Source: Candidatus Dormiibacterota bacterium
GTDB lineage: Bacteria > Chloroflexota > Dormibacteria > Aeolococcales > Aeolococcaceae
Length of the DNA stretch: 64,000 bases
Reading direction: 5' to 3'
NCBI GenBank assembly: GCA_963709585.1
Contig: CAVPXI010000014.1
Coordinates: 128,001-192,000, forward strand
Shown: positions 1 through 64,000 of the stretch, piece after piece
Numbering within the stretch: the stretch's first letter is position 1
Layout of the letters: every line of letters starts with the position of its first letter
Position numbers and translations under genes: made by a program
Notes under the pieces: model-generated
Seen by the model: only the letters and a program-made list of their open reading frames with translations
Databases searched by the model: none
What the model was told of the DNA's origin: nothing

Positions 1-252
1 CGAGTAGCCGTATTCGCGGATGAAGCCGATCTTGCTCGTGGCGTCGGCCGGCGCGCGGTACTCGTGCAGTCGAGTTGCGGCGTACCGGCCGTTCCCCGGG
101 TCGGCACGGCAGATCACACTCACTCGGTAACCGCCCGCCACCAGCGTTGCCGCCTGTTTCTGGAGCCTGTGGTCACGGGCCAGCGGCACGTTTTCGACGA
201 TGAGCAGGATGTGAGGAGGGCGCACGGAATCAGCCGGCGACCAAGTTCGCAC
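1..252 (-). CDS. GT4-family (WbuB-like) glycosyltransferase, N-terminus; runs off the window edge
   Basis: Manual translation: MRTWSPADSVRPPHILLIVENVPLARDHRLQKQAATLVAGGYRVSVIC...FIREYGYS, a typical GT4 N-terminus; continues the polysaccharide operon. Confidence 0.75.
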   Translation of the reverse strand, partial: MRTWSPADSVRPPHILLIVENVPLARDHRLQKQAATLVAGGYRVSVICRADPGNGRYAATRLHEYRAPADATSKIGFIREYGYS

Positions 253-276
253 GTGCCCGCCGAAGCCGGGATCAAC

Positions 277-984
277 TCAACCGGGCGCCCTCCCATTGCT
301 CGCATGCAAACTCGCCGGGGCAGCCTCCGGCACCGTAGGGTCGGCATTCTCCGGATGCAGGACGAGCTGGATCGTGCCGTTCTCGACGTGGAACTCTGTC
401 ACCGAGCCGCGTCTGACCGGGTGTCGCCAACTCCTGCCGTCGACGCCGGTCAACTCCAGCATCACCAGCCGGATCATCACTGCGTGGGTCACCGCGGCCA
501 CCGATTCGCCTGCGTGCCGAGAGCCGATGAACTGAACCGCCTCGAGCATCCGACGCTGCGCGACCATCAGCCGCTCGCCCTGTGGGCAGGCCGCGATCCG
601 GGGTGACAACTCGTAGAGGCTGTATGCCTCCGGGTCGTAGAGCGCCGCTTCCTCGGGCGTCATGCCCTCCCAGGCGCCATAGTCGAGGTTGTTGAGCCCC
701 TGGAGAATGCGAAGGTCAGGAACCCAGTGCTCGTCAGCGATGATCTGCGCGGCGGCGATCGTGCGCCGGAGCGGCCCGGTGTACACCGAGGTCAGCCCCG
801 CGCCGTCCAGGCGCCGCGCCGCATCGACTGCGTCGCGGTAGCCCTGAGCATCCAGCGGGACGTCTCGGCGGCCCCGGTATCGATTCTCCACGGTGAGCGA
901 CGTCGTTCCGTGCCGGACCAGGTACAGCCGGCATGCCGCCGCACTGCGGCGCTTGGTGTCTCGAATCGCCATCCGCGCGGTCAT
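277..984 (-). CDS. Histidine phosphatase (phosphoglycerate mutase-like) family protein
   Basis: LYLVRHG motif, LDYGAWEG and VTHAV; ATG overlaps the upstream TGA. Confidence 0.85.
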   Translation of the reverse strand: MTARMAIRDTKRRSAAACRLYLVRHGTTSLTVENRYRGRRDVPLDAQGYRDAVDAARRLDGAGLTSVYTGPLRRTIAAAQIIADEHWVPDLRILQGLNNLDYGAWEGMTPEEAALYDPEAYSLYELSPRIAACPQGERLMVAQRRMLEAVQFIGSRHAGESVAAVTHAVMIRLVMLELTGVDGRSWRHPVRRGSVTEFHVENGTIQLVLHPENADPTVPEAAPASLHASNGRAPG

Positions 985-2687
985 CGGCGCGGGCTCGACG
1001 GGCGTTCACTCCGGGGAGCGGGTTCCGCGGCCTCGTCTTCCCCGGCGTTCTCAATGTTGAGCAGCGTGCTCGACGGGCTGGGAATCTTTGCGGCCCGCGC
1101 GGAGTGCCCGTTGAGTGCCGGTGCGGGCGCGGTGACCGGGTCAGGCGTCTCGACCTTGGCGGCAGACCTCTCCGCCGCCTCGGCGGGTGTGGTCAGCGGG
1201 CGCGGAAGGCGGCGCGCTCTGCCCACGTTGACGAGCGCACACGCGACCAGGTCGTCAGGCGAACGCCCGAGCTGAGACATCGCGGCCCGCACCTGAGCGC
1301 GTGTCGACAGCCGGGCATCAGCAACGAACAGGATCATATGGCTCAACTGGGCGAGCACCTCGGTGTCCGCGCTCGCCAGCACCGGCGGCGCTTCGACCAC
1401 GATGAAATCAGCCCGATCGCGGAGCTGCCCGAGGAGTCGTGGCAGGGCAGGCGAGACCATCATCGCTCCAGGGTCGGGCACCGAACGGCCGGCCGAGATC
1501 AGCTGCAGCCCGGGGACGTCGGTGTCGCGCAGTGCAGAGCCAAGGCTCGAACGATCCAAGAGCACGCTGCTGAGTCCGACCCCCTCGCTCAGGCCGAAGA
1601 GCTCATGAGTGCGGCTCCCTCGCAAGTCCGCGCAGACCAGGATGACTTGCCGGCCGGACAGCGCCAGGGCCGCGGCCAGGTTCGCCGCGACTGTGGCCTT
1701 GTCTTCCCGGGTCGCGCTGGTGACCGTGAGCGTGTCGGCACTTCGCCCACTGGCCGCCTGGAGGACCCGTGTCCGTAGGTCGCGATATGCCTCGGCGACG
1801 CGGGAGCCTGGACTGTGAACGATGACGAGCCGCTCGCCCGCGGACCGCTTCCGGGTACGGAAAGCCGGGATCAGTGCCAGGACCGGCGCATCGGCCTCGG
1901 TCGCCAGATCGAGGGGCCCACGAAGGCGGTCGTCGATCGCGTCACGCGCGAAGGCCACACCGACCCCCAGCGCCAAACCCAGAATCAAGGCGACGCCGAC
2001 GTCCAGCCAGCGATTCGGACCTGTCGGGGATGCGGGCCGGGAGGCATCACTGATGAGGCTTGGCCGCACCGCGCCGGGCGCGGCCGGAGCCGGGGTCTTG
2101 CTGCCTGGCACGAACGTCGGCGCAGGAGTCCGAAATCCAACATAGGCCTCCGCAATACCCTCAGCCGCGCGCTGAGCCTGGATCGGGTTCGGAGCTGAGA
2201 AGGCGATGTCGAGCAGATCGGTGTCCACCGGGACGGTCACCGACAACCCGGACTGCAGCGCGCTCGGCGAGATCTCCGCCGCCCTCGAGGCGATCAACAG
2301 CACTGCCTCCGACGACACGATCCCCTTCTCGGTGGCCATCACCACGGGCTGCTGGCTCGCGGCACTCGCCGATTCGGCGAAGACGACCACCGTCGCGTGC
2401 GACGTGTATATCGACTTCTGCTCCTTCGCCACCACGTACGCGCCCGCCGTCACCGCCAGGGCGATCAGCAGGATCCACGCCAGGTGCGCCCTCAGGAACC
2501 GCGACCCGACCCCGGTCTCGCGCGCCCGGGGTGCGCGAGGCGGCGGGATTGCGGTGTAGCGCTCGCCGCCGCCCTCCAACTGAGTGGGCAGTCTTGAGTG
2601 TGCACTCATATGATTCGAGTTCTGCCGCGAACGGGTGGGCGATGGTTCAGTTGTTTCGTCCGCGCGATCCCATAAAGGCGTGTTCAC
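981..2687 (-). CDS. Wzc/CpsD-like polysaccharide co-polymerase / BY-kinase with degenerate Walker A; start uncertain
   Basis: Wzz-like N-terminus with two TM helices; AEAYRDLRT, ANLAAALA, CADLR and DFIVVEAPPVL motifs. Confidence 0.8.
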   Translation of the reverse strand: MNTPLWDRADETTEPSPTRSRQNSNHMSAHSRLPTQLEGGGERYTAIPPPRAPRARETGVGSRFLRAHLAWILLIALAVTAGAYVVAKEQKSIYTSHATVVVFAESASAASQQPVVMATEKGIVSSEAVLLIASRAAEISPSALQSGLSVTVPVDTDLLDIAFSAPNPIQAQRAAEGIAEAYVGFRTPAPTFVPGSKTPAPAAPGAVRPSLISDASRPASPTGPNRWLDVGVALILGLALGVGVAFARDAIDDRLRGPLDLATEADAPVLALIPAFRTRKRSAGERLVIVHSPGSRVAEAYRDLRTRVLQAASGRSADTLTVTSATREDKATVAANLAAALALSGRQVILVCADLRGSRTHELFGLSEGVGLSSVLLDRSSLGSALRDTDVPGLQLISAGRSVPDPGAMMVSPALPRLLGQLRDRADFIVVEAPPVLASADTEVLAQLSHMILFVADARLSTRAQVRAAMSQLGRSPDDLVACALVNVGRARRLPRPLTTPAEAAERSAAKVETPDPVTAPAPALNGHSARAAKIPSPSSTLLNIENAGEDEAAEPAPRSERPSSPRR

Positions 2688-4198
2688 ATCAGGTCCTCGT
2701 TCGCTGGCGCTTGCTGTCGGCTGGGGGAGCGCGCGACCGCGGCGCGCCGGGTTCCGGTAGCGGCCAGGGCGGCCAGAATGAACATGGCGTCGGCTGATCC
2801 GCGATACGTTAGGTGGGGATCGAACACCATCAGGACAGCGGTCACGATCACCGCGACGAACGTGGCAGATCCAGCGATACCGGCTGCGTCTGCGCTCCCA
2901 CGCGCCACTCGCCATCCGCGCTTCGCCATCGCGACGACGAAGAAGACAAAGCTTGCGAACAGCGGGATCCCGCCTCCCCAGAGCAGCCAGGTGTAGCCGC
3001 TCTCGATCCACACGTAGCCGGTCCCCTGAGTCGCCACCGCAACTCGTGCGGCCGGGCGGACACCGAGAATGAAGTTCCAGTCAGCGAACAGCTGCGGCCA
3101 GAAGTAGTTCTGCAAATTCTGCACTCGGTCTGTCCAGCTGACCGGCAGCCCGCTGGCCGACCCGAAGCTGCCGAGCCGGACGGCGAGCACCGGCCACACG
3201 ACCACTGAGCCGATCAGCCCGGCGGGAACAAGGACTTTGAGCAGCCGCGCGGAATTGGTCACGGCTGCGATACACGCGGCGCCCACCAGGAGGCCGATGA
3301 CGCCGGAGAACTCGCCCGCGGACAGCGTCCCCAGAACGAGCAGCCCGGCAGCAGCTCCGAGCAGGGCTCGGTGGCGGCGGCCACGCGACAACATGGCACC
3401 GACGATCGCCAGGTTGTAGACCATGAGATCCGCAGTCGCCGCAGGCAGCCCGAGGGTCGAGCTGCCACGCGCCGGAAAAGCCTGCGTGTAGCCATCGGGC
3501 GCAAAAAATGTGGCGAGGAACCTCGGGACCCCGAAGAGGCTCAGTGACTGCACGATCGCGACCACTGCGACAATGCACGCGGCGGCGACTGAGATCCACA
3601 GGCAGCGGAGGATTTGTTGATCCGTGGTGACGCTCATGCGGATCACCGCGTACAGGCCGAGGAACTTCCAGAGCACGAGCGCGTACAGCAGATCGTCAGA
3701 GGTGATCTGCTCCTGGCGGACTGCCATCCACAGCAGGGGGACGACGGAGCTGCACACGGCCAGCAGAACGATGGAAGCCTCGACAGCCCCGATCCGGAGT
3801 CGCGGTAGCCGTCCGGTTCGCAGCCCGACGATGCCGCGTGTCCCCAGCGCCACGCCCGCGATCAGGACGATCGCCTCGTTCGGCCGAAGCACGGGTATCG
3901 CCGAACCGCGGTTGATCCCGGCGGTCAGCGGGGTGAGTCCGACGATCAGGAAGGCGCCCAATGCGGGCCATCGCCATACGCAGGCAATGAGCCCCAGGAG
4001 CAGCAGCGCGGCAAGAGCGTACAGCGGGGCAAAGGTGCTGGCGGCGCCCGCCACCGCGGCACCGACCAGGATCGGCCCGAGGAACCAGCGTCCGGACGGG
4101 CGGCCAAGCCGAGGCCATTCGCGGCCCCAGGGCGTGGACGTGGTCCCGACGCGATCAGCGCCCCGGGTCGTTCCGAGCCGCGCGCCTGCTTCAACCAT
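2684..4198 (-). CDS. Wzy/O-antigen ligase-like polytopic membrane protein
   Basis: About 10-12 hydrophobic segments; 'WIESGYTWLLWGGG' in the ligase-like loop; operon context. Confidence 0.6.
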   Translation of the reverse strand: MVEAGARLGTTRGADRVGTTSTPWGREWPRLGRPSGRWFLGPILVGAAVAGAASTFAPLYALAALLLLGLIACVWRWPALGAFLIVGLTPLTAGINRGSAIPVLRPNEAIVLIAGVALGTRGIVGLRTGRLPRLRIGAVEASIVLLAVCSSVVPLLWMAVRQEQITSDDLLYALVLWKFLGLYAVIRMSVTTDQQILRCLWISVAAACIVAVVAIVQSLSLFGVPRFLATFFAPDGYTQAFPARGSSTLGLPAATADLMVYNLAIVGAMLSRGRRHRALLGAAAGLLVLGTLSAGEFSGVIGLLVGAACIAAVTNSARLLKVLVPAGLIGSVVVWPVLAVRLGSFGSASGLPVSWTDRVQNLQNYFWPQLFADWNFILGVRPAARVAVATQGTGYVWIESGYTWLLWGGGIPLFASFVFFVVAMAKRGWRVARGSADAAGIAGSATFVAVIVTAVLMVFDPHLTYRGSADAMFILAALAATGTRRAAVARSPSRQQAPANEDLM

Positions 4199-5896
4199 CA
4201 ATGCACTCCGCCGTTGCCGGCCGGGCGGTGGCGCAACTGGCCGAGCCCGCCGACGAGCCATCCAAGCTCAGGGGACCGCCACCAGGCTTGCAGCGCCAGG
4301 AACACGGCGCCTCCGACCAGGGCGGCTGCGAGTATTCCGACCCGAGGGCCGAACGATCCGCCGAGCAAGCGCGGGATGGTAGCCGCCACGATCCACGCCG
4401 GCCCGGCCATGACCACGGCAGCGGCCGCGAACTTGGCGATCGAGGGCAGCAGCCGGTACGAGGCGGCTCCACCGACGTTCCGCCTGACGCGGGCGTTCAG
4501 ATGGAGGCCGGCCACCGCGGTCGACGCAGACAGGGCCAGCCCGAGGACCAGCACCACTGCCGGGCCGTGGACGAGGAGCGAGCTGGTCGCCAGCGACAGG
4601 CACGTGACCGCCTGAATCAGCATCGAGACCAGCGGCGACCGCGTGTCCTTCATCGCATAGGAGGCGTAGGTCGCGATCATGAACGCCGTCTGGCCGACGA
4701 CGGCCACCGATAGCGCAGCGAGTGAGAAGGCCACCAGGTTGATGCCCGTCGCTGTATCCATCCTGCCGAACGAGATCGCTCGGCCCAGGGGGAAGGCCAG
4801 CACGAGGTAGCCGACGGCGGCCGGGATGGCGACGAAGAATCCCAGGGCCAGGCCGCGCACGAGCGCGTCGCGAAATGCGGCAAGGTCGCCGGCGAGGTGC
4901 ATCCGCGCGAGCCTCGGGAGCAGGGAAAGCGCCACCGGCGTCGCCCCGATCGCGATCGCCAGGTAGTAGAAGTTCAGTGCGATCTGGAAGGCGACGACTC
5001 CCCCTTCAAGCCGATTGGCCATCACCAGGAGGGTCAGAATCTGAACCGCGCCGAGCCCGGCTTGCGCCAGTGCCGGTAGCGCCCGCCGCACGACGGTGCG
5101 AACCTCAGGGTCGCGCCACCCGGGGAGCGGCACGAGGACCACGCCGGCCCGCCGTGCCCCCCACCACTGCGTCGCCGCATGCAGGGCGACCGCGCCGGTG
5201 GAGCCGAGCCCGAGGAGGAGGATCTCGCCGAGGGGCACGTCTGTGACGTTGGTACTCGAGCCGTAGAGCAGCGCGGCGGCACCAAGCACCGCAATCGTGC
5301 CCAGGTTCTCCACGGCCGGGGCGCCGGCAGCGAGCGCGAAGCGCCGTCGCGAGTTCATCACCGCGGTCGCCGACCCGACGACGCCGTAGAGAAAGATCTG
5401 CGGGATGAACATGAGAATGAGGAGTTGCCCGACGCGCACCTGTGCGGCGCTCGTGAGCGCATGTCCCCCGCCCAGCGCCGCGAGCCGCAATGCCTGGGGG
5501 CCGAGGCCGACAGCCACCGGGGTGATCACGAGCAGCGCTATCAGCGTCATGCCCAGGAAGCCACCCGCGACCCGTTCCGATGCCCGACGGTCGCCGGCGT
5601 CGATATGGCGCACGAGCGCCGGAACCAGCAGCGACGAGAAGAGCGAGCCGGCCAGGAAGCCGTAGTAGACGAGGTTGGGAAGTGAGTTGGTGAACTGATA
5701 GGTGTTCCCGAAGAAGGTGGGGCCGAGGACCGCTCCGATCACGGCGAATCGCATTAGCCCGGTGACCCGGCTGACGATCGTCCAGGCCGCAACAGTTAAC
5801 GAGTTCGCCTGCGGCGGAGATTGGGCTGAGGTGCGGCTCCGGCTCGCGCGCGGAAGTCGCGGCCGGCACCAGGAGAGTCGAGGATGGTGTGCTCAT
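4198..5896 (-). CDS. murJ: MurJ/MviN-family flippase (apparent +1 frameshift at ~5803)
   Basis: Removing one base gives AAGDSLTVAAWTIVSRVTGLMRFAVIGAVLG...LPNLVY, the MviN N-terminus; ATG at 5896 is coupled to the upstream stop. Confidence 0.8.
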
Positions 5897-6618
5897 CGCG
5901 CCCCGGTTGTGGAGAGCACGACCGGCACCGTCCGCAGCAGGATGGAGAGATCGAGGGTGAAGCTCCTCCTGTCCACATACTCGATGTCCAGGTCGAGCCC
6001 GTCCTTCATGGTGAGGCTGTTCCTGCCACTGACTTGCCAGAGGCCGGTGAGGCCCGGAGCGACGAGAAACCGCCGGGAGTGGGGTGGACGGATCAACTCC
6101 GCCTCCCAGGGCAACGCTGGGCGCGGCCCGACGAGCGACATGTCCCCGCGAATGACATTCAGCAGCTGTGGGAGCTCGTCGATGCTGGTCCTGCGCAGCA
6201 GCCGGCCGACCTTGGTGATCCGCGTGTCGTTTTCGAGCTTGTAAAGGCCCTGCCGCCCCCCGGTTGGCGGCTGGTCCAGCGTGAGCAATTGGGTGACGTA
6301 ATTGCGATGGACGTCATCTGGGGAGCCAGCGTGCATCGTCCGGAACTTGTAGAGCACGAACGGCCGCTGTCCTCGGCCAAGCCGGGTCTGCCGGAACAGC
6401 GCCGGTCCCGGGCTGGTCAGCTTGATCAACACAGCCACGAGAACGAGCAACGGGGATACCAGGATCAGACACGCCGACGCAATCACGATGTCCAGCACGC
6501 GCTTGCTGGGCGGCGTGCGCAGCGGAACATCACGTGCGTCGTCGATCGGAAGGTCCGCTGCGGCGCGAAGGTGATCGCTGAAGATCATCGAAGCCTCACC
6601 CTTGCTCCTCGCTTCCAT
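5893..6618 (-). CDS. Priming sugar transferase (Bac_transf, WcaJ/EpsL-like)
   Basis: KRVLDIV, YKFRTM, SIDELPQLLNVIRGDMSLVGPRP, PGLTGLWQVSGRN. Confidence 0.92.
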   Translation of the reverse strand: MEARSKGEASMIFSDHLRAAADLPIDDARDVPLRTPPSKRVLDIVIASACLILVSPLLVLVAVLIKLTSPGPALFRQTRLGRGQRPFVLYKFRTMHAGSPDDVHRNYVTQLLTLDQPPTGGRQGLYKLENDTRITKVGRLLRRTSIDELPQLLNVIRGDMSLVGPRPALPWEAELIRPPHSRRFLVAPGLTGLWQVSGRNSLTMKDGLDLDIEYVDRRSFTLDLSILLRTVPVVLSTTGAR

Positions 6619-7254
6619 TAGCGGCGGGCCTCGCCCATCGATAGCGACGAATCGAGCCTGTCGCCGAGTTCGATCCGCGCTCCGATCGCCGGCAGCCGCC
6701 GAACCTCACCGCGCACCCGGGCGGGGTTGCCGAACGCCACGCATCCTTCGGGGATGTCGCGGGAAACCACCGAGCCGGCGCCGATGAGACATCCGGCCCC
6801 AATATGGACGAAGGGAAGGATGGTCACGTTGACGCCGATTTGCGCGCCTGCCCCTATCGATGGCCCACACATCACCGCGGCCGACGCTGCCTGCCCGGGG
6901 TACAGATCGTTGGCGATGGTCACGCCTGGCGCGAGAAAGGCGTCGTCTCCGATCTCTGTGAACTGCGCGATGTAGCAGTTCGCGTGGATCTTCACGCGGT
7001 CACCGATAACGCATCCGTAGTCGATCACGGAGTTGCTCCACACCGAAACGTCGTCACCGATGCGGCAGTCCTCGCGAATCACCACGTTGTGGCCGGTCTC
7101 GAAGCTTGCTCCGATGCGCGATCCCACGTAGACCACGGTGCCGCTGCGGAGGTGCGGGTCCTGGCCCAGCACCAGTTCTCCGGCCGCGTTTCGCGAAGAT
7201 GGATAGCCGACGATGGCGCTCGAGTTCAATCCGCGGATCCCCACCCGCGACCAT
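6618..7254 (-). CDS. Hexapeptide-repeat N-acetyltransferase, WbpD-like (frameshift at ~7224)
   Basis: Left-handed beta-helix repeats (IGDDVSV, IGAGSVVSRDIP, GNPARV); the corrected N-terminus reads MVAGGDPRIDSSAIVGYP. Confidence 0.8.
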
Positions 7255-7255
7255 G

Positions 7256-8395
7256 TCACGCAACGTCGACCTGCTTCGAGCGCAACGCATCGTGGACTGC
7301 GGCGTGCACCGCGTCGCACACCGCGACGATCTGAGCGTCGCTCATGTGCGGGAACATCGGCAGCGACAGCACCTCGCCCGCGGCAGCCTCCGCGACCGGA
7401 AGCGGCCCATCGGCGAAGCGGCGATATGGAGTTTGCCGGTGGCATGGGACCGGGTAGTGGATTCCGCTTTCAATGCCCGCCGCCGCGAGCCGCTGCTGAA
7501 CCATCGCTCGACCCGGAACTCGTACCACTGCCAGGTGGTGGACTCCTCGGGACCCGGTCGCCTCCTGCACAAGTCGCGCGGGCCCCGACGCAAAGACGGC
7601 GCCATATCGCGTGGCGATTGCTCGGCGAGCCTCGTTCCAGGTGTCGAGCCGAGGGAGCTTCGCCGTGAGCACCACAGCCTGCAATGCATCCAGCCGGCTG
7701 TTGGTGCCGACCACGACGTGGCGGTAACGCGTCCCGCGGGCGCGGCCGTGGTCGCGCAGCCGCCGCAGCCGTTCCGCAAGGACAGCGTCACCGGTCACGA
7801 CTGCGCCGGCGTCGCCGAACGCGCCCAGGTTCTTGCCCGGGTAGAAGCTGAAGCAGCCCGCCCGACCGAACGACCCCGCTCGCCGGCCGTTCCAGGTCGC
7901 CCCGTGCGCCTGAGCGGCATCCTCAATGAGCACGACGCCGGCCCGACTGGCGGCGCGGCAGAGCGCGTCCATGTCCGGCATCTGGCCGTAGAGGTGCACG
8001 ACGATCACCGCCCGCGTGCGCGGCGTGATTGCCGCCTCGAGGTCGGCAGCGGTGAGCAGCAGGGTCTCCGAGCTCACATCGGCGAATCGCGGCGTTGCCC
8101 CTGCGAGAACGACCGCCTCCGCCGTGGCCACGAAGGTGTTCGCCGGAACGATGACCTCATCGCCGGCGCCGATCCCGAGAGCGGTGAGTGTGAGTTGGAG
8201 GGCGTCCGTCCCATTGGCCATGCCGATCGCATGGCCCAGGCCACAGTAGGCGGCCCATGCATCTTCGAACTCCTCGACTGCCTGACCACCGATGAAGGCA
8301 CTGGAGTCGAGGAGTTTCGCCCAGTTCTGGTCGATGGTGGCGCGAATCTCGCGCGTCATCGCGGCAAGGTCGGTGAACGGGACCAGGCGTGTCAT
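7256..8395 (-). CDS. DegT/DnrJ/EryC1/StrS aminotransferase (WbpE-like)
   Basis: NGTDAL, EDAAQAHGA, FSFYPGKNLGAFGDAG, NSRLDALQA. Confidence 0.93.
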   Translation of the reverse strand: MTRLVPFTDLAAMTREIRATIDQNWAKLLDSSAFIGGQAVEEFEDAWAAYCGLGHAIGMANGTDALQLTLTALGIGAGDEVIVPANTFVATAEAVVLAGATPRFADVSSETLLLTAADLEAAITPRTRAVIVVHLYGQMPDMDALCRAASRAGVVLIEDAAQAHGATWNGRRAGSFGRAGCFSFYPGKNLGAFGDAGAVVTGDAVLAERLRRLRDHGRARGTRYRHVVVGTNSRLDALQAVVLTAKLPRLDTWNEARRAIATRYGAVFASGPARLVQEATGSRGVHHLAVVRVPGRAMVQQRLAAAGIESGIHYPVPCHRQTPYRRFADGPLPVAEAAAGEVLSLPMFPHMSDAQIVAVCDAVHAAVHDALRSKQVDVA

Positions 8396-9657
8396 CCCGC
8401 CTCCGATTCGGGCAGCAGGAGCTCAGGCAGCGGCGCAGCCATGACACTGGCCTGCCCAGCGGTGAGCGGGGAACGGGTAGCGCCATCGTTGCCCCGGCCG
8501 ACAAGGTGGATGAGGCGCCCTCGAATGTCAACCTCGTCGAGCAGTACGGGACGGCCCAGGCGGCGCGAGAGCTGTGCCGCCTCAAGCGTCTCGACCACCG
8601 CGAGCCCGTTTTCCCCATCGGTCTGAGGAGCGGCACCGGTCGCGGCGCACTCGACAAAGTGCCGGTCCTGCACGGCGAGCGGCTCGTCCGGGGGGACGAA
8701 CGGCACCATGATGTCGCCGTACCGATACGACGTCGGCGGCTGACTGATGTTGCCACTATTCGGCGAAAGGCACACACCCTTGTCGAGGACGCGTATCCGC
8801 TCCTCAGTGGCAACGTCGTCGTAGATGGCCATCTTCTTGCTCCCGACGGCCGTCACGCGGCGCACCTTGCAGGGGTCCAGCCAGCTCACGTGGATATTTG
8901 CGGACAGCCCCTGGTCAGCGAACAGGTCGTCGTAGAACAACCGCAGATACGCGACGTCCTCGAACCGGTGGTGAGCGTGTCGCGCGGCCCACGCCTGGAC
9001 CGCGACTGGCTTGCGCCCCAGCACGAAGTTGAAGATGGAGATGTCATGGGGCGCCAGATCAAGAATGACGTTCACGTCGTCCTGATAGAGCCCGAGATTG
9101 AGCCGGGCGCTGTCGAGGTAATACAGCTCGCCGAGGTCTCCGTCGCGCACCAGCTCGCGGAGCTTCCGCACCGCAGGGTTGTACTCGAATGTGTGGCCGA
9201 CCATAAGGACCACGCCCGCCGCGGAGGCCGCATTGATGAGCTGCAGCGCGCCCTCGGTCGTCGGCGCGAGTGGCTTCTCGACCAGGACGTGCTTACCGGC
9301 TTCTATCGCTTGCAGCGCGACTCCCACGTGCGTGCTCGGCGGAGTTGCGACCACGACGGCGTCCACGTGCTCGAGCGCCGCCTGGAGGTCAGTGTGACCG
9401 AGTGCCGTCCTGAAGCTTCGAGCCAGCTTGTCCAGGCGCTCGGCGCGGCTATCGACCATGACGACCTGAGCGACGCCCTCGGTTGCGTCGAGTACCCGGA
9501 CGTGTTTCGATCCCCAGTATCCGCAGCCAACGACACCAACCCGCAAACCCGGTTCACGAGCCGTGAATGCATGCAATCCACCCAAGCCAAGGCTCGTCGC
9601 GTCCTCGACGCCTTGTACCGCTCCGGGTGGGCGCGCTCCGTCCATGCGCCTAGCCAC
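8392..9657 (-). CDS. Gfo/Idh/MocA oxidoreductase (WbpB/GnnA-like sugar 3-dehydrogenase)
   Basis: VGCGYWG, HVLVEKPLA, MVGHTFEYNP, DLAPHDISI. Confidence 0.88.
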   Translation of the reverse strand: MARRMDGARPPGAVQGVEDATSLGLGGLHAFTAREPGLRVGVVGCGYWGSKHVRVLDATEGVAQVVMVDSRAERLDKLARSFRTALGHTDLQAALEHVDAVVVATPPSTHVGVALQAIEAGKHVLVEKPLAPTTEGALQLINAASAAGVVLMVGHTFEYNPAVRKLRELVRDGDLGELYYLDSARLNLGLYQDDVNVILDLAPHDISIFNFVLGRKPVAVQAWAARHAHHRFEDVAYLRLFYDDLFADQGLSANIHVSWLDPCKVRRVTAVGSKKMAIYDDVATEERIRVLDKGVCLSPNSGNISQPPTSYRYGDIMVPFVPPDEPLAVQDRHFVECAATGAAPQTDGENGLAVVETLEAAQLSRRLGRPVLLDEVDIRGRLIHLVGRGNDGATRSPLTAGQASVMAAPLPELLLPESEAG

Positions 9658-9830
9658 GATGTCCCCTTCTAGCCCTACGGCCCCCTACGATTCCCCAATG
9701 TCGAGCCGCTGCTTATGTCCCGATAAGCAGACGTCCCCGCTCGATCGGCGAAAGTATAGTGCGAACGTTGCGGGTTCGTCAGCGTCCGCACGATTCCAGA
9801 CATTTCGCCACCATTGCCTTCAACTCGGAG

Positions 9831-9927
9831 GTGCAGACAGGTGCACATAGGTGCACATAGATGCACGCAGGTGCACATAGATGCACGCAGGTGCACATAG
9901 GTGCACGCAGGTGCACGCAGGTGCACG
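9831..9927. repeat. 10-bp tandem repeat (RTGCACRYAG), about 9.7 units
   Basis: gtgcagacag gtgcacatag gtgcacatag atgcacgcag gtgcacatag atgcacgcag gtgcacatag gtgcacgcag gtgcacgcag gtgcacg, read directly. Confidence 0.95.
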
Positions 9928-9957
9928 ATCGCGTTTGTCATCCGTCCGTATGCGGGC

Positions 9958-11250
9958 TCACTTGGGGCACCCATAGGTGGCGTTGCATTCGTACTGCTGG
10001 GTCGAGTCGTCGAATGACACCGTCAACCATGTGAGGTTGTTCTCCTGGGCCTGCACGCGGGAGATGTAGCCGTTGGCAGCGATCGAATGCCAGTCACCGG
10101 AATACCACGACCCGATGCAGCCCCAGATATCGCCGGCCGCGTAAGTGCCGGTGCCGGTCTGCTTCAGCCACGACTCCCAGCCGTTGTAGCAACCGCGGAT
10201 GTAGGCGCCCCAGTAGTCGGCGGCCGCCGCAGTCGAGTCGCGGGTGAAGGGGAAAGTCCCGTTCTGGTCGCCTGCGTACGCCGGATACGGCGCCTCCCAC
10301 GCGGGGTCATCCCAACTCATGATTCCTAGGATTGAGAAGGTCTTCGGGCACAGACCTGCCTTCGGCGTGTACGGATAACCGCCAGTAGTGGTCAGCGGAT
10401 CGACCTGGTAGTTGTGCACCTCCGAGGCGAGCACGCCCTCGGTTGCAAGCCCGGTGCAGTAGGTGGTCGATGCGGTGGTCGGCGATGAGAAGCTGTCGCC
10501 ACAGCCGCGATTCCAATAACAGCTGCCGCCTCCACCGCCCTCTGACGCGTCCCCGGGGAAATGAAGGTATTGGAACCAGGTGGACTCCTCGACTGCGTCA
10601 GCCCGGATGAGGTTGTCGGGCAATCCCCACTTGCACGCCGCCCACTGGAGGATCTCGTCGGTCGTCCCGGTGAACTGACCGTCAACACGAGGCATGAGCC
10701 AGGAATCCCACATCGAGTTGTACGTGTCTCCCTGATCGCGCGGCCGGATGGCGAACGACGCCGCCATGGCTCCCGGCGCGGGCATCGTGGTGTTCTGCTG
10801 CTTGTTCTCTGGTCGCGGTTCCCAGGTGGAGTCGTGGACGGCGGCAGCGCACTGCGAATCGGACGGCAGCGGCGCGCCCACTGGTTCGAGCGAGAAATAC
10901 CCGGATGCCGGAGGCGGCCCGTCAGATGGCGCGGGGCTGGGCGTTGGCGTGGGAGTTGGGGCTGGTGTTGGTGTTGGTGTTGGTGTCGAGGTCGCCGTCG
11001 GTGTTGATGTCGGGGTTGGCGTGGGCGCGGGTGTTGTCGTGTCAGTTGGCGACTCCGTCGCCGCGGCTGTCGGCGTGCTCGGAGCGCACGTCTTTGACTT
11101 GTGGCATTTGAGGGCGCCGTTCGTCAGCGACGACTGGCTCAACGGGCCCGTCCCGGCAATGGCCACACCCAACGCCGAGGCAATCGCGAGCGCGACGAAT
11201 GCTGTCGCCATGCCGGCTCGTGCTCGTCCCGGTCGGCGAAAGTTGCTCAT
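9958..11250 (-). CDS. Secreted Pro/Thr-linker protein with putative lytic-transglycosylase (SLT-like) domain
   Basis: Signal/TM segment, (PT)n linker, TTDEILQWAACKWG...IRADAVEESTW and GDIWGCIGSWYSG; GGAGG RBS upstream. Confidence 0.65.
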   Translation of the reverse strand: MSNFRRPGRARAGMATAFVALAIASALGVAIAGTGPLSQSSLTNGALKCHKSKTCAPSTPTAAATESPTDTTTPAPTPTPTSTPTATSTPTPTPTPAPTPTPTPSPAPSDGPPPASGYFSLEPVGAPLPSDSQCAAAVHDSTWEPRPENKQQNTTMPAPGAMAASFAIRPRDQGDTYNSMWDSWLMPRVDGQFTGTTDEILQWAACKWGLPDNLIRADAVEESTWFQYLHFPGDASEGGGGGSCYWNRGCGDSFSSPTTASTTYCTGLATEGVLASEVHNYQVDPLTTTGGYPYTPKAGLCPKTFSILGIMSWDDPAWEAPYPAYAGDQNGTFPFTRDSTAAAADYWGAYIRGCYNGWESWLKQTGTGTYAAGDIWGCIGSWYSGDWHSIAANGYISRVQAQENNLTWLTVSFDDSTQQYECNATYGCPK

Positions 11251-11510
11251 GGTCGGACCTCCGGTTCGCTCGGCCCGGTCGGGTAGCCTGGCGCGCATCG
11301 AGGAACGGCGAGCTGCGGAGGCCGCTAGCTGACGACCCGTCCGGTGATGCCCGGACTCCGGGCGCACCCGCCGCGGAATCGGCGTGCTCCATCGGGAAGC
11401 TAGCAGCCGTTACACGGATGTGAATCGGTGGCAACCGATCCTTCATGTGGCTGTTACACAGCTACCACGGGTCGGCGATCCGAACGTCGAACGCGAAGTC
11501 CGCTCAGCGA

Positions 11511-12763
11511 TCAGGCGGGGCAGCGGTACACGGGGTCGCACTCGTACTGCTGGGTCGAGTCCTTAAAGGATGCGGTGAGCCAGGTCAGGTTGCTCTCGGC
11601 CGCCTGCACCTTGGATATGTACGCATTGGCTGCGGCCGTGTGCCAGGCCCCCGAGTACCAAGACCCGATGCAACCCCAGATGTCGCCTGCCGCGTAGGTG
11701 CCCGTGCCGGTCTGCTTCAACCAGGATTCCCAGCCGTTGTAGCAACCGCGCATGTAGGCGCCCCAGTAGTCGGCGGCCGCCGCAGTCGAGTTCGCGGGTG
11801 AAGGGGAAAGTCCCGTTCTGATCGCCCGCGAAAGCCGGATACGGTGCCTCCCACGCTGGGTCATCCCAACTCATGATCCCGAGGATTGAGTAGGTCTTTG
11901 GGCACAGGCCCGACTGCGGCGTGTACGGATAACCGCCGCTACTGGTCCGCGGATCGGCCTGGTAGTCGTGCACCTCCGAGGCCAGCACGCCCTCGGTAGC
12001 AATCCCGCTGCAATAGGTGACCGAGGCGTCGGTGGGTGACGGGAAGGCGTCGCTGCAGCCGCGATTCCAGTAGCAACTGCCTCCGCCCCCACCCCCATAT
12101 GACGCGTCGCCGGGGAGGTGCAGATACTGAAACCAGGTCGAACTCGACGACGGCGTCGGCACGGATGAGGTTGTCCGGCAAACCCCATTTGCATGCCGCC
12201 CACTGGAGTATCTCGTCGGTGGTGCCGGTGAACCGACCATCGACACGGGGCAGTAGCCAGGAATCCCACAACGAGTTGTAAGTGCCGGCTCGATCGCGTG
12301 GCCAGCTGGAGAAGGAGGCCGCCATCGCCCCGGGCGCGGGCATCGTGCTGTTTTGCTGGCGGTTCTGCGGTCGAGGTTCCCAGGTTGAAGAATGCACTTC
12401 GGCAGCGCACTGAGAGTCCGAGGGCAGCGACGACGAGGCGCCCGCCGGTTGTAATGAGAAATACCCGGATGCAGGCGGTGGGCCGCTGGACGGCCTCGGT
12501 CTCGATATCGGCGTGGGGCCAAGCGACTGTCTGGGGCCTGAGGGAGCACCCGCTTGGGGTCCACCCGGCGTTGCCGGGTTCGACGGCAGATTCGCGGTGG
12601 ATATGGGCGTGAAGCATGACGCCCCCGGCCGGCAATCCCCTGCGTCAGGCGGTTTACTGTGAGTAGTGGGGCTGCTCGACGCACACGCGGCGGCGAGCGG
12701 GACCATGCCAAGGATGGCAGATATCGCAAACCGACGCCGAAGCCCGCCGCGTTGCCATCTCAT
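11511..12763 (-). CDS. Paralog of 9958-11250, possible lipoprotein (LAAAC); two apparent frameshifts (~12142, ~11791)
   Basis: Three ORF pieces align collinearly with the neighbouring intact paralog. Confidence 0.7.
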
Positions 12764-12907
12764 CAAGCAGTCCCCTCGTGGTCAGCGTACGCCACCCACT
12801 GGTCGACGAGTATCCGACGGGACCGAAGCTAGAACTGCAACCTCGCCGCGAAGATCCCCGACCTGCTCCGCCTCGGCATTCCGTCGTTTCCAGCCGCAAA
12901 GAACGGA

Positions 12908-12931
12908 GCCGGAGCGGTAACCCGCTCCGGC
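12908..12931 (-). terminator. Stem-loop after the 12962-15152 gene
   Basis: GCCGGAGCGG-taac-CCGCTCCGGC, followed on the minus strand by TCCGTTCTTT. Confidence 0.5.
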
Positions 12932-12961
12932 CCCTGTCTCCCGAGGCTTGTCGGTGGCCGA

Positions 12962-15152
12962 CTACGGCGCCAAGTTCAGCGATGTGCCGAAGTTTGCGAA
13001 CGGGTCTCTCGTCCCACCACACGTCGGGTCAGTGCTGATGTAGTAGCTGGGAGCGCAGTTGGGATACTGGATGTACTCCGAGGCGAAATAGAACCCCTTT
13101 CCGGCGACGTACACGGCGGCTCCGTAATCCCCCCATCGGGGCCGGATGTTGAAAAAGGTCGGGTAGGGCTGGTACTCGGAGAATCCGTCCTGGGGTGCCT
13201 GGCCTAGCGCCGTGATGTGGATCTTCTTCCCCGAGAGCCCGTCCGAGCTTGTCGTCACACGGCCGTAGGCGCTGCTCGGGAAGAATCCGCCACTGTCCGC
13301 GTGCGTCGGTCCGCCGTTACCCGACAGCGTGAAGGACATGAGGGCTCCGCTGTTGCCGGTACCGCCGACGAGCGTTGGGAACTCCAGATCTTCGTGCGCA
13401 GCTGCAACGTATCCCTGCTTCGTCAGGGTGAGGGTCGGGCTGGCTCCCTTGAACGACGCGGTGCTCACCACGAAGTAGGCGGCGCCCATGTGGTCCTCGC
13501 TCGTCTTGCCGAACTGCTCACTGATCAGCGTGCTGACAGCGAACCAGATCTGGCCCCCTGCATACGATGCCTGGGTGGCCCCGTCCCCGTTGGTTGCGAT
13601 CCCTGACTCAGGGCACGGGTCGGCGGCTGCCGCGTCAAGCTCCTTGCAGTAGGTGCCCTGATCCAGCGTTCCAGCTCGCTGAGGACCAAGGCCGCACGGA
13701 GTACCGCCGCTCGCCAGACAACTCTCGCCGTTATCTGTATACGACTCCAGCCCGGTGAACAGATCTCCGCCGAACCCTATGGAACCACATGAACCGCAGT
13801 TGAAGCTGTTGAGGTTGGACAGTCCGGTCCAGAAAAACACCGCCGCGCGGTTGTCGCCGGATGACGGCGGGAGTGGCGGAACCTCGAATGACTGGAAGTC
13901 CGTCGTCGCGACCATGAAGCCAGAGCCGCCGTAGTTGTTGTTGAATTCGCTGCTGACCGTCGAGCTGGCGGGAATAACCTGAAACCAGCACGTCAATCCG
14001 GCCGTCGGCCCGCTGTTGCAGCTGCCGTCAGGGGGTTGGATCCCCGGGTCGGTGCCCATATTCTCTTGCAGGAGGTTCACAAACGCGTAACCCAACTCGA
14101 GGGCGCTCTTCTGGATGGCAAGCTGCTGCGCTCCGTTGAAGCCGAAGCATCCGTAGCTCGGGCACGGAGGGTAGCTGGAGGACGGTCCGAGGTTGAACTC
14201 GTCATAGAACATCAGGAACGCGTCCCGGGTGGTCGCCGTTTTCGCGTAGTCGTTCAACAGCTGACCGGCCCCTGGATCGCTCGTCGACCCAGGCAAGGTG
14301 TTCGGGTCGACGAAGTACACGTTCCAAGTCGTGGCAGTCGGGTTCGCGGTGTTGCTCACGGCGAGGCCTTCGCGACAGGCGTCATGACCGCCGAGGAAGC
14401 AAGCGCCGGGCGCGAACGCGCCGCCGCTCGATTCGGGCGTGGTGGAGACGATCTCTGTGATGAACCAGTGTCCACCGTTGTCGGCGTCGTACTGGCACAT
14501 GATGTCGCCGGCGCTGCTATAACCAAGTCCCGTGAGGCCCATCAGCGCGTCGAGCGACGTGTCTCCTGTCACGGGTCCAAGCGAGGCGTTGTAGATGCGA
14601 ATCTCGCCGATGTTGATCGAACTCCATGACATAACCGTTGCCCGCGCACAGACCCTGGTCAGGAGGTTCGATGTCGAAACCGTAAAGTCCCCCATTGGCC
14701 GTCGCCGCCAAGCCGTAGGGGTTGGTAGTCGCGCCGCTGCTACTCGAGCTGATCGAGTCGCATCCCGCTCGGACCGGCGCACATGTCACCGTCGGGAACG
14801 GAACGGCGGGGGCCGCGGTGAGCGCCCGTCCACCTACGCGAGCGGCGTGAAGGTTGGGAAGCTGCTGGTGCGACGTCGATGCCCGCGTCGCGGTGCTTGC
14901 TACCCGTGCAGCGGCAGAGGTTGTCTGCACAGCGCGTGTCAGATGGCCGGTTTGGAGATGGGAGGCGGTTCCCAGGGAGGCGACCCCAACGGACGCCCCG
15001 GCCGTGGTCGCTGTTGCTCCGGCCACTGTGACCAGCGAGCCCAGCACCAGGCCTGCCGACGCCACCATGAAGGCTGCTCGCTGGACCCGCGGATGGCCGC
15101 GGGGTCGCCCTCTCTGCGCGACAAAAAAGGTCCGCTCGTTGCGATCGCCCAT
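12962..15152 (-). CDS. Large secreted Cys-rich protein of unknown function (frameshift at ~14621)
   Basis: Signal-like N-terminus; IEPPDQGLCAGNGYVMESIN after correction; C-terminal RWGDYGAA...EYIQYPNC. Confidence 0.65.
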
Positions 15153-15364
15153 CCCAGCTCCTCCAGTGCCCCGGACGTCTGCCTTGCGGGCCGGCTGCGC
15201 CCACCGACCTCCGACCCGCAAGTGGCGATACAGGACTATGGTCGGATGAGTGCGTGTGTGTCAAGTGGTGGGCTCGGCGCGCTTGACCACCTCGAGCGGC
15301 TGCCTTTCAATTGAGTGGCCGGACGTCGATCGCTCTCGCGTTCCGAGGAGCGTCAGCTACGGCC

Positions 15365-15796
15365 CTACATGCAATGTGAACAGGTAGTCCGGGGAACTCC
15401 AGGTGCGCTCATCACCGTAGAGCCACCGCCTTTAACGTTCGGCTGAGCAGGAGGGACACCACCCGTCGGGGGGCGGGAGACGGCACCCGGAACTGAGTGC
15501 GTTTCGGCGGCGCTGGAAGACGACCCCGTGCCGGCCGCAGCACCCGGGACCAGGGCGTGCGCGGAGCCATGGGCCCCGACCGCGTTGGCACCGGCCCGGC
15601 CGCTCGCGCTAGCGGCGGAGTATGTCGGGGCATGCCCGCTGAGCTGTTGGAGCCCGCCGAGGGCTTGCGTCGTCAGGAGAGCGGCGATTGCGACGGCGAC
15701 GACCGCCAAGGCCACAACCAAGGGGCTAAGGGGCCAGGCCCGACGAGCAACAGCTACCACTTCCGAATTAAGTATGCCACGCGATGCACCTCCCAC
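15365..15796 (-). CDS. Hypothetical membrane-anchored Ala/Gly-rich protein
   Basis: One hydrophobic helix followed by a low-complexity tail. Confidence 0.4.
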   Translation of the reverse strand: MGGASRGILNSEVVAVARRAWPLSPLVVALAVVAVAIAALLTTQALGGLQQLSGHAPTYSAASASGRAGANAVGAHGSAHALVPGAAAGTGSSSSAAETHSVPGAVSRPPTGGVPPAQPNVKGGGSTVMSAPGVPRTTCSHCM

Positions 15797-15814
15797 CCAC
15801 GCGAATCCGGCCGA

Positions 15815-16093
15815 TCAAAGCAGCGTCTCCTCCTGCTCAACTCGCTTGTTCCGGCGGCGCTCCGGTCCCGTCTTCGCGTCGGACGCCGGGTGCTCCACGA
15901 TCGCGACGACGCGCGTCGCCATGAAGCGCCCGACGCGCACCGGCTGGCCGGTGCGGGTCAGTTCCGCCACTTCGACAATGCCTCGCGCGGTGGTCACCTC
16001 CACCCGCCTGCCGGCGCGCGTTGCAGTGATCTCGAACGTCCGCGCGGTTCCGGTCCCGGCGTCGACGATGACCTCCACGGTGTCTCCGATCAC
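15815..16093 (-). CDS. Small conserved hypothetical protein
   Basis: FEITATRAGRRVEV...GRFMATRVVAIVEHP resembles a recurring actinobacterial hypothetical family. Confidence 0.55.
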   Translation of the reverse strand: MIGDTVEVIVDAGTGTARTFEITATRAGRRVEVTTARGIVEVAELTRTGQPVRVGRFMATRVVAIVEHPASDAKTGPERRRNKRVEQEETLL

Positions 16094-16135
16094 CCGCCCA
16101 CTCTAGCGACAGTGTCGATGATCCAGAATCCGGGT

Positions 16136-17173
<1,038 letters not shown>

Positions 17174-17359
17174 GCGGGACGCGAGGTCATTGCGGGCACC
17201 AAAACGGTGGATGCGGTCGCCATAGTGCCCGTCCGTCTAAGTCACAGACGGTGCCGCTACGGATTGCGCCAGGTCCGGCTACACGACACGAGCCAGCCCA
17301 TCACCCGGACGATCCTCGGCTGGGGTCCCTGACTCGTTGGAGAAGCCGCAAGCGTCACG

Positions 17360-19691
17360 GTGAACCCTCTCCTCCGCCACGACTGGCGGGAACGTTCTCG
17401 TTTCACCTCGTTTCTCCTCCTGCTTCCGATGGTCGTTGTGGCCGGGGCGTCGATCGGGGGAACTCGCCGTGAACAATTCGGCGTCGACAGCGGCGCAGCG
17501 AACGGACTCGATCGACGTGCAGTTGGTGAACGTCCGAGAGCATCTGCGCGACGCCGCTGTCAGTGGCACTGCGTTTCTGGTCAGTCACGTCGCCCAGGAC
17601 GCCGCCGGGCTGACCTCCGCAGGGCACGAGGTGGATGTCGAGCTCGCCGCCTTGAAGTCCTCCGCTGATCTGACCCCTCCCGAGGAGTCGGCCCTCGCTG
17701 TGGTCCTGCGCGCATGGCGCGTGACCGACGCTTCGCGCCTCGACGTGCTGGCGAGTGGGGCAGCGAGTGCATCGGCCGTCCAGGTGATTCTGCGGCCGGT
17801 GTTTGAACAGGAGATGAACACGTCGTTGACGGAGGTCACGTCGCAGCTCACCACACTCGACGGCCTTATTGCAGCCGACGTGACCGCCCGGCGGCATGCG
17901 CGCGACACCACGCAGACCGTGTCCACGGTTGCCATCGCGGTGGCGATCATGATCGGATTCGTGGCCGCGCTCTGGCTCTTGCACCAGCTCAAGGAGCGAC
18001 AAGAGACCGTGCGCCGGCGGGAACGGCGGCTGTCGGCTCTGGTCGAGCATGCCAGTGATGGGATCCTGGTGGTCGACGGAAGCGGTCAGGTCACGTTCGT
18101 GACCCCGTCGTTCAACCAGGAGTTCTTTGGGAGGACGGCTGCGACGACTTTCGAAGGGATGATTCACCCCGAAGATCGCGATCATGCCGCAAAGGCATGG
18201 CAACGCGTGACGTCCGGCGGCGAGGGCACAGTGAGTGAGGTGGAGGCACGCCTCCTGCGCCTGGACGGCGAATGGCGTCACGCCTGGGTGAAGCTGACCA
18301 ATCGGCTTGGTGACCCCGGAGTCGATGGGATCGTCCTCAATGTCACCGATGTCAGCGACCGCCACGAGTTTGAGAAGACGCTGACTCACCAGGCTCTTCA
18401 CGACGCCTTGACCGGTCTTCCCAACCGCGAGCTGCTCCGCCACAGGATGGAGCGCGCAAACGCCACTGCCGCGCAGCAGGAACACAGTGTCCTGTACCTG
18501 GACTGCGACGACTTCAAGCGCATCAATGACACGTTCGGCCATGCAGCCGGCGATCAATATCTTGTGGAAGTGAGTCGAAGGTTCGTCGCGTCCGTCCGCC
18601 CTGAGGACACAGTTGCGCGTCTCGGTGGAGACGAGGTCGCCATTCTGCTCGAGAGCACGGGCGCCGAGGGCGTCAGTCTTGCCGCCAAACGGATCGTCGG
18701 CGCGATGGGCCTTCCAGTTGTCATCGCGGGAAAGGCGGTGCATCCCACCGCCAGCATCGGCGTGGCATCAAGTCAACCAGGCGCCCTCCACCCCGAGACG
18801 CTTCTGGCCGCCGCGGATCTGGCGATGTACTTCGCCAAGCGCGGCGGTAAGGGCGGTTACTGCGTGTTCGCCGAACAGATGCGCACAGACCTGGTGGATC
18901 GGCTCGAGCTCGGTGAGGACCTGCGCCAGGCCGTCGAAGCCACCACCCTCCAAGTGGAGTACCAGCCCGTCATCGACCTGCGGACCGGCAGCATCATCGG
19001 GGCGGAGGCGCTGGCTCGGTGGCATCACGCTTCGCGCGGCTGGGTGGCCCCGACACGTTCATCCCTCTCGCAGAAGAACTCGGCTTGGTTGAACGCATCG
19101 ACCAGTGGGTCCTGCGTGAGGCATGCACAAGGGGACGTTCGTGGATCGAGGGTGGGCTGCACCAGTTCAAGATGGCCGTCAACCTTTCAGGCCGTGACCT
19201 GGAGCATCCGGACCTGGTCGAACAGATCGCCCGCATCCTCCACGAGACCGGGTTTCCCGCGCGCCAATTGGAGATCGAGCTGACCGAAGGGGTGGCGATC
19301 AACGAGTTCGAGCGGTGCCGAGGCGGCATTGGAGGCGCTCCAAGCTCTCGGGATTCACCTCGCGATCGACGACTTCGGCACGGGGTATTCAGCACTATCC
19401 CGCCTGCGCAACCTCCCATTCGACCAGCTGAAGGTCGACAAGGCTTTCGTGGACGACATCGACCTGCCTCACCGGGGGCCACTTCTTGTCGACACCATCC
19501 TCGAGATGGCCCACGTGCTGGGACTTGACGTGGTGGCGGAGGGGGTTGAGACCACCACCCAAGCTGATTATCTGAGGAAGCGAGGATGTGACTTCGCCCA
19601 GGGATTCCTGTTCAATCGACCGATGGGCCATGCTGAATTGACGCTCCTTCTGAAACGTCAGCAACCCGGGGTCCTCGCTCTACCTGCCTGA
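17360..19691 (+). CDS. Membrane-bound PAS-GGDEF-EAL protein, broken by three apparent frameshifts (~17462, ~19048, ~19307)
   Basis: Two TMs, PAS (IHPEDRD), HDALTGLPNR, RLGGDEV, GAEALARW, IDDFGTGYS, VVAEGVET. Confidence 0.85.
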
Positions 19692-20028
19692 CGACTTCAG
19701 CCGGGCGCAGAGCGGCCCCTCCCAACGGCTGCCCGACGTAGTCGGCGTAGTTCACGTCAATCCACTCCGGCTCACCGTCGAGATACTCGAGTTGCTTACG
19801 GTAGTCGGTGTCGGTCTCGGGTCGATCGGCATTCGCCATATAGCTTTCGCGATTTTTGAAGCGAACGATCATCATGATCCGATCCGGATCCTTGTCCTCC
19901 CAGGCGACTTCGTACGAATGCATTCCGTGGCCATAGTCCTCGGCACTGGGCACCATCTCCCGCAGCACCTTCTCGTACTCCGCGCGACGGCCTGGCTTGA
20001 CCTTCGCCCGCATGATGGTTCCGTACAT
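19612..20028 (-). CDS. Antibiotic biosynthesis monooxygenase (ABM)-like protein
   Basis: MRAKVKPGRRAEY...LDGEPEW pattern; GGAG RBS. Confidence 0.6.
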   Translation of the reverse strand: MYGTIMRAKVKPGRRAEYEKVLREMVPSAEDYGHGMHSYEVAWEDKDPDRIMMIVRFKNRESYMANADRPETDTDYRKQLEYLDGEPEWIDVNYADYVGQPLGGAALRPAEVVRQVERGPRVADVSEGASIQHGPSVD

Positions 20029-20131
20029 CGCTCTCCTCCACGTATGCCCGCAAGGGCCGAACCGTCAAGGGAAGTATGCGCAGCGTGTCAGCGGTTGGAT
20101 AGGCCGCTCCAGTTCGCATCGCGACCCGCCT

Positions 20132-20497
20132 CTAGGGCCGGTGCCGGCCCTTCGAAACTGCCTGATGCATGCGCACCGAAAGGAGTTGCATCACGAGCGA
20201 CTTGGGAAGCGGCGTGTCGACGCGAAACTGCAGCGTTCCCTTCGTCGTCATGTACGAGGTTGCCTCATCGAGCTCCGCTGTGACCGACCCGCTATGCGGG
20301 AAATAGCTCAAGTGATTCTTGAACGCTGCGAAACCGGCGACCACCTGGCCCTGAACTTTGAAGGCCGGCATGCCGTATGACATGCTCTCTTCAGCCTCCG
20401 GAACGATCTCCAGGATGGTGTCACGTAGCGACCGGAGCGTCGACTGCTTCGGCTCATCCAATGCGGCCAAATACGCGTCGACCTCTGCTCTGGACAT
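20132..20497 (-). CDS. DUF1801/YdhG family protein
   Basis: EVDAYLAAL, SYGMPAF, FAAFKNHLSYFP, TKGTLQF. Confidence 0.85.
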   Translation of the reverse strand: MSRAEVDAYLAALDEPKQSTLRSLRDTILEIVPEAEESMSYGMPAFKVQGQVVAGFAAFKNHLSYFPHSGSVTAELDEATSYMTTKGTLQFRVDTPLPKSLVMQLLSVRMHQAVSKGRHRP

Positions 20498-20603
20498 GGA
20501 GAAAGTCTCGTGCAGTCATGCCCGACCGGTCAAGAGATGGGTAACCCAGCTCAGCGCTCGAGCCGACGCCGGGGGGCCTCCGTATTTGTCAGAATCCGCC
20601 GCC

Positions 20604-21272
20604 GTGGCCAAGGCAGGTTCGCACATCGAAGTCGTCGTCGAGGTGGCCCCCAAGCGCTCGTTCGCGTCGGCAGTCGACTGGCCTGGTTGGTGCCGGAGTG
20701 GGCGAACGCCGGACTCGGCGGTTGAGGCGCTCGCGGCATACGCGACTCGATATGAAGCGGTCGCGGCCACCGCAGGAATGCGCTTGCCGACCGTCGCCGG
20801 CGTCGGGTCGCTGATCGTGGTCGAGGAGATCGAGGGCGACGCCACCACCGAGTTCGGGGCGCCAAGCAAAGCCGCGTCGGTCGAGGTGCGCCCAGCCACT
20901 GCCCGGGAAGCCAATCGCGTCGCCGCTCTTCTCGAGGCTGCCTGGACGGTGCTCGACGAGGTCGTGGCGTCCGCGCCGGCCGACCTTCGCAAGGGGCCGC
21001 GCGGTGGGGGTCGCGATCGCGACGCGATGTACGAACACGTTCTCAGCGCGGAGCAGGCCTACGCGGGGAAGGTTGGGGTGCGCGTGCGGACGCCGTCAAG
21101 AGACGACACCGCTGCGATCGCTGCGATGCGTGAGGCGCTCGTGGCGGTAATCCGTGCGGATCGAACCGGCAAACCCGCCCGCGAGGGTGGATGGGCGCCG
21201 CGCTACTGTGCCCGCCGTGTCGCCTGGCACGCGCTCGACCACGCGTGGGAGATTCAAGACCGCAGCAGCTGA
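20604..21272 (+). CDS. Conserved hypothetical protein (DinB-like C-terminus)
   Basis: KRSFASAVDWPGWCRSG, KGPRGGGRDRD, RRVAWHALDHAWEIQDRS. Confidence 0.7.
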   Translation: MAKAGSHIEVVVEVAPKRSFASAVDWPGWCRSGRTPDSAVEALAAYATRYEAVAATAGMRLPTVAGVGSLIVVEEIEGDATTEFGAPSKAASVEVRPATAREANRVAALLEAAWTVLDEVVASAPADLRKGPRGGGRDRDAMYEHVLSAEQAYAGKVGVRVRTPSRDDTAAIAAMREALVAVIRADRTGKPAREGGWAPRYCARRVAWHALDHAWEIQDRSS

Positions 21273-21511
21273 CGGCGGTCCAAGGGCATCCTCGCCACAG
21301 GTCGAGGCGATGAGCGTGCCAGGCGTTGAGCCGCGCCCAGGGGATCCCCTGGCCTGATAGTGACCCTGGTATATCTTCACCTTCGTCCCGATGAGAGATC
21401 TGTGGACATGACCGGTACATTTAGCTACAGTCGGTGGGTTAGGGTGCCAGCCTGGCACACCGGCCGGCTCCGGGCGCAACAGGTCAGGTTCACCCAGGAG
21501 GACGCGAATCC

Positions 21512-22540
21512 ATGCATAGCTCGCGTGGCCACACCACTCGGTTGCTGCTGGGCATCGCGATGTCGGGGGCCGCATTGATGACCCCGCTGATCGCGATGGC
21601 GACCGTCACGCCCAACCTCTCCCCGAATGTCGGGTCAGCCCACATCCTCTGGACCAAGGACCACTACACATCGGACGCACAAACCGATCCCAATCAGCTC
21701 CTGTATCACGGGGGCACCGTCGAGACCAAGCCGGCCGTGTACCTGGTCTTCTGGGGCCCGGAATGGGCCAACGGATTCTCGGTCGCGGCGGGCTCATACA
21801 CCTACACGAACCGGACGGCGGAAACCTACCTACGCGATTTCTTCGGCTCCGTCGGCGGGAGTCCGTGGGCAGGGGTGCAGACACAGTATTGCCAGGGCGC
21901 GGCGATCGGTTCGGTCAATTGCAACGGAGCTCTCGGCGCGCAGTTCGTCCAGAACCCATCCAGCATGTTGAAGGGCACCTGGGTCGACCCGAGCGCAGTT
22001 CCGTCGCCGATCGTGACCACAGCGCTCGTGGAGAACACCACCAATGATCCGGTTGCGACCGAAGCGCTCAAGGCGGCGCAGCACTTCGGTTACAGCGTCA
22101 ACGCCACGTACGTCATCCTGGCGCAGCCGGGCACGGTGGCAACCGCCTACGGCACGGTCTATTGCGCGTATCACAGTGAGACCGGCCATGCGCTCGGCGC
22201 CCGTGGTGTTCGCTACGCGTTCGTGCCATACGTTCCGGAGCAGGGCTCGGGCTGCGGTGTCGATTCGGTGAATCAGAACGACGCCTTTGGCCACGGCTAT
22301 TACGACAGCTACAGCATCGTCGCGGGGCACGAGTTCGCCGAGGCGGTGACCGATCCCGACAACTACAACGGGACCCAGGACGGGTGGAACGATGTCCAGA
22401 CCAATGAGAACGGCGACAAGTGCGCCTGGACGGGACTCCAGAACATCACGTTGCGTGGTCAGACGTATGCGGTTCAGCCGCTCTGGAGCAACGCGGCGGC
22501 AGGCGGCCAGGGTGGCTGTGCCGTGAGCCTCGGGAGCTGA
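21512..22540 (+). CDS. Secreted protein, Phi-1/EXORDIUM-like
   Basis: Signal peptide, LLYHGG, YCAYHS, GHEFAEAVTDP, ENGDKCAW, VQPLWSN. Confidence 0.65.
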   Translation: MHSSRGHTTRLLLGIAMSGAALMTPLIAMATVTPNLSPNVGSAHILWTKDHYTSDAQTDPNQLLYHGGTVETKPAVYLVFWGPEWANGFSVAAGSYTYTNRTAETYLRDFFGSVGGSPWAGVQTQYCQGAAIGSVNCNGALGAQFVQNPSSMLKGTWVDPSAVPSPIVTTALVENTTNDPVATEALKAAQHFGYSVNATYVILAQPGTVATAYGTVYCAYHSETGHALGARGVRYAFVPYVPEQGSGCGVDSVNQNDAFGHGYYDSYSIVAGHEFAEAVTDPDNYNGTQDGWNDVQTNENGDKCAWTGLQNITLRGQTYAVQPLWSNAAAGGQGGCAVSLGS

Positions 22541-22564
22541 CGCTGCGCAGGTGAGTCAGCGCGG

Positions 22565-22607
22565 AGCGCAGGTGGGCTCGTCGCCGACGGCGGCCCGCCT
22601 GCGCTTT
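22565..22607 (+). terminator. Hairpin between convergent genes
   Basis: AGCGCAGGTGGGC...GCCCGCCTGCGCT followed by TT. Confidence 0.55.
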
Positions 22608-22619
22608 GCGTCGTTATCC

Positions 22620-25600
22620 TCAGTCGCCGGAGCGAGTTGCCGAGCAGCGACTACGGGGCCGCTCTGACGAGCGGGGTGCTCGGCGCGAGCCGAGTTGATG
22701 CATGAGTTCCGAGCAGCCGTTCAACTCTGTCCAGCCATGGGCGCGCTCCGAGTTGCTCGAACAGCGAACGGGAACTCGAGTTCCAACCCCATGTGCTTCC
22801 TCGGGGCGACCACGTTCAGCGAGCCACTCAGCGAGTTCGACCAAAGTCACACCGAGCTCGAAGGGGACTTGGATTTCGCGAAATCCCTCTATGGCCGCAA
22901 CGAATCCTGCCTCGACCGAGTCGTGGTTACCCCGTATCGCACTGAGGCGCGCCCCGAAACGTGCGGCCTGCGCGCGGAGCAAGGGAGTGACCACCCCGGG
23001 TCTCGCCTGGCGTATCAGGTCGAGCATCCGGTCAGCGGATTCGAGATCCCCCAGTTCGAGAGCGGCCTCGAGTTCCTGGGCGAAGGCACGTTTGATGGGT
23101 GACCTCAGCAATCCCAGAACGGGAACCAGCTGAAGGATCTCCGTCGCCACGGCGAGCGCTTCGGCGTGCCTGCCTTCACCCCTATAGAGCTCTGCCTCGG
23201 CACACCCGATACTGGCCCGGTAGTCGACGCCCAGCCCGTCGGCGCTGGCGCCGGTCATCGCCAGGAGCTGGCGGGCAGTCTCGATCTCCCCCCGACGCAG
23301 GTAGATTGGGACCAGCTCGACGAGGCCGGCAACCACCGACTGCATCGCGTTCAGCTCCTCAGCAGCCTCCGCCTGCGCGGCGGTCGAGATGGCTTCATCC
23401 CATTTACCCAGCGCGGCGAGCGAACTCAGGACCCCGACGAGCGCTGCAAGCTCGCGTGCACGGTCGCCTTTCTGCCGCGCCATCGCGAGCATGGGCGCCA
23501 TCGAGTCCACGACTTCGAGGAATCGGTCCTGAGATTCGAGAACGACACCCAGGTTGGTCCAAGCGCGAAACGCGGCGGTTGTGAATTCACCGTCCATCGC
23601 GACCTCGAGCGCGCGACGCAGCAACGTTGCAGCTTCATCGAGACGCCCCCTGCGGAGGACCCAGATCGCCCGGCTGCTCAGAGCCTGCGAGTAGACCTCG
23701 TGAAGCTGCAACTGCGCCGACAGCAGCAATGCTTCCTCGAGCACTGGCGCCGCTTCCTGGTCGCTCGCAAGCGCAAGGAACCTGCCGAACTGACCCGTCA
23801 CGAAGGCAAACGCCGCGTCCGGTTCATCGCCGGCAAGAACGCGATGCGCGCGGCGCAGTCGGTCGATCGCCTGGTCGAGGTGGCCCTGCTGATATGCGAT
23901 CTCAGCCAATCTTGCATCGATCCGAGCTGCCGGATGAGACTGCCCCCCTTCTTCAAAGAGCCGCTTCGCCTCTTCGTAGAGTGCTGCCGCCTGTTCCAGC
24001 CGCCCGAGCTGCAATACGGTATCGCCGCCACGCTCGAGCAGTTCTGCCTGCCGGGTTGTGACACCGACGAGTTGCGCTGCTTTCTGGAAGTACCGCGCAG
24101 CTTCCGCGTTGGCGGCGAGCGAAGCGGCACGCTCCCCCGCCTGAGCGAGCACCTCCGCGGCAAGATTCTTCACACGCTCGGCGTCGGGGTCTTGGGGAGC
24201 GAGGTTGTACGCCTCGAGGTAGTTGGCTGCGACCACCTCGACGACATCGGACTCCTCGCCGCCCCAGGAGCTCTCGAACCACGCGGCGACCGCGAGGTGC
24301 TTCTCCCTGCGGTCGCGTTTCGAGAGCGTCTCGTAGGCGACTCGCTTGACAAGGTCCTGCAGGAAACCGTACTGGCCGCGCTCTGGAGAGCGCGGATCGG
24401 ACTGCAGCGACAGCACCTCCTTGCGCACCAGCTCGGCAAGCAATGGCTCGAGTTGCTCGACGGGCACCGCGGCGATCGCTGCCAGGGAGTCCTGCGTGAA
24501 GGTCTTACCGAGGACTGCAGCGTCCTGCAGGACGCGCCTCGCCTCCGGCCGGAGCCCGTCCAGGCGGGCGGCGATCAGGCCGTGCAGACTCTGCGGCACC
24601 TCCAGATCCTCGACGGGTCCGGTCAGGCGGTACACACTGCCGGCGCGCTCGAGCAGACCGCGATCAAGGAGCATGCGCACGGTCTCGACTGCGTACAGCG
24701 GCACGCCCTCAGCACGCTCCAGGATCTGTTCACGCAGCTCATCCGGCAGGCCGGGCACGAGCCCATCGAGAAGGTGCTCCATTGCGGCAGACGCAAGCGG
24801 CTCAAGGAAGATCGACGTGAAATTGCGCTTACCGGCTCCCCATGTGGGATGACGATCGACCAGCTCCGGGCGGGCCAGCGTCACGACGTACAGGGCGTGA
24901 TTCCGCGACCATTCAAGGAGATACTCGATGAACTCGAGCAGCGACGTGTCCGCCCACTGCATGTCCTCGAAGAGCAGCACGGTCGGATGTGCATCGGCGA
25001 GCCGCTCAAAGAACACGCGCCATGCACTGAAGAGATCCTGCCGCTCCTGGGTCGCGTGCCCCTCGAGCGCCAGCAATTGAGCCAACCGTGGCTCCACCCA
25101 ACGGCGCTCGTCAGCGTCCGGTAGGTACTCCTCGAGGCAGACACGAAGCTTCTCTCGGGCCGAGGCGGGGTCCTCCGCCTCGGTGATCCCGGCCCGCATC
25201 CGCACCATCTCCGCGAGCGCCCAGTAGGTGACCCCTTCGCCGTAGGCGAGACAGCGACCTCGGTGCGTGTAGACGAGTCCGGCGATGCCGTCGAGGTACT
25301 TGAAGAACTCCCAGCCGAGGCGTGACTTTCCGATCCCGGCAATCCCGACCACCGAGACGAGATGCGCTTTGTGCTCCTCGGCGCTTGCATGGAACTGATC
25401 CTTGAGGAGGCGCAACTCACGATCTCGGCCGACAAACGGGGCCTCCAGCCCCTCCGACTTCAGCGCGCCCCCGACAAAGGCAACAACGCGCAATGCCTGC
25501 CACACCCGCACGGGCTCCGCTTTGCCCTTGAGAGCGCGGTCGCCGATGTCCTCGTAGACGATGGCCGCTTCGGTGGCTCGCCGCGTGGCGTCACCGACCA

Positions 25601-26258
25601 GGACAGTCCCCGGCAGCGCTTCCGCCTGGATCCGGGAAGCGGTGTTGACGAGATCGCCGGCAACCATGCCCTGTCCAACCGCACTGAGTGTCACCGCCGC
25701 CTCCCCGGTCAGTACGCCCGCGCGCGCTCGCAGCTGCGGTACCCCGGTTTCGGACCCGAGAGTTGCCACCGCGTCCACCAGGTCGAGCGCCGCGCGCACC
25801 GCACGCTCGGCGTCATCTTCGTGAGCGACGGGAGCACCCCACACCGCCATCACGGCATCGCCGATGAACTTCTCGACCACGCCTCCGTAGCGGGTTATCA
25901 GCGCCTTGCATGTCTCGAAGTAGGTCGTGAGCAGCTCGCGTACCTCCTCGGCATCCTGTTTCTCCGAGAGCGAGGTGAACCCCACCAGGTCCGCAAAGAG
26001 GACCGAGACCAGCCGCCGCTCTGCCGCAGCGGTCGGATCCGAGGCGACGTCCCGCGCAGGCGCCGCAGCAACGACGGCTGCCTTCGCCCCTGCCTGGAGC
26101 GACGCGCCGCAGTTGAGGCAGAAGGCGTAGTCGGGCTCGGCGGCCGCACCGCAGGCGGGGCAGGCGCGGCTCAAACGCAGTCCGCAAAGCGGGCAAAACC
26201 TTGCGGCGGGCGGAATGCTAGCGCTGCATCCGGGGCAGATCATCGGCGCTTGATCCAT
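22620..26258 (-). CDS. Class III adenylate/guanylate cyclase with double zinc ribbon, AAA ATPase and TPR domains (C-terminus frameshifted at ~22775)
   Basis: CxxC ribbons, ERRLVSVLFADLVGFT, KFIGDAVMA, GDLVNTASR, GIAGIGKSR, EDMQWAD. Confidence 0.92.
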   Translation of the reverse strand: MDQAPMICPGCSASIPPAARFCPLCGLRLSRACPACGAAAEPDYAFCLNCGASLQAGAKAAVVAAAPARDVASDPTAAAERRLVSVLFADLVGFTSLSEKQDAEEVRELLTTYFETCKALITRYGGVVEKFIGDAVMAVWGAPVAHEDDAERAVRAALDLVDAVATLGSETGVPQLRARAGVLTGEAAVTLSAVGQGMVAGDLVNTASRIQAEALPGTVLVGDATRRATEAAIVYEDIGDRALKGKAEPVRVWQALRVVAFVGGALKSEGLEAPFVGRDRELRLLKDQFHASAEEHKAHLVSVVGIAGIGKSRLGWEFFKYLDGIAGLVYTHRGRCLAYGEGVTYWALAEMVRMRAGITEAEDPASAREKLRVCLEEYLPDADERRWVEPRLAQLLALEGHATQERQDLFSAWRVFFERLADAHPTVLLFEDMQWADTSLLEFIEYLLEWSRNHALYVVTLARPELVDRHPTWGAGKRNFTSIFLEPLASAAMEHLLDGLVPGLPDELREQILERAEGVPLYAVETVRMLLDRGLLERAGSVYRLTGPVEDLEVPQSLHGLIAARLDGLRPEARRVLQDAAVLGKTFTQDSLAAIAAVPVEQLEPLLAELVRKEVLSLQSDPRSPERGQYGFLQDLVKRVAYETLSKRDRREKHLAVAAWFESSWGGEESDVVEVVAANYLEAYNLAPQDPDAERVKNLAAEVLAQAGERAASLAANAEAARYFQKAAQLVGVTTRQAELLERGGDTVLQLGRLEQAAALYEEAKRLFEEGGQSHPAARIDARLAEIAYQQGHLDQAIDRLRRAHRVLAGDEPDAAFAFVTGQFGRFLALASDQEAAPVLEEALLLSAQLQLHEVYSQALSSRAIWVLRRGRLDEAATLLRRALEVAMDGEFTTAAFRAWTNLGVVLESQDRFLEVVDSMAPMLAMARQKGDRARELAALVGVLSSLAALGKWDEAISTAAQAEAAEELNAMQSVVAGLVELVPIYLRRGEIETARQLLAMTGASADGLGVDYRASIGCAEAELYRGEGRHAEALAVATEILQLVPVLGLLRSPIKRAFAQELEAALELGDLESADRMLDLIRQARPGVVTPLLRAQAARFGARLSAIRGNHDSVEAGFVAAIEGFREIQVPFELGVTLVELAEWLAERGRPEEAHGVGTRVPVRCSSNSERAHGWTELNGCSELMHQLGSRRAPRSSERPRSRCSATRSGD

Positions 26259-26399
26259 ACTCGCAGCGCTACTCTACCGCGCTGCTTGGGACCCATCACC
26301 GGAGCGCGGGCAGATCACGGATGCAGGGACGAAGTGCCGTTGCAGGGCGTGCTATCGCGCCGTACGTCCTCTCAGTCGCGCCGCCGTATTTGTCCTCCG

Positions 26400-26807
26400 T
26401 CAGCGGGGAAAGAGCTCGTCCTGCTGGTAGGGGTTCCAGGCAAAGAACCACGATTCGGTCACCCTGCCGTCCTTCATATGCACGACGTGCGAGCCCAAAT
26501 CCTCGTACTTGACGCCGCCGACCTCCAGGGCGGAGGTGACCAGCGCAATGGCGTGGTCGTCGTTGGCGACGATGTCGTGGATGTCCAGGTGGAACGTACC
26601 GCTTGACGCCTGGACAAGCTCCAAGAAGAACCCGAGCGTTTCGTCGATGCCATGCGCGTCGCGACTGAACCTGCTGCGGCCGCCGTTGTGCCAGACGATG
26701 TGTTCGTCGAACAGCCCCCGGATCGTGTCCATATCTCCCGAGTTGAAGGCGTCATAGCCGCGCCGAAAAAGGGTCGCGTTCGGGTGTTCCGCTGTGACCT
26801 GTGCCAT
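26400..26807 (-). CDS. SnoaL-like/NTF2 family protein
   Basis: HPNATLFRRGYDAFNSGD, HDIVANDDHA, MKDGRVTE. Confidence 0.8.
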   Translation of the reverse strand: MAQVTAEHPNATLFRRGYDAFNSGDMDTIRGLFDEHIVWHNGGRSRFSRDAHGIDETLGFFLELVQASSGTFHLDIHDIVANDDHAIALVTSALEVGGVKYEDLGSHVVHMKDGRVTESWFFAWNPYQQDELFPR

Positions 26808-26928
26808 CGATTTCGCCTCCGCGTCGTACTTCCGACCAAGACGGGTCACCTTGGCACGTTCGATCCTGCCTCGTCAATCGCCGCAGCGCATGCTCCGCAA
26901 CCGTCGGGATTCTTGGCGCCGCAGCCCG

Positions 26929-27279
26929 CTACAGGGTCAGAATCGGGTGCACCTCAACGCTGCCGACATGCGCCGCCGGATTCTTCGCCGCCCACGCGAT
27001 CGCGGCAGCGCGATCCTTGCAGTCCAATACGAAGTAGCCGTTGAGCCACGGTACGGCCGGGCTCATCGGCCCGTCCGTGGTCGTCGCCTCGCCGTCGCGG
27101 ACGTTGACTGTGAACGCTGCTGAGGAGGGCTGGCACGGATCGCCGTCAAGGAAGGCCCCTGCCGCCTTGAGCTCCTCGAGGTATGTCGCGAAGGCTTCGA
27201 TCACGGCGTTCAGCTCGGGCGTCCCGGGTCGCGGTGCCACCAACTCGTCGACGTACTGCAGGAAGATGTACTTGGGCAT
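26929..27279 (-). CDS. YciI/DGPF family protein
   Basis: TTDGP, GYFVLDC, AIAWAAKNP, GSVEVHP. Confidence 0.85.
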   Translation of the reverse strand: MPKYIFLQYVDELVAPRPGTPELNAVIEAFATYLEELKAAGAFLDGDPCQPSSAAFTVNVRDGEATTTDGPMSPAVPWLNGYFVLDCKDRAAAIAWAAKNPAAHVGSVEVHPILTL

Positions 27280-27374
27280 GTCGCGTGCTCCTGGTAAGAG
27301 TTTGTTCAACACTTAGACGACGAGTGAGCCGCGGCAATTTCGACAAGGGTGCGCGGAGGAAGCGGCGAGACCCG

Positions 27375-27848
27375 TCAGCCTCCGCTCCAAAGTCGTTGGG
27401 TCGCGAAGTAGTGATGCGCGAGTTGGACGACCTGCTGGCCAGTGAGGTCATCGATGTCCGCTCGAACATCGGCGATGACCTTCGCAGCCACGTCCTTGCG
27501 ATGCTGCTCCGCATAAGCGACCCATTGGTGAGACGCATTTGCCTTCCCATTCCCGTGGCCCAGCAATAGGATCGCCCGGGCTGGAGCGAGCGCCTCGCTG
27601 ATCTCCCGCCAGTAGTCGGGATTCCCGGCCTCGTACGTCCCCTTGGGATTCCCGGCCTTGTGGGCAATCTCGTGGGCATGACCCTGTACGTCCACGTCCT
27701 CGACCCGCTCGGGGGACTCCGCGCCGGCTCCGCCGAGCACGTAGATCAGCGTCCGGTGGAAGTCGATGGTCGCAACGACATTCGCGTCGCGGATCAACTC
27801 CACGTTGACGGTGTGTCGGGTTGTCGAATCGGGCGTCTGATCTGCCAC
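27375..27848 (-). CDS. Hypothetical protein, release-factor (eRF1 domain 2)-like
   Basis: YWREISEALAPARAILLLGHG and DDLTGQQVV pattern. Confidence 0.5.
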   Translation of the reverse strand: MADQTPDSTTRHTVNVELIRDANVVATIDFHRTLIYVLGGAGAESPERVEDVDVQGHAHEIAHKAGNPKGTYEAGNPDYWREISEALAPARAILLLGHGNGKANASHQWVAYAEQHRKDVAAKVIADVRADIDDLTGQQVVQLAHHYFATQRLWSGG

Positions 27849-28157
27849 GGTTAGGTTGCCTCCTTGTTGTCCAGGGCGTGGCGTTCGACCGCCGTACTGT
27901 CGACGCCGTGCCGTACGCCGGTGCCGGTGCCGGCGCCCTCGCCGCCCGGCACGAGCCGAAGATTACGCGCGAACGGGCGTCTTCCCTCACGGGCGGCCGA
28001 GGCGCCTGCTCAGTTGCTTTTGGCGGCGCCGACGTTGGTCGACGACTACAGTGGGCTGGTGCGACAGACCACTGGCTTTGCCTTGCCCCGGCGGTGCCCT
28101 GAGCGGGCTCCCCGCCAGGATCGACGCTGGTGTGCCCCGAACGTGAGGATTAGCGGG

Positions 28158-28808
28158 TCAGGCTGAGACCGCAACGGCAGCGTCACGGTCATCGAGGAAT
28201 GCCCACCACGCGTCGGCGGCGGACCGAGCGGCACCCACCACCCGGCCCTCCGGTGCTCCGAGCTCGGCAACGGCCTCGATCCCCCAGCGGGCATGGTCCT
28301 GGTCCATGGTCGCGTGGATGTCCCAGAACCGGGTCCCTGCCGCGCTGATCTCGTAATGTCGTCGCAGGCCTTCTGCCTTCGTCGCCGCGATCGCCGGCGC
28401 TTGCATCTCGTAGGCCACGAGCGCAGCGAGCCCCTCAGCCGGACTCAACTCGATAAGGTCCCGGTATGTCGTCAACAACCGGCTCGTTGCGTCGCTCGGG
28501 AGCGCATCGCATGCTCCCACGGCATTCGCAAAATCCGCAAAAACCGCTACGTGTGGCTCAGGGTTGGACTCCTCGTCAGTGAGGTTCTGCTGGACCAACT
28601 CCGCGGCTCGACCGGGGTCGAGGCGGGCGAGCAGCGCGCGCAGGATGCCGGGGAGCGATGCCTCGAAGTAGCGATACTGCGCCGCGTACGCGCCAAGCTC
28701 GCCGGGCTGAAGAGAGCCCGCCTCCCAGCGCCGGTAGAAGGGATGGTCGAGGAGTTGGCGCTCGGCCAGCGCGGCCGACAGCCTGGCCTGGAGTTGATCG
28801 GGAGTCAT
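28158..28808 (-). CDS. CADD/TenA-like heme-oxygenase-fold diiron protein
   Basis: LLDHPFYRRWEAG, NLTDEE...H, AYEMQ, KAEGLRRHY, HATMDQDH. Confidence 0.8.
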   Translation of the reverse strand: MTPDQLQARLSAALAERQLLDHPFYRRWEAGSLQPGELGAYAAQYRYFEASLPGILRALLARLDPGRAAELVQQNLTDEESNPEPHVAVFADFANAVGACDALPSDATSRLLTTYRDLIELSPAEGLAALVAYEMQAPAIAATKAEGLRRHYEISAAGTRFWDIHATMDQDHARWGIEAVAELGAPEGRVVGAARSAADAWWAFLDDRDAAVAVSA

Positions 28809-28984
28809 GACAGCCCTCTGCTTCCGTCGCTTGATACGCGCACAGAATACGCCGTGCTCAAGCGAGCGCTGCGCTTGTGTCACCCACGAGCGGCGAGACC
28901 GGGCGCGCCCATCAGGCCGATGGCTGCCACCTCGAGCCCTGCGAACCCCTCGAGCCATATAAGGCGGGTCGTCCGTTCACACCG

Positions 28985-30292
28985 TCAGCAATTGACGCAG
29001 ACCCCGTTGTTCACGAATACGCCCAGATCAATGAAGCTGCCGTTGTTGACGAGAGTTCCGTCGTTCGTGAGGCTCCCGTCGTTGGTGAGGGTTCCACCGT
29101 TGACGAGTGAACCACCCTGTTGAATCGTCGTGATCCCACTAGGGCCGATGGTGAGCGACCCATCATTCGTGGTGGTGCCGTTGAGGGTCAGGGCCCCACC
29201 TGCCATCAGCGACCCGCCAGAACCTAGGTTCAATGTGGCCCCCGGAAACATCGTCAGGGCCCCCGGGTTGGCGGGGTTGCCGTTGAGGGTCAGAACGCCG
29301 CCGTTGACATTGACGGAGCCGGTTGGACCCAGAGTGAGAACTCCACCGCCGGAGATGGTGAGCGCTCCGGGGTTGGCGGGGTCGCCGTTGAGTGTCAGGA
29401 CACCGCCGTTGACATTGAGGGAACCGGTTGCGTCGACGAGGAGGGTCGTTGCTGCGGGGATGCTCAAGTCCTTCGGTGCGGTTGCCCCACCGGACACTTC
29501 GCAGGTCCCCGTGCTCTGCTGCCAGACCCCGCCAATCTGGATACAAACGACACTGTTGAGGTTGGGGGACGTAGCCAGGCCAGGGTAGGTGAGAACCGAC
29601 ACCCCGGGCGTGATGGGGTTCCCCACGACGATGGGGTGGTCCGGATTTCCGTTTTCAAAGAGGATCACGACCTCTTGCCCAACATGGGTTACGCCATAGA
29701 GGCCGGCCAGGGGCTGACCGCCGCTGCGGCCGGGGTCGACCAGCAGGTAACCGCCGGGGTTTTGCACTGCCGGCAGCACAACCCGCCCTCCTTTGTCGAG
29801 TCCAAAGGAGCCAGGAGCGACCGCAATGTTGCCTATCGCGGCCTGCAGTGCGGACAAAGCGACGTCACCGCTAGGGCAGGACGAGAACCCGGTCGTGGGA
29901 CCCGGTAGGCTGGCGCCAAGCGAAAGGAGCTCGGTATCGAACAGCGCGGTGCCCTGGGAGCAGTCAGCGGCGGTGAGCGGCAACCCGATGGCGATGCCCT
30001 GAGGCGAACTCGATGCCCCGGGGTCTCCGAACAAGTCGATACCCGGCGCGCACCCCTCTGGTCCAGGGCTTTTGAGAACGAAATATGGGGATTGAGTTGG
30101 CCCTGGCTGAACTGTCACATAGGTGCCGGCAGGACAATGACTTGGTCCTGGATCCTTGAGAACGACCTGGAACGGTCCGGCCAAAGCTGCCTGGGCGACC
30201 ATGGGGGTGGCTACCGCCGCAAACGCCGCGGACAGCGCCAAGCACGCCGCCCATAACACGGCAGGTCGCACCACATTTCGAAACATCGCCAA
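28985..30292 (-). CDS. Secreted protein with Gly/Asn-rich beta-helix-like repeats and a VgrG/gp5-like motif
   Basis: Signal peptide; duplicated GSxNVNGGVLTLNGxPANPGALT; LTNDG repeats. Confidence 0.55.
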   Translation of the reverse strand: MAMFRNVVRPAVLWAACLALSAAFAAVATPMVAQAALAGPFQVVLKDPGPSHCPAGTYVTVQPGPTQSPYFVLKSPGPEGCAPGIDLFGDPGASSSPQGIAIGLPLTAADCSQGTALFDTELLSLGASLPGPTTGFSSCPSGDVALSALQAAIGNIAVAPGSFGLDKGGRVVLPAVQNPGGYLLVDPGRSGGQPLAGLYGVTHVGQEVVILFENGNPDHPIVVGNPITPGVSVLTYPGLATSPNLNSVVCIQIGGVWQQSTGTCEVSGGATAPKDLSIPAATTLLVDATGSLNVNGGVLTLNGDPANPGALTISGGGVLTLGPTGSVNVNGGVLTLNGNPANPGALTMFPGATLNLGSGGSLMAGGALTLNGTTTNDGSLTIGPSGITTIQQGGSLVNGGTLTNDGSLTNDGTLVNNGSFIDLGVFVNNGVCVNC

Positions 30293-30815
30293 TGCCCTCC
30301 TTCAAACGCAGCCTCTTTGGTCAGGAGACGGCTGCCAACCTGTACTCGGCGCTGCTTCAGACCCTCGTTCGAGGGCCATCAAACACCGCACAGTTCAGTA
30401 CCCCCGAATTACGACCCTCAGTCGCGCCTTGGTTCACGAGAACAGATCGTATGAGCGTGCCTTAGCGTTGCCTTAAGGAATGGTGAGGGCGCCGAACGCG
30501 AGGTTGTCGCAAGGCGCCCGCGGTCTTAGGTTGCTCGGCAATAACCTCGTTCCTCACGAACTTCCGGACGCGACACCGTCTGACATATAAGAGGAGAGAC
30601 CGCGCAGACGGGGTAGGCCAATCGCCTAGACGGCGAGGGTCCGAGCACGGGCGTCAGGCGGGTTGGGGCTCCCCTACCAGCCGGTCGCGGGCTTTCGCGA
30701 TGACCGCCTTGTAATCGGGGTTGGAAGGGCTCAACGAGAGCGCTCTCCAGGAGCGCGAGGAGGTCGCGGAGAACGACCCGGGCAGCTGGGTCTTCTGCAC
30801 CAAAGGGACGCGATA

Positions 30816-31011
30816 TCCCTTATGGTATAAAGGAAACCGGAGCGAGAGGGATTCGAACCCTCGATGCCGGTTTACCCGGCATACCGCATTTCCAGAAAGC
30901 GGATGTGGCCTGACCGGCCCCGTCTGGGACCGTCTCCTGAATACAAACAGCACGTTCGCGCCGTCAGGATCTGACTGGTCGTGACTCCCGGTTGGCATCG
31001 GCGTTGGCATC
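30816..31011 (-). mobile_element. att junction J1: tRNA-Ser(GGA) 3' fragment (30838-30895) plus arm region
   Basis: Reverse complement CTGGAAA TGCGG, variable arm, GAGGG TTCGAAT CCCTC TCGCTCCG; GTTGGCATC repeated at 30991 and 31003. Confidence 0.85.
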
Positions 31012-31037
31012 AAGCCGGGTGTCCATCGCAATCGCGG

Positions 31038-33595
31038 TCATTGGAACCAGCCGTCGACGTCGAGCGCGGCGTTGATGTTGCCCGCGGCGTTGAAGAGGTT
31101 GACGTCACCGACATGCGCGCCTGAGGCCAGGCCCACGACCACCAGGTTGGGCAAGGCGATGCCCGGGTTCACGTTGAGGTCCGAGACGTTTGGCTTCGGG
31201 CTCGCATCGGCCGGGTAGACCGTGAGATAGGTGGGCTGGCCGCCGCTCACCGCGGTGAGCGTGGCGATGATCGCCACCGGCCCGCTCCCTGGGATCCCGT
31301 CGACACCGGCAACGGTCACGAGCAGGGTCCCACCCGAGGTCAACTGGTGCCCCGAGCACAGGGTGCCGGTCCCGCTTCGGGTGTCGCAGATCCGGGTCGG
31401 CCCGATCGCCTGATACTGCGCCCCGGTCGGTGGACTGCCCGTCGTCGACCCGAACCAGCCGCTCGCGTCCAGGACCACGTTGATGGAGCCGGCCGCGTTG
31501 TACACGCACACATCGGTGCCCGGTCCACCGCTGTGGCTGGGGCCGAGGGGCACCATCACCCGGTTGGCCAACGCCTCGCCCGCCGAGACGTTGATGGTCG
31601 ACGAGGCGGGCACGCTGGTCAGACAGCTGCCGTTGCTCTGGGTCGGGAAGACACTCAACCAGGTGGCTTGGGTTCCTGCCACCGCGGTCAGGTTGAGCAC
31701 CGCCGCCCCGGCGCTGCCATTGGTCGGGATGCTCGCCGGCGTGCCGCTCACCCCGGTCGGGATGTCGGTGACATTTACGCGCATTACCTGACCGGAGCCC
31801 AGCCTGTTGTCGGTGCTCTGTCCCAGGTTGCAGCCGTTGGCCGGCTGCTTGGCACGGGTGTCGCAGACCCGCAGCGGCGCGATCGCATGGAACTCCCCCG
31901 CCGGGTTGCTCGACGCCTGGGGCACGAAATACCCCTCGACGTCAGCCACGACGTTGAGCGTGCCCAGGGCGTTGTAGATGTTGACCTCACGCTGGGCGTC
32001 GGAGACGCCGTCCTGGCCGAGCGCGACCGTGACCAGGTTGGCGATGTTCTCGTGGGCGCTGAAGTTGAGGTTCGAGGCCAGCGGCCGTCCGGTCCCATTC
32101 GGATAGACGGTGAGCAGGCTCGGTGCCGAGCCGTTGACGGCGACCAGGTTGAGCACCACAGCGGTCGCATTGGCCGGCACGGATTCACCGGTGCGCGCAT
32201 CCGTGTACCCAGTGATCTGGAGGGCAAGCGTCTGGCCTGCCCCGAGCGCGCCACAGGTGTGGATCCCGCAGAGCCCGGAGCGCGTGTCCAGGATCCGGAA
32301 TGGGGCGACCGGGACGAAGCTGCCCAGCCCCGTATAGATGTAGCTGGCGGCGGCGGTTGGAGTGCTGACGCCCAGGCTCGTGGTGACCACGAGCCGGTCG
32401 TATCCCGCCGGCTTGGCCGGGGTTGCAAAGGAAAACGAATACAGGGTCCTGTTCGTCGTCGTGACCGGGGTGCCTCCGAAGGTTGCGGTCATGCCCGAGA
32501 TGAACCGTATCCGTTTGCGGTGACGATCTGGCCGCCGCTCGTCGGGCCGGCCTCCGGGGACAGTGCGGTCACCACCGCTGCGCCGTAGTAGAGGTACGCG
32601 TCCGCTGGAGAAAGCGGACTCGAAACGCCCTGGCGATTGACCTGGACGGCCGCACTTCCAGCGGGGCGAACGGGAGAGACGAAACTGAAGGAGGTAGCGG
32701 TGACCGCGGTCGGGGTGACCTTAGTGCCGCCAATGCTTGCCGTCAAACCCGGCCCAAAACCAATCCCACGCACGGTGACAATCTGTCCGCCCGAAATCGG
32801 TCCGATGTTGGGACTGAGCGAGTTCACTCGCAGCGCTGGACCTACCGCGACTGCCATCCCATGAAAGCTGGAGATCATCCGTGTGAACTGGGACTCTGTG
32901 TACGTGTAGCGGATTCCGCTGTGATCTTCGAGGATCGTGACGTTATGGCCAGGGTCGGCGCCAACCACCACGATTGCATGATCGTAAGGGCTGTAGGGAA
33001 TGGTCTTTCCGTCGAAGGCCGTGTACGAACTGGTTGGATAGCCCGTACCGCCGGTCCCCAGGCTCCGCGTATCTATCCAGATGACCACTGGGTTACCGTC
33101 CAGAATCTGAGCTTCGATCTGTTGCGTCGTATAGCCGGTGCCAGCAAACGCAACCGTCGCCCCGGCCTCCTCGGCAATAGCGGCGATCGGCGCATAGTAG
33201 ACGCCGTAGCCGGTGTAATTCGCTTCAGAACCATACACGCTGCCGACAAAGGCTTTGAAGGCGTCACCCCAATACCGAACGCCGTTCTTGACGTGCGACG
33301 CCCGACCATCCTTGGGCAGTAAGTTGAACACCCAGTTCTGGAGTGGAATCCCGCCTGTGTTGACCTTTATGCCACGAATCGCGAGCGCCGCGGCCAACGA
33401 TGCCGATTCGCAGTCCAACGGCAGGTCCATCTTGATCGTGAAACCGGGATCCAGTTGAACCCCTCCGGAGGCGGCGGCTGGGGTCGATTGCCCTAGAAAC
33501 ATGAGCGATCCCATTGCAAGACCAACCACGGCCGTCCCTAATCGGATCCAGTGGCGGGGTGACGGATCGGCGATCGCAGGCGAGACGCGAGTCAT
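31038..33595 (-). CDS. Secreted C39-like peptidase + IPT/TIG + three 'RILDTR'-type surface repeats (frameshift at ~32500)
   Basis: DCESASL...HAIVVVG; IPT (SPNIGPISGGQIVTVRG); RILDTR/RVCDTR/RICDTR repeats ending in DVxGxF-like motifs. Confidence 0.75.
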
Positions 33596-33954
33596 GCGCG
33601 AACGCCTCCCGGCTTCAACGCTCGCATACCAATCAGCCTCCGGCTTCTCTCGGTTCTTCGTCTCGAGACAGTTCGCTTGTCGGGCTCGATAAGCGTGATC
33701 ACCACATGTCGCGTTCTTGCGCGGCACTTCCATCGCCTATCACCGATCCAAGTCGCAGCAATATTTGTAGTAGGCCCAAAGGTCCCAGAAAAGTGCTATT
33801 GGTCACCCGGCGAAAACTGCCTCGATCGCGCCCTCCCTCATGCAAGTGTTCATTCCGGGAGCCAGGATGGTTAAGTCACCGGCGCGAGACTGCGGATGGC
33901 CAGTCCGCCGAATAGCGAACGACTACGCAGTCACTCTGCGTCGACGTTCCGTGA

Positions 33955-34082
33955 CTTGTCATCACCGTTGGGCATCGCCGCCGCTTTGCCGAGTTCTAGG
34001 CAGCACGCCGCCTGGGTGATGGGCGATGTCGATAATCCCTATCCCATAAGAGCAACGCGGAGCGAGAGGGATTCGAACCCTC
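33955..34082 (-). mobile_element. att junction J2: truncated tRNA-Ser 3' fragment (34058-34082) with left arm only
   Basis: CGGAGCGAGAGGGATTCGAACCCTC, identical to J1; CTTGTCATC/GTTGGGCATC pair at 33955 and 33967. Confidence 0.75.
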
Positions 34083-34276
34083 AAACTTGCGCGCTGGGGT
34101 GGCACGCGACGCTGTATCGTGGACGCGCATCAGAGCATTGGAACTCTGGCACAGGCCCGTCAGGGGCGTCCTGCCGCCGTCGGAAGATGCAGCGCCAGCG
34201 TAACCTCCGCGCGACCAGCCATCTCGGCGTGCCCACCATGCTTGGTGGGTGTGCTCAGTTGGAAGGCGTCTCAGCG

Positions 34277-36778
34277 GTGGATCTGACCACTGAGCGAGGG
34301 TTCCGTGCCGTCGACATGATCAGTCGGGCCAGGGATGCCCAAGAACTCATCGACGCTGTCCTTCAGGGCCTTACATCGCATGGTCTGCGAGGCTCGTGGG
34401 GCACGCTCCGTGGTGATGAGGTGGTCATGGCCGGCGTCGCGGTGCCTGACGATGACACCGCGCGCATCGAGGAGATACTTCGGGTCCCGCTCGGATCGAT
34501 GCGCTTCCAATTGGCAGCCTACGCATCGTTCGCAACGGCCGTGCGCCGGCGCACCACAACCATCGAGGAAGCGTTCCCGCACCGGATGATCTCGATGTTT
34601 CCGAATCTCACCGACGCAGAAAGGGCCGCAGTCCGGAAGCACCTGGGTCCTGGCCCGTTGATGGTCGCGCCCATCACCGACGACGACACGATCCTCGGTG
34701 TACTCCTTGCATGGGGTCCGGGCGTGGCATCGAAGAGACGTGTGGTCGAGAGTCTGGCGACGCTGGCGGGATTGGCATGGCACAGGGTGCAAGCACCCAC
34801 GGGGGCGGTTCGCGCACCCGACAAGAGGAGCGTCTTCCCGACCGGTGAGCTCGCGAACGCCATCGCCGAGCTCCTCTCCCCCGGCACCATGCGCGCAGCG
34901 CTCCAGCCCGTTGTCCGTCTACGGGATCGCACCGTGCTGGGCTACGAGGCACTCTGCCGCTTCACACCGCGTGGTGGCTTACGGACGCCTGACGACCTGT
35001 TCGCGGCCGTCATCATCACCGGCCAGAAGCTCGACGTCGACGCTGCCTGCTTGACCGCGGCGTTCGCCGCCGGGACCCAAACGCCGCCGGCTACCCTCTT
35101 CGTCAACGTTGCCGTGGAGACGCTGGTCGAAGGAAGCCCGGCTGGAGACCGCCTCTCGCGCATGACCGAGACTGCGGGAGTTGCTCCGGAAAACGTCGTC
35201 CTCGAAGTGAGCGAACGCACTCCGATCGGCGATCTCACGCGCTTGCGACAAGTCGTCGCTGAGCTGCGCGCACGCGGCTTTCGCATTGCCATCGATGATG
35301 CCGGCGCGGGCCACGCCAGCATGCTCGTTATCGCCGAGGTGCAACCCGAGTTCATCAAGATCGACCGGGAGCTGATCCATGGGATTGACGTCAGCGCCGC
35401 ACGGCGTGCGTTGGCGGTCTCGCTGCTCTCCTTCGGGGCGCATATCAACGCTCGTGTCATCGCAGAGGGTATCGAAACCGACGATGAGCTCCAGACGCTA
35501 CTGAGCCTGGGTGTTCAATTCGGCCAGGGGTGGCTCCTCGGCCGCCCCGTAATGGTCGCGCCGCCGCTGGATGCGACCAGCGTGGTGGCCGTCACGTCCG
35601 ATTGGTTCAAGGAGCAGCGCACCGCCTCGTTCAGAACCGTGGTCCTCGAGGTATCGCCTAACCACCTCGATGGCCGCAAGCCGGCAGCGCTTGAACCCAC
35701 TGGAAAACGGTCTGCTCTGCCCCGCGCCCTTATCAATGCCGCTGCGGCGCTCCAGTCGGAGCACGACCCAGCCGGCATTCTGCGGGTCATCGCTGAGCAG
35801 CTGCCATCCGTTGTCCCTGTTGACGCTGTCTATATCTATGCCGCCGACGAGAGTGACAACAGGTTCCTCCCGGTCTATGCCACGGGGAGCGAGGCCAAAG
35901 CGCGGATGGCATACGGCTACTCCATGGATCTGGGCGTGAATGGGTGGGCATTCAAGCTTGGAATACCGCAGTACGTGAAGGATGTCAGCGCACACCCTGC
36001 GACGATCACGATTCCTGGAACGCCCGTTGGCGAGGCCGAGTCGTACCTCATCATCCCCCTCATCGCTGGGGATCGGCGGCTGGGTGTGCTCGACTGCAGC
36101 CGGCTGGGCACCAATCGATTTACGAGCCGCGACTTGGAGGCAGCAGCGCTATTCGGTCACACGGCGGCTGCCGCATGGCGCAATGCTGAGCTCCACGCGG
36201 AGCTGACCGAGCGCGCCATCTTGGACCCTTTGACGGGTCTCCTTAACAGTCGATGGCTTCGCGAGGTCGGCGAGCGCGAAGTGTCTCAGAGTCTTCGCAG
36301 TGGTCAGTCGCTTGCGGTCCTGGTGCTCGACCTCGACCGGTTTAAGCAGATCAACGATACCGGGGGGCACAGTGCGGGTGACCTCGTGTTGCGCCGGGTG
36401 GGCACTGTGCTCACCGGCATGATTCGCGCCGGTGATGCAGCGGTACAACTCGGCGGCGAAGAATTCCTCATCGTTCTCCGTGATACCGACACGGCAGGTG
36501 CCGAACGGGTGGCGGCGGAGTTTCGCGATCGGCTCGCAGCAGTTCCTCTCCCCCGGAGCTGTCTGCCTCGCCGCAAGCTCACGGCTTCTGCTGGCGTCGC
36601 CGTGCTTCCTCAGAATGGGAGCGGCCTCTCCGAGTTGGTGAGGGCTGCGGATGTGGCCATGTATGAGGCAAAGCGCGCAGGTGGTGATCGGCACCAACTC
36701 AGTTCCCACCGCCCAAACAACCGGCCATCAGTGCGACACAACGGCAAGATCGCTGCTGCGGCTGTCTTGCCCCGCTGA
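34277..36778 (+). CDS. EAL-GAF-GGDEF cyclic-di-GMP enzyme
   Basis: GYEALCR, IDDAGAG, IAEGIET, a GAF domain, DPLTGLLN, LGGEEF. Confidence 0.88.
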   Translation: MDLTTERGFRAVDMISRARDAQELIDAVLQGLTSHGLRGSWGTLRGDEVVMAGVAVPDDDTARIEEILRVPLGSMRFQLAAYASFATAVRRRTTTIEEAFPHRMISMFPNLTDAERAAVRKHLGPGPLMVAPITDDDTILGVLLAWGPGVASKRRVVESLATLAGLAWHRVQAPTGAVRAPDKRSVFPTGELANAIAELLSPGTMRAALQPVVRLRDRTVLGYEALCRFTPRGGLRTPDDLFAAVIITGQKLDVDAACLTAAFAAGTQTPPATLFVNVAVETLVEGSPAGDRLSRMTETAGVAPENVVLEVSERTPIGDLTRLRQVVAELRARGFRIAIDDAGAGHASMLVIAEVQPEFIKIDRELIHGIDVSAARRALAVSLLSFGAHINARVIAEGIETDDELQTLLSLGVQFGQGWLLGRPVMVAPPLDATSVVAVTSDWFKEQRTASFRTVVLEVSPNHLDGRKPAALEPTGKRSALPRALINAAAALQSEHDPAGILRVIAEQLPSVVPVDAVYIYAADESDNRFLPVYATGSEAKARMAYGYSMDLGVNGWAFKLGIPQYVKDVSAHPATITIPGTPVGEAESYLIIPLIAGDRRLGVLDCSRLGTNRFTSRDLEAAALFGHTAAAAWRNAELHAELTERAILDPLTGLLNSRWLREVGEREVSQSLRSGQSLAVLVLDLDRFKQINDTGGHSAGDLVLRRVGTVLTGMIRAGDAAVQLGGEEFLIVLRDTDTAGAERVAAEFRDRLAAVPLPRSCLPRRKLTASAGVAVLPQNGSGLSELVRAADVAMYEAKRAGGDRHQLSSHRPNNRPSVRHNGKIAAAAVLPR

Positions 36779-36836
36779 TCTGACCAGGACGAACGAGGGA
36801 ACCCCACTCGGGGGATTCTCACCAGTATCCTCTTCC

Positions 36837-36900
36837 ATGCGCGTCCTAGTTCTCGGCGCGGGGTTTGGTGGTCTGGACAGCTGCGAACTCCTGAGCAACT
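36837..36900 (+). pseudogene. N-terminal remnant of an FAD-dependent oxidoreductase (SQR/Ndh-like)
   Basis: MRVLVLGAGFGGL, then similarity is lost just before the J3 arm. Confidence 0.55.
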
Positions 36901-36925
36901 TCACCCGTGCCGGATGGCTCAAGCC

Positions 36926-37187
36926 GTTGGGACTTCACTGGGACTCAGACACCATTGGGCGCGAGTAGGTCGCGCCGTTTGATAAGGCGAAGTTCCTTAT
37001 ATTGCAATGGAAAACCGGAGCGAGAGGGATTCGAACCCACGTGGCGGGTTACCCCACCAACCGCATTTTCAGAGCGTCTGAGCGGGGTGCACGGAGGGGC
37101 ATACGGGGGCACTCCGTATTCGAAATCGAAATGGAAAGGGCACCGCGGGGCAGGCGCGGGCAACCGCGTTGGGTCTCCGTTGGGTCT
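36926..37187 (-). mobile_element. att junction J3: tRNA-Ser 3' fragment (37016-37072) with both arms
   Basis: Core as in J1 but loop CTGAAAA; GTTGGGACT/CTGGGACT on the left; GTTGGGTCT at 37168 and 37179. Confidence 0.87.
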
Positions 37188-37243
37188 GGGATTAGGGGCA
37201 TTTCGTCCCTGGGGACTCCGGAGCTTAGAGGTTCTGGACGTTC

Positions 37244-37984
37244 TTATCCAGGTCGGTCTGACGTCCGCGCGCTTGACGCGTGCCGGGGGTCGGGGTTAGG
37301 GTCCAGTTCGGCCAAGTCGTCCGCGAGTTGGAGCGTTTCCTCTACATGTCGCTGCGTCAGGTCGGCCGCAGTCGGGATGTCGCGCGCTGCCAGCGCGGCA
37401 GCGATCCGACTGTGGCCAACACGGCTCGTCCTGCGCAGTCCACGATCGCGCAACACGATGGCTCGGTAGCGATCAGTTCGTGTCCACAGCTGCTCCAACA
37501 GATCAGCAAGAACTTCGTTGTGCGAGGCCGCATAGATGGACAGATGAAAGTCACGATGAGCGCGAAGCTGCGCGTGCAGGTCTCCGGCGTGTGACTGCCG
37601 CGCTAGCGCTGAGATCTCTCTGAGTTCTCGTGGGGTGGCTGATTCTGCGGCCAGGCTGGCAGCGAGCGGCTCAAGCCGCACGCGCGCAACGCACAACTCG
37701 CCGAGTTCGCGCCGCGTCAGGGGTAGGACGCTCACAACCCGGTGTGGGCGAAGCGCGATCAGCCCCTCGCCCTCGAGACGACGCAAGGCCTCGCGAAGCG
37801 GAGTGACAGACAGGCCCAGAGCGTTGGCGAGGCTCTCCTGGTTTATCGTCGATCCCGGAGCGAGCGTCCCCTCAAGTATCTGCGCCCGAACCTCGACATA
37901 GGCTGCTTCGGCCTTGGTCAGAGCAATAAGGGGAACCCTTGTATACGGCGACGAAATGGCCACCCTACGCTCCACGTCTTTCAT
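37244..37984 (-). CDS. GntR family regulator (FCD)
   Basis: LGLSVTPLREALRRLEGEGLI; HRDFHLSIY. Confidence 0.88.
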   Translation of the reverse strand: MKDVERRVAISSPYTRVPLIALTKAEAAYVEVRAQILEGTLAPGSTINQESLANALGLSVTPLREALRRLEGEGLIALRPHRVVSVLPLTRRELGELCVARVRLEPLAASLAAESATPRELREISALARQSHAGDLHAQLRAHRDFHLSIYAASHNEVLADLLEQLWTRTDRYRAIVLRDRGLRRTSRVGHSRIAAALAARDIPTAADLTQRHVEETLQLADDLAELDPNPDPRHASSARTSDRPG

Positions 37985-38066
37985 CTCCGAGCAACTGTTT
38001 ACACGAGCGTCGACGCTGGTGCGCTACCAGTCTATTCTCGCTCGGAGGTCCCATCGACCGATGACC

Positions 38067-39546
38067 TCACCGTCCAATGCCCTCCGCGCCCCTCCCCTGC
38101 CAAGGCCCCAGGTACTCAGCGAGCTCCGTCGCCACGGCCACGACCTGCGAATCGTGATAGGGGCGTCCGATGACCTGCACGCCCACTGGGAGCCCCTCAT
38201 CAGACTGGCCGCACGGAACAACCACGGTCGGAGCTCTGAGTAGCGTCACAACCCGACAGCAGCTCTCGATTTGAACTCCGTACAGGGTGTGTCGACCGAC
38301 CGTGAACTCGTCGGATCGCGGCGCAAAGGCTGGCACCGAGGCTACTGGCATGAGCAGAATCGGCCACTGCGCCATAAACCGATTGACCCGCAGTCGAATT
38401 TCGTCAGCTAAAGCGGTCAACCTTTGGAATTCCGTAAGTGTGCCTTCAGGACGAGACTCGGCCAGCCACCCGCGAACGTAGTCTGTCAATTCATCCTCGC
38501 GGCCCTGCCACAGACGTTTGTGGTCGGCGAGACCATCGAGGTTGCGGAGCGCGCGGTAGACGGACTCTGCCTCGTCCAGACCCGGCGGCCGCCGTTTGAT
38601 AACCCGAGCACCGCGATCAGCCAGCCCTTGGGCGGCGCGCTCGACCACCTTGACCACATCGGCGCGAACCGGGTGGCTACCGTCCCCGTCGCACCAGGCG
38701 ACGCCGACGCCGGCGGTGCTCTGACCCGCCGGTGATCCAAGTGGCACCGGCACGGCGTTGCCATCGACCCCATCGGGACCGGCCATCACCCCCAACAGCA
38801 CCCAGAGATCACGTATCGAGCGAGCAATCGGCGCAATCGTCTGCAGGCGCGCTTGCATCGATGCACTGTTTGGTGGAACCGGTGATGGAGAGGCTTCAAA
38901 AGGGAGTTGCCCGGTTCCCGGGACGATGCCAGGTGTTGGGCGAAGGGAGACCAGCCCAGTGCAATGGGCGGGTAGTCGAATGGACCCTCCGTAGTCAGTG
39001 CCAATGCCAAAGCCGACCATGTGGGCGCCCACCGCAGCCGCATCGCCACCGCTTGATCCTCCAGGGGAAAGTCGGTGGTCAAGAGGATTCAGAGTGTCCC
39101 CGAAAAGACGATTTCCGGTGTGGATTGCGAGCCCAAATTCGGGGCAGTTTGCCTTTCCAAGAAGAACGGCTCCGGCCGCGCTGAGACGCTCGACGGCTGT
39201 GGAGCCCCAGGGGGACGCGAAATCGCGCAAGATCAGGCTTCCGGCGGTGGCACGCACATCGCGTGTCGCGATGAGATCTTTGACCGTAAATGGGACACCG
39301 GCTAGCGGTCCCGGGTCGACGCCCCGAGCCGTCGCATCGTCGATAGATCTCGCCTGCTCCATCGCTCGATCATCAAGGCGCGTAACGATCGCATTTAAGA
39401 TTGGGTTGCTCGAACTCGACCTGCTCAATATGGGCGGTCAGTACCTCGACGGCGCTGATTTGGCGACGTTTGACACGCGCTGCAATCTCGACTGCCGACC
39501 AATCGACTGGCGATCCGTCGGCGCCGTCAGTGGGTGTCCGCATCAT
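38067..39546 (-). CDS. Amidase signature enzyme (frameshift at ~39414)
   Basis: GVPFTVKD, PGGSSGG, GTDYGGSIRLPA, GLPVGVQVIG. Confidence 0.9.
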
Positions 39547-39596
39547 CGCCCCCAGCAACCGCGAGACACCGCGAGTCGGGAATCGTCACCAGGTAT

Positions 39597-40322
39597 CTAT
39601 CCGCTCGCGTCGTCCCATGCAATTGCCCTGACGGGTGACCCGCTCGAGTTGGGCATCCGCAGAGGGAGCCCGGCGAACCGGACTCTCCGGCCAACAAGGG
39701 GCTCCAGGTTCGTCAATCCCTCAATGATATAGATACCGGCTGCCAGGCAGATCCGATGCGCGGGCCAAGGATCTTCGACGTCGGGGCGGTAGCACTCTCG
39801 AATACAGATCCCGTCATACACGTGTTCAAAGCCAAATGGCTCGACACCGACAGCGCGAATCCCTTTTTCGACTAACCATTGAGCGCCGCTGGGCGTCATG
39901 TAGGTCTGGTTCACAAGGTATTCGTCGAAGGTACCCGGTTGCTCAGCTGAATACACGAGGACGATGTCATCGTGTCGGACTTCCGGTTTGGCTTGATCGA
40001 GATCGTCGGCAGTAAGTCCCCGACCGCGCGCGAATGAACAGTCGATCACGACGGCCTCACCGAACAAACGGCCAAGGTCAACTTGGTCGACGGATGGCGC
40101 TCCGCGAACGATATGGCTCGGTGCATCGACATAAGTCCCAAAGTGGTCATTTAGCGTCCACTGGCACTGGGCTCCATTGTCGCCTTGCTCCCAGCTCCGC
40201 AACCACGAGAACTCGAGATCCTTGACCGGGCCGTCACCGACGGCGAGCTTGCCGGCGAGCGCCACAAGTGTGTCGTGGTTCATCGGTCGGGTGAGATCGT
40301 AGATTCGTGGCGCCCAGGCCAT
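39597..40322 (-). CDS. Cyclase family (kynurenine formamidase-like) protein
   Basis: HFGTYVDAPSH, IIEGLTNL, GSPVRAIA; own RBS and ATG at 40322. Confidence 0.82.
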   Translation of the reverse strand: MAWAPRIYDLTRPMNHDTLVALAGKLAVGDGPVKDLEFSWLRSWEQGDNGAQCQWTLNDHFGTYVDAPSHIVRGAPSVDQVDLGRLFGEAVVIDCSFARGRGLTADDLDQAKPEVRHDDIVLVYSAEQPGTFDEYLVNQTYMTPSGAQWLVEKGIRAVGVEPFGFEHVYDGICIRECYRPDVEDPWPAHRICLAAGIYIIEGLTNLEPLVGRRVRFAGLPLRMPNSSGSPVRAIAWDDASG

Positions 40323-40348
40323 CGTGCCTCTCCTTGTCGATCCGTTCT

Positions 40349-41498
40349 CTAGCTGACCGCGTCCCGGATATAGTCCATGGCCCGATCGACGTCTCGCCCG
40401 CGCCCACCGAATTGCATTCGAAAGTGACCGCTGAACTCCAAACGCGGACCCCGGCGCAATCGGAACACCGTAACGAACCACGAGAGTGTGCGCGAGCGCC
40501 TCGGCGTCGCCGTCATAGTGCGGGAACACATTGAGTCCACCGGCGGGTGGTGTGCACTGCAGTAAAGGGAGCGCATCAAACGCGCGCACAAGCCGGCGGG
40601 CGCGCGAAGCTGCTTCGGCGACCATCCGATCAACCCAACGGCGAGGGCCGGTTAGCGCGGCAAGCGCCGCCGCCTGGCTGGGCAGGCTGACGCAGAGAAC
40701 TGACCATTCCAAACACGCCGCGACCCGGCCGAAGAGGCTCTCGGGCATCACCGCATAACCAACGCGCATCCCGGGCATCGCGTAGTCCTTTGAGAACGAT
40801 CGTATGAGCACGGATGGGACCGTATTCTGCCCCAAGATCACCGGTGACACGTGGTGACGTCCGCCATATACAAAGTGCGACAACGATTCATCGCTCACAA
40901 GTATCAGCCCAGCATCATGAGCCAACTCGATCGCAGCCGCAATATCTCCGTGGTCAAAGACGTAGCCGGTAGGGTTCACCGGCGTGTTGACATAAAGAAT
41001 CTTCGTTCGTCGGCTGACGTACTCCCGAGCCGACGACCACGAGGGACGAAAGCCATCCTCAAACGGAGACGGAAACTGAACTAGGCGGGCCCCAGCCATT
41101 CTCACCAAGCCTCCGATGAAGAACCCTGGGGCGGGCATGAGAACCTCGTCACCTGGCCGGAGCACCGCTCGAAACACCAGATCTAGGGCATGCATGGCAC
41201 CGTTGGTCACCAGTACCTGATCGGTGCCGGCGGCAATGCCCTCGCCGCTCAGTGCGGTCGCGACCGCTTGCCTCAGCGACGCTTCGACGTACGATGGGGT
41301 GTAGCCCTTGGCGCCCATCGATGTGCTCACGGCCTCTCGAACGTGGGGCGGAAGCTCGACGTGAATCGAGCCGCCCAGATGCAACCGGTCGTCAGGGTGA
41401 TGCTCGTCGAGGAGGCGCTCAATTTGACGAGTGACTGGCTCTGTCGCGCCCTCTGTGCTCCACGTGTCTTCGGCCATCGTTTGTCCGAACCGTGCCAA
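40349..41498 (-). CDS. Class I/II PLP aminotransferase (frameshift at ~40435 fuses it artefactually to the cyclase)
   Basis: VTNGAMHAL, NTPVNPTG, SDES, SFSKDYAMPGMRVG; the corrected C-terminus GVSGHFRMQFGG ends at TAG 40349. Confidence 0.85.
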
Positions 41499-41500
41499 TC

Positions 41501-42919
41501 CTAGACCAACTCTTCGAAAGCGGCGCGCGCAATGCTCGCTTCAGCAGCTGCGAAGCGTTTGCGAAGCGCAAAGCTGACGCCGATACCGACGATGGCGTAA
41601 ATGACAACGACGAGTGGCAAGAAGTTGTAAGGCACAGATTCGGGACCACCGAAAGGACTCAGAGCCCACAGGGGGTATATGACCACCGCTGCGCCAACGA
41701 CCGGGAGAACAACATGGAGGATGGGATTGAAGAGGTGCTTAAGGCGCGTGCTGAAGACGATTACAGTCGAGAGGAGAATAAGGACATACACGGGCACCAT
41801 CGCAAATGTCAGAACCGTGCCGAGATACGCGTAGGTGTTCATTGGCCCAACCCATATTCCGAGCACGACGAAGAGGACCAGTGCGAGAGCCCCCTCTCCA
41901 ACGATTGCCACCACGGGAGTGCCAAATCGTGGAGAGACGGTTGCGAGAACCGATGGAAGGAGGCGGTCTCGCGCCATCGCATAATAGATACGCGACACCG
42001 CCAGAGTCGTCAGCAACAACGAGGCCGTAAAGCTCGTGACGCCGGCGACGTCGATGGCAATGCGGAACCCCGGCGCGAAGGTTTGTGCGAGGGAGTCATA
42101 CGGCGCGGCGTTCCCCACCAATCCAGAGATGTGATTGACACCAAAGCCGATAGTAGCCGCGTAGGCACCAAATGTTAGAAACACGCCACCGATGATCACA
42201 GCCGCAAAAAGAGCGATCGGGATCTAACTCCGTGGTCGGGACGCCTCCTCTCCCACCGTGGCCACCGCCTCGAAGCCAACGAAGGAGAGCACCCCGAAGA
42301 CCATGGCGCCGCCAATGGCGCCGAACCCTCCCGATGGGACCTCGAACGGAACGATGCTATTGCCGGCCGCGCCCCCCTTTGCGACCACGATGATGCTCAG
42401 AACCGTGACGATGATCAGCTCGGCAACTAGGATGACGAGCCCGATACGCACGGAAGGGCGCACCCCGAGAATGTTCACCGCAGTGACCAGCACAAGCAGT
42501 ATCAGGGCGAGCACGAGCCAATTAATGTCCACGCCGTACCGGGCCAGGATTGTCGCAACATAAACCCCAACGGCGGCGTACACGCCCGGAACCACCATAA
42601 ACGAGCCTGCGAGGACCAGCCAGCCGACCATGAAGCCGACGCGCTGGCCGAGGGCGCTACGGATCCACGAGTAGTATCCGCCGGCGCTCGCTTGATGTCG
42701 CGCGAGCTGTGCCATGCAAGACGCCACGATGAGCATCGCGATGGTCGAGAGGATGAACGCGAACGGCACCTGAGCGCCAGCAAACGACGCAGCGATCGGC
42801 GTATTGAAGTAGAGCGCGGCCGTCGGTGCATACGTAGCAGTCGCCATGGCAACTACGTCTGTTGCCGTCAGCGCATTCCGCCGGAGTGTGCCGCCCGAAA
42901 CCCCCGCCATTAGTCCCAT
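41501..42919 (-). CDS. APC family amino-acid permease with one in-frame TAG (42224-42226)
   Basis: SAGGYYSW, SFVGFEAVATVGEEA and SRIYYAMARD are all in one frame across the stop. Confidence 0.85.
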
Positions 42920-43182
42920 GAGATGCGCCCTCCAGGATCTTATGGACTATGACCTACATAGTAGAGATCTAGCCGAGGGTGGTCAAGGCACCCGCTCCAG
43001 CTTCGAAGGGCTACGTGTTGCAGCGTCTGTTGAGCGACGGTCGGCTGACGGCAGCGAAGGCGAGTGCTATTGCTCGGTCTCCTCCAGGCTAGTAGCTCCG
43101 AGACCGCCGATCGGCTCGTGACCCACGATCGGTGATGCCCTTCACCGTTTCGTAAGGGTGCCCAGGTACAAGTAGAGCCGTC

Positions 43183-43869
43183 ATGCCGCAGCCAACCCTC
43201 GACACCGATCTCCGCTCGCCCCTGCAGATCTGGTGGGAGGGCGGGCGGCGCAATGGCGCTGACGCGATGCGAGTGTTCGGAAACCGCGCCCTAACGTCGT
43301 GGGCGGGGTTGCTGCTGCTCCCGGGGTTGGCAGTGGTTACCCTCAGCGGCCTCGCCTTCGGCAACTACTGGCAGCTTCACTACATCGCCGGGCTTTCACT
43401 CATACCCCTCCTATTAGTGAAGCTTGGCGCCACAACCTACCGCGCTCTCTCGTACTACGCGCGGCGTGCTGTCTATCGCGCAGCGGGCGCGCCGGAGTGG
43501 GCCGGACGTCTCCTGGCCCCGGCCTTGATTGTGAGCACGATCATCGCTATGGCAACAGGGATATGGATGTGGTCGCAGCACAGTGAGGCACAGCCGTGGG
43601 CGAAACTTCATGTGCTCTCGGTTCTGGCAATGGGTGCCTGCGTGGGGCTCCACCTGCTGCTTCGTACCCCGATGTCACTGCAAGCAGTCGCGCGAGACGG
43701 AGTCGCGGCGCTTCGGCACAACGGGTCGCGCATCCGCATTGCCCTGGTCGGGATAGCACTCGCAATCGGGCTCATCGTTGGCGTGGGCGGCGGCGCCCGA
43801 TCCCCCTTTCCAAGCCGCGCAAACTCGAGCCGGGCCCGAGCGGTCGACTGCAGGCCATCCCGCCTCTGA
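43183..43869 (+). CDS. Membrane protein with His-bearing helices (cytochrome b-like)
   Basis: GNRALTSWAG, LHYIAG, YYARRAVYRAAGAP, KLHVLS. Confidence 0.55.
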   Translation: MPQPTLDTDLRSPLQIWWEGGRRNGADAMRVFGNRALTSWAGLLLLPGLAVVTLSGLAFGNYWQLHYIAGLSLIPLLLVKLGATTYRALSYYARRAVYRAAGAPEWAGRLLAPALIVSTIIAMATGIWMWSQHSEAQPWAKLHVLSVLAMGACVGLHLLLRTPMSLQAVARDGVAALRHNGSRIRIALVGIALAIGLIVGVGGGARSPFPSRANSSRARAVDCRPSRL

Positions 43870-44357
43870 CCTTGCGTCCGAGCCGCTCCATCCGGCAGCT
43901 GGCTCGCTTCCGTGGGCTGGCTTCGCACGAACGCAACGTGCCGCGCTCAGTGCGACGGCGTCAGAGCCATGAAGCATCCCGAACCGCCTGAACCTTGGCC
44001 TGACGGTGTCGATGTCGTGGTTCTCCCAGGGCCACATGCGTACTTCGAGGGATGCTTCGCCGCGGGTGCTGCAGGTCTGAGATCCGCGCCCACGCCGACC
44101 AACGGCGCGCTCAGCCGCGCTCTGCCCGAGCGCTCGTCATTCCGCCGTCAGAATCGTGGCATACCATCGGTACAATGGGCATAGGGCAGGGCCGTGGCGC
44201 CGGCAAACGGTCGCGATCTCGGCGCCGAGGCTCCTCCAGCCGCGCGGCGCCTGGCTCGCGCGACGAAACGACCAATCAGCGTGGTGAACGTGCCGAGCCG
44301 TCGACCGACCGCGACGGCGCATCCGCCCTGGGGGTAGCCGACGGTGCCGGCATAGTC

Positions 44358-45758
44358 GTGGCGATCCCTCCCATGCGTGCGGGCGCGCAAGCGACCGCCG
44401 CCGTCCGGCGCTCGCTCCGCGTTCCTCGTTCCTGGGGACTCCGGCCCACCGACGTCACGTTGATTGTGTTCGCCAACGCCGCGCTGATCGTCGCCATGTG
44501 GGTGCGTCACGGGCAGATGCCCAACCTGGGCAACGCTGGCGCGGTGCTGTCCGCGGCTGGTCAAGTCACTGCCCTGCTTGGCACGTATTCGGCGATAGTC
44601 CAAGTGGTGCTGATGTCACGGAGCCCGTGGCTGGACCAGCTCTTCGGCATCGACCGTATCGCCGGGTGGCATCGCTGGCTGGGATTCGCCACTGTCTTCC
44701 TGATTTGTGGACACGTGGTCTTCACGACGGCCGGCTACGCCGTTAGCAATGGCCACTCCTTTCTTTCTGAGACGTGGACCTTCCTCACCACCTACCCCTA
44801 CATGCTGATGGCCTATGTCGCCACCGCACTGTTCGTCCTCATTGCCGTGGCCTCGGTCCGGGCAGCCCGGCGTCAACTCTCCTACGACAGCTGGCACTTC
44901 ATCCATCTCTTCATCTACCTGGCGATTGCGCTTAGCTTTGGTCACCAGCTCGCCGTCGGCACCGACTTCGAGCGTGACCCCGCCGCGATCACCTACTGGG
45001 TGGCGCTCTACGTCGTCGCCGCACTGCTCGTCCTCAGCTTCCGGGTGCTCATCCCCGCCCGCCTCACGATGCGTCACCGGCTTCGGGTTCGCGCCGTGGT
45101 TGAGGAGGCGCCAGGGGTCATCTCCATCTACATCACCGGCCGCGACCTCGCCGACCTGCCCATGCGCGCCGGTCAGTTCTTCAAGTTCCGCTTCCTGGCT
45201 CGGGGGATCTGGTGGCGGGTCCACCCGTTCTCGCTGTCCGCCGCCCCCAATGGTGAGTACCTGCGCATCACCGTGAAGCAACTCGGCGGCTTCACCAAAG
45301 CGGTGCGCAGCCTGCAGCCGGGGACCCCGGTGATCGTGGAGGGCCCGTACGGGATCTTCACCTCGCTGCGTCGCCGTCGCCCGCGGGCATTGCTCATCGC
45401 GGGGGGCATCGGCATCACCCCCCTCAGGGCTCTCCTCGAAGAAATGCCGCAGCGCAAAAACGGCATCATCCTGCTGTACCGCGCACGGTCGTGGCATGAC
45501 GTCGTTTTCAAGGCCGAACTCGACGAGCTGGTCCGGGCGCGCGGCGGCGAGGTGCACTACATCATCGGTCGACGGGGAACCGAGATCCATCTGAATCCGC
45601 TCGCGCCCAAATACCTGCGCACCGTGGCCCCCGACCTACGCGAGCGAGACGTCTTCGTCTGCGGTCCCAAGGAGATGATCGAGGGTGTTGACGAGAGCTT
45701 GGCATCCCTTGGTGTTCCTGCCGAACAAATCCATCGCGAGCGGTTCGCATTCCTTTGA
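44358..45758 (+). CDS. Ferric reductase-like TM domain plus FAD/NAD-binding oxidoreductase
   Basis: WHRWLG, WHFIHL, HPFSLS, EGPYG, IAGGIGITP, VCGP, IHRERF. Confidence 0.9.
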   Translation: MAIPPMRAGAQATAAVRRSLRVPRSWGLRPTDVTLIVFANAALIVAMWVRHGQMPNLGNAGAVLSAAGQVTALLGTYSAIVQVVLMSRSPWLDQLFGIDRIAGWHRWLGFATVFLICGHVVFTTAGYAVSNGHSFLSETWTFLTTYPYMLMAYVATALFVLIAVASVRAARRQLSYDSWHFIHLFIYLAIALSFGHQLAVGTDFERDPAAITYWVALYVVAALLVLSFRVLIPARLTMRHRLRVRAVVEEAPGVISIYITGRDLADLPMRAGQFFKFRFLARGIWWRVHPFSLSAAPNGEYLRITVKQLGGFTKAVRSLQPGTPVIVEGPYGIFTSLRRRRPRALLIAGGIGITPLRALLEEMPQRKNGIILLYRARSWHDVVFKAELDELVRARGGEVHYIIGRRGTEIHLNPLAPKYLRTVAPDLRERDVFVCGPKEMIEGVDESLASLGVPAEQIHRERFAFL

Positions 45759-45772
45759 CCTGAGGTCCCAAT

Positions 45773-46273
45773 ATGCCCACTCGAGCTGTCGTTACCCTCG
45801 CCGCCACCGTCGTCGGCCTGTTCCTTTTGGTCAGCTTCCGCACTCCGCCGTCCAACACCATTGGCTCGGGGGTGGCGCTCCTCCCCGCGCGGTCGTCGCC
45901 CTCGGCATCGAGCAGTCCGCCAGCAGTCACGCCATCGGGGGCGCCGCCCTCTGGCGGCAGGACCCCGGCGGCGACCGCGGCTCCCACTGCCGCTGGTCTG
46001 AAGGACGGCTCCTTTACCGGCCAGGACTTCCCCAACTTTTACGGCGATGTCCAGGTTCAGATCATCGTTTCAGGGGGCCGGATCACCGACGTCAAAGCGT
46101 TGCAGTATCCGACCGACCGACCTCAGTCCGCGTACATAAGTTCCGTGGCGATCCCCTACCTCCACGACGAGGTGCTCAAGGCTCAGAGCGCGCAGATCGA
46201 CATCATCAGCGGCGCGACATTCACCAGCGACAGCTACGCGCAGTCCCTGCAGTCAGCTTTGGCCCGGGCCTGA
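45773..46273 (+). CDS. Extracytoplasmic FMN-binding protein
   Basis: YGDVQVQI, and the flavinylation motif DIISGATFTS. Confidence 0.88.
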   Translation: MPTRAVVTLAATVVGLFLLVSFRTPPSNTIGSGVALLPARSSPSASSSPPAVTPSGAPPSGGRTPAATAAPTAAGLKDGSFTGQDFPNFYGDVQVQIIVSGGRITDVKALQYPTDRPQSAYISSVAIPYLHDEVLKAQSAQIDIISGATFTSDSYAQSLQSALARA

Positions 46274-46278
46274 GCTGC

Positions 46279-47067
46279 ATGGTGTCTTCCGTCGCTCCGC
46301 CACCGGGGACCGTACGCGCCGAATCCATCATGGGGACGGTGATCACAGTCGATGTGCGCGATATGGGCCTGCCCGGGTCGGCGATGGATGCGGTCTTCGC
46401 GTGGTTCCACGACGTCGACGCAACCTTCAGCACCTTCCGACCCGACAGCGAGATCAGCCGCCTGTCGCGAGGTGAACTCCGCGAGCATGAGTGCTCAGCC
46501 GACGTTCGGGAGGTCCTCGCACTCTGCGAGGAGGTCAGAGTGTGCAGCAATGGCAGCTTCGACATCCGACGGGGTGGCGGGATCGACCCCCTGGGGCTGG
46601 TCAAGGGTTGGTCAGTCGAGCGCGCATCAACAATGCTTGAGGCGGCCGGGGCCCGCAACTTCTTCATCGACGCGGGCGGTGACGTTGTCGTGCGAGGGCG
46701 GCCCGAGCCAGGCCGTACGTGGCGCCTCGGGATACGTCATCCAGAGCAGGCCGATCGCGTCGCCGCGGTGCTCGCGATTCGCGATGTTGCCGTCGCCACG
46801 AGCGGCACCTACGAACGAGGCGCGCACATCGTCGACCCGCGCAGTGGCTCGCCACCTTCCGGGCTCCTGAGCCTGACGGTCGTGGGTCCCAGCCTCACCT
46901 TTGCCGATGCGTACTCCACCGCGGCATTCGTCATGGGCGACCGCGGCGCTCCCTGGGTGGCCGGCATCGACGGGTATGACGCCTTGGCAATCACGACGCA
47001 GCGTCGCACGGTTTGGACGCCTGGTCTGGAGGCGTTGCTCGTGCGGGGCGAAGAGGCGTCCGTCTGA
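46279..47067 (+). CDS. apbE: FAD:protein FMN transferase
   Basis: MGT, FSTFRPDSEISR, DPLGLVKGW, AGGD, VATSGTYERGAHIVDP, ADAYSTA. Confidence 0.9.
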   Translation: MVSSVAPPPGTVRAESIMGTVITVDVRDMGLPGSAMDAVFAWFHDVDATFSTFRPDSEISRLSRGELREHECSADVREVLALCEEVRVCSNGSFDIRRGGGIDPLGLVKGWSVERASTMLEAAGARNFFIDAGGDVVVRGRPEPGRTWRLGIRHPEQADRVAAVLAIRDVAVATSGTYERGAHIVDPRSGSPPSGLLSLTVVGPSLTFADAYSTAAFVMGDRGAPWVAGIDGYDALAITTQRRTVWTPGLEALLVRGEEASV

Positions 47068-47090
47068 GCGTCACCCCCGCATCGGTCACC

Positions 47091-47318
47091 TTGGTCGGAA
47101 CACCGCTTGAGTCGAGGCGACCCAACCGGGCGCCAAAGGGAAATGCGGAGCGAGAGGAATTCGAACCCTCGATACCGCTTGACGCGGTATACCGCATTTC
47201 CAGGCCGTCTGAGCGGGGTGCAGGGTAGGGCACCGACGGGCACTCAGTATTCAGATTCGAAGCGCTTCGTGCACGACAAGGCAGGCGAAGGCACCCGCGT
47301 TGGGTCTGCGTTGGGCCT
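47091..47318 (-). mobile_element. att junction J4: tRNA-Ser 3' fragment (47146-47203)
   Basis: Core ends at CTGGAAA; GTTGGGTCT and GTTGGGCCT at 47299 and 47310. Confidence 0.87.
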
Positions 47319-47480
47319 GGATTTCGGGCCAAGCGGGCGGGATCGAGCGCGTAAGCACCTCAGATGACATGACCTTCGCGTGGCCAAGGGCTAAGGAATG
47401 ACACCCGAGCGGCGATCGCAAATTGCGTTAGTCCCCGCTATTGGGGTAGCCGGCGACGCTAACACGCCGCTACCACGACC

Positions 47481-47777
47481 TCAAAGATCAATCGGCGTCG
47501 GTGAGTGCCTCGGTTGAATCGGGTCGTCGAAGTCGCGTTCGGGGATGAGCCTGTCAACACTTGCCCGAGCCTCGCGTTCAGCCGTCTCAGCGGAGTCCGC
47601 GAAGGTCGGGCTCTTGGATATCGGCTCCCAGAATTCGCCTCGTCTACGAATCGCACTGTGGTAGGTGGAAAGTCGCCACTCCTCAAAACCGAAGCTCCCG
47701 TCCGAGTTCCGGACGATTCTCACTTCGCGCCTGCCGGGGCCGTCCTGGATCGTCTTGACCACCTCCGCCGACCCCAT
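47481..47777 (-). CDS. Hypothetical protein
   Basis: Compact ORF (RREVRIVRNSDGSFGFEEW...FADSAETAEREAR). Confidence 0.5.
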   Translation of the reverse strand: MGSAEVVKTIQDGPGRREVRIVRNSDGSFGFEEWRLSTYHSAIRRRGEFWEPISKSPTFADSAETAEREARASVDRLIPERDFDDPIQPRHSPTPIDL

Positions 47778-47904
47778 ATATCGATTCTAGGAGACGTGTA
47801 AGTGTGAAAGTCCGATAGATGGGCGACACATCATGTGGATGCACGTGCTTGGTCCAAATGCCGTAAGCCGACTTCGGATCGCGGCGAATGAACCCAGCTT
47901 GGGC

Positions 47905-48510
47905 TCATCCGCCGATGGCAAGGGCGAGAAGGGTATTGACCGCAGTCTCGAACGGGCGGGTACTCCGTTGCACCTGGGCGAGTAGGAGTCCTCCTTGGAG
48001 CGTGGCGAGCAGAGTAGTGGCGAGGTCGTCCGGGTCGATCCCCGACGGGAGCTTCCCGTCGGCATGAAGGGATCTAAGTCCATCGCCGATGGCGGCTGCC
48101 CACTGATCGAACCCTGCCGCTATGAGCGCTCGGGCCTCGGGGTCACACTCGGCCAGTTGACCACCGAGCGAGCCAAGTGGGCAACCGCCCTTTGCTTTGG
48201 TGCGCTTCGCTTCGGTGATCACCATCTTCCGCCAGGCTTCGAGTCCGTTCGCGCTGCGGAGCAGCTGCCCCTGGTTATTGACGATGGCGTCGGCTTGGTA
48301 ATCGATGACCGCCTGCACGAGTGCGTTCTTATCGGGAAAGTAGTGGTACATCTGAGAGCCGCTGACGTCCGCCGCCACCTTGACGTCTTCCAAGGTGGTG
48401 CTCGCCACCCCGCGCTCATGGATCAGGGCGGCGGCCTCCTCCACTATTCGTGCCCGGGTGCGCGCTCCCTTGGGGGTGAGCCTCGGCCGGTCACTCATCG
48501 CGTTGACCAT
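47905..48510 (-). CDS. TetR family regulator
   Basis: HTH TTLEDVKVAADVSGSQMYHYFPDK; GGCPLGSL. Confidence 0.9.
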   Translation of the reverse strand: MVNAMSDRPRLTPKGARTRARIVEEAAALIHERGVASTTLEDVKVAADVSGSQMYHYFPDKNALVQAVIDYQADAIVNNQGQLLRSANGLEAWRKMVITEAKRTKAKGGCPLGSLGGQLAECDPEARALIAAGFDQWAAAIGDGLRSLHADGKLPSGIDPDDLATTLLATLQGGLLLAQVQRSTRPFETAVNTLLALAIGG

Positions 48511-48531
48511 GCACCAATGTTAGCAGGATTT

Positions 48532-48580
48532 TGAGTTTGACAACCCAGTCCTGACCTGTCAGAGTGGGTCGCACAACCCA
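48532..48580. promoter_or_regulatory. Two palindromic TetR operators overlapping a TTGACA -35
   Basis: TGAGTTTGACAACCCA (48532) and TGGGTCGCACAACCCA (48565), between divergent tetR and SDR genes. Confidence 0.65.
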
Positions 48581-48606
48581 TTTTGTAGCGACAGGAGGCA
48601 CATCGC

Positions 48607-49357
48607 ATGACTGACCTCAAGGGCAAGACCGCTCTGGTTACGGGCTCGACGAGCGGGATCGGTAAGGCGACAGCCATCGCCTTGGCCGCCCGCGGCGCTC
48701 ACGTACTGGTGGTCGGGCGCAACGAACAACGAGCCAAAGACGTGGTGGCCGAGATCGAAGGCAGCGGAGGCAGCGCAACGTTCCGGCTCACCACGTTGGG
48801 CGATCTGAAATCGGCCCAGGACCTAGTCGAATGGGCCATTGAGGCAGGCGACGATCATGTCGACATCCTCATCAACAACGCTGGTGTCGCCTTGCTCGGA
48901 CCAAGCAACGCAGCCACCGAAGCCGACTTCGACGAGAGCTTTGCAGTCAACGTCAAGGTTCCGTTCTTCCTCGTGGCGTCACTGGCGCCAGCCATGGCCG
49001 AACGCGGATGGGGTTCGATCGTCAACGTCTCCACGATGGTCGCCAGCTTCGGACAGGCAGGCATGGCTCTATATGGCGCCAGCCGAGCGGCTCTCGAACT
49101 GTTGACGAAGGCCTGGGCTGCCGAATACGGCCCGCGTGGTGTTCGGGTCAACGCCGTTGCCCCCGGCCCGACACGGACCCGCACCATGGAAGCAGTCCCT
49201 GAAGAGATGGTGAATCAGCTCGCAGCACTAGCACCAGCAGGTCGCGTAGCTCAGCCCGAGGAACTTGCTGCGGCGATCGTCTTCCTCGCCAGTGATGATG
49301 CCGAGCTTCGTCCACGGCGTCACTCTTGCAGTCGATGGAGGCCGAGTAGCGACGTAA
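48607..49357 (+). CDS. SDR family oxidoreductase (frameshift at ~49301)
   Basis: TGSTSGIG, NNAG, YGASR, VNAVAPG; the corrected end is ASFVHGVTLAVDGGRVAT*. Confidence 0.88.
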
Positions 49358-49431
49358 CGCTTGTCGGCCGCGACGTTCAAGTGCGAAGACATAGAACACA
49401 GATCGCAAACTAACAACTGAGGAGTATCCAC

Positions 49432-49752
49432 ATGAGCGCATACGTAATTGTCGAATTCACGGTCAAAGACCCGGATGTTTATCGTGAGAAATACAGCCGC
49501 AACGCTGGACAGACGGCCAAAGAGCACGGAGGCGAGGCTCTCGCCAACAGTAACTGGGAGATCCTGCATGGCGATGGCTCGCTCACCTCAGGGGCGATCA
49601 TGCGGTTTCCGGACCATGAGGCGGCCGTCAGTTGGTACAACTCGCCTGAATATCAGCGGTTGATCGATGTCCGAAGTGTCGCGATGGATGCCCGTTTCAG
49701 CTTGCTCGACGGCCTCCCTACGCGCACAGAAGATGAGCGTACATCCCAATGA
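49432..49752 (+). CDS. DUF1330 family protein
   Basis: MSAYVIV...HGG...FPDHEAAVSWYNSPEYQ. Confidence 0.88.
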   Translation: MSAYVIVEFTVKDPDVYREKYSRNAGQTAKEHGGEALANSNWEILHGDGSLTSGAIMRFPDHEAAVSWYNSPEYQRLIDVRSVAMDARFSLLDGLPTRTEDERTSQ

Positions 49753-49845
49753 GCGCACTTCCAGGAAAGACGGTGCTCATTACTGGCGCCAACGCCCGGA
49801 TCGGCAAGGATGTGGCCCGGCAACTGGCGTTGCGCTCTCGGGATT
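49749..49845 (+). pseudogene. Truncated SDR, N-terminus only
   Basis: GKTVLITGANARIGKDVARQLA, then similarity ends. Confidence 0.65.
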
Positions 49846-49908
49846 GGCGAGGAGTGAGTCGGTTCGCGTCTGATTGCCGCCAGGCCGCGTTCCAGCCGTC
49901 GGCTCCCG

Positions 49909-50412
49909 TTAGTAGTCCGGTGGGGGTGGCGGCTCGTGCTTAGGTCCATGACCTTTCCGCCCTGGACCGTGCCGCCTCGGCTGTCGCTCCGGCCCGTGTG
50001 GTGGCGGGGCTGGCTGACCCTCCGGGTAATGCTCGTCGTCCATGCCCGTCACCTCGCGGAAGGCCTTGCGCTGGTAGAGGTTGCGCAGGGCCAACTCGGT
50101 GAGCGCCACCCCGTCCCCGTCGCGCCCCGCCCGCCGGACTTCGCGCTCCGTGAGCTCCTTGAGCATCTGTAGGGCGTCCAACGACACTCCGGAGTCGATC
50201 AGACGCTTGGTCAGTCGGGCTACAGCCGTATCCCTGGGCGAATAGCGGAGTTTGCCGTGCTCTCTCGTTGGGCTGATCAGTCCGAGCTCCTCCCAGTAAC
50301 GGAGAACCCGGGCGGTGACCCCGGTGCGTTCGGCCAGCCGTGGGATGGCGACGAGTTCGTCGTCGTTGCCGGTGGTCAGCTGAGGTGGGGTTGGTGGCTG
50401 TAAATCTGCCAT
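49909..50412 (-). CDS. MerR family regulator
   Basis: LAERTGVTARVLRYWEELGLISP. Confidence 0.82.
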   Translation of the reverse strand: MADLQPPTPPQLTTGNDDELVAIPRLAERTGVTARVLRYWEELGLISPTREHGKLRYSPRDTAVARLTKRLIDSGVSLDALQMLKELTEREVRRAGRDGDGVALTELALRNLYQRKAFREVTGMDDEHYPEGQPAPPPHGPERQPRRHGPGRKGHGPKHEPPPPPDY

Positions 50413-50562
50413 GATCGTGTAAGATTATCTCAGGCGACGGCGAGCGTGTTGAGGTCGCCCGAGATCCGCATCAAGGAGTACAGACGCATGAATCTCCAAG
50501 GCGCTCTCGCACGCCCTGTCGCAGCCAAGAGAGGGGACAGAATCTCGGCACATCGCGACCCG

Positions 50563-51588
50563 ATGCGCGTGGGCATCTGGGTGATGGCAACAGGGCTCGT
50601 CGCTGCGGCCATGTTGCTCCGAGGCGGCCGACTCGTCCGGGCGGCTACCACCACCGGACCGCCCTTTCTCACCCTGGCAGTAGTTATCGCGGCGGGGCTC
50701 GCGCTGGACCGTGCCGGGGTCTTCCGGTTCCTCGCCCGGTTGGTCGTTCCCACCTCTGCCACCGACTGGCTGGCAGCAGTTGGGGTACTCGGGTTGACCG
50801 CCGTACTCAGCGGCGTCGTCAACCTCGACGTCGCTGTGGTGGTCGCGGTACCGGTGGCCCTAACGGTAGCCCGGGAGCGGCACCTCAATGCAGGCCGCTT
50901 CGCTATCGCCGCCGCGCTGACGGCCAACGCCACCTCCTTCCTCTTGCCCACGTCCAACCTCACCACCTTGCTCGTCCTGGGTCATGCTCCGCTAACCGCA
51001 TCTACGTACGCCGGCCAGAGCTGGCTGGCCTGGCTACTGGTCACGGCGCTGACCGTTGGCGCTCTCTCAGTACTGGTGAATCGCGGCGGGCAGCGGCCGA
51101 AATCATCGGCGAAGGGCGCGCGTCTCGAGCCATCTGCTCCCAGCCAGGCGTCGACATCGGCGGACGGCCTGCTCACCTACGCGACAACTACCCGACGCAG
51201 CGCCACATTGGCGCTGCTTGATCTGCTGCCCATGTATGCCGGCGCCTCGGCGATCCGAGCACTTCTGGACGGCGGCGTGACCCTGCACGCCGGGCTACTC
51301 GGCGACGTCGGAATAACGAGCGTCTTCGCCGCCAGCGCCAACAACCTGCCTGCCGCGGCCGCCATCCTAGTCACCGGTAGTCTCTCTCGCTGGGCGACAG
51401 TGCTTGCACTGGCAATCGGCCCAAATCTGCTGCTCACCGGCTCGGTGGCGAGCTTGATCGCGCGGCGCATCGCTCGGGATCACGGCACTGACTTCGGTGC
51501 CGTCAGTTTCAGCTTGCTCGGAGCCGCACTGCTTCCCTTCCAACTCCTCCTTGGCGTCGCCGGGCTGCACCTCATGGGGGCAGTCTGA
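50563..51588 (+). CDS. ArsB/NhaD-like (IT superfamily) permease; start uncertain
   Basis: NLDVAVV, ANATSFLLPTSNLTTL, NNLPAA, IGPNLLLTGSVASL. Confidence 0.75.
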   Translation: MRVGIWVMATGLVAAAMLLRGGRLVRAATTTGPPFLTLAVVIAAGLALDRAGVFRFLARLVVPTSATDWLAAVGVLGLTAVLSGVVNLDVAVVVAVPVALTVARERHLNAGRFAIAAALTANATSFLLPTSNLTTLLVLGHAPLTASTYAGQSWLAWLLVTALTVGALSVLVNRGGQRPKSSAKGARLEPSAPSQASTSADGLLTYATTTRRSATLALLDLLPMYAGASAIRALLDGGVTLHAGLLGDVGITSVFAASANNLPAAAAILVTGSLSRWATVLALAIGPNLLLTGSVASLIARRIARDHGTDFGAVSFSLLGAALLPFQLLLGVAGLHLMGAV

Positions 51589-51738
51589 CTGCGACTACAC
51601 GCCATTGAGAGGGTTGAAGGCTCAGGTGTTGACGGCGTTGTCGAGTCGCAACACGCGGGCACGTAGCTCACGGCTCGACACCTAGGACGTGTTCCACTAC
51701 CCGTGGCAACGCAATTGGTGACTGGTGCGACCCATGAC

Positions 51739-52008
51739 GTTGGGTCTGCGTTGGGTTCAGACACCGTTGAGACGTCCGTCTCGCCCGGTGTGGTGAGTAG
51801 GAGGCCGGCAGATATCCCTGATCTCATAAAGGAACGCGGAGCGAGAGGGATTCGAACCCTCGTGGCGGGTTACCCCACCAACCGCGTTTCCAGGTCTCGG
51901 GAGCGCGGTGCAAAGCCGTGCGCCGAAGGGCACCCCGTATTCAGAATCCCGTCGCTGAAAGCACCACGATGCAGGCGAAGGCACCCGCATTGGGACTCCG
52001 TTGGGCCT
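51739..52008 (-). mobile_element. att junction J5: tRNA-Ser 3' fragment (51837-51893) with both arms
   Basis: GTTGGGTCT/GTTGGGTTC at 51739 and 51750; ATTGGGACT/GTTGGGCCT at 51989 and 52000. Confidence 0.88.
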
Positions 52009-52208
52009 GGATTTGCGGGCTCAGCGGCACGCTGTGCGGCGACCAAGTACGTCAGGTGACAAGACGCTGGTGTGACCAAGGCTGATCGCACAGGTCGATG
52101 TGGTCGTTAGCGACGAGCACCGTAGTTGTGCCCGAGCGTCGACGACGCGCACTCTGAGCGCAGGGCGCCTGGGGTTGCGTCAGAGGGGGACGCTAGCGAG
52201 GAGATCGA

Positions 52209-52871
52209 ATGCCCACCGTGACGGGTCGCGCATACGATGAGCCTGTGGACGAAGTCTCTCCACCACCGGCGAAGGTCGCCTTCGACAAAATGCTGAGCGG
52301 CATCTTTCTCGTCGTCACACTCCCCGTGTCGCTGGTAATCGCCGCCGCCATCGCCATCGAGAGTGCCGTGTGCCCATCGCACCGCGGTGGAGTGTTTCAT
52401 TCTGAGTTCAGGGTGTCAGCAGGGCCCTTCAGGCTCTACAAGTTCCGCATCCTGACTCCTGCCGGCGAACAGGAAATCAAGGCAGGAGCGATGCCCAAGC
52501 ATGTTGAGAACACCCCCAGCAATCTCACCGTAGTCGGTGCGGCGCTGAAGAAGATTGGGTTGGATGAATTGCCTCAATTCCTCAATGTCATAACGGGAAA
52601 GATGAGCCTTGTTGGGCCGCGACCCAAGCCGCCTGCAGAGTACAAAGAGGAGATCGAACTTGGCCATGAGTTCCGCGCCCAGCTTCAGGCAGGCCTGACG
52701 GGTCCGGCACAAGTGTTGAAAGGTACCGTTCGCACCGGCGATGACTCGCTTCGCGCCGACCTGGAGTACGCGGATCTGTTGCGCAAGGGATCACAACTGC
52801 AGATCCTCGCGTACGATGCAAAGACGCTCCTGAAGACCGTGCGCGTGCTATTCAGGGCCTCCGGCGAGTAG
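52209..52871 (+). CDS. Orphan sugar transferase (Bac_transf)
   Basis: YKFRI, LDELPQFLNVITGKMSLVGPRP, GLTGPAQV. Confidence 0.82.
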   Translation: MPTVTGRAYDEPVDEVSPPPAKVAFDKMLSGIFLVVTLPVSLVIAAAIAIESAVCPSHRGGVFHSEFRVSAGPFRLYKFRILTPAGEQEIKAGAMPKHVENTPSNLTVVGAALKKIGLDELPQFLNVITGKMSLVGPRPKPPAEYKEEIELGHEFRAQLQAGLTGPAQVLKGTVRTGDDSLRADLEYADLLRKGSQLQILAYDAKTLLKTVRVLFRASGE

Positions 52872-53301
52872 GCGACCGCATGCCCCGTAAGCTGCGCACC
52901 TCCTGACGCAAGCCCGCCGTTTGGATGGGAACATAGCCCGCAATGCGCGGGGCGAGCTTTGTACAGACGTTCGTGATCGACAAGAGCAGCTCGGCCAAAG
53001 GCGCCAAGGGCCGGTGCACAATCGCCGCTCTCAAGCCGATTGGGTCAGCAGGAGTTGCCTGATGATCACGCCACTTGTGTCCGACTGGCGGACTCGAGTG
53101 ACCCAGCGCACCGAACACCCTTGGGGTCGGCCCAAACAGTGGATCGTCGCCATGGACGAAAGCTCGAGCGCGCGCGAGGCTCGCGTGCGTGAGGAGCTTG
53201 AGATCAAGCTGAGGCATCATTCTCAGCCCTGTCGAAGTCCGACAACACGCGTATGGCCCTTGGCGTACTCCCTCGCTGAGGGCACCGTCGCGGGGGTCTG
53301 G

Positions 53302-53616
53302 CTAGCCGGATACGGGTTCTGGTAGCTCAGCTACCCATGGCTCGAGCAGGCGTCCAAAGTTGACCGTCCAGCCCACGCCGAAGACTGTCGGAACCACGAC
53401 GCGACGATCTGCTGGGTTCCAAAGTCGCTCGCGAACCCGTCCTGGGGTTGGCGGACGGAGGTCGTAGGGGATCCGACCGGCGATGCGGCCGTGCCATGTC
53501 CGCTCCTCTGGTGGCTTGCGCAGCTCGATGGCCACAGCGGCGCCGATCAGGGTCAGGCCTACTCCGACGCCCAGCCATCGCGACCTGGACCTTTGTCTGT
53601 GTCGGCGTTCACTCAT
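53302..53616 (-). CDS. DUF5808-like small membrane protein
   Basis: ERTWHG, PYDLRPPT, WNPADRRVVVPTVFGVGWTVNF. Confidence 0.7.
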   Translation of the reverse strand: MSERRHRQRSRSRWLGVGVGLTLIGAAVAIELRKPPEERTWHGRIAGRIPYDLRPPTPGRVRERLWNPADRRVVVPTVFGVGWTVNFGRLLEPWVAELPEPVSG

Positions 53617-53953
53617 GGGGATATCCTCCGTCACCTGCGAGGCTACCACCACCAGAGGGATCAACACATTGGCCCGTGGCCGGTTTTTCATGAAGGCAGC
53701 GGGGTCCGCTCTGACCTGATCGCCAGCAATCCCGCATCGCGCGTCCGCGCTTCTCGCGTCGACAAAGCTCCGGGTGCTTTTCTCACTCCCAGCGAAGCGT
53801 GTCGTTTGGTGGACCTGCTCCACTGAGACCGCGCGCGTCCGCCCTTAGTCGTCGCCATCAGGTGCGATGCGACGGCCCTGCTCTTCTCTGTTGCCGGGCG
53901 ATTGACCCCGACGGAACAGGGAACACTCGCTACTAACGAAGGCTCAAACGACG

Positions 53954-54212
53954 ATGCGCCGGATTACCACTATCACTGGCCCGGATGGGCAGGTCACCAC
54001 GGTAGTCACCCGCAGCTCCGGGTGCGGCTGCCTGACCATCCTCGCCGCCATCGTCGTCTTTCGTCGTCCCAGCGGGGTTCGGAGCCTGGGCCGTGCCCGC
54101 CTACTGCCTCCTCGGCGTCCTCGTCGTCGCCGGCGCGCTGAGCGCGCTCATTCGCAGGCGTGGGCCGCAGCCGCCGCCTGCACCCGCACCGCCTCCTCCA
54201 CGCGCGACCTAA
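53954..54212 (+). CDS. Small membrane protein (probable frameshift at ~54060)
   Basis: SGCGCLTILAAIVVF, continuing in the shifted frame as VVPAGFGAWAVPAYCLLGVLVVAG...PPPAP. Confidence 0.4.
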
Positions 54213-54377
54213 CTAGGTCGCTGTCGTCTGGCGAAAGCGCCGCGGGTGATTAATCCTTCCTGGTGCGCAGCAGGCAGAACTCGTTGCCAGGCTGCCTGCC
54301 AGCATGGAAGCGGTCGTGTTCGGACCCGACAGAGGCGCGTGACATGCCCGCCTGCCCGAATGTCACATGTCGGGCGG

Positions 54378-55670
54378 TCAGCCGTCTCGGAACAACCCGC
54401 GCCGCAGCGCCGCTGCCGTCAACTCGTCCTGAAAACGTGGTGCTGCGAGGGCAATGAGAGCATGAGCGCGATGGGCCAAGTCCATTCCGTGGAGGTCGAT
54501 GCGACCGTGTTCGGTGGCGACCCAGTGCACGTGTGCACGGGAAGTTGTCACGCCAGCACCGTCCGCAAGCGTGGGGACGATCCGCGAGAGCTGGCCGCCG
54601 CGTGCAGTTGACAACAGGGCAATCACCGGACGGCCACCACGTGACAGCGCCGCTCCCCGCATGAAGTCCATCTGCCCACCCACGCCGCTATACATGCGTG
54701 CGCCGATTGATTCCGCGCAGACCTGCCCGGTCAGATCGATCTGCAGTGCGGAGTTGATCGCCACCATGTTGTCGAGACGAAGGATGGTCCGTGTGTCGTT
54801 GGTGTACTCGAAGGAGCGCATCTCCAGCATCGGGTTGTCGTTCGCGAAATCGTAGAGGCGTCGGCTGCCATTGAGGAACGCCACGACGAGCTTGCCTCGG
54901 TTGATGGTCTTGCGACTGCCGGTGATCACACCCGCGCTAACCAACTCGAGCACGCCGTCCGACACCACCTCGCTATGCACTCCAAGCTCGCGACGGTCGC
55001 CGAGCAGTCCCAGGACGGCGTTGGGGATCGCGCCAATCCCAAGCTGGAGTGTGGCCCCGTCCTCAATCAGCTCTGCGACATTTCGACCGACGGCAAGATG
55101 CTCCGCAGTGATCACAGGCGCGGAGGCTTCGGGCAGCGGTTCGTCCACCTCGATCACAGCGTCGAAGTCGTTGAGGTGGATAAACGAATCGCCGTGCGTT
55201 CGCGGCATCCTTGGGTTGATCTGGGCGATGCGCAGTCGCGCCGCGCGCGCGGCCGCGAGCGTGCAGTCCACCGAGACACCCAGAGAGCAGTAGCCGTGCA
55301 GGTCCGGAGGCGAGACATGGAGGAGCGCCACATCTAGCGGCAGTCTGCCCGTGCTGAACAGGCGAGGCACGTCTGAGAGGAACACGGGCAGGTACGTCGC
55401 CGCCCCGGTCGCCACCGCATCGCGCGTGGTCGAATCGACGAACAGAACGCAACGACGGATGTTCGGAGCCGCGGCCGAGGCCGCCCTGGCGACGTCACCA
55501 TTGACGTGGAGATGGATCAGCTCCACGTCATGAAGTTCCGACCTGCGGTCCAGGAGGGCGCCGAGGAGCGCGCCTGGCACAGCGCTGCCGGCGTGGAGGT
55601 AGACACGGTCTCCGCTCTTGATCAGTCGGACGGCCTCTCGGGCCGACGTTGCCTGCTTGGGCGCCGTCAT
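54378..55670 (-). CDS. Acetyl-CoA hydrolase/transferase (4-hydroxybutyrate CoA-transferase-like)
   Basis: VSPPDLHGYCSLG, TLQLGIGAIP, GVHSE, SGVGGQMDFMRGA. Confidence 0.9.
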   Translation of the reverse strand: MTAPKQATSAREAVRLIKSGDRVYLHAGSAVPGALLGALLDRRSELHDVELIHLHVNGDVARAASAAAPNIRRCVLFVDSTTRDAVATGAATYLPVFLSDVPRLFSTGRLPLDVALLHVSPPDLHGYCSLGVSVDCTLAAARAARLRIAQINPRMPRTHGDSFIHLNDFDAVIEVDEPLPEASAPVITAEHLAVGRNVAELIEDGATLQLGIGAIPNAVLGLLGDRRELGVHSEVVSDGVLELVSAGVITGSRKTINRGKLVVAFLNGSRRLYDFANDNPMLEMRSFEYTNDTRTILRLDNMVAINSALQIDLTGQVCAESIGARMYSGVGGQMDFMRGAALSRGGRPVIALLSTARGGQLSRIVPTLADGAGVTTSRAHVHWVATEHGRIDLHGMDLAHRAHALIALAAPRFQDELTAAALRRGLFRDG

Positions 55671-55966
55671 ATGCTGATTGGTTCGGCGGTGCCGAGCATG
55701 CTCTCCTCACTGATGGGTCGGGGGCCTCCACCAATGCCCGTGCTGAGGCTCGCCCGACCGTCATAACAATCTCAGCAACACCCCGGAGATCGGCGACGGT
55801 TAGCCGGAGACCAGTCGAGCTCTTGCGAGGAGTCAGTGGTGGCGCTGCGGGCCACAAGACGCTTGTCTGAGCGACGCGGCTTTCCTGCTAGATCTTTCTG
55901 AGCTGGCGATTCGAACCCAAGAAGCGCAAGTGTTGGTGGATCGCTGGAGACCAGAGCAAGTTTGGT

Positions 55967-55995
55967 TTGACAACCTAGCATCTGCTTGGTATACT
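55967..55995 (+). promoter_or_regulatory. Near-consensus sigma70 promoter
   Basis: TTGACA-17 bp-TATACT with extended -10 TG; GGAGG RBS before 56054. Confidence 0.75.
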
Positions 55996-56053
55996 TAGCG
56001 CAGCCTCTCAAGTAGGACCCCCAACGGGACCCGGAGGTGACGAGGAAACAGTC

Positions 56054-56341
56054 ATGACCGACCACGCCGACAAGACCCGCACCGCCAATGCCGCACTGGC
56101 AGAAGGCCTCCAGCAGACAACGGAGATCAAGCTCGCGGCCACCGAGGTCCTCAAGGGCATCACCTCCGTCCTGGTTCCACTGACCGTGTTCATGCTTCCC
56201 AACTCTGAGAAGCTCATCCCGGCCATCGACACCGTCGTGGATCGCAACTTCGACATCGTCACCAAGTTCGTCGAGTGGCAGTACGAGTTTGGGGTCGCCG
56301 TCCTCAATCAGCTGGGGTCCTTCGCGCCCACCTCCAACTGA
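56054..56341 (+). CDS. Small helical protein, possibly phasin-like
   Basis: Strong promoter, RBS and terminator; amphipathic VVDRNFDIVTKFVEWQYEF. Confidence 0.55.
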   Translation: MTDHADKTRTANAALAEGLQQTTEIKLAATEVLKGITSVLVPLTVFMLPNSEKLIPAIDTVVDRNFDIVTKFVEWQYEFGVAVLNQLGSFAPTSN

Positions 56342-56347
56342 TTCCGG

Positions 56348-56380
56348 CAGGAGCGCGCAGCGCGACGCTGCGCGCTCCTG
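56348..56380 (+). terminator. Perfect 15-bp stem hairpin
   Basis: CAGGAGCGCGCAGCG-cga-CGCTGCGCGCTCCTG, just after the stop codon. Confidence 0.65.
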
Positions 56381-56401
56381 ACCACAACGCTTGAGTTGAG
56401 C

Positions 56402-57109
56402 ATGATGAGCGTCCCATGCGCACCGTCCAGGAACTTTCTCCTTCAGGCACTGCCCCCCCTGGAACGGGATGCGTTGTTTGCCCATCTTCGCCCGACTGCT
56501 CTGTCCGTAAAGACGGTGCTCTTCGAGCCTGGGGAAGCGATCGAGTCGGTCCACTTTCCGCTCGACGGCGTCATTTCCCTGGTCACTCCATCCGCCGGCG
56601 GCAGCGTCGAGGTGGCGACCATTGGGAATGAGGGGATTGTCGGGGTGCCTCTCATCCCCGCCGGAGTTAGCTGCGTCCGGGCCGTATCGCCGGTGGGTGC
56701 TCAGACGCTGCAGATGGGCGCCGCGACATTCCTAGCCGAAATTGAGCGCTTGGACGCCTTCCGCCGGCTCGTCGAACGCTACCTGCTCGCACTCTTCGCG
56801 CAGATCTCTCAATTGGCCGCGTGTAATCGCCTCCACGCCACCGAGCAACGGCTCTGCCGTTGGCTGCTCATGACCCATGATCGGGTCGCAACGGACACGT
56901 TCCCGGTCACCCAAGACGTCCTCGGGCAGATGCTCGGCTCTCGGCGTGGGACCGTCACTCTCTCGGCCCAACTCCTCCAAGCGGCGGGTCTGATCGCATA
57001 TCACCGAGGGCGCGTCACCATCGTCGATCGAGAGGGTCTCGAATCCGCTTGCTGCGAGTGCTACGCGACCCTGAAGCATCGGCTGGATCGCGTGCTCGCC
57101 CCCGGATAG
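56402..57109 (+). CDS. Crp/Fnr family regulator
   Basis: VEVATIGNEG, EQRLCRWLL, TQDVLGQMLGSRRGTVT, ACCECY. Confidence 0.9.
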   Translation: MMSVPCAPSRNFLLQALPPLERDALFAHLRPTALSVKTVLFEPGEAIESVHFPLDGVISLVTPSAGGSVEVATIGNEGIVGVPLIPAGVSCVRAVSPVGAQTLQMGAATFLAEIERLDAFRRLVERYLLALFAQISQLAACNRLHATEQRLCRWLLMTHDRVATDTFPVTQDVLGQMLGSRRGTVTLSAQLLQAAGLIAYHRGRVTIVDREGLESACCECYATLKHRLDRVLAPG

Positions 57110-57443
57110 TGCGCGCACTTGCCTGTCTTCGGGTCATATCAGCAGGCGGTAAGCGGATCCAGGAAGCCAGACTCCTTGCCCCAATAAAGAGACAGACGGC
57201 GGTCGAGAGCGATTTGCGACGCTGAACCCGCCACACTCGTAGCCAGGCGAGTGCGTGGCAACGCTGATCAGGCCGAACGGGTGGCTCCGCGGTTGCAGTT
57301 GCGGGTTCGCTCCGGCGGCTTTGGCAGACGCCGGGAGAAATCGGGCGTAGGATCGTAGGTGGAAGTGGGGAGTCGCTCTCGCGCGCCGGCGCGCCGCGCG
57401 AGAGCGACCCATTGTCAGCGCCGTTACAGGTAGGGCAACCAGC

Positions 57444-58622
57444 GTGGAAGAGGCCGTCATTGTCAGCGCCGTCCGGACACCGGTAGGCACCCTGGGGGGC
57501 ATATTCGTCGAGGTTCCGGCGACGACGCTCGGTGCCATCGTGGTGGAAGAGGCCATCCGTCGCGCCGGCATCGACGTCGACCAGGTCGAGGAAATCCTCA
57601 TGGGGAACGTGCTACAGGCAGGGCTCGGCCAGAACCCGGCGCGGCAGGCGGCGCTCGGAGCCCATCTGTCGACCGCTGTCCCAGCCATGACCGTCAACAA
57701 GGTGTGCGGCTCTGGACTGAAGACGGTGGCATTAGCCGCTCAGGCGATCCGCCTCGGCGATGCCGAGTGCATGGTGGCGGGTGGCATGGAGAACATGTCG
57801 CGCGCGCCATACCTGATGGACGGCGGGCGCTACGGCTATCGCCTCGGCCACGGGCAGCTGGTGGACGTGATCATCCGCGACGGACTCTGGTGCGCCTTCA
57901 CCGACTGCCATATGGGCATTACCGCAGAGAACGTGGCCAAAGAATGGGAGGTGAGCCGGGCCGATCAGGATGGCTTTGCGGTGGCCTCGCAACGAAAGGC
58001 TGGCGACGCGATCAAAGCGGGCCGATTCAAGGACGAGATCGTTCCCGTCCCGGTGGCGCGCCGCAAGGAGACCGTTCTGGTCGACACAGATGAGCACCCG
58101 CGTCCCGCCACCACTCTGGACCTCCTGTCGGGCCTGCGCTCTGCCTTCACAAAGGACGGTAGCGTCACGGCCGGTAACGCAAGCGGTATCAACGACGGCG
58201 CAGCTGCCGTGGTGGTGATGAGCGCATCACGCGCCAAGGCCCAGGGCCTGACTCCGCTGGCCCGAATCCGCAGCTACGCCAGCGCCGGGGTGGAGCCTCG
58301 CATCATGGGGATCGGGCCGATACCGGCGGCGCGGAAGGCCATGGACAAGGCCGGCGTCGGTGTCCGTGACATCGACCTCTTCGAGTTGAACGAGGCCTTC
58401 GCCGCTCAGTCGGTGGCGGTGTGTCGGGAGCTGGCCGTCCCTGAGGACAGAGTCAACGTCAACGGCGGCGCCATTGCGCTGGGCCATCCGATCGGTGCCA
58501 GCGGAACACGCATTCTCACCACGCTCCTGTACGAGATGGCTCGCCGCGACGTGGAGCTGGGCATTGCCGCTATGTGCATCGGCGGTGGCCAGGGCATCGC
58601 CATGGTGGTCAACCGCGTCTAG
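57444..58622 (+). CDS. Acetyl-CoA C-acetyltransferase (thiolase, AtoB/PhaA type)
   Basis: NKVCGSGL, NEAFAAQ, GGAIALGHPIGASG, MCIGGGQG. Confidence 0.95.
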   Translation: MEEAVIVSAVRTPVGTLGGIFVEVPATTLGAIVVEEAIRRAGIDVDQVEEILMGNVLQAGLGQNPARQAALGAHLSTAVPAMTVNKVCGSGLKTVALAAQAIRLGDAECMVAGGMENMSRAPYLMDGGRYGYRLGHGQLVDVIIRDGLWCAFTDCHMGITAENVAKEWEVSRADQDGFAVASQRKAGDAIKAGRFKDEIVPVPVARRKETVLVDTDEHPRPATTLDLLSGLRSAFTKDGSVTAGNASGINDGAAAVVVMSASRAKAQGLTPLARIRSYASAGVEPRIMGIGPIPAARKAMDKAGVGVRDIDLFELNEAFAAQSVAVCRELAVPEDRVNVNGGAIALGHPIGASGTRILTTLLYEMARRDVELGIAAMCIGGGQGIAMVVNRV

Positions 58623-58839
58623 CACCTCCTCGAGCGGTGACGAACGCGGAGTGCCGGCGTCGCTGGCGTGACGGACGGCGCCGCACGCGGCGAGGGCCGA
58701 ACTCTGGAAGCGCCGCAAACTGCGAGACCTTCGGCGCCAGTCACGTGACCAACGGCCCTGGTCCGGTCAGGGCCACAAGCGTTTTACTGGGATCCGTCCA
58801 AGCCGGGACGAAGCCAACTGATTCGCGAGGAGTCGCCCC

Positions 58840-59778
58840 ATGAAAGCTGCCGTCGTGCACCGGTTCAAGCCGGCACTCATCGTCGAGGAGCGACCGATCC
58901 TAACCCCGTTGGTCGTCGAAGCCGCCCTCGGCCCTCAGGCGGCCGGACTCCCCAATACGAGTATTCGTGCCACCGAATGCGACTGGCCGATGGAGCGAGC
59001 ATTACCATTTGTCCGCGGAGACAGGCCACGGCTGAATCTGCTGCTCCTCGGGGCGCCGGCCAGTGGTAAGGGGACGCAGGCGGACCTTTTAGCCGCGCGC
59101 CTCGACATTCCCGCGATCGCGACGGGGAACATCCTGCGCGCCGAGCTCGCCGAGCGGACCGAGCTGGGGCTGCGCGTCCAGGCCTACATGCAGCGCGGCG
59201 ACCTGGTTCCGGACGCGCTGATGATCGACATCATCAGGAAGCGCCTGCGGGGGAGCGACCGCCGGGACGGCTTCCTACTCGACGGCTTCCCCCGCACCGT
59301 GCCCCAAGCCCGAGCGCTCGACGCGCTGGCGGCGTCGATGGCGACTGGCTTCGACCGCGTCCTATACCTGAACGTGCCCGAGGCTGAGCTGATCCGGCGC
59401 ATCACGACCAGGCTGACCTGCCCGGGCTGCGGACGAAGCTACGGGTTCGAGGCTGACCAGCCCCGACCGTTGGGCTGCGAGGCGGACGGCAGGGACCTCA
59501 TCGTGCGCGAGGACGACCGGCCGGAGACCGCCCAGCGCCGTATTGCGGTCTACCTGGAGAAGACGTTGCCGGTGCTCGATCACTACCGCAAGCAAGGGCT
59601 GGTCGCGGAGATCGAAGGCATCGGCTCAGTCGAGGAGGTCTCCCGGCGCATGCTGCGCGCGCTTCCCGCTCGGCCGGTGGCACAGCGTGTGCTGGGTTTG
59701 GTTGGACGTTCTCGAGGGCAGACCTCAGCGGCACGAGCGCTGGATGGCCAAACCAAACCACACGCCGGTTATCGATGA
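58840..59778 (+). CDS. adk: Adenylate kinase with a decayed alcohol-dehydrogenase-like N-terminal extension
   Basis: LLGAPASGKGTQA, GDLVPD, LDGFPRT, REDDRPE. Confidence 0.82.
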   Translation: MKAAVVHRFKPALIVEERPILTPLVVEAALGPQAAGLPNTSIRATECDWPMERALPFVRGDRPRLNLLLLGAPASGKGTQADLLAARLDIPAIATGNILRAELAERTELGLRVQAYMQRGDLVPDALMIDIIRKRLRGSDRRDGFLLDGFPRTVPQARALDALAASMATGFDRVLYLNVPEAELIRRITTRLTCPGCGRSYGFEADQPRPLGCEADGRDLIVREDDRPETAQRRIAVYLEKTLPVLDHYRKQGLVAEIEGIGSVEEVSRRMLRALPARPVAQRVLGLVGRSRGQTSAARALDGQTKPHAGYR

Positions 59779-60089
59779 GGTGTACGACGGTCCGCAGGTG
59801 CTCCAGGTCGAGGGCGAGACCCGCGACGAGGCGAAGCTACGCTGGGCGATCGCGAATTGAGCTGAACTCGAAGCCCACCAACCGGAAGCGGGGGCGCATG
59901 GAGAAGGTCGGCACCTCTTGAGCTTGAACTCGCAGTCAGCCACTCTCCAACGTCTACATCAACGTCTGCATCCGCGACAAACACGAGAACATCGGGGAAC
60001 ACGTGGAGACAACTAGTTGGCGAGGCACCGACGTCTCGCCCCATAACCGAAGGGCTGCGGGCTCACGTCAGCAGCCGGAGGGTGATCCA

Positions 60090-60431
60090 ATGGAGCGACA
60101 GATCATCGAATACGAGGATCGCTCGACCGGCGAGCTGCTGAGCAAGGCGTTTGTCGCGAGATGGCTGATCGAACCGGACGAGCATTACCGCTCAGTGCAC
60201 GAGGGTGATGACCTACGCAGCGGGACTCAGGTGGTGGGCGGCACTACGTTCGCCGTCGCCGAGACCGCCAATGGGCAGATGGTGATCTGGAGCGACGCGC
60301 ACAGGTCCAGATCGACATACGACGTCTACGACGGCTTCGATGAGGCCGAGTCCGCGGGCGTCCCTGGTGATGTCGTCGCCATCGCTTCCGATCGAGCCGG
60401 CATCGAGCGCGCTGGACTGCTCGACATTTAG
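60090..60431 (+). CDS. Hypothetical protein
   Basis: GGAGG RBS and ATG at 60090; acidic ORF. Confidence 0.45.
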   Translation: MERQIIEYEDRSTGELLSKAFVARWLIEPDEHYRSVHEGDDLRSGTQVVGGTTFAVAETANGQMVIWSDAHRSRSTYDVYDGFDEAESAGVPGDVVAIASDRAGIERAGLLDI

Positions 60432-60495
60432 CACCCCTCACGAAGTAGGGCCGCAGGCGGCGTCGTTTCGTCAGCGCAAACGCGTTTGCCTGGTG

Positions 60496-60703
60496 ATCGG
60501 AATCACATTGGCATCAGATGAGCCCCTCGTTGAGTCGGCGTGGACGCGATATTTGCAATGTGAGCCGTCCAATTGCCTTATCTGCTAAGGGAAACGCGGA
60601 GCGATAGGGATTCGACCCCTCGTGGCGGGTTTCCCCACCAACCCGGATTTCCAGAGCGTTTGAGCGGGGTGCAAGACAGGGTACGGAGGGGCATTTCGTA
60701 TTC
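60496..60703 (-). mobile_element. att junction J6: degenerate tRNA-Ser 3' fragment (60597-60654), right arm truncated
   Basis: CGGAGCGATAGGGATTCGACCCCTCG...TTTCCAG, then GAGCGGGGTGCA...GTATTC as in J3-J5. Confidence 0.82.
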
Positions 60704-61246
60704 GCGCGGTCGTCAGGGTTGGGCGGATGCGCAGCTAGATACTGCAGCTCAGCGGGTGAGATCGACTGCTGCGTCATCGGCACCGGACCGAGCGGTGCTC
60801 GATCAAGAAGAGCGGAATCGACACTTGTACGATCTCCTCACATCTAAGCCCGCGCTGGCCAAGGTGACCGAAGCCGAGCCCATGCGTCAGACCTATGCGG
60901 AGCGGGGAACCCCTGAGCGGCGACGCCTGATCGGTTAAGTCCCAGCGTCAGGCCGCTCAGCGTCCGAGCCCAAGTGGCAGTTACGCAGCCGGCGCGGGCG
61001 TGAGGAACTGGATGTCGTCGGCGACGATCTCGAGCGCGTAGCGCGGGGTCCGTCGAGCGCTGTCCACGTGCGGCCGGTCTCTGTCCTACGGGACGCGTCT
61101 CAGCAGTGTCCGAACGGCTATGGCACAAGTCAGGCGCGAACGGCTCGTTGCGATCGGCCCTGCGGGTATGCGCTCCGCATTCCGGAAGCTACTTTCGGAG
61201 CGGTCTTCGGTGCGATTGTCGTGAGATTTCGCACTAAACTCTCTCC

Positions 61247-61789
61247 ATGGGAGACCAGCTCAAACTGCCCGCGATCCCGGGGCTCGAGAGGACAGATCCG
61301 GTGCTCACGCAGGTCGATTCGTCGATCAAATGGTACGACACAAATGCTCTGCGCGCGATGCGGATCCACTTCGGACTGCGAACCACTCAACTCGTACTCG
61401 CTACGCTCATACCAATTTCGCAGGTCTTCGATTGGGGCCTCCTATCTCGTGTGTTGGCGGCTGTCTTAGCTGGCGGGATTGCTCTCTCCCAGGGGCTCGA
61501 TTCGCTCCATCATTACGGGGAGCACTACGTGGGGTGGCGAGCCACTGCTCAGCGCATGCTTCGGGAGAGATTCCTATTCTCGGCACACGCCGGTGAATAC
61601 GAGAAATTCCCTGCTCTCTCCGAGGGTGCGCGCCAGGTCCTCGCGGCGAACGTGAATGCAATAGAGGCTCAGGAGAGCCAGTCATGGCAGTCACTTCAGG
61701 CTAAGACCAGCGGCTCGTTGGCGGCGCAGCCGGCGGGGAGCATGAGTCAAGCTGACGGTGCGGCGGACGGGCCCGGCACACCCCACTGA
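61247..61789 (+). CDS. SLATT/DUF4231 two-TM protein
   Basis: IKWYDTNA, two TM helices, YVGWRATAQRMLRERFLF...AGEY, ESQSW. Confidence 0.8.
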   Translation: MGDQLKLPAIPGLERTDPVLTQVDSSIKWYDTNALRAMRIHFGLRTTQLVLATLIPISQVFDWGLLSRVLAAVLAGGIALSQGLDSLHHYGEHYVGWRATAQRMLRERFLFSAHAGEYEKFPALSEGARQVLAANVNAIEAQESQSWQSLQAKTSGSLAAQPAGSMSQADGAADGPGTPH

Positions 61790-62330
61790 TACGTCATCCG
61801 AAGCGCTCGTGTCGGGGTAGTTTCGTTTGTAGGGGAGCGCACTACATGCGAGGAATTCCGGAGTGATGGGTCACTCTGATTGAAGCCTTCTAGGTCGCTC
61901 ATACTTGCGGCATTCAGAGCAGGGTCGCCGTCCGTCCTTCCCGGTGACGTCGTTGTGGTCCTCGCGGATTTTCCGCCCGATCTGACACTCGCTTCGGTCG
62001 TGGTAGACCTCCATAGCGCCTCCCCGTAGCGCAGCGAATAGACCCGAGTGTAGAACGCTGGCAAGGTCCCCACCATCCCACCCTAGCTGCGCCTCGGAGC
62101 GGCGTCTGTCCGCTTGGTCACACATGCGTTTCAGCAATCGATCCTCAGTCTGCGGGTAGCGAACGGTGAGCCTTGACACTAGCGTAGGTCCGCGGGCGAC
62201 ATCTGATACATCTGATAAGTGGTAAGGTTTTCGTGCTCCGGCTGTCGCAGGTAGCGTTCTTTCCGCCACAGTGGCGGGGCGACCCTAGTTGGACCCGCAT
62301 CGGGGGATCTCTACGAGCTGCACGATGAAA

Positions 62331-62765
62331 CTAGAGTTCATCAAGCACCGTCCGCGCCCGCCGCATAGCATCTAGCGCTGCTGGAAAGCCACAGTACGCG
62401 GCGCTTTGAAGAATAACCTCGCATACCTCGTGCTCCGTGCAGCCGTTGTTGATGGCGCCCCTAACATGAGCCTGAAGCTCTTCCAGTCGGTTGAGGGCTA
62501 TGAGCATGCCTATTGTCAACAGACTCCGCGTGGTCCTGGGGAGCCCGGGACGACTTCAGACCCTCCCCCACGCGACCTCTGTGACAAATCGCTGCAACTC
62601 TTCGTGCAAAAGATTCGTTCCCGTCATTGCACGTGTGACATGCTCGTCGCCCAAGACTTGGCGTCTAACAGCGAGACCCTCGTCATAGGTTGACGCTGCC
62701 CCGAGCGCCACCGGGTTATTGGGCATGCCCAGTGCGGACTCTCGTTCGCTGACGTCCTCGCTCAT
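62331..62765 (-). CDS. Carboxymuconolactone decarboxylase family protein (in-frame TGA at 62556-62558)
   Basis: GLAVRRQVLG, AWGRV*SRPGL, HVRGAINNG, AYCGFPAA. Confidence 0.85.
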
Positions 62766-63077
62766 GACTGCCTCCTTTCGCCTCTAACCATTCGAGGCAT
62801 TAGCGCGTAGGTGGATCAGGCGCGGGCCGCGATGCAGCGTAACAACGGACCGCGAACCTCACGTCTTGGACATAGTCGTGCAAAGGTCGGGGGGCAGTCT
62901 CGGAAGAACCTCAGACCATTCGGAGTTGGATAAGTCGCGCCGCATCTGGGTCAGCCACGAGTACTTGCCCATCCACATCTGTGGCCTGGACGAGGATTTC
63001 GCCGTTGCCTAAACCCGTTGGCCCAAGCATAATCAGATCCACTCAATTGTCCGATATTTTAGGTTAGGCTTACGCGA

Positions 63078-63800
63078 ATGGGAGTGAGACGCCCAGCATA
63101 CGTTGCTGTCGCTGACCATTTACGTGAAATGATCCTGGCGGGCGCCCTGCCCGCCGGCGAGCGCTTGCCGACCGAGGCCGAGCTCGGTGCACAGTTTGGG
63201 GTGAGCCGGAGCACGATCCGCGAGGCTCTCAAGATGCTCTCGTCGATCCGACTTGTTGCCACAAGCCGCGGGGTTTCCGGCGGAAGCATGGTCACAGTCG
63301 GCAATCCGGACGATGTCTCGAAACTGCTGCAGGTGGGCATCACGCAGTTGACTGCCGCGGAGAAATGCACTGTCGACGAGCTGCTCCAGACGCGCGAACT
63401 GCTCGAGGTGCCGGCCGCACGGCTCGCCGCTCAGTTTCGGACCTCGACGCAGATCAATAGCCTGTCAGAGGCGATCCCGCGCTCACTGGCCGACGCCGAC
63501 GGCGGGCAGTTGTTCGAATTGAACCGATTGTTCCACCGTGTCATCCTCGAGGCATCGGGCAACCGCCTGCTGTCGGTTATCACCGAACCTATTTTCTTCG
63601 TACTACAGACACGCTTCTTGCGCGACCGCGCGACGCCAGAGTTCTGGCGTGACGTCAACACTCAACACGCCTCAATCCTCGAAGCGGTAACCCGGGGCGA
63701 CCGCGAACTCGCGGGAGCGAGGATGCAGGAACATTTGCGCCAACTTGGGACCACGTACCGGCGCATCGACACTCATCGGCGGCGGTCGGCGGAAAGCTAA
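63078..63800 (+). CDS. FadR/GntR family regulator
   Basis: GERLPTEAELGAQFGVSRSTIREAL; FHRVILEASGN. Confidence 0.9.
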   Translation: MGVRRPAYVAVADHLREMILAGALPAGERLPTEAELGAQFGVSRSTIREALKMLSSIRLVATSRGVSGGSMVTVGNPDDVSKLLQVGITQLTAAEKCTVDELLQTRELLEVPAARLAAQFRTSTQINSLSEAIPRSLADADGGQLFELNRLFHRVILEASGNRLLSVITEPIFFVLQTRFLRDRATPEFWRDVNTQHASILEAVTRGDRELAGARMQEHLRQLGTTYRRIDTHRRRSAES

Positions 63801-63805
63801 GGCGC

Positions 63806-64000
63806 TTATGGCCGGGTTCGATTATCGACACCTGGCAGCATTCGCCCGGGATCCCTGGTAACCCGAACATCGACGATAGTAGGAAGGTCGTCGTGTTCAA
63901 AGGCTTCCAACAAGGCGGGCTTGAGCTCAGAGGGCTGGTCGACACGGATCCCGTGACAGCCGAAGGCTCGCGCAATGGTTGCGTAGTCCATCTCCACCAG
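63806..64000 (-). CDS. TPP-dependent enzyme (acetolactate synthase-like), C-terminus; partial
   Basis: DYATIARAFGCHGIRV...PTIVDV. Confidence 0.8.
   Translation of the reverse strand: MVEMDYATIARAFGCHGIRVDQPSELKPALLEAFEHDDLPTIVDVRVTRDPGRMLPGVDNRTRP

Follow-up and report, generated by a model that had tools for sequence, protein, structure and literature searches.

Integrase-less, att-flanked remnants stacked downstream of tRNA-Ser(GGA): a probable tandem accretion zone in an uncultured soil lineage of Dormibacterota

Integrons combine the integrase IntI, located next to the array, with an attI site and attC hairpin sites, and their cassettes mostly hold one promoterless ORF each. In attP sites of the lambda/P4 type, the core lies over the 3′ half of a tRNA gene from the anticodon loop onwards, and the arms carry direct-repeat arm-type sites at fixed distances. 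CIMEs, for which a definition and a three-step accretion model are given in PMC5704250 (its reference list includes Pavlovic 2004 and Bellanger 2011), are elements without integration or transfer genes that have kept attL and attR. The tycheposon islands of Prochlorococcus are described as tRNA-proximal, with scattered partial tRNAs, metabolic cargo and successive integrations that push older elements inwards; tycheposons are defined there by an integrase plus a replication module, and the remnants described include fragmented integrases (10.1101/2020.12.28.424599). A literature search combining Dormibacter* with integrase or genomic island returned nothing on Dormibacter, which is no proof of absence in print. 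We describe here a locus downstream of tRNA-Ser(GGA) that probably grew by tandem accretion and is composed of integrase-less, att-flanked, CIME-like remnants, most of them decayed or composite.

The window, that is, the whole 64-kb stretch of DNA analysed (w, position in the window; C14, its contig), contains the 3′ part of tRNA-Ser(GGA) in six copies, all on the minus strand and co-oriented (Table 1; c plus a number names a fragment by its start). A first-pass annotation made from the sequence had listed these copies, and repeat search, alignment and blastn with the resident tRNA recovered them at the same positions. The five long copies measure 57–58 nt and, as the annotation had noticed and alignment confirmed, end at the 7-nt anticodon loop, which reads CTGGAAA except in c37016 (CTGAAAA); all five thus display the direct repeat of a tRNA 3′ part from the anticodon loop by which tRNA-targeting tyrosine-integrase elements are recognized. 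From left to right, fragments are spaced by 3220, 2958, 10130, 4691 and 8760 nt, matching the block sizes first proposed. Identity to the resident tRNA is 57/58 to 53/58 for two fragments, and the others have distinct, stem-preserving variable arms; c30838 carries a variable-arm variant of its own. Ordering the integrations by these variants was tried and dropped because they do not track P′ type cleanly. ARAGORN called no tRNA inside the window, and the intact gene, predicted to lie to its right, was found at C14 c[234610,234700] (w106610-106700), 46.0 kb right of the last fragment and 76 kb from the outermost one.

The fragments sit in P-O-P′ junctions of ~270 nt, made up of P-arm repeats, the tRNA 3′ half, a short hairpin and P′ repeats. 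The paired repeats, spaced by 10–11 nt in the P arm, are direct rather than inverted and hold constant positions among junctions, ~168 nt upstream of the tRNA 3′ end in the P arm and 74–83 nt downstream of the tRNA end in P′. They come in two flavours, type A (CCCAAC..CCCAAC) and type B (GATGCCAA..GATGCCAA). The form CCCAACG.AG.CCCAA of type A is found four times in the array, always on the strand of the tRNA, and is absent from the rest of the genome; a looser pattern gives 22 matches, of which 17 lie outside the array and are all unlike this form. Upstream of c34058 there is no recognizable P arm, and at c60597 ~70 nt of type-A sequence beside the core are kept while the paired repeats are gone. 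The intact tRNA has neither the P′ hairpin nor arm repeats. Across 20 non-tRNA junctions in a wider census, paired repeats were present in P at 14, in P′ at 11 and on both sides at nine. The junctions are attP-like P-O-P′ sites derived from repeated integration of tyrosine-integrase elements into the tRNA gene. They match lambda/P4-type attP sites in core and arms, although arm-type sites here are candidates from layout and the integrase gene found beside P′ in autonomous relatives is lacking.

Table 1. Features of the array within the window (positions are window coordinates)
Feature	Position	Strand	Remarks
c30838, outermost tRNA-Ser(GGA) fragment, anticodon loop to 3′ end, 58 nt	30838..30895	-	91% identity to resident tRNA
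Block 1, 3.2 kb	30896..34057	.	P type B; P′ B-like, degenerate
Type-B arm repeats ATGCCAACGCCGATGCCAAC, block 1 P arm	30991..31010	-	start 172 nt upstream of c30838 3′ end
Degenerate type-B-like repeat GATGCCCAACGGTGATGACAAG, block 1 P′ arm	33955..33976	-	82 nt downstream of c34058; position counted from sequence
c34058, short tRNA fragment, T-arm and acceptor only, 25 nt	34058..34082	-	repeat search, blastn
Block 2, 2.9 kb, EAL-GAF-GGDEF protein	34083..37015	.	P′ type A-like; P arm lost, core 25 nt
Type-A-like arm repeats CCCAGTGAAGTCCCAAC, block 2 P′ arm	36926..36942	-	74 nt downstream of c37016
c37016, tRNA fragment, 57 nt	37016..37072	-	
Block 3, 10.1 kb	37073..47145	.	P type A; P′ arm lost
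Type-A arm repeats CCCAACGGAGACCCAAC, block 3 P arm	37168..37184	-	168 nt upstream of c37016
c47146, tRNA fragment, 58 nt	47146..47203	-	57/58 identical to resident tRNA
Block 4, 4.6 kb	47204..51836	.	type-A repeats in both arms, sole such block in array
Type-A arm repeats CCCAACGCAGACCCAAC, block 4 P arm	47299..47315	-	169 nt upstream of c47146
Type-A arm repeats CCCAACGCAGACCCAAC, block 4 P′ arm	51739..51755	-	82 nt downstream of c51837
c51837, tRNA fragment, 57 nt	51837..51893	-	
Block 5, 8.7 kb	51894..60596	.	P type A, P′ type B
Type-A arm repeats CCCAACGGAGTCCCAAT, block 5 P arm	51989..52005	-	168 nt upstream of c51837
Type-B arm repeats ATGCCAATGTGATTCCGAT, block 5 P′ arm	60496..60514	-	83 nt downstream of c60597
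c60597, tRNA fragment, 58 nt, most diverged copy	60597..60654	-	
46-kb tRNA-proximal block, in-window start	60655..64000	.	continues to w106609

Dispersed copies of a repeat or small RNA family that happens to look like a tRNA 3′ half but has nothing to do with integration would also account for the conservation, among copies and genomes, of ~170–260 nt upstream of the fragments. Against this, homology begins exactly at the anticodon loop, and the same arms flank true integrase genes in relatives. In an Rfam search of w26000-64000 (E ≤ 0.1), the sole matches were four sub-threshold ones to a plastid 3′UTR family, antisense on the tRNA fragments. Copies are also confined to the region downstream of tRNA-Ser(GGA), bar one fragment at C4:62977: a junction-profile nhmmer search of the 3.5 Mb genome matched the six sites, the resident tRNA, the C4:62977 fragment and, weakly, two other tRNA-Ser genes. 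The junction repeat is therefore not scattered through the genome, the counter-indication named beforehand. We regard the small-RNA explanation as scarcely credible.

The paired repeats are candidate arm-type binding sites for the integrase N-terminal domain, as suggested by their layout and by their co-variation with integrase lineage in congeners. In G016, the integrase beside the tRNA is accompanied by P′ repeats of type B and, at the far end, by a P arm of type B; for a second integrase, with 54% identity to the first, P′ and far end are both of type A. The integrase of G005, 77% identical to this second enzyme, has type-A-like arms. To judge from these pairings, arm flavour follows integrase lineage. 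The P arm of block 1 also occurs at junctions of G016 and G015 and at MAG locus L050, and the P′ repeats of block 4 share motif and placing with those that precede the integrase gene at the fragment junction of G016. The cognate integrases contain Phage_int_SAM_3 and Phage_integrase domains, and their genes lie beside P′ in G016 (twice), G005, G036 and L050. Next to them are defence-type genes (type I R-M, TIR, SRA-HNH, SIR2-like); 14–20 kb scanned beside each integrase contained no conjugation genes and no replication module, and no excisionase was identified for type-A or type-B elements.

The annotation had reported no integrase, excisionase, relaxase or phage gene in the blocks and had named decayed integrases as evidence that would speak against its reading; HMM, tblastn and Pfam searches agree that neither is present. 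Six-frame searches of C14:150-240 kb with PF00589, PF14659, PF12728 and PF00239 gave no match, tblastn of the array region with three cognate integrases (E ≤ 10) returned only the tRNA overlap and no remnants, and Pfam analysis of 79 ORFs revealed neither relaxase or T4SS genes nor phage genes. The 76 kb thus yielded no integrase, no excisionase and no serine recombinase, remnants included. The nearest PF00589 match on C14 is at C14:321552, 87 kb beyond the intact tRNA. No cognate integrase was found in the window genome (24 contigs, 88.8% complete) either; the nearest paralogue is 50% identical and has different arm repeats. Given this level of completeness, the part that was not assembled might contain such an enzyme. 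The tRNA-Ser(TGA) island of this genome follows the layout described above, with TGACACC as a third kind of repeat in its two arms, and it includes an integrase gene and an HTH_17 gene. Pure decay of large elements would be expected to leave some integrase pseudogenes, and it counts against this course of events that none of the six blocks contains one; an integrase fragment was seen once, in G015. The gene must have been removed without trace in every case, or else these blocks lacked it from the start.

The blocks hold one to eight genes on both strands, including regulators of the GntR, TetR, MerR and Crp types, and the cargo labels first given to five of them hold by Pfam. Block 1 encodes a Peptidase_C39_2+TIG protein and a protein of 484 aa whose multi-copy family has no Pfam match. 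The single gene named for block 2 is 89–92% identical to genes of G019 and G022 that lie at non-array sites. Block 3 combines GntR, amidase, aminotransferase-cyclase and split permease genes (w37227-42987) with a cyt-b561/ferric-reductase/ApbE module (w43130-47132), the first of these parts being 95% identical to G017:C22:29042-34794. Block 4 comprises a 98-aa ORF, TetR, SDR, DUF1330, a cut SDR start, MerR and a CitMHS-type permease, and block 5 a sugar transferase, a DUF5808 protein, acetyl-CoA hydrolase/transferase, a Crp-type regulator, thiolase and adenylate kinase. The tRNA-proximal block opens with a DUF4231 protein (PF14015), followed by GntR and then metabolic genes; DUF4231 is presumably related to SLATT, the label chosen in the annotation. 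PHROGs searches with 13 ORFs, most of them without Pfam family, gave a single match, of the DUF4231 protein to a family of unknown function, and PADLOC found nothing in eight of these ORFs.

Both attL and attR are kept by block 4 (type A) and roughly by block 1 (type B with a degenerate B-like partner). Block 4, with type-A repeats in both arms, is therefore a complete att-flanked, integrase-less element. Blocks 2, 3 and 5 and the 46-kb block have not kept such a pair; block 5, with its mixed arms, is composite, and in the 46-kb block P′ is missing on the tRNA side and the P arm is truncated. As in CIMEs, integrase, excisionase and transfer genes are missing, but up to six integrase-less blocks are stacked here, none of them a functional element; one arm is gone from most of them, and there are no conjugation genes or remnants to indicate ICE or IME descent. 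The host is an uncultured soil group whereas the CIME comparison concerns streptococci. The array shares tRNA-proximal build-up and metabolic cargo with tycheposon islands but not the integrase, the replication module (primase/helicase/polymerase, absent from the Pfam results for the array) or the fragmented integrases.

A MAG contig mis-joined at short tRNA-derived repeats, with strains or species stitched together, could produce a similar picture: the genome is fragmented and incomplete, some cargo is 94–97% identical to that of other species, and Logan contigs break at tRNA fragments (e.g., w47174-47188). The repeats are, however, short and diverged, with a shared core of 25–58 nt and 62–87% identity over longer spans, and similar arrays are contiguous with the tRNA in congeners assembled into 1–20 contigs (G008, G012, G002). 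Another congener, G033, has the left flank and a junction in common with the window at 94–98% identity, and for most of the stretch there are metagenome contigs, from four runs, that match at ≥99%. We consider such an artefact very improbable. The best-covering runs may include the window's own source, and ~w60500-62500, which is without contig cover, was left uninterpreted. Contigs were aligned at 90% likeness, so that the joints they show may stem from related organisms. In contig X4, w47224 is followed directly by w51928, so that block 4 is absent; the breakpoints fall within the two junctions that flank this block, and the shorter side measures 77 nt. Contig X2 matches rightwards from exactly w47146, its first 228 letters being unlike the stretch to the left. 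Two weak joints, X1 (47319>51837, side 22) and X3 (45533>55471, side 21), were set aside.

Fixed gene order across relatives, a further counter-indication named beforehand, was not observed; block content and order vary instead. In G033, the left flank leads through one junction directly to w54356, blocks 1–4 are missing and a P arm is cut within the repeats. The amidase part in G017 occupies a different array position, and its far end is without P-O; nhmmer (E < 0.1) detected no P-O junction beyond this part or beyond the acetyl-CoA-hydrolase module of G019. The TetR/SDR module, the most promiscuous cargo, directly adjoins block 2 in G063, and comparison of its insertions in G008 and G003 with the empty sites of the window genome revealed no target-site duplications and no terminal inverted repeats. 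Sharing with relatives is thus often not from att site to att site, and the cargo is a mosaic of modules found at ordinary chromosomal sites in sister species.

These observations bear on a reading close to that of the annotation, in which co-occurring soil Dormibacterota exchange maintained non-autonomous cassettes at tRNA-Ser(GGA), served by helper integrases that are rare and have two specificities. The blocks would be selected as such and regularly excised and re-inserted, functionally an integron-like economy on tRNA att sites. It would explain why no block has an integrase remnant, why blocks bring their own regulators, and why the block that a metagenome contig lacks is precisely that in which the type-A arms match. 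Junction arms are also commoner than integrases: a type-A P arm occurs in 15 of 36 congeners, whereas 4 of 41 have an integrase at least 54% identical to the type-A enzyme, and of ten genomes checked by coordinates seven are free of PF00589 matches on the tRNA/junction stretch. For cargo, identities are 92–97%, against a baseline of ~77–86%, and small blocks recur in G012 (~5.9 and 5.4 kb) and G016:C19 (~4.5 and 3.3 kb). Well-kept arms (the nine junctions with repeats on both sides) and blocks of 3–10 kb in several genomes would fit such a class too. On the other hand, arms are lost or mixed in four of the six blocks, sharing often ends inside or short of the arms (the G017 amidase copy, G033), the TetR/SDR module moves without any att site, the metagenome contigs, a kind of data in which circles do not show, revealed none, and the window assembly contains no cognate integrase. 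We judge this reading unlikely.

In the tandem accretion that we favour, tyrosine-integrase elements would have inserted successively into the tRNA gene with crossover in the anticodon loop. Each arrival would have brought its own tRNA 3′ half and pushed older arrivals leftwards, repeated insertion leaving the ~270-nt junctions, and the integrase-less blocks between them would be non-autonomous and CIME-like. Block 4 and roughly block 1 are candidates for excision, alone or with neighbours, by an incoming type-A or type-B integrase, and at most a few blocks could still be movable in trans. Recombination that ignores att sites would further reshuffle the cargo and import modules from ordinary chromosomal sites. 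The proposal of non-autonomous cassettes served by an integrase in trans survives in part: the P-O-P′ junctions, the integrase-free blocks and their variable content and order speak for it, and fitting integrases elsewhere in the genus make action in trans conceivable. Its integron-like side is not supported, with no cognate enzyme in this genome, matching arms only in block 4 and roughly block 1, multi-gene blocks and sharing that often ignores att sites. Like an integron, the array consists of ordered, co-oriented gene units between recombination sites, with content varying among relatives; it lacks an adjoining IntI, attI and attC hairpin sites, its units are multi-gene with their own regulators and genes on both strands, and its sites are tRNA-derived P-O-P′ sites of lambda/P4-type integrases. 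"Integron-like" overstates the array, which represents a known mode of island build-up in a little-studied lineage.

The locus provides a worked example of a tRNA hotspot grown to 76 kb in an uncultured soil lineage and describes two attP architectures, with candidate arm-type sites, that pair with two integrase lineages. Att-flanked integrase-less blocks are several times commoner in the genus than integrases, which bears on how far gene flux depends on few helpers, and conserved modules, metabolic as well as regulatory, travel between its species both through and outside att sites. Should the blocks prove to be a maintained pool, it would be the tRNA-att counterpart of the integron cassette pool, with self-regulated metabolic modules as its currency.

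The best-supported reading of the array of tRNA-Ser(GGA) fragments is tandem accretion of integrative elements at this gene. Six copies of the 3' part of the tRNA, all on the minus strand like the intact gene, were found alike by repeat search, by alignment of the six and by blastn with the tRNA, as the first-pass annotation had described them. Five of the six are 57-58 nt long and have the anticodon loop as their exact starting point; the sixth (w34058-34082, where w denotes positions in the window, C14:128001-192000, continued along contig C14 past the window end) comprises only the last 25 nt of the tRNA. ARAGORN found no tRNA within the window, and the intact gene, which had been expected to the right of it, was located there, divergent from tRNA-Ser(CGA). 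An nhmmer profile of the junction matched the six sites, tRNA-Ser genes and, at C4:62977, one fragment belonging to a separate island, and nothing else; the repeat is thus not scattered.

Features of the array, its junctions and another island of the same genome (for blocks, the P' arm is the tRNA-proximal end and the P arm the distal end)
Feature	Position	Arms or distance	State or support
tRNA-Ser(GGA) 3' fragments, starts (minus strand)	w30838, w34058, w37016, w47146, w51837, w60597		repeat search, alignment, blastn
Intact tRNA-Ser(GGA)	C14 c[234610,234700] = w106610-106700	46 kb right of last fragment	
Block 1	w30896-34057	P' B-like, degenerate; P arm B	roughly complete
Block 2	w34083-37015	P' A-like; P arm lost	incomplete
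Block 3	w37073-47145	P' lost; P arm A	incomplete
Block 4	w47204-51836	P' A; P arm A	complete pair
Block 5	w51894-60596	P' B; P arm A	mixed
Block 6 (46 kb)	w60655-106609	P' absent at tRNA; P arm truncated	incomplete
Type A (CCCAACG.AG.CCCAAY), P arm	w37168-37184, w47299-47315, w51989-52005	start 168-169 nt upstream of tRNA 3' end	
Type A, P' arm	w51739-51755, w36926-36942 (latter A-like)	74-82 nt downstream of tRNA 3' end	
Type B (GATGCCAA..GATGCCAA), P arm	w30991-31010	172 nt upstream of tRNA 3' end	
Type B, P' arm	w60496-60514	83 nt downstream of tRNA 3' end	
Type B-like, P' arm	w33955-33976	82 nt downstream of tRNA 3' end	degenerate
tRNA-Ser(TGA) island integrase	C4:69595-70704		
tRNA-Ser(TGA) island HTH_17 excisionase-like gene	C4:69357-69506		

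Read in the orientation of the tRNA, the junctions consist of a P arm of ~170-260 nt, the tRNA 3' half (O), a short CCTTA-NNNN-TAAGG-like hairpin and a P' arm. Paired direct repeats of two flavours, types A and B, stand at fixed distances from the tRNA 3' end, a layout suggesting that they are putative arm-type integrase sites. Searched genome-wide, a relaxed type-A regular expression gives 22 matches, five of them in the array and all five on the tRNA strand; among the 22, the CCCAACG.AG.CCCAA form is confined to the array. Outside the window, the same genome carries a complete small island of ~8 kb at tRNA-Ser(TGA) (C4:62978-70928). It shares the layout of the array junctions but has a third repeat, TGACACC, in both arms, and its distal tRNA fragment likewise starts from the anticodon loop. 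With the arms as they now stand in the array, a single integrase could excise at most two of the six blocks as units.

No block was found to encode its own mobility functions, in agreement with the first-pass annotation. ORFs were chosen by GC3, and a Pfam scan of 35 from the window and a further 44 from the stretch leading on to the tRNA bore out the earlier cargo labels; among these 79 ORFs it found no integrase, excisionase, relaxase or phage gene. A six-frame genome-wide search with PF00589, PF14659, PF12728 and PF00239 gave zero matches in C14:150-240 kb of this 88.8% complete genome, the closest PF00589 match on the contig lying at 321552. tblastn with three integrases of relatives (E<=10) matched only where their reading frames overlap the tRNA, and neither PHROGs nor PADLOC contributed a gene for recombination or mobility. 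Single-base insertions or deletions separate the window from metagenome contigs at a dozen listed sites within w42501-62500 (e.g., w47074, 47513, 49303, 54059 and 55681), often in every covering contig. The window assembly probably contains indel errors, and split genes, such as the permease at w41501-42919 and the AMP-binding and amidohydrolase genes further right, may be assembly errors and need not be pseudogenes.

Two ORFs near the outermost junction deserve separate mention. The 484-aa ORF at w31038-32492 has a very high GC3 (0.88) and no match in Pfam, PHROGs or PADLOC. Its family is multicopy: the window genome has at least four more members, 66-81% identical at the DNA level, and most congeners have the family too; in one of these congeners (G010:C3), a copy again adjoins a tRNA-Ser-type junction. 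Just left of the outermost junction, a 435-aa ORF (w28985-30292) with weak DUF6484/Phage_base_V matches contains two 76-nt direct repeats, 86% identical and 105 nt apart (w29250-29430).

Integrases that could act on such junctions occur elsewhere in the genus. A 301-nt junction query recovered the type-A P arm in 15 of 36 genomes from the genus (G002, G005, G007, G008, G009, G010, G012, G015, G016, G017, G021, G022, G023, G032 and G033) and only tRNA-level matches in the sister-family genomes G039, G044, G048 and G056, on which no conclusion here depends. G063, outside the 36-genome sample, also carries this arm; G025, with a 24-nt match only, was dropped as dubious. Integrases with Phage_int_SAM_3 and Phage_integrase domains lie directly downstream of tRNA-Ser(GGA) or a fragment of it in G016 (twice) and G005, and arm flavour tracks their lineage. 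The tRNA-adjoining G016 integrase has a type-B P' arm and a type-B P arm at the far end; the second, 54% identical to it, has type A at both places; and the G005 integrase, 77% identical to the second, has type-A-like arms. Four of 41 congeners (G016, G005, G036 and G062) encode an integrase with at least 54% identity to the type-A enzyme, the best match in the window genome being the tRNA-Ser(TGA) integrase at 50%. In ten genomes checked by coordinates, the tRNA/junction stretch was free of PF00589 matches in seven (G017, G012, G008, G010, G002, G022 and G033), carried integrases in G016 and G005, and contained a 173-aa integrase fragment in G015.

Among 20 non-tRNA junctions in fetched loci, paired repeats are present in P at 14, in P' at 11 and in both at nine. 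The variable arms of intact tRNA-Ser(GGA) differ among congeners with the stem preserved, as expected if elements supply the tRNA 3' half. Four of five related loci are labelled as MAGs of Candidatus Dormibacterota/Dormibacteria and one as Ktedonobacterales; in locus L050, the order is fragment, hairpin, CCCAAT pair, integrase. Three integrase-bearing loci (L042, G016:C11:118001-138000; L044; L045) carry defence-type genes directly beside the integrase (type I restriction-modification, a TIR protein, SRA-HNH, an AAA_15/AAA_21 ATPase and a SIR2-like protein). Another integrase and a solitary gene of the phage-capsid family are also present, and the 14-20 kb scanned beside each integrase yielded no conjugation genes. 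At L023 (G010:C3:34001-48000), a type-A-like P arm and tRNA-Ser(GGA) fragment (9672-9880) lie ~6 kb downstream of tRNA-Thr(GGT) and the integrase beside it, placing a tRNA-Ser junction in or beside the island of another tRNA.

Block content and order, which the first-pass annotation had proposed to compare, differ between relatives. Against a baseline of ~77-86% identity to congeners for conserved genes in w12000-30900, G017:C22 carries the amidase part of block 3 (w37227-42987) at 95% identity; that copy occupies the second position from the tRNA and has no P-O at the far end. Block 2 with the junction at the w37016 fragment is 92% identical in G063, with the TetR/SDR module as direct neighbour, and 88% identical and truncated in the G012 array; in G019 and G022, the block 2 gene occurs by itself at sites outside arrays. 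G033 and G019 share the acetyl-CoA-hydrolase/Crp part of block 5 at 94-97% identity; its end falls on one and the same base (w54356) in three distinct contexts, that of G033 being a P arm cut within its repeats. G033 shares the left flank at 94-98% and joins it to w54356 through one junction, so blocks 1-4 are missing there. From a conserved gene marking the far side of the variable region (w27375-27848), the tRNA lies 21-33 kb away in G019, G017 and G008 and 79 kb away in the window genome. These differing arrangements indicate that content and order are not fixed, and the units common to genomes often do not run from att to att.

Some cargo also occurs elsewhere. At least 17 of 41 congeners carry the 2-kb TetR-SDR-DUF1330 module (w47834-49834) at 92-97% identity (baseline ~77-86%), and it lies at a different chromosomal site in each of five genomes checked; for two insertions, the matching empty sites in the window genome are C4:114539-114615 and C4:253782-253792. 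Its left end is sharp (GAATGAACCC...) and its right end ragged, within a truncated second SDR gene; mobility genes, target duplications and terminal repeats were not detected, and the module's summed contig depth is 10-50x that of its flanks in four soil metagenomes. In block 5, the adenylate-kinase-like gene (w58716-59767) has a second copy at C7:246564-247615 (97% identity), and the thiolase-kinase module recurs outside arrays, with 92-93% identity, in G009, G022 and G019.

Five soil-metagenome runs contain at least a quarter of the sampled words of w46500-52500, and Logan contigs of four of them were placed on w42501-62500 at 90% likeness. A contig of run X4 connects w47224 and w51928 through 13 letters of other sequence (shorter side 77 nt), leaving a single junction in place of block 4; a second lacks w51813-52004, so that the junction itself is deleted. 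A contig of run X2 matches from exactly w47146 rightwards, its first 228 letters being unlike the adjoining stretch. These contigs, which at 90% likeness may stem from related organisms, fit block-level variation at att sites; contigs cannot reveal circles, and the source of the window itself may be among the best-matching runs.

A maintained pool of non-autonomous cassettes is an unlikely alternative to accretion, kept in view because six blocks show no integrase trace while their arms are often retained. Integrons are defined by IntI and attC; the array differs in having neither, and its units are multigene and self-regulated. The first-pass interpretation stands in part: integrase-free, att-flanked blocks exist, as do integrases in the genus that could serve in trans. 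Under tandem accretion, the integrase-less blocks are CIME-like, resembling cis-mobilizable elements that keep attL and attR without integration or transfer genes, a definition that, with the accretion model, comes from PMC5704250. The tycheposon study (10.1101/2020.12.28.424599) describes elements separated by a partial island tRNA alone, with remnants and partial tRNAs scattered through islands, and PMC9897764 shows that tRNA fragments arise quite generally as by-products when elements integrate. To call the array a new integron-like system was overstated; it is probably a further case of already known accretion.

Follow-up and report, generated by a model that had tools for sequence, protein, structure and literature searches.

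In phage lambda, attP consists of a P arm with P1, P2 and Xis sites, a core, and a P′ arm with P′1–P′3 beside int. The attP of mycobacteriophage L5 has paired outer arm sites, and several in-phase excisionase sites lie between these and the core.

Recombination directionality factor (RDF) sites are described, in the relevant part of PMC7498355, as direct repeats one helix turn apart. The corresponding section of PMC11963761 reports that winged-helix RDFs and BldC assemble head-to-tail, with one DNA turn per protomer; this section and a part of PMC12266134 treat Xis filament formation in the context of L5 and Pukovnik. The portion of PMC5704250 that defines CIMEs also sets out a three-step model for their accretion.

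Integrase-less island arrays at tRNA genes are known, and the window analyzed here (the whole stretch of DNA, 64,000 nucleotides) is a well-built example of that kind. Judging from the sequence, its arms likely derive from attP and contain integrase arm sites, the array itself being devoid of integrase. The best reading of the cassettes is that they are CIME-like and integrase-less, residing in a Dormibacterota-type genome.

The tRNA-Ser(GGA) array and its arms

The window contains six fragments (J1–J6) of the 3′ part of a tRNA-Ser(GGA) on the minus strand; the tRNA-end pattern has 6 matches here compared to 0.00 expected by chance. There is no intact tRNA gene within the window; the intact tRNA-Ser(GGA) is located outside it, at C14:c234610-234700, 46 kb beyond J6. 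The whole tandem island array spans 76 kb, of which the window covers the first 33 kb. From J1 to the intact tRNA there is no integrase, resolvase or HTH_17 excisionase gene anywhere. The features within the window are as follows.

30839..30895, minus strand: J1, 57-nt tRNA-Ser(GGA) 3′ part, the leftmost junction core
30896..60597, no strand: cassettes E1–E5, 3 to 10 kb each
30896..31011, plus strand: type-B outer arm of cassette E1, right of J1; first triplet CTGAC, CCGTC, CCGTC at 30910, 30920, 30930; hexamer GAATAC at 30939-30944; second triplet CCGTC, CTGAC, GTGAC at 30961, 30971, 30981; 9-mers GTTGGCATC at 30991-30999 and 31003-31011
33967..33976, plus strand: inner arm left of J2, a single type-B-like 9-mer GTTGGGCATC
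34059..34082, minus strand: J2, only the last 24 nt of the tRNA (acceptor and T-arm end)
36926..36965, plus strand: inner arm left of J3, three type-A arm-site copies
37017..37072, minus strand: J3, 56-nt tRNA-Ser(GGA) 3′ part
37073..37187, plus strand: type-A outer arm of cassette E3, right of J3; first triplet GTGCA, GGGCA, GGGCA at 37087, 37097, 37107; hexamer GTATTC at 37116-37121; second triplet GGGCA three times at 37138, 37148, 37158; 9-mers GTTGGGTCT at 37168-37176 and 37179-37187
47147..47203, minus strand: J4, 57-nt tRNA 3′ part, 98% identical to the intact gene
47204..47318, plus strand: type-A outer arm of cassette E4; GTATTC at 47247-47252; 9-mers at 47299-47307 and 47310-47318
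51739..51775, plus strand: inner arm of E4 (left of J5), three type-A arm sites
51838..51893, minus strand: J5, 56-nt tRNA 3′ part
51894..52008, plus strand: type-A outer arm of cassette E5; GTATTC at 51937-51942; 9-mers ATTGGGACT at 51989-51997 and GTTGGGCCT at 52000-52008
60507..60515, plus strand: inner arm left of J6, a single type-B 9-mer ATTGGCATC
60598..60654, minus strand: J6, 57-nt tRNA 3′ part
60655..60704, plus strand: J6 outer arm, truncated type-A, about the first 50 nt only

The J1 piece covers the tRNA from its 3′ end through the anticodon loop, stopping at the 5′ edge of that loop, and shares 91% identity with the intact tRNA over 58 nt. The J3 piece differs from the resident gene in its variable arm. 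J2 and J6 are decayed: J6 has 2 mismatches within the 22-nt end pattern, and its arm has retained the first 5-mer triplet and GTATTC (60698-60703) and lost the second triplet and the 9-mers. The right side of J2 is free of arm motifs, and this piece is either a decayed junction or the product of another kind of element. A further example of decay is provided by a soil-metagenome contig (run X4) lacking 51814-52003, so that the entire J5 junction is missing.

The cargo of E1–E5 includes a peptidase C39/TIG protein, an EAL-GGDEF protein, GntR, an amidase, an aminotransferase, a ferric reductase and ApbE, as well as TetR, an SDR, MerR, a CitMHS transporter, a sugar transferase, an acetyl-CoA hydrolase, a thiolase and an adenylate kinase.

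The outer arms share a general layout, which reads from the loop end as three 5-mers, a hexamer at +44, three 5-mers, and 9-mers at +96 and +107/+108. The loop-end G is at 30895 in J1, 37072 in J3, 47203 in J4 and 51893 in J5, and the first 9-mer starts at 30991, 37168, 47299 and 51989, respectively, that is, at +96 in all four full arms. The paired 9-mers are GTTGGGTCT-like with an 11-bp period in J3–J5, and GTTGGCATC with a 12-bp period in J1; the pair pattern has 4 matches in the window compared to 0.02 expected. The 5-mers (GTGCA/GGGCA in J3–J5, CTGAC/CCGTC/GTGAC in J1) form triplets with a 10-bp period at +15, +25, +35 and +66, +76, +86. The hexamer is GTATTC in J3–J6 and its complement, GAATAC, in J1. 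In the E5 arm the 5-mers are more degenerate, with GCA retained in 5 of 6, and the homology of the E4 arm with other arms extends to about 47383. The coordinates given in the original prediction for the loop ends and the four 9-mer pairs were all reproduced, as were its two phased triplets; the hexamer was absent from its list.

Support for the phasing differs between junctions. Identical 3-mers occurring three times at a 10-bp period number 4 in J3 (reached by 1 of 2000 dinucleotide shuffles), 2 in J4 (8/2000) and 1 in J5 (79/2000). J1 has 0 and on its own is not significant; its phasing is backed via its family only, as such triples occur in 7 of 9 J1-type arms, all starting at +66 to +68 save for one further triple at +15.

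The inner arms have the 9-mers and lack the 5-mers. At J3 the order is GTTGGGACT, CTGGGACTC, then AGACACC and ATTGGGCGC; in E4 it is GTTGGGTCT, GTTGGGTTC, then AGACACC and GTTGAGACG, with the first site beginning 99 nt ahead of the J5 tRNA end. Since E5 combines a type-A outer arm with a type-B inner arm, it is a composite. In intact relatives, the inner arm adjoins the integrase gene and contains two or three copies of the 9-mer.

This arrangement is best explained by elements that entered at the anticodon loop, where the tRNA recombined with the element's own attachment site, made up of the inner arm, a copy of the tRNA 3′ half, and the outer arm. Repeated entries would have displaced earlier elements away from the tRNA gene, and each internal junction therefore consists of the inner arm of the left cassette, a tRNA piece, and the outer arm of the right cassette.

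Spacing and conservation of the outer arms

How constant is the distance to the 9-mers beyond the window? Among type-A arms of same-genus genomes it is +96 in 17 of 23 measurable cases, the others being 94, 94, 95, 97, 89 and 87. This set derives from 26 full-length matches, three of which were excluded (second repeat missing or N-masked) and one of which was counted by hand as 96. Type-B (J1-type) arms have +96 in 8 of 9 cases and 97 in one. Among metagenome arms with the loop motif, +96 is found in 28 of 31 (44 loci fetched), or in 26 of 28 with a stricter pattern; they represent 17 distinct arms at <97% identity, 15 of them new relative to the genus arms. The hexamer at +44 is present in 22 of 25 type-A arms and in all nine type-B arms, and a complete tRNA-Ser(TGA) element on another contig (C4) likewise has it at +44.

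J3, J4 and J5 are homologous, being mutually 74–75% identical over about 185 nt, and by itself the equality of their lengths therefore says little about constraint. The arms might be plain scars, recently descended from one attachment site, with a spacing that is inherited rather than selected; the lack of an integrase in the array and the existence of decayed copies would fit such a view. However, arm length is kept down to 60% identity: 17 gap-free arms are 60–94% identical (median 74%). Moreover, substitutions avoid the motifs. In the gap-free arms, motif columns make up 47% of columns and account for 16.6% of pairwise differences, and their information content is 1.78 bits compared to 1.09 bits in spacers; these columns were in part defined on this very alignment, a circular procedure, but the internal repeats of type-B arms set the same coordinates independently. 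Between J3 and its closest relative, 29 of 115 positions differ, 3 of them in motifs where 13.6 would be expected.

The two arm types provide another argument against scars. Their consensus sequences are identical at only 27 of 95 positions, which we judged to be close to chance at this base composition, in agreement with the earlier remark that J1 is unlike the others; nonetheless, all landmarks coincide to the base. Just outside the second 9-mer, the length to the next shared word varies from 11 to 17 nt, or homology ends. The lag-10 autocorrelation of the conservation profile was reached by 0 of 5000 permutations for the first half of the arm and by 210 of 5000 for the second. The only 10-bp deletion observed (L046 arm) removed exactly one 5-mer unit. 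Taken together, these comparisons make the scar explanation quite improbable.

The spacing, originally described as invariant, is exact in the four window copies and strongly modal in further ones, where 87, 89, 94, 95 and 97 occur beside 96. Selection on the geometry, also proposed originally, is supported for the attachment-site family by the spacer-biased differences, the coordinates shared between types and the integrase-linked 9-mers. The proposal that the window copies themselves are functional sites was not supported, given an array without integrase, resolvase or HTH_17 genes and the decay of J2 and J6. The motif conservation can predate deposition here, dating from a time when the sites were part of active elements.

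We also considered whether the arm might form, or be the template of, a structured RNA that extends the tRNA fragment. Its GC content is high, and some helices were predicted in it by RNAalifold. However, both-side changes occur in just six pairs across 14 aligned junctions, and four of these pairs belong to the tRNA variable arm, while the two att-arm pairs changed in 1 and 3 sequences only. The total covariation term is −0.73 kcal/mol, and an Rfam search of the window matched no family. An RNA role is therefore extremely improbable.

Integrases, excisionase candidates and mobility

The assembly (88.8% complete, 8000 bases withheld) has no cognate integrase; its best match is 48.6% identical and comes from an element with other arm repeats. 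Two integrases 78–80% identical to each other adjoin GTTGGGTCT or ATTGGGACT pairs. An integrase 54% identical to these two has ATTGGCATC three times alongside, and the C4 integrase (48–50% identical) has GGTGTCA pairs alongside. The 9-mers are thus found on both arms and their sequence switches with the linked integrase subtype. Because of these two properties, they are best read as arm sites of the lambda/L5 type, putatively bound by a heterobivalent tyrosine integrase. A type-A integrase at ≥80% identity was found in 3 of 42 genus genomes and type-A arms in 16 of 42; most arms sit apart from their enzyme.

The integrase contains Phage_integrase and SAM_3 domains. Residues 72–365 of its model match Tn1549 Int (Z 22.6, rmsd 2.5, 275 aligned) and lambda Int (Z 18.6). 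The N-terminus is predicted to have three strands and one helix; Pfam detected nothing in it, and fold searches with this domain alone reached a Z of at most 5.6.

The 5-mers are confined to one arm, where they form direct repeats spaced by one helical turn, and they differ with element type; they would therefore most likely be an array for the element's excisionase (its directionality factor). Position and analogy are the basis of this assignment, to which we give roughly even chances; candidate excisionases, HTH_17 genes, occur in or beside integrase-bearing relatives. Might the 5-mers instead be additional arm sites to which the integrase binds with low affinity, or operators through which a regulator of the element controls a promoter in the arm? 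The two types differ in 5-mers as they do in 9-mers, so any element-encoded protein would fit. Furthermore, directly beside type-A integrases no excisionase gene was found, the nearest HTH_17 genes being 7 and 10 kb off. On the other hand, the 5-mers are missing from inner arms, which do have 9-mers, and one-turn direct repeats on one arm, lying between the core and the arm sites, match the directionality-factor pattern described in the cited part of PMC7498355. A cargo operator is unlikely because the arms adjoin unrelated cargo genes in different cassettes. We regard these non-excisionase roles as rather unlikely.

With excisionase and integrase assigned in this way, the fixed distances would keep the proteins in helical register and let the arm fold onto the core in the manner of lambda and L5 intasomes. 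The hexamer, common to three element types and present in either orientation, may be a bend or host-factor site.

Intact elements in relatives are 62–73 kb long, and relatives' arrays include integrase-bearing elements of the same specificity. Several arms in relatives are coreless or truncated, and even the outer arms of integrase-bearing relatives are damaged: in one (G005) the core is missing, in another (G016) one unit is deleted. One type-B relative has a phage capsid gene, and no conjugation genes were found in any member examined.

Could the cassettes nevertheless be in active circulation? They might constitute a standing pool whose internal junctions are complete attachment sites, and rare type-A or type-B integrase elements might excise, reorder and transfer them in an integron-like manner. 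E4 and several cassettes of relatives do keep both arms with full motif sets, and type-A integrases (77–93% identity) are common among metagenome proteins. Arrays of close relatives differ exactly at the core: one genome (G033) is 94–98% identical up to window position 30895 and continues with a J5-type arm and window sequence from 54356 onward. Homology between J3 and a relative (L039) ends precisely at the arm's outer boundary, and a metagenome contig (X2) has the J4 core, arm and E4 start on a different left flank. Yet RecA recombination between the 56–57-nt tRNA repeats would generate identical array differences, and plain deletion, as observed, can remove a junction. The contigs contained no excision, circle or empty-site junction; the sole candidate is a joint of 47319 to 51837 (run X1), one side of which comprises only 22 letters. 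In addition, the genome is without a cognate integrase. Both the standing pool and its reshuffling by rare elements are, in our view, unlikely. As for present activity, we infer that the window cassettes, having lost integrase and excisionase, would at best be mobile with enzymes from an incoming related element.

Comparison with known systems

The array resembles Prochlorococcus tycheposons, which, according to the available text of bioRxiv 10.1101/2020.12.28.424599, also combine serial tRNA-gene integration, scattered partial tRNAs, degenerated remnants beside rare intact elements, and metabolic cargo. It differs in lineage and integrase family, and in intact elements of 62–73 kb compared to the 10–20 kb given there. 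In that main text, as available, the word "arm" occurs 0 times.

As in CIMEs of the ICESt1/ICESt3 type, described in the cited part of PMC5704250, integration and transfer genes are lost while att sites are kept. The stacking at one target gene, together with elements bearing integrases of the same specificity in relatives' arrays, also follows the pattern of CIMEs and tandem accretion. Unlike CIMEs, members examined here lack conjugation genes, one type-B relative has a capsid gene, and six or more members are stacked rather than the usual two or three.

With L5 and Pukovnik, the system shares a tRNA target, outer paired arm sites, putative excisionase sites in phase further inward, and HTH_17-type excisionase candidates in intact relatives. 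The differences are the Dormibacterota-type MAGs, other motifs, and window copies without int and xis.

In contrast to lambda attP, the core here is the 3′ half of a tRNA gene, and there are six phased 5-mers, two triplets round a hexamer, in place of three Xis sites plus IHF/Fis sites. Compared to lambda Int, the arm-binding fold of the N-terminus is putative and the sites are known from sequence alone, but the core-binding and catalytic domains match (Z 18.6). The overall plan is that of lambda attP: direct-repeat arm-type sites on both arms, up to three tandem copies on the integrase-side arm and two on the far arm, and, between the core and the far-arm sites, further sites of another kind arrayed in phase.

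Arrangement of the array and its outer arms

A pattern scan for the 3′ end of tRNA-Ser(GGA) on the minus strand returned six matches in the window against 0.00 expected, and these pieces mark the junctions J1–J6, numbered from left to right. Five of the six are 56–57 nt long, start at the tRNA 3′ end, stop at the 5′ edge of the anticodon loop (TTYCAG on the plus strand) and are 73–98% identical to the intact tRNA gene over that span; J2 has 24 nt of tRNA only. The 64-kb window, which covers C14:128001–192000, contains no intact tRNA gene. The intact tRNA-Ser(GGA) gene lies outside, on the same contig (C14:c234610–234700), 46 kb past J6. The core feature of an att site, a block of identity common to the target, is present in the form of the tRNA 3′ part, whose end lies in the anticodon loop. 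Repeated insertion into the anticodon loop of this minus-strand tRNA would produce the order flank, core, then outer arm, cassette and inner arm, then core again, and so on to a final core joined to the tRNA 5′ half, so that every tRNA piece would be flanked on the left by the inner arm of the cassette before it and on the right by the outer arm of the cassette after it. The DNA left of J1 is common only to one relative, G033.

Landmarks of the junctions (window coordinates; triples are explained in the text)
J1: tRNA piece from 30839, minus strand; loop-end G at 30895; first 9-mer from 30991; hairpin at about 30812–30836; 0 triples, phasing not significant alone
J2: tRNA piece from 34059, minus strand; hairpin at about 34035–34056
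J3: tRNA piece from 37017, minus strand; loop-end G at 37072; first 9-mer from 37168; hairpin at about 36992–37014; 4 triples, reached by 1 of 2000 shuffles
J4: tRNA piece from 47147, minus strand; loop-end G at 47203; first 9-mer from 47299; 2 triples, reached by 8 of 2000 shuffles
J5: tRNA piece from 51838, minus strand; loop-end G at 51893; first 9-mer from 51989; hairpin at about 51813–51835; 1 triple, reached by 79 of 2000 shuffles
J6: tRNA piece from 60598, minus strand; hairpin at about 60573–60595

The outer arms, to which the original prediction refers, fall into two types, which we call A (J3, J4 and J5) and B (J1). Counting in bp after the anticodon-loop end, a pair of 9-mers begins at +96 and +107; the first of them starts at +96 in all four arms (J1, J3, J4 and J5). 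The loop ends, repeat starts and 96-bp distance of the original prediction were reproduced exactly when the motifs were checked by coordinate. Short phased motifs, here termed 5-mers, occupy +15, +25 and +35 and then +66, +76 and +86, and a hexamer that the original prediction did not include lies at +44 (GTATTC in J3–J6, the complementary GAATAC in J1). The 10-bp phasing was tested by counting identical 3-mers that recur three times at a 10-bp period, in comparison with 2000 shuffles. The phasing proposed for all four arms was upheld for J3, J4 and J5, but not for J1 taken alone, where it is supported through related arms: exact period-10 triples occur in seven of nine J1-type arms, all starting at +66 to +68 except one further at +15 (locus L061).

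An alternative reading of the arm as a structured RNA was rejected, as no Rfam match was found within the window and the covariation reported by RNAalifold across 14 junctions is nearly confined to the tRNA variable arm. Most junctions, and relatives too, have a short hairpin of the CCCTTAT ... ATAAGGG type immediately beyond the tRNA 3′ end. It is absent at J4 and at the intact tRNA gene, and may be a terminator that belongs to the inner arm, or else a part of the site.

Spacing and conservation in further copies

We next turn to copies beyond the window. In the genus sample of 42 genomes, a J4-type arm was detected at E ≤ 1e-5 in 16. A profile built from J3, J4 and J5 matched the fetched loci 42 times, 26 of them at full length; three of the 26 were left out, one containing Ns and two being cut or degenerate such that the second repeat was not measurable. 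Among the remaining same-genus type-A arms the spacing is 96 bp in 17 of 23, one of the 17 by hand count; two arms have 94, and the values 95, 97, 89 and 87 occur once each. The small length changes fall mostly in the poorly conserved stretch from +51 to +65. In the 87-bp arm exactly one 10-bp unit is missing from the second triplet, and in the 89-bp arm 7 bp are missing from the first. J1-type arms have a spacing of 96 in eight cases and 97 in one, and all nine carry GAATAC at +44.

An independent sample came from a search of metagenome contigs with only the 9-mer pair as pattern, which yielded 44 loci. Three did not extend far enough upstream, and in ten the looser core pattern recognised no loop motif, although four of these ten scored 96 under a stricter one. 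Of the 31 arms with a recognisable loop, 28 have a spacing of 96, two of 95 and one of 94; the stricter pattern gave 96 in 26 of 28. Seventeen metagenome arms of the 96 class are distinct at <97% identity, and 15 of them are new with respect to the genus arms. In another type-B arm, from a different Dormibacteria record, a hand count places the 9-mer at +96 and the hexamer one base early. In the named collection, the records of relatives are titled as MAGs of Candidatus Dormibacterota or Dormibacteria. Since most but not all genus, J1-type and metagenome arms have 96 bp, the spacing is strongly modal rather than invariant: the claim of invariance is true of the four window arms, but not of the further copies, which range over 87–97 bp.

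The sequence between the landmarks has diverged considerably. Seventeen gap-free arms are 60–94% identical (median 74%), with a mean of 1.78 bits per column in the motifs versus 1.09 in the spacers. Motif columns, 47% of the total, hold only 16.6% of all pairwise differences. Defining these columns was partly circular, as they were in part read off the same alignment, but the internal repeats of J1-type arms fix the same coordinates independently. Between J3 and its nearest relative 29 of 115 positions differ, three of them in motifs versus 13.6 expected. The 10-bp periodicity of the conservation profile was reached by none of 5000 permutations in the first half of the arm and by 210 of 5000 in the second. 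No periodicity was found in the type-B profile of eight copies, because these are too alike. Beyond the second 9-mer, length varies or homology ends. The strongest point for selection on the layout comes from comparing the two types. Their consensus arms are identical at 27 of 95 positions, in our judgement close to what chance would give at this base composition; even so, the six 5-mers, the hexamer and the first 9-mer stand at identical coordinates.

Some fetched loci show other arrangements. In five (L047, L048, L051, L062 and L064), a conserved partial type-A arm with two GGCA units and degenerate 9-mers follows about 85 nt past the type-B outer-arm 9-mers, giving the impression of a relict arm of one type nested behind an arm of the other.

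Inner arms, integrases and candidate roles of the motifs

The 9-mers are found on the inner arms as well. Left of J3 and J5 there are three copies of the 9-mer family each (36926–36965 and 51739–51775), and left of J2 and J6 one J1-type 9-mer each. At J3, J5 and in relatives, two or three inner-arm 9-mers lie about 80–100 nt before the tRNA end. Inner arms have no 5-mers. In five further loci (L040, L042, L043, L055 and L059), the inner arm is without 9-mers and has two TGTCCACGATGTC-like words right against the tRNA end, which hints at an additional, competing element family that uses the same tRNA.

In relatives, integrase genes directly adjoin the inner arm and point in the direction opposite to the tRNA. 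Two type-A integrases, 78–80% identical to each other, have pairs of GTTGGGTCT or ATTGGGACT alongside, and an integrase 54% identical to this pair has ATTGGCATC three times alongside. The integrase of a complete element on contig C4 of the source genome is 48–50% identical to both other types. Three integrase subtypes (48–54% identity between types) thus adjoin three different repeat words, a correlation only. All have Phage_integrase and SAM_3 domains. In the model of a type-A enzyme (pLDDT 89.1), residues 72–365 match Tn1549 Int (Z 22.6, rmsd 2.5, 275 aligned residues) and lambda Int (Z 18.6). In integrases of the lambda/L5 type, core-binding and catalytic domains are joined by a separate N-terminal domain that binds the arm sites. 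The N-terminus here is predicted to adopt a strand-strand-strand-helix order; Pfam searches with the first 90 residues of three integrases returned nothing relevant at E up to 1. Folded alone from a 5-row alignment, this domain reached a pLDDT of 67.9; its best match in fold searches had Z 5.6, AP2 domains had Z 5.0 and 4.4, and Foldseek found no match to the domain alone at E 0.001 or better. Neither Pfam nor these fold searches confirmed an arm-binding domain at the N-terminus. HTH_17 genes adjoin the C4 and type-B integrases, and lie 7 and 10 kb from type-A integrases in relatives.

The complete element lies outside the window:

62979–70928 of contig C4: element of about 8 kb at tRNA-Ser(TGA), with a displaced tRNA piece
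69357–69506 of contig C4: HTH_17 gene
69589–70713 of contig C4: integrase gene, with GGTGTCA pairs before the tRNA

Its outer arm has GTATTC at +44 and pairs of GGTGTCAG at about +108, and GGTGTCA pairs occur on both arms. One of its ORFs resembles what we take to be a mutator-type transposase. In a metagenome contig (L102), a small ORF begins right next to a GTTGGGTCT pair and, judged from its translation, may encode an HTH excisionase or regulator.

What proteins might bind these motifs? Judged from sequence, the 9-mers are best read as arm-type integrase sites, because both arms carry them and each integrase type has its own version. In lambda, three tandem sites lie on the int-side arm and two sites plus the Xis sites on the far arm, and L5 offers a parallel too. 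The 5-mers sit between core and arm-type sites, as directionality-factor arrays do. Because they are confined to one arm, are direct repeats one turn apart and differ between element types, their most likely role is that of an array for a directionality factor, a reading to which we give roughly even odds. The case for a host protein is weakened by the fact that the 5-mers of two element types within one host genome are not alike. The arrangement of the 5-mers agrees with the direct repeats one helical turn apart described for directionality-factor sites in PMC7498355, and their spacing with the head-to-tail assembly, one turn per protomer, of winged-helix RDFs and BldC (PMC11963761). The hexamer is common to three element types, in either orientation, and may be a bend or host-factor site. 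Every assignment of a protein to a motif is an inference from sequence.

State of the window's sites and relation to known systems

The cassettes to the right of J1–J5 are designated E1–E5. According to Pfam searches of 52 window ORFs and 43 ORFs between J6 and the intact tRNA, cassette genes comprise only regulators and metabolic genes. Phage_integrase (PF00589) had no match in C14:150000–240000, all 11 matches in the genome lying elsewhere, and neither a resolvase nor an HTH_17 excisionase-type protein was matched on contig C14. The cognate integrase was not found in the assembly (88.8% complete, 8000 bases withheld), where the best match is 48.6% identical. It is present beside the sites in two relatives, G016 and G005, and a type-A integrase at ≥80% identity occurs in only three of the 42 genus genomes.

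Attachment arms kept by the elements
E4: full outer arm and three-site inner arm
E3: full outer arm and degenerate inner arm
E1: full outer arm and one inner 9-mer
E2 and E6: without a usable outer arm

Junctions J2 and J6 are broken, and the arms of E5 are of two types (A outside, B inside). A contig from public sequencing run X4 (record 27) skips 190 bp of the window (51814–52003), a stretch with the hairpin, the tRNA piece of J5 and the outer arm as far as halfway through the second 9-mer; E4 and E5 are fused in this contig, a direct example of junction loss by deletion. Coreless and truncated arms also occur in relatives, and the integrase-bearing elements of G016 and G005 (62–73 kb) have damaged outer arms. 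The missing integrase, the broken junctions and the damaged arms of relatives speak for decay of the window's sites. The proposal that the geometry is under selection and marks functional recombination sites is right for the site family, in view of its conservation and the landmarks common to types A and B, but is unproven for the window's own copies.

Other joints speak for turnover of the array. The genome G033 (locus L056) is 94–98% identical to window positions 26001–30895, ending exactly at the J1 loop end; past this point comes a J5-type arm that breaks off within its first 9-mer and is followed by position 54356 onward, with E1–E4 missing. In a contig from run X2, the J4 core, arm and start of E4 are joined to a different left flank. 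RecA recombination between tRNA repeats could have produced the same array differences. Excision was sought in Logan contigs of public runs, and no robust excision joint was seen in them. Two candidates were dropped: 47319 to 51837 (run X1), with 22 letters on one side, in repeated sequence, and 45533 to 55471 (run X3), with a side of 21 and 15 foreign letters. Window bins 60727–62500 have next to no contig cover in public runs, from which we draw no conclusion. The 9-mer-pair pattern had no match in viral_contigs, which weighs neither for nor against a phage origin.

We consider it unlikely, though worth stating, that the tRNA-Ser(GGA) locus of Dormibacterota-type soil bacteria holds a pool of integrase-less cassettes moved in trans by rare 60–70-kb elements with type-A or type-B integrases. 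Every internal junction would then be a complete attachment site of strict geometry, the rare elements would excise, reorder and spread metabolic cassettes, and this traffic would maintain the exact layout of three 5-mers, hexamer, three 5-mers and two 9-mers. If so, the locus would be the counterpart of an integron, but anchored at a tRNA and driven by heterobivalent integrases.

Several cassette contents deserve mention in their own right. Directly beside the outer arm of E1 (31038–32492, minus strand) is a gene for a repeat-rich protein of 484 aa with no Pfam match. In G010 and G032 its homologues (about 79–80% DNA identity) are the immediate neighbours of type-A arms, so the same gene accompanies both arm types. 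In E4, a TetR-SDR-DUF1330 block (47834–49834) is 92–97% identical in about 16 of the 42 genus genomes, away from tRNA-Ser(GGA) arrays, with shorter or weaker matches (82–89%) in a few more; its ends are sharp, and the source genome has a single copy, the one inside E4. Some copies adjoin what may be the end of a 5S rRNA gene. Its summed contig depth in soil runs is 200–535, versus about 14 around it in X1. The last array segment (C14:188655–234609, window 60655 onward and mostly outside) comprises 46 kb of catabolic genes, including TPP enzymes, phosphotriesterase, amidases, a peptide ABC transporter, CoA transferases and acyl-CoA dehydrogenases. Several of the genes are split or truncated, and the segment is free of mobility genes.

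The arms amount to a natural experiment on attachment-site grammar, with dozens of diverged copies and two types that have unrelated motifs in base-exact common coordinates. They yield a testable map of intasome arms (distances, motif–integrase pairing and the place of the directionality factor) in a phylum without genetics. The 76-kb block of metabolic genes in this genome is made up of stacked element remnants, which bears on the gain and loss of catabolic genes in uncultured soil bacteria.

No new kind of system is revealed. Tandem accretion is reportedly covered by Pavlovic (2004) and Bellanger (2011). The window elements E4, E3 and E1 are CIME-like in being without integration and transfer genes while keeping att sites; going by the definition in PMC5704250, the array anatomy fits CIME-like remnants stacked by accretion. 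It also fits tycheposons, for which island growth via serial tRNA integration is described in bioRxiv 10.1101/2020.12.28.424599. An integron has its integrase (IntI-type, with attI and promoter) at the array head, whereas the window array has none at either end. Moreover, integron attC sites are hairpins, in contrast to the window junctions, which are tRNA pieces with arms of double-stranded type and no structure signal. As in lambda- and L5-type att sites, repeated arm sites lie on both arms away from the core; those sites, however, come with a cognate integrase, which the window array is without and the relatives G016 and G005 have. The attachment-site architecture is real and well conserved. 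What sets it apart is how deep the comparative evidence goes, together with a single coordinate system for two specificity types.
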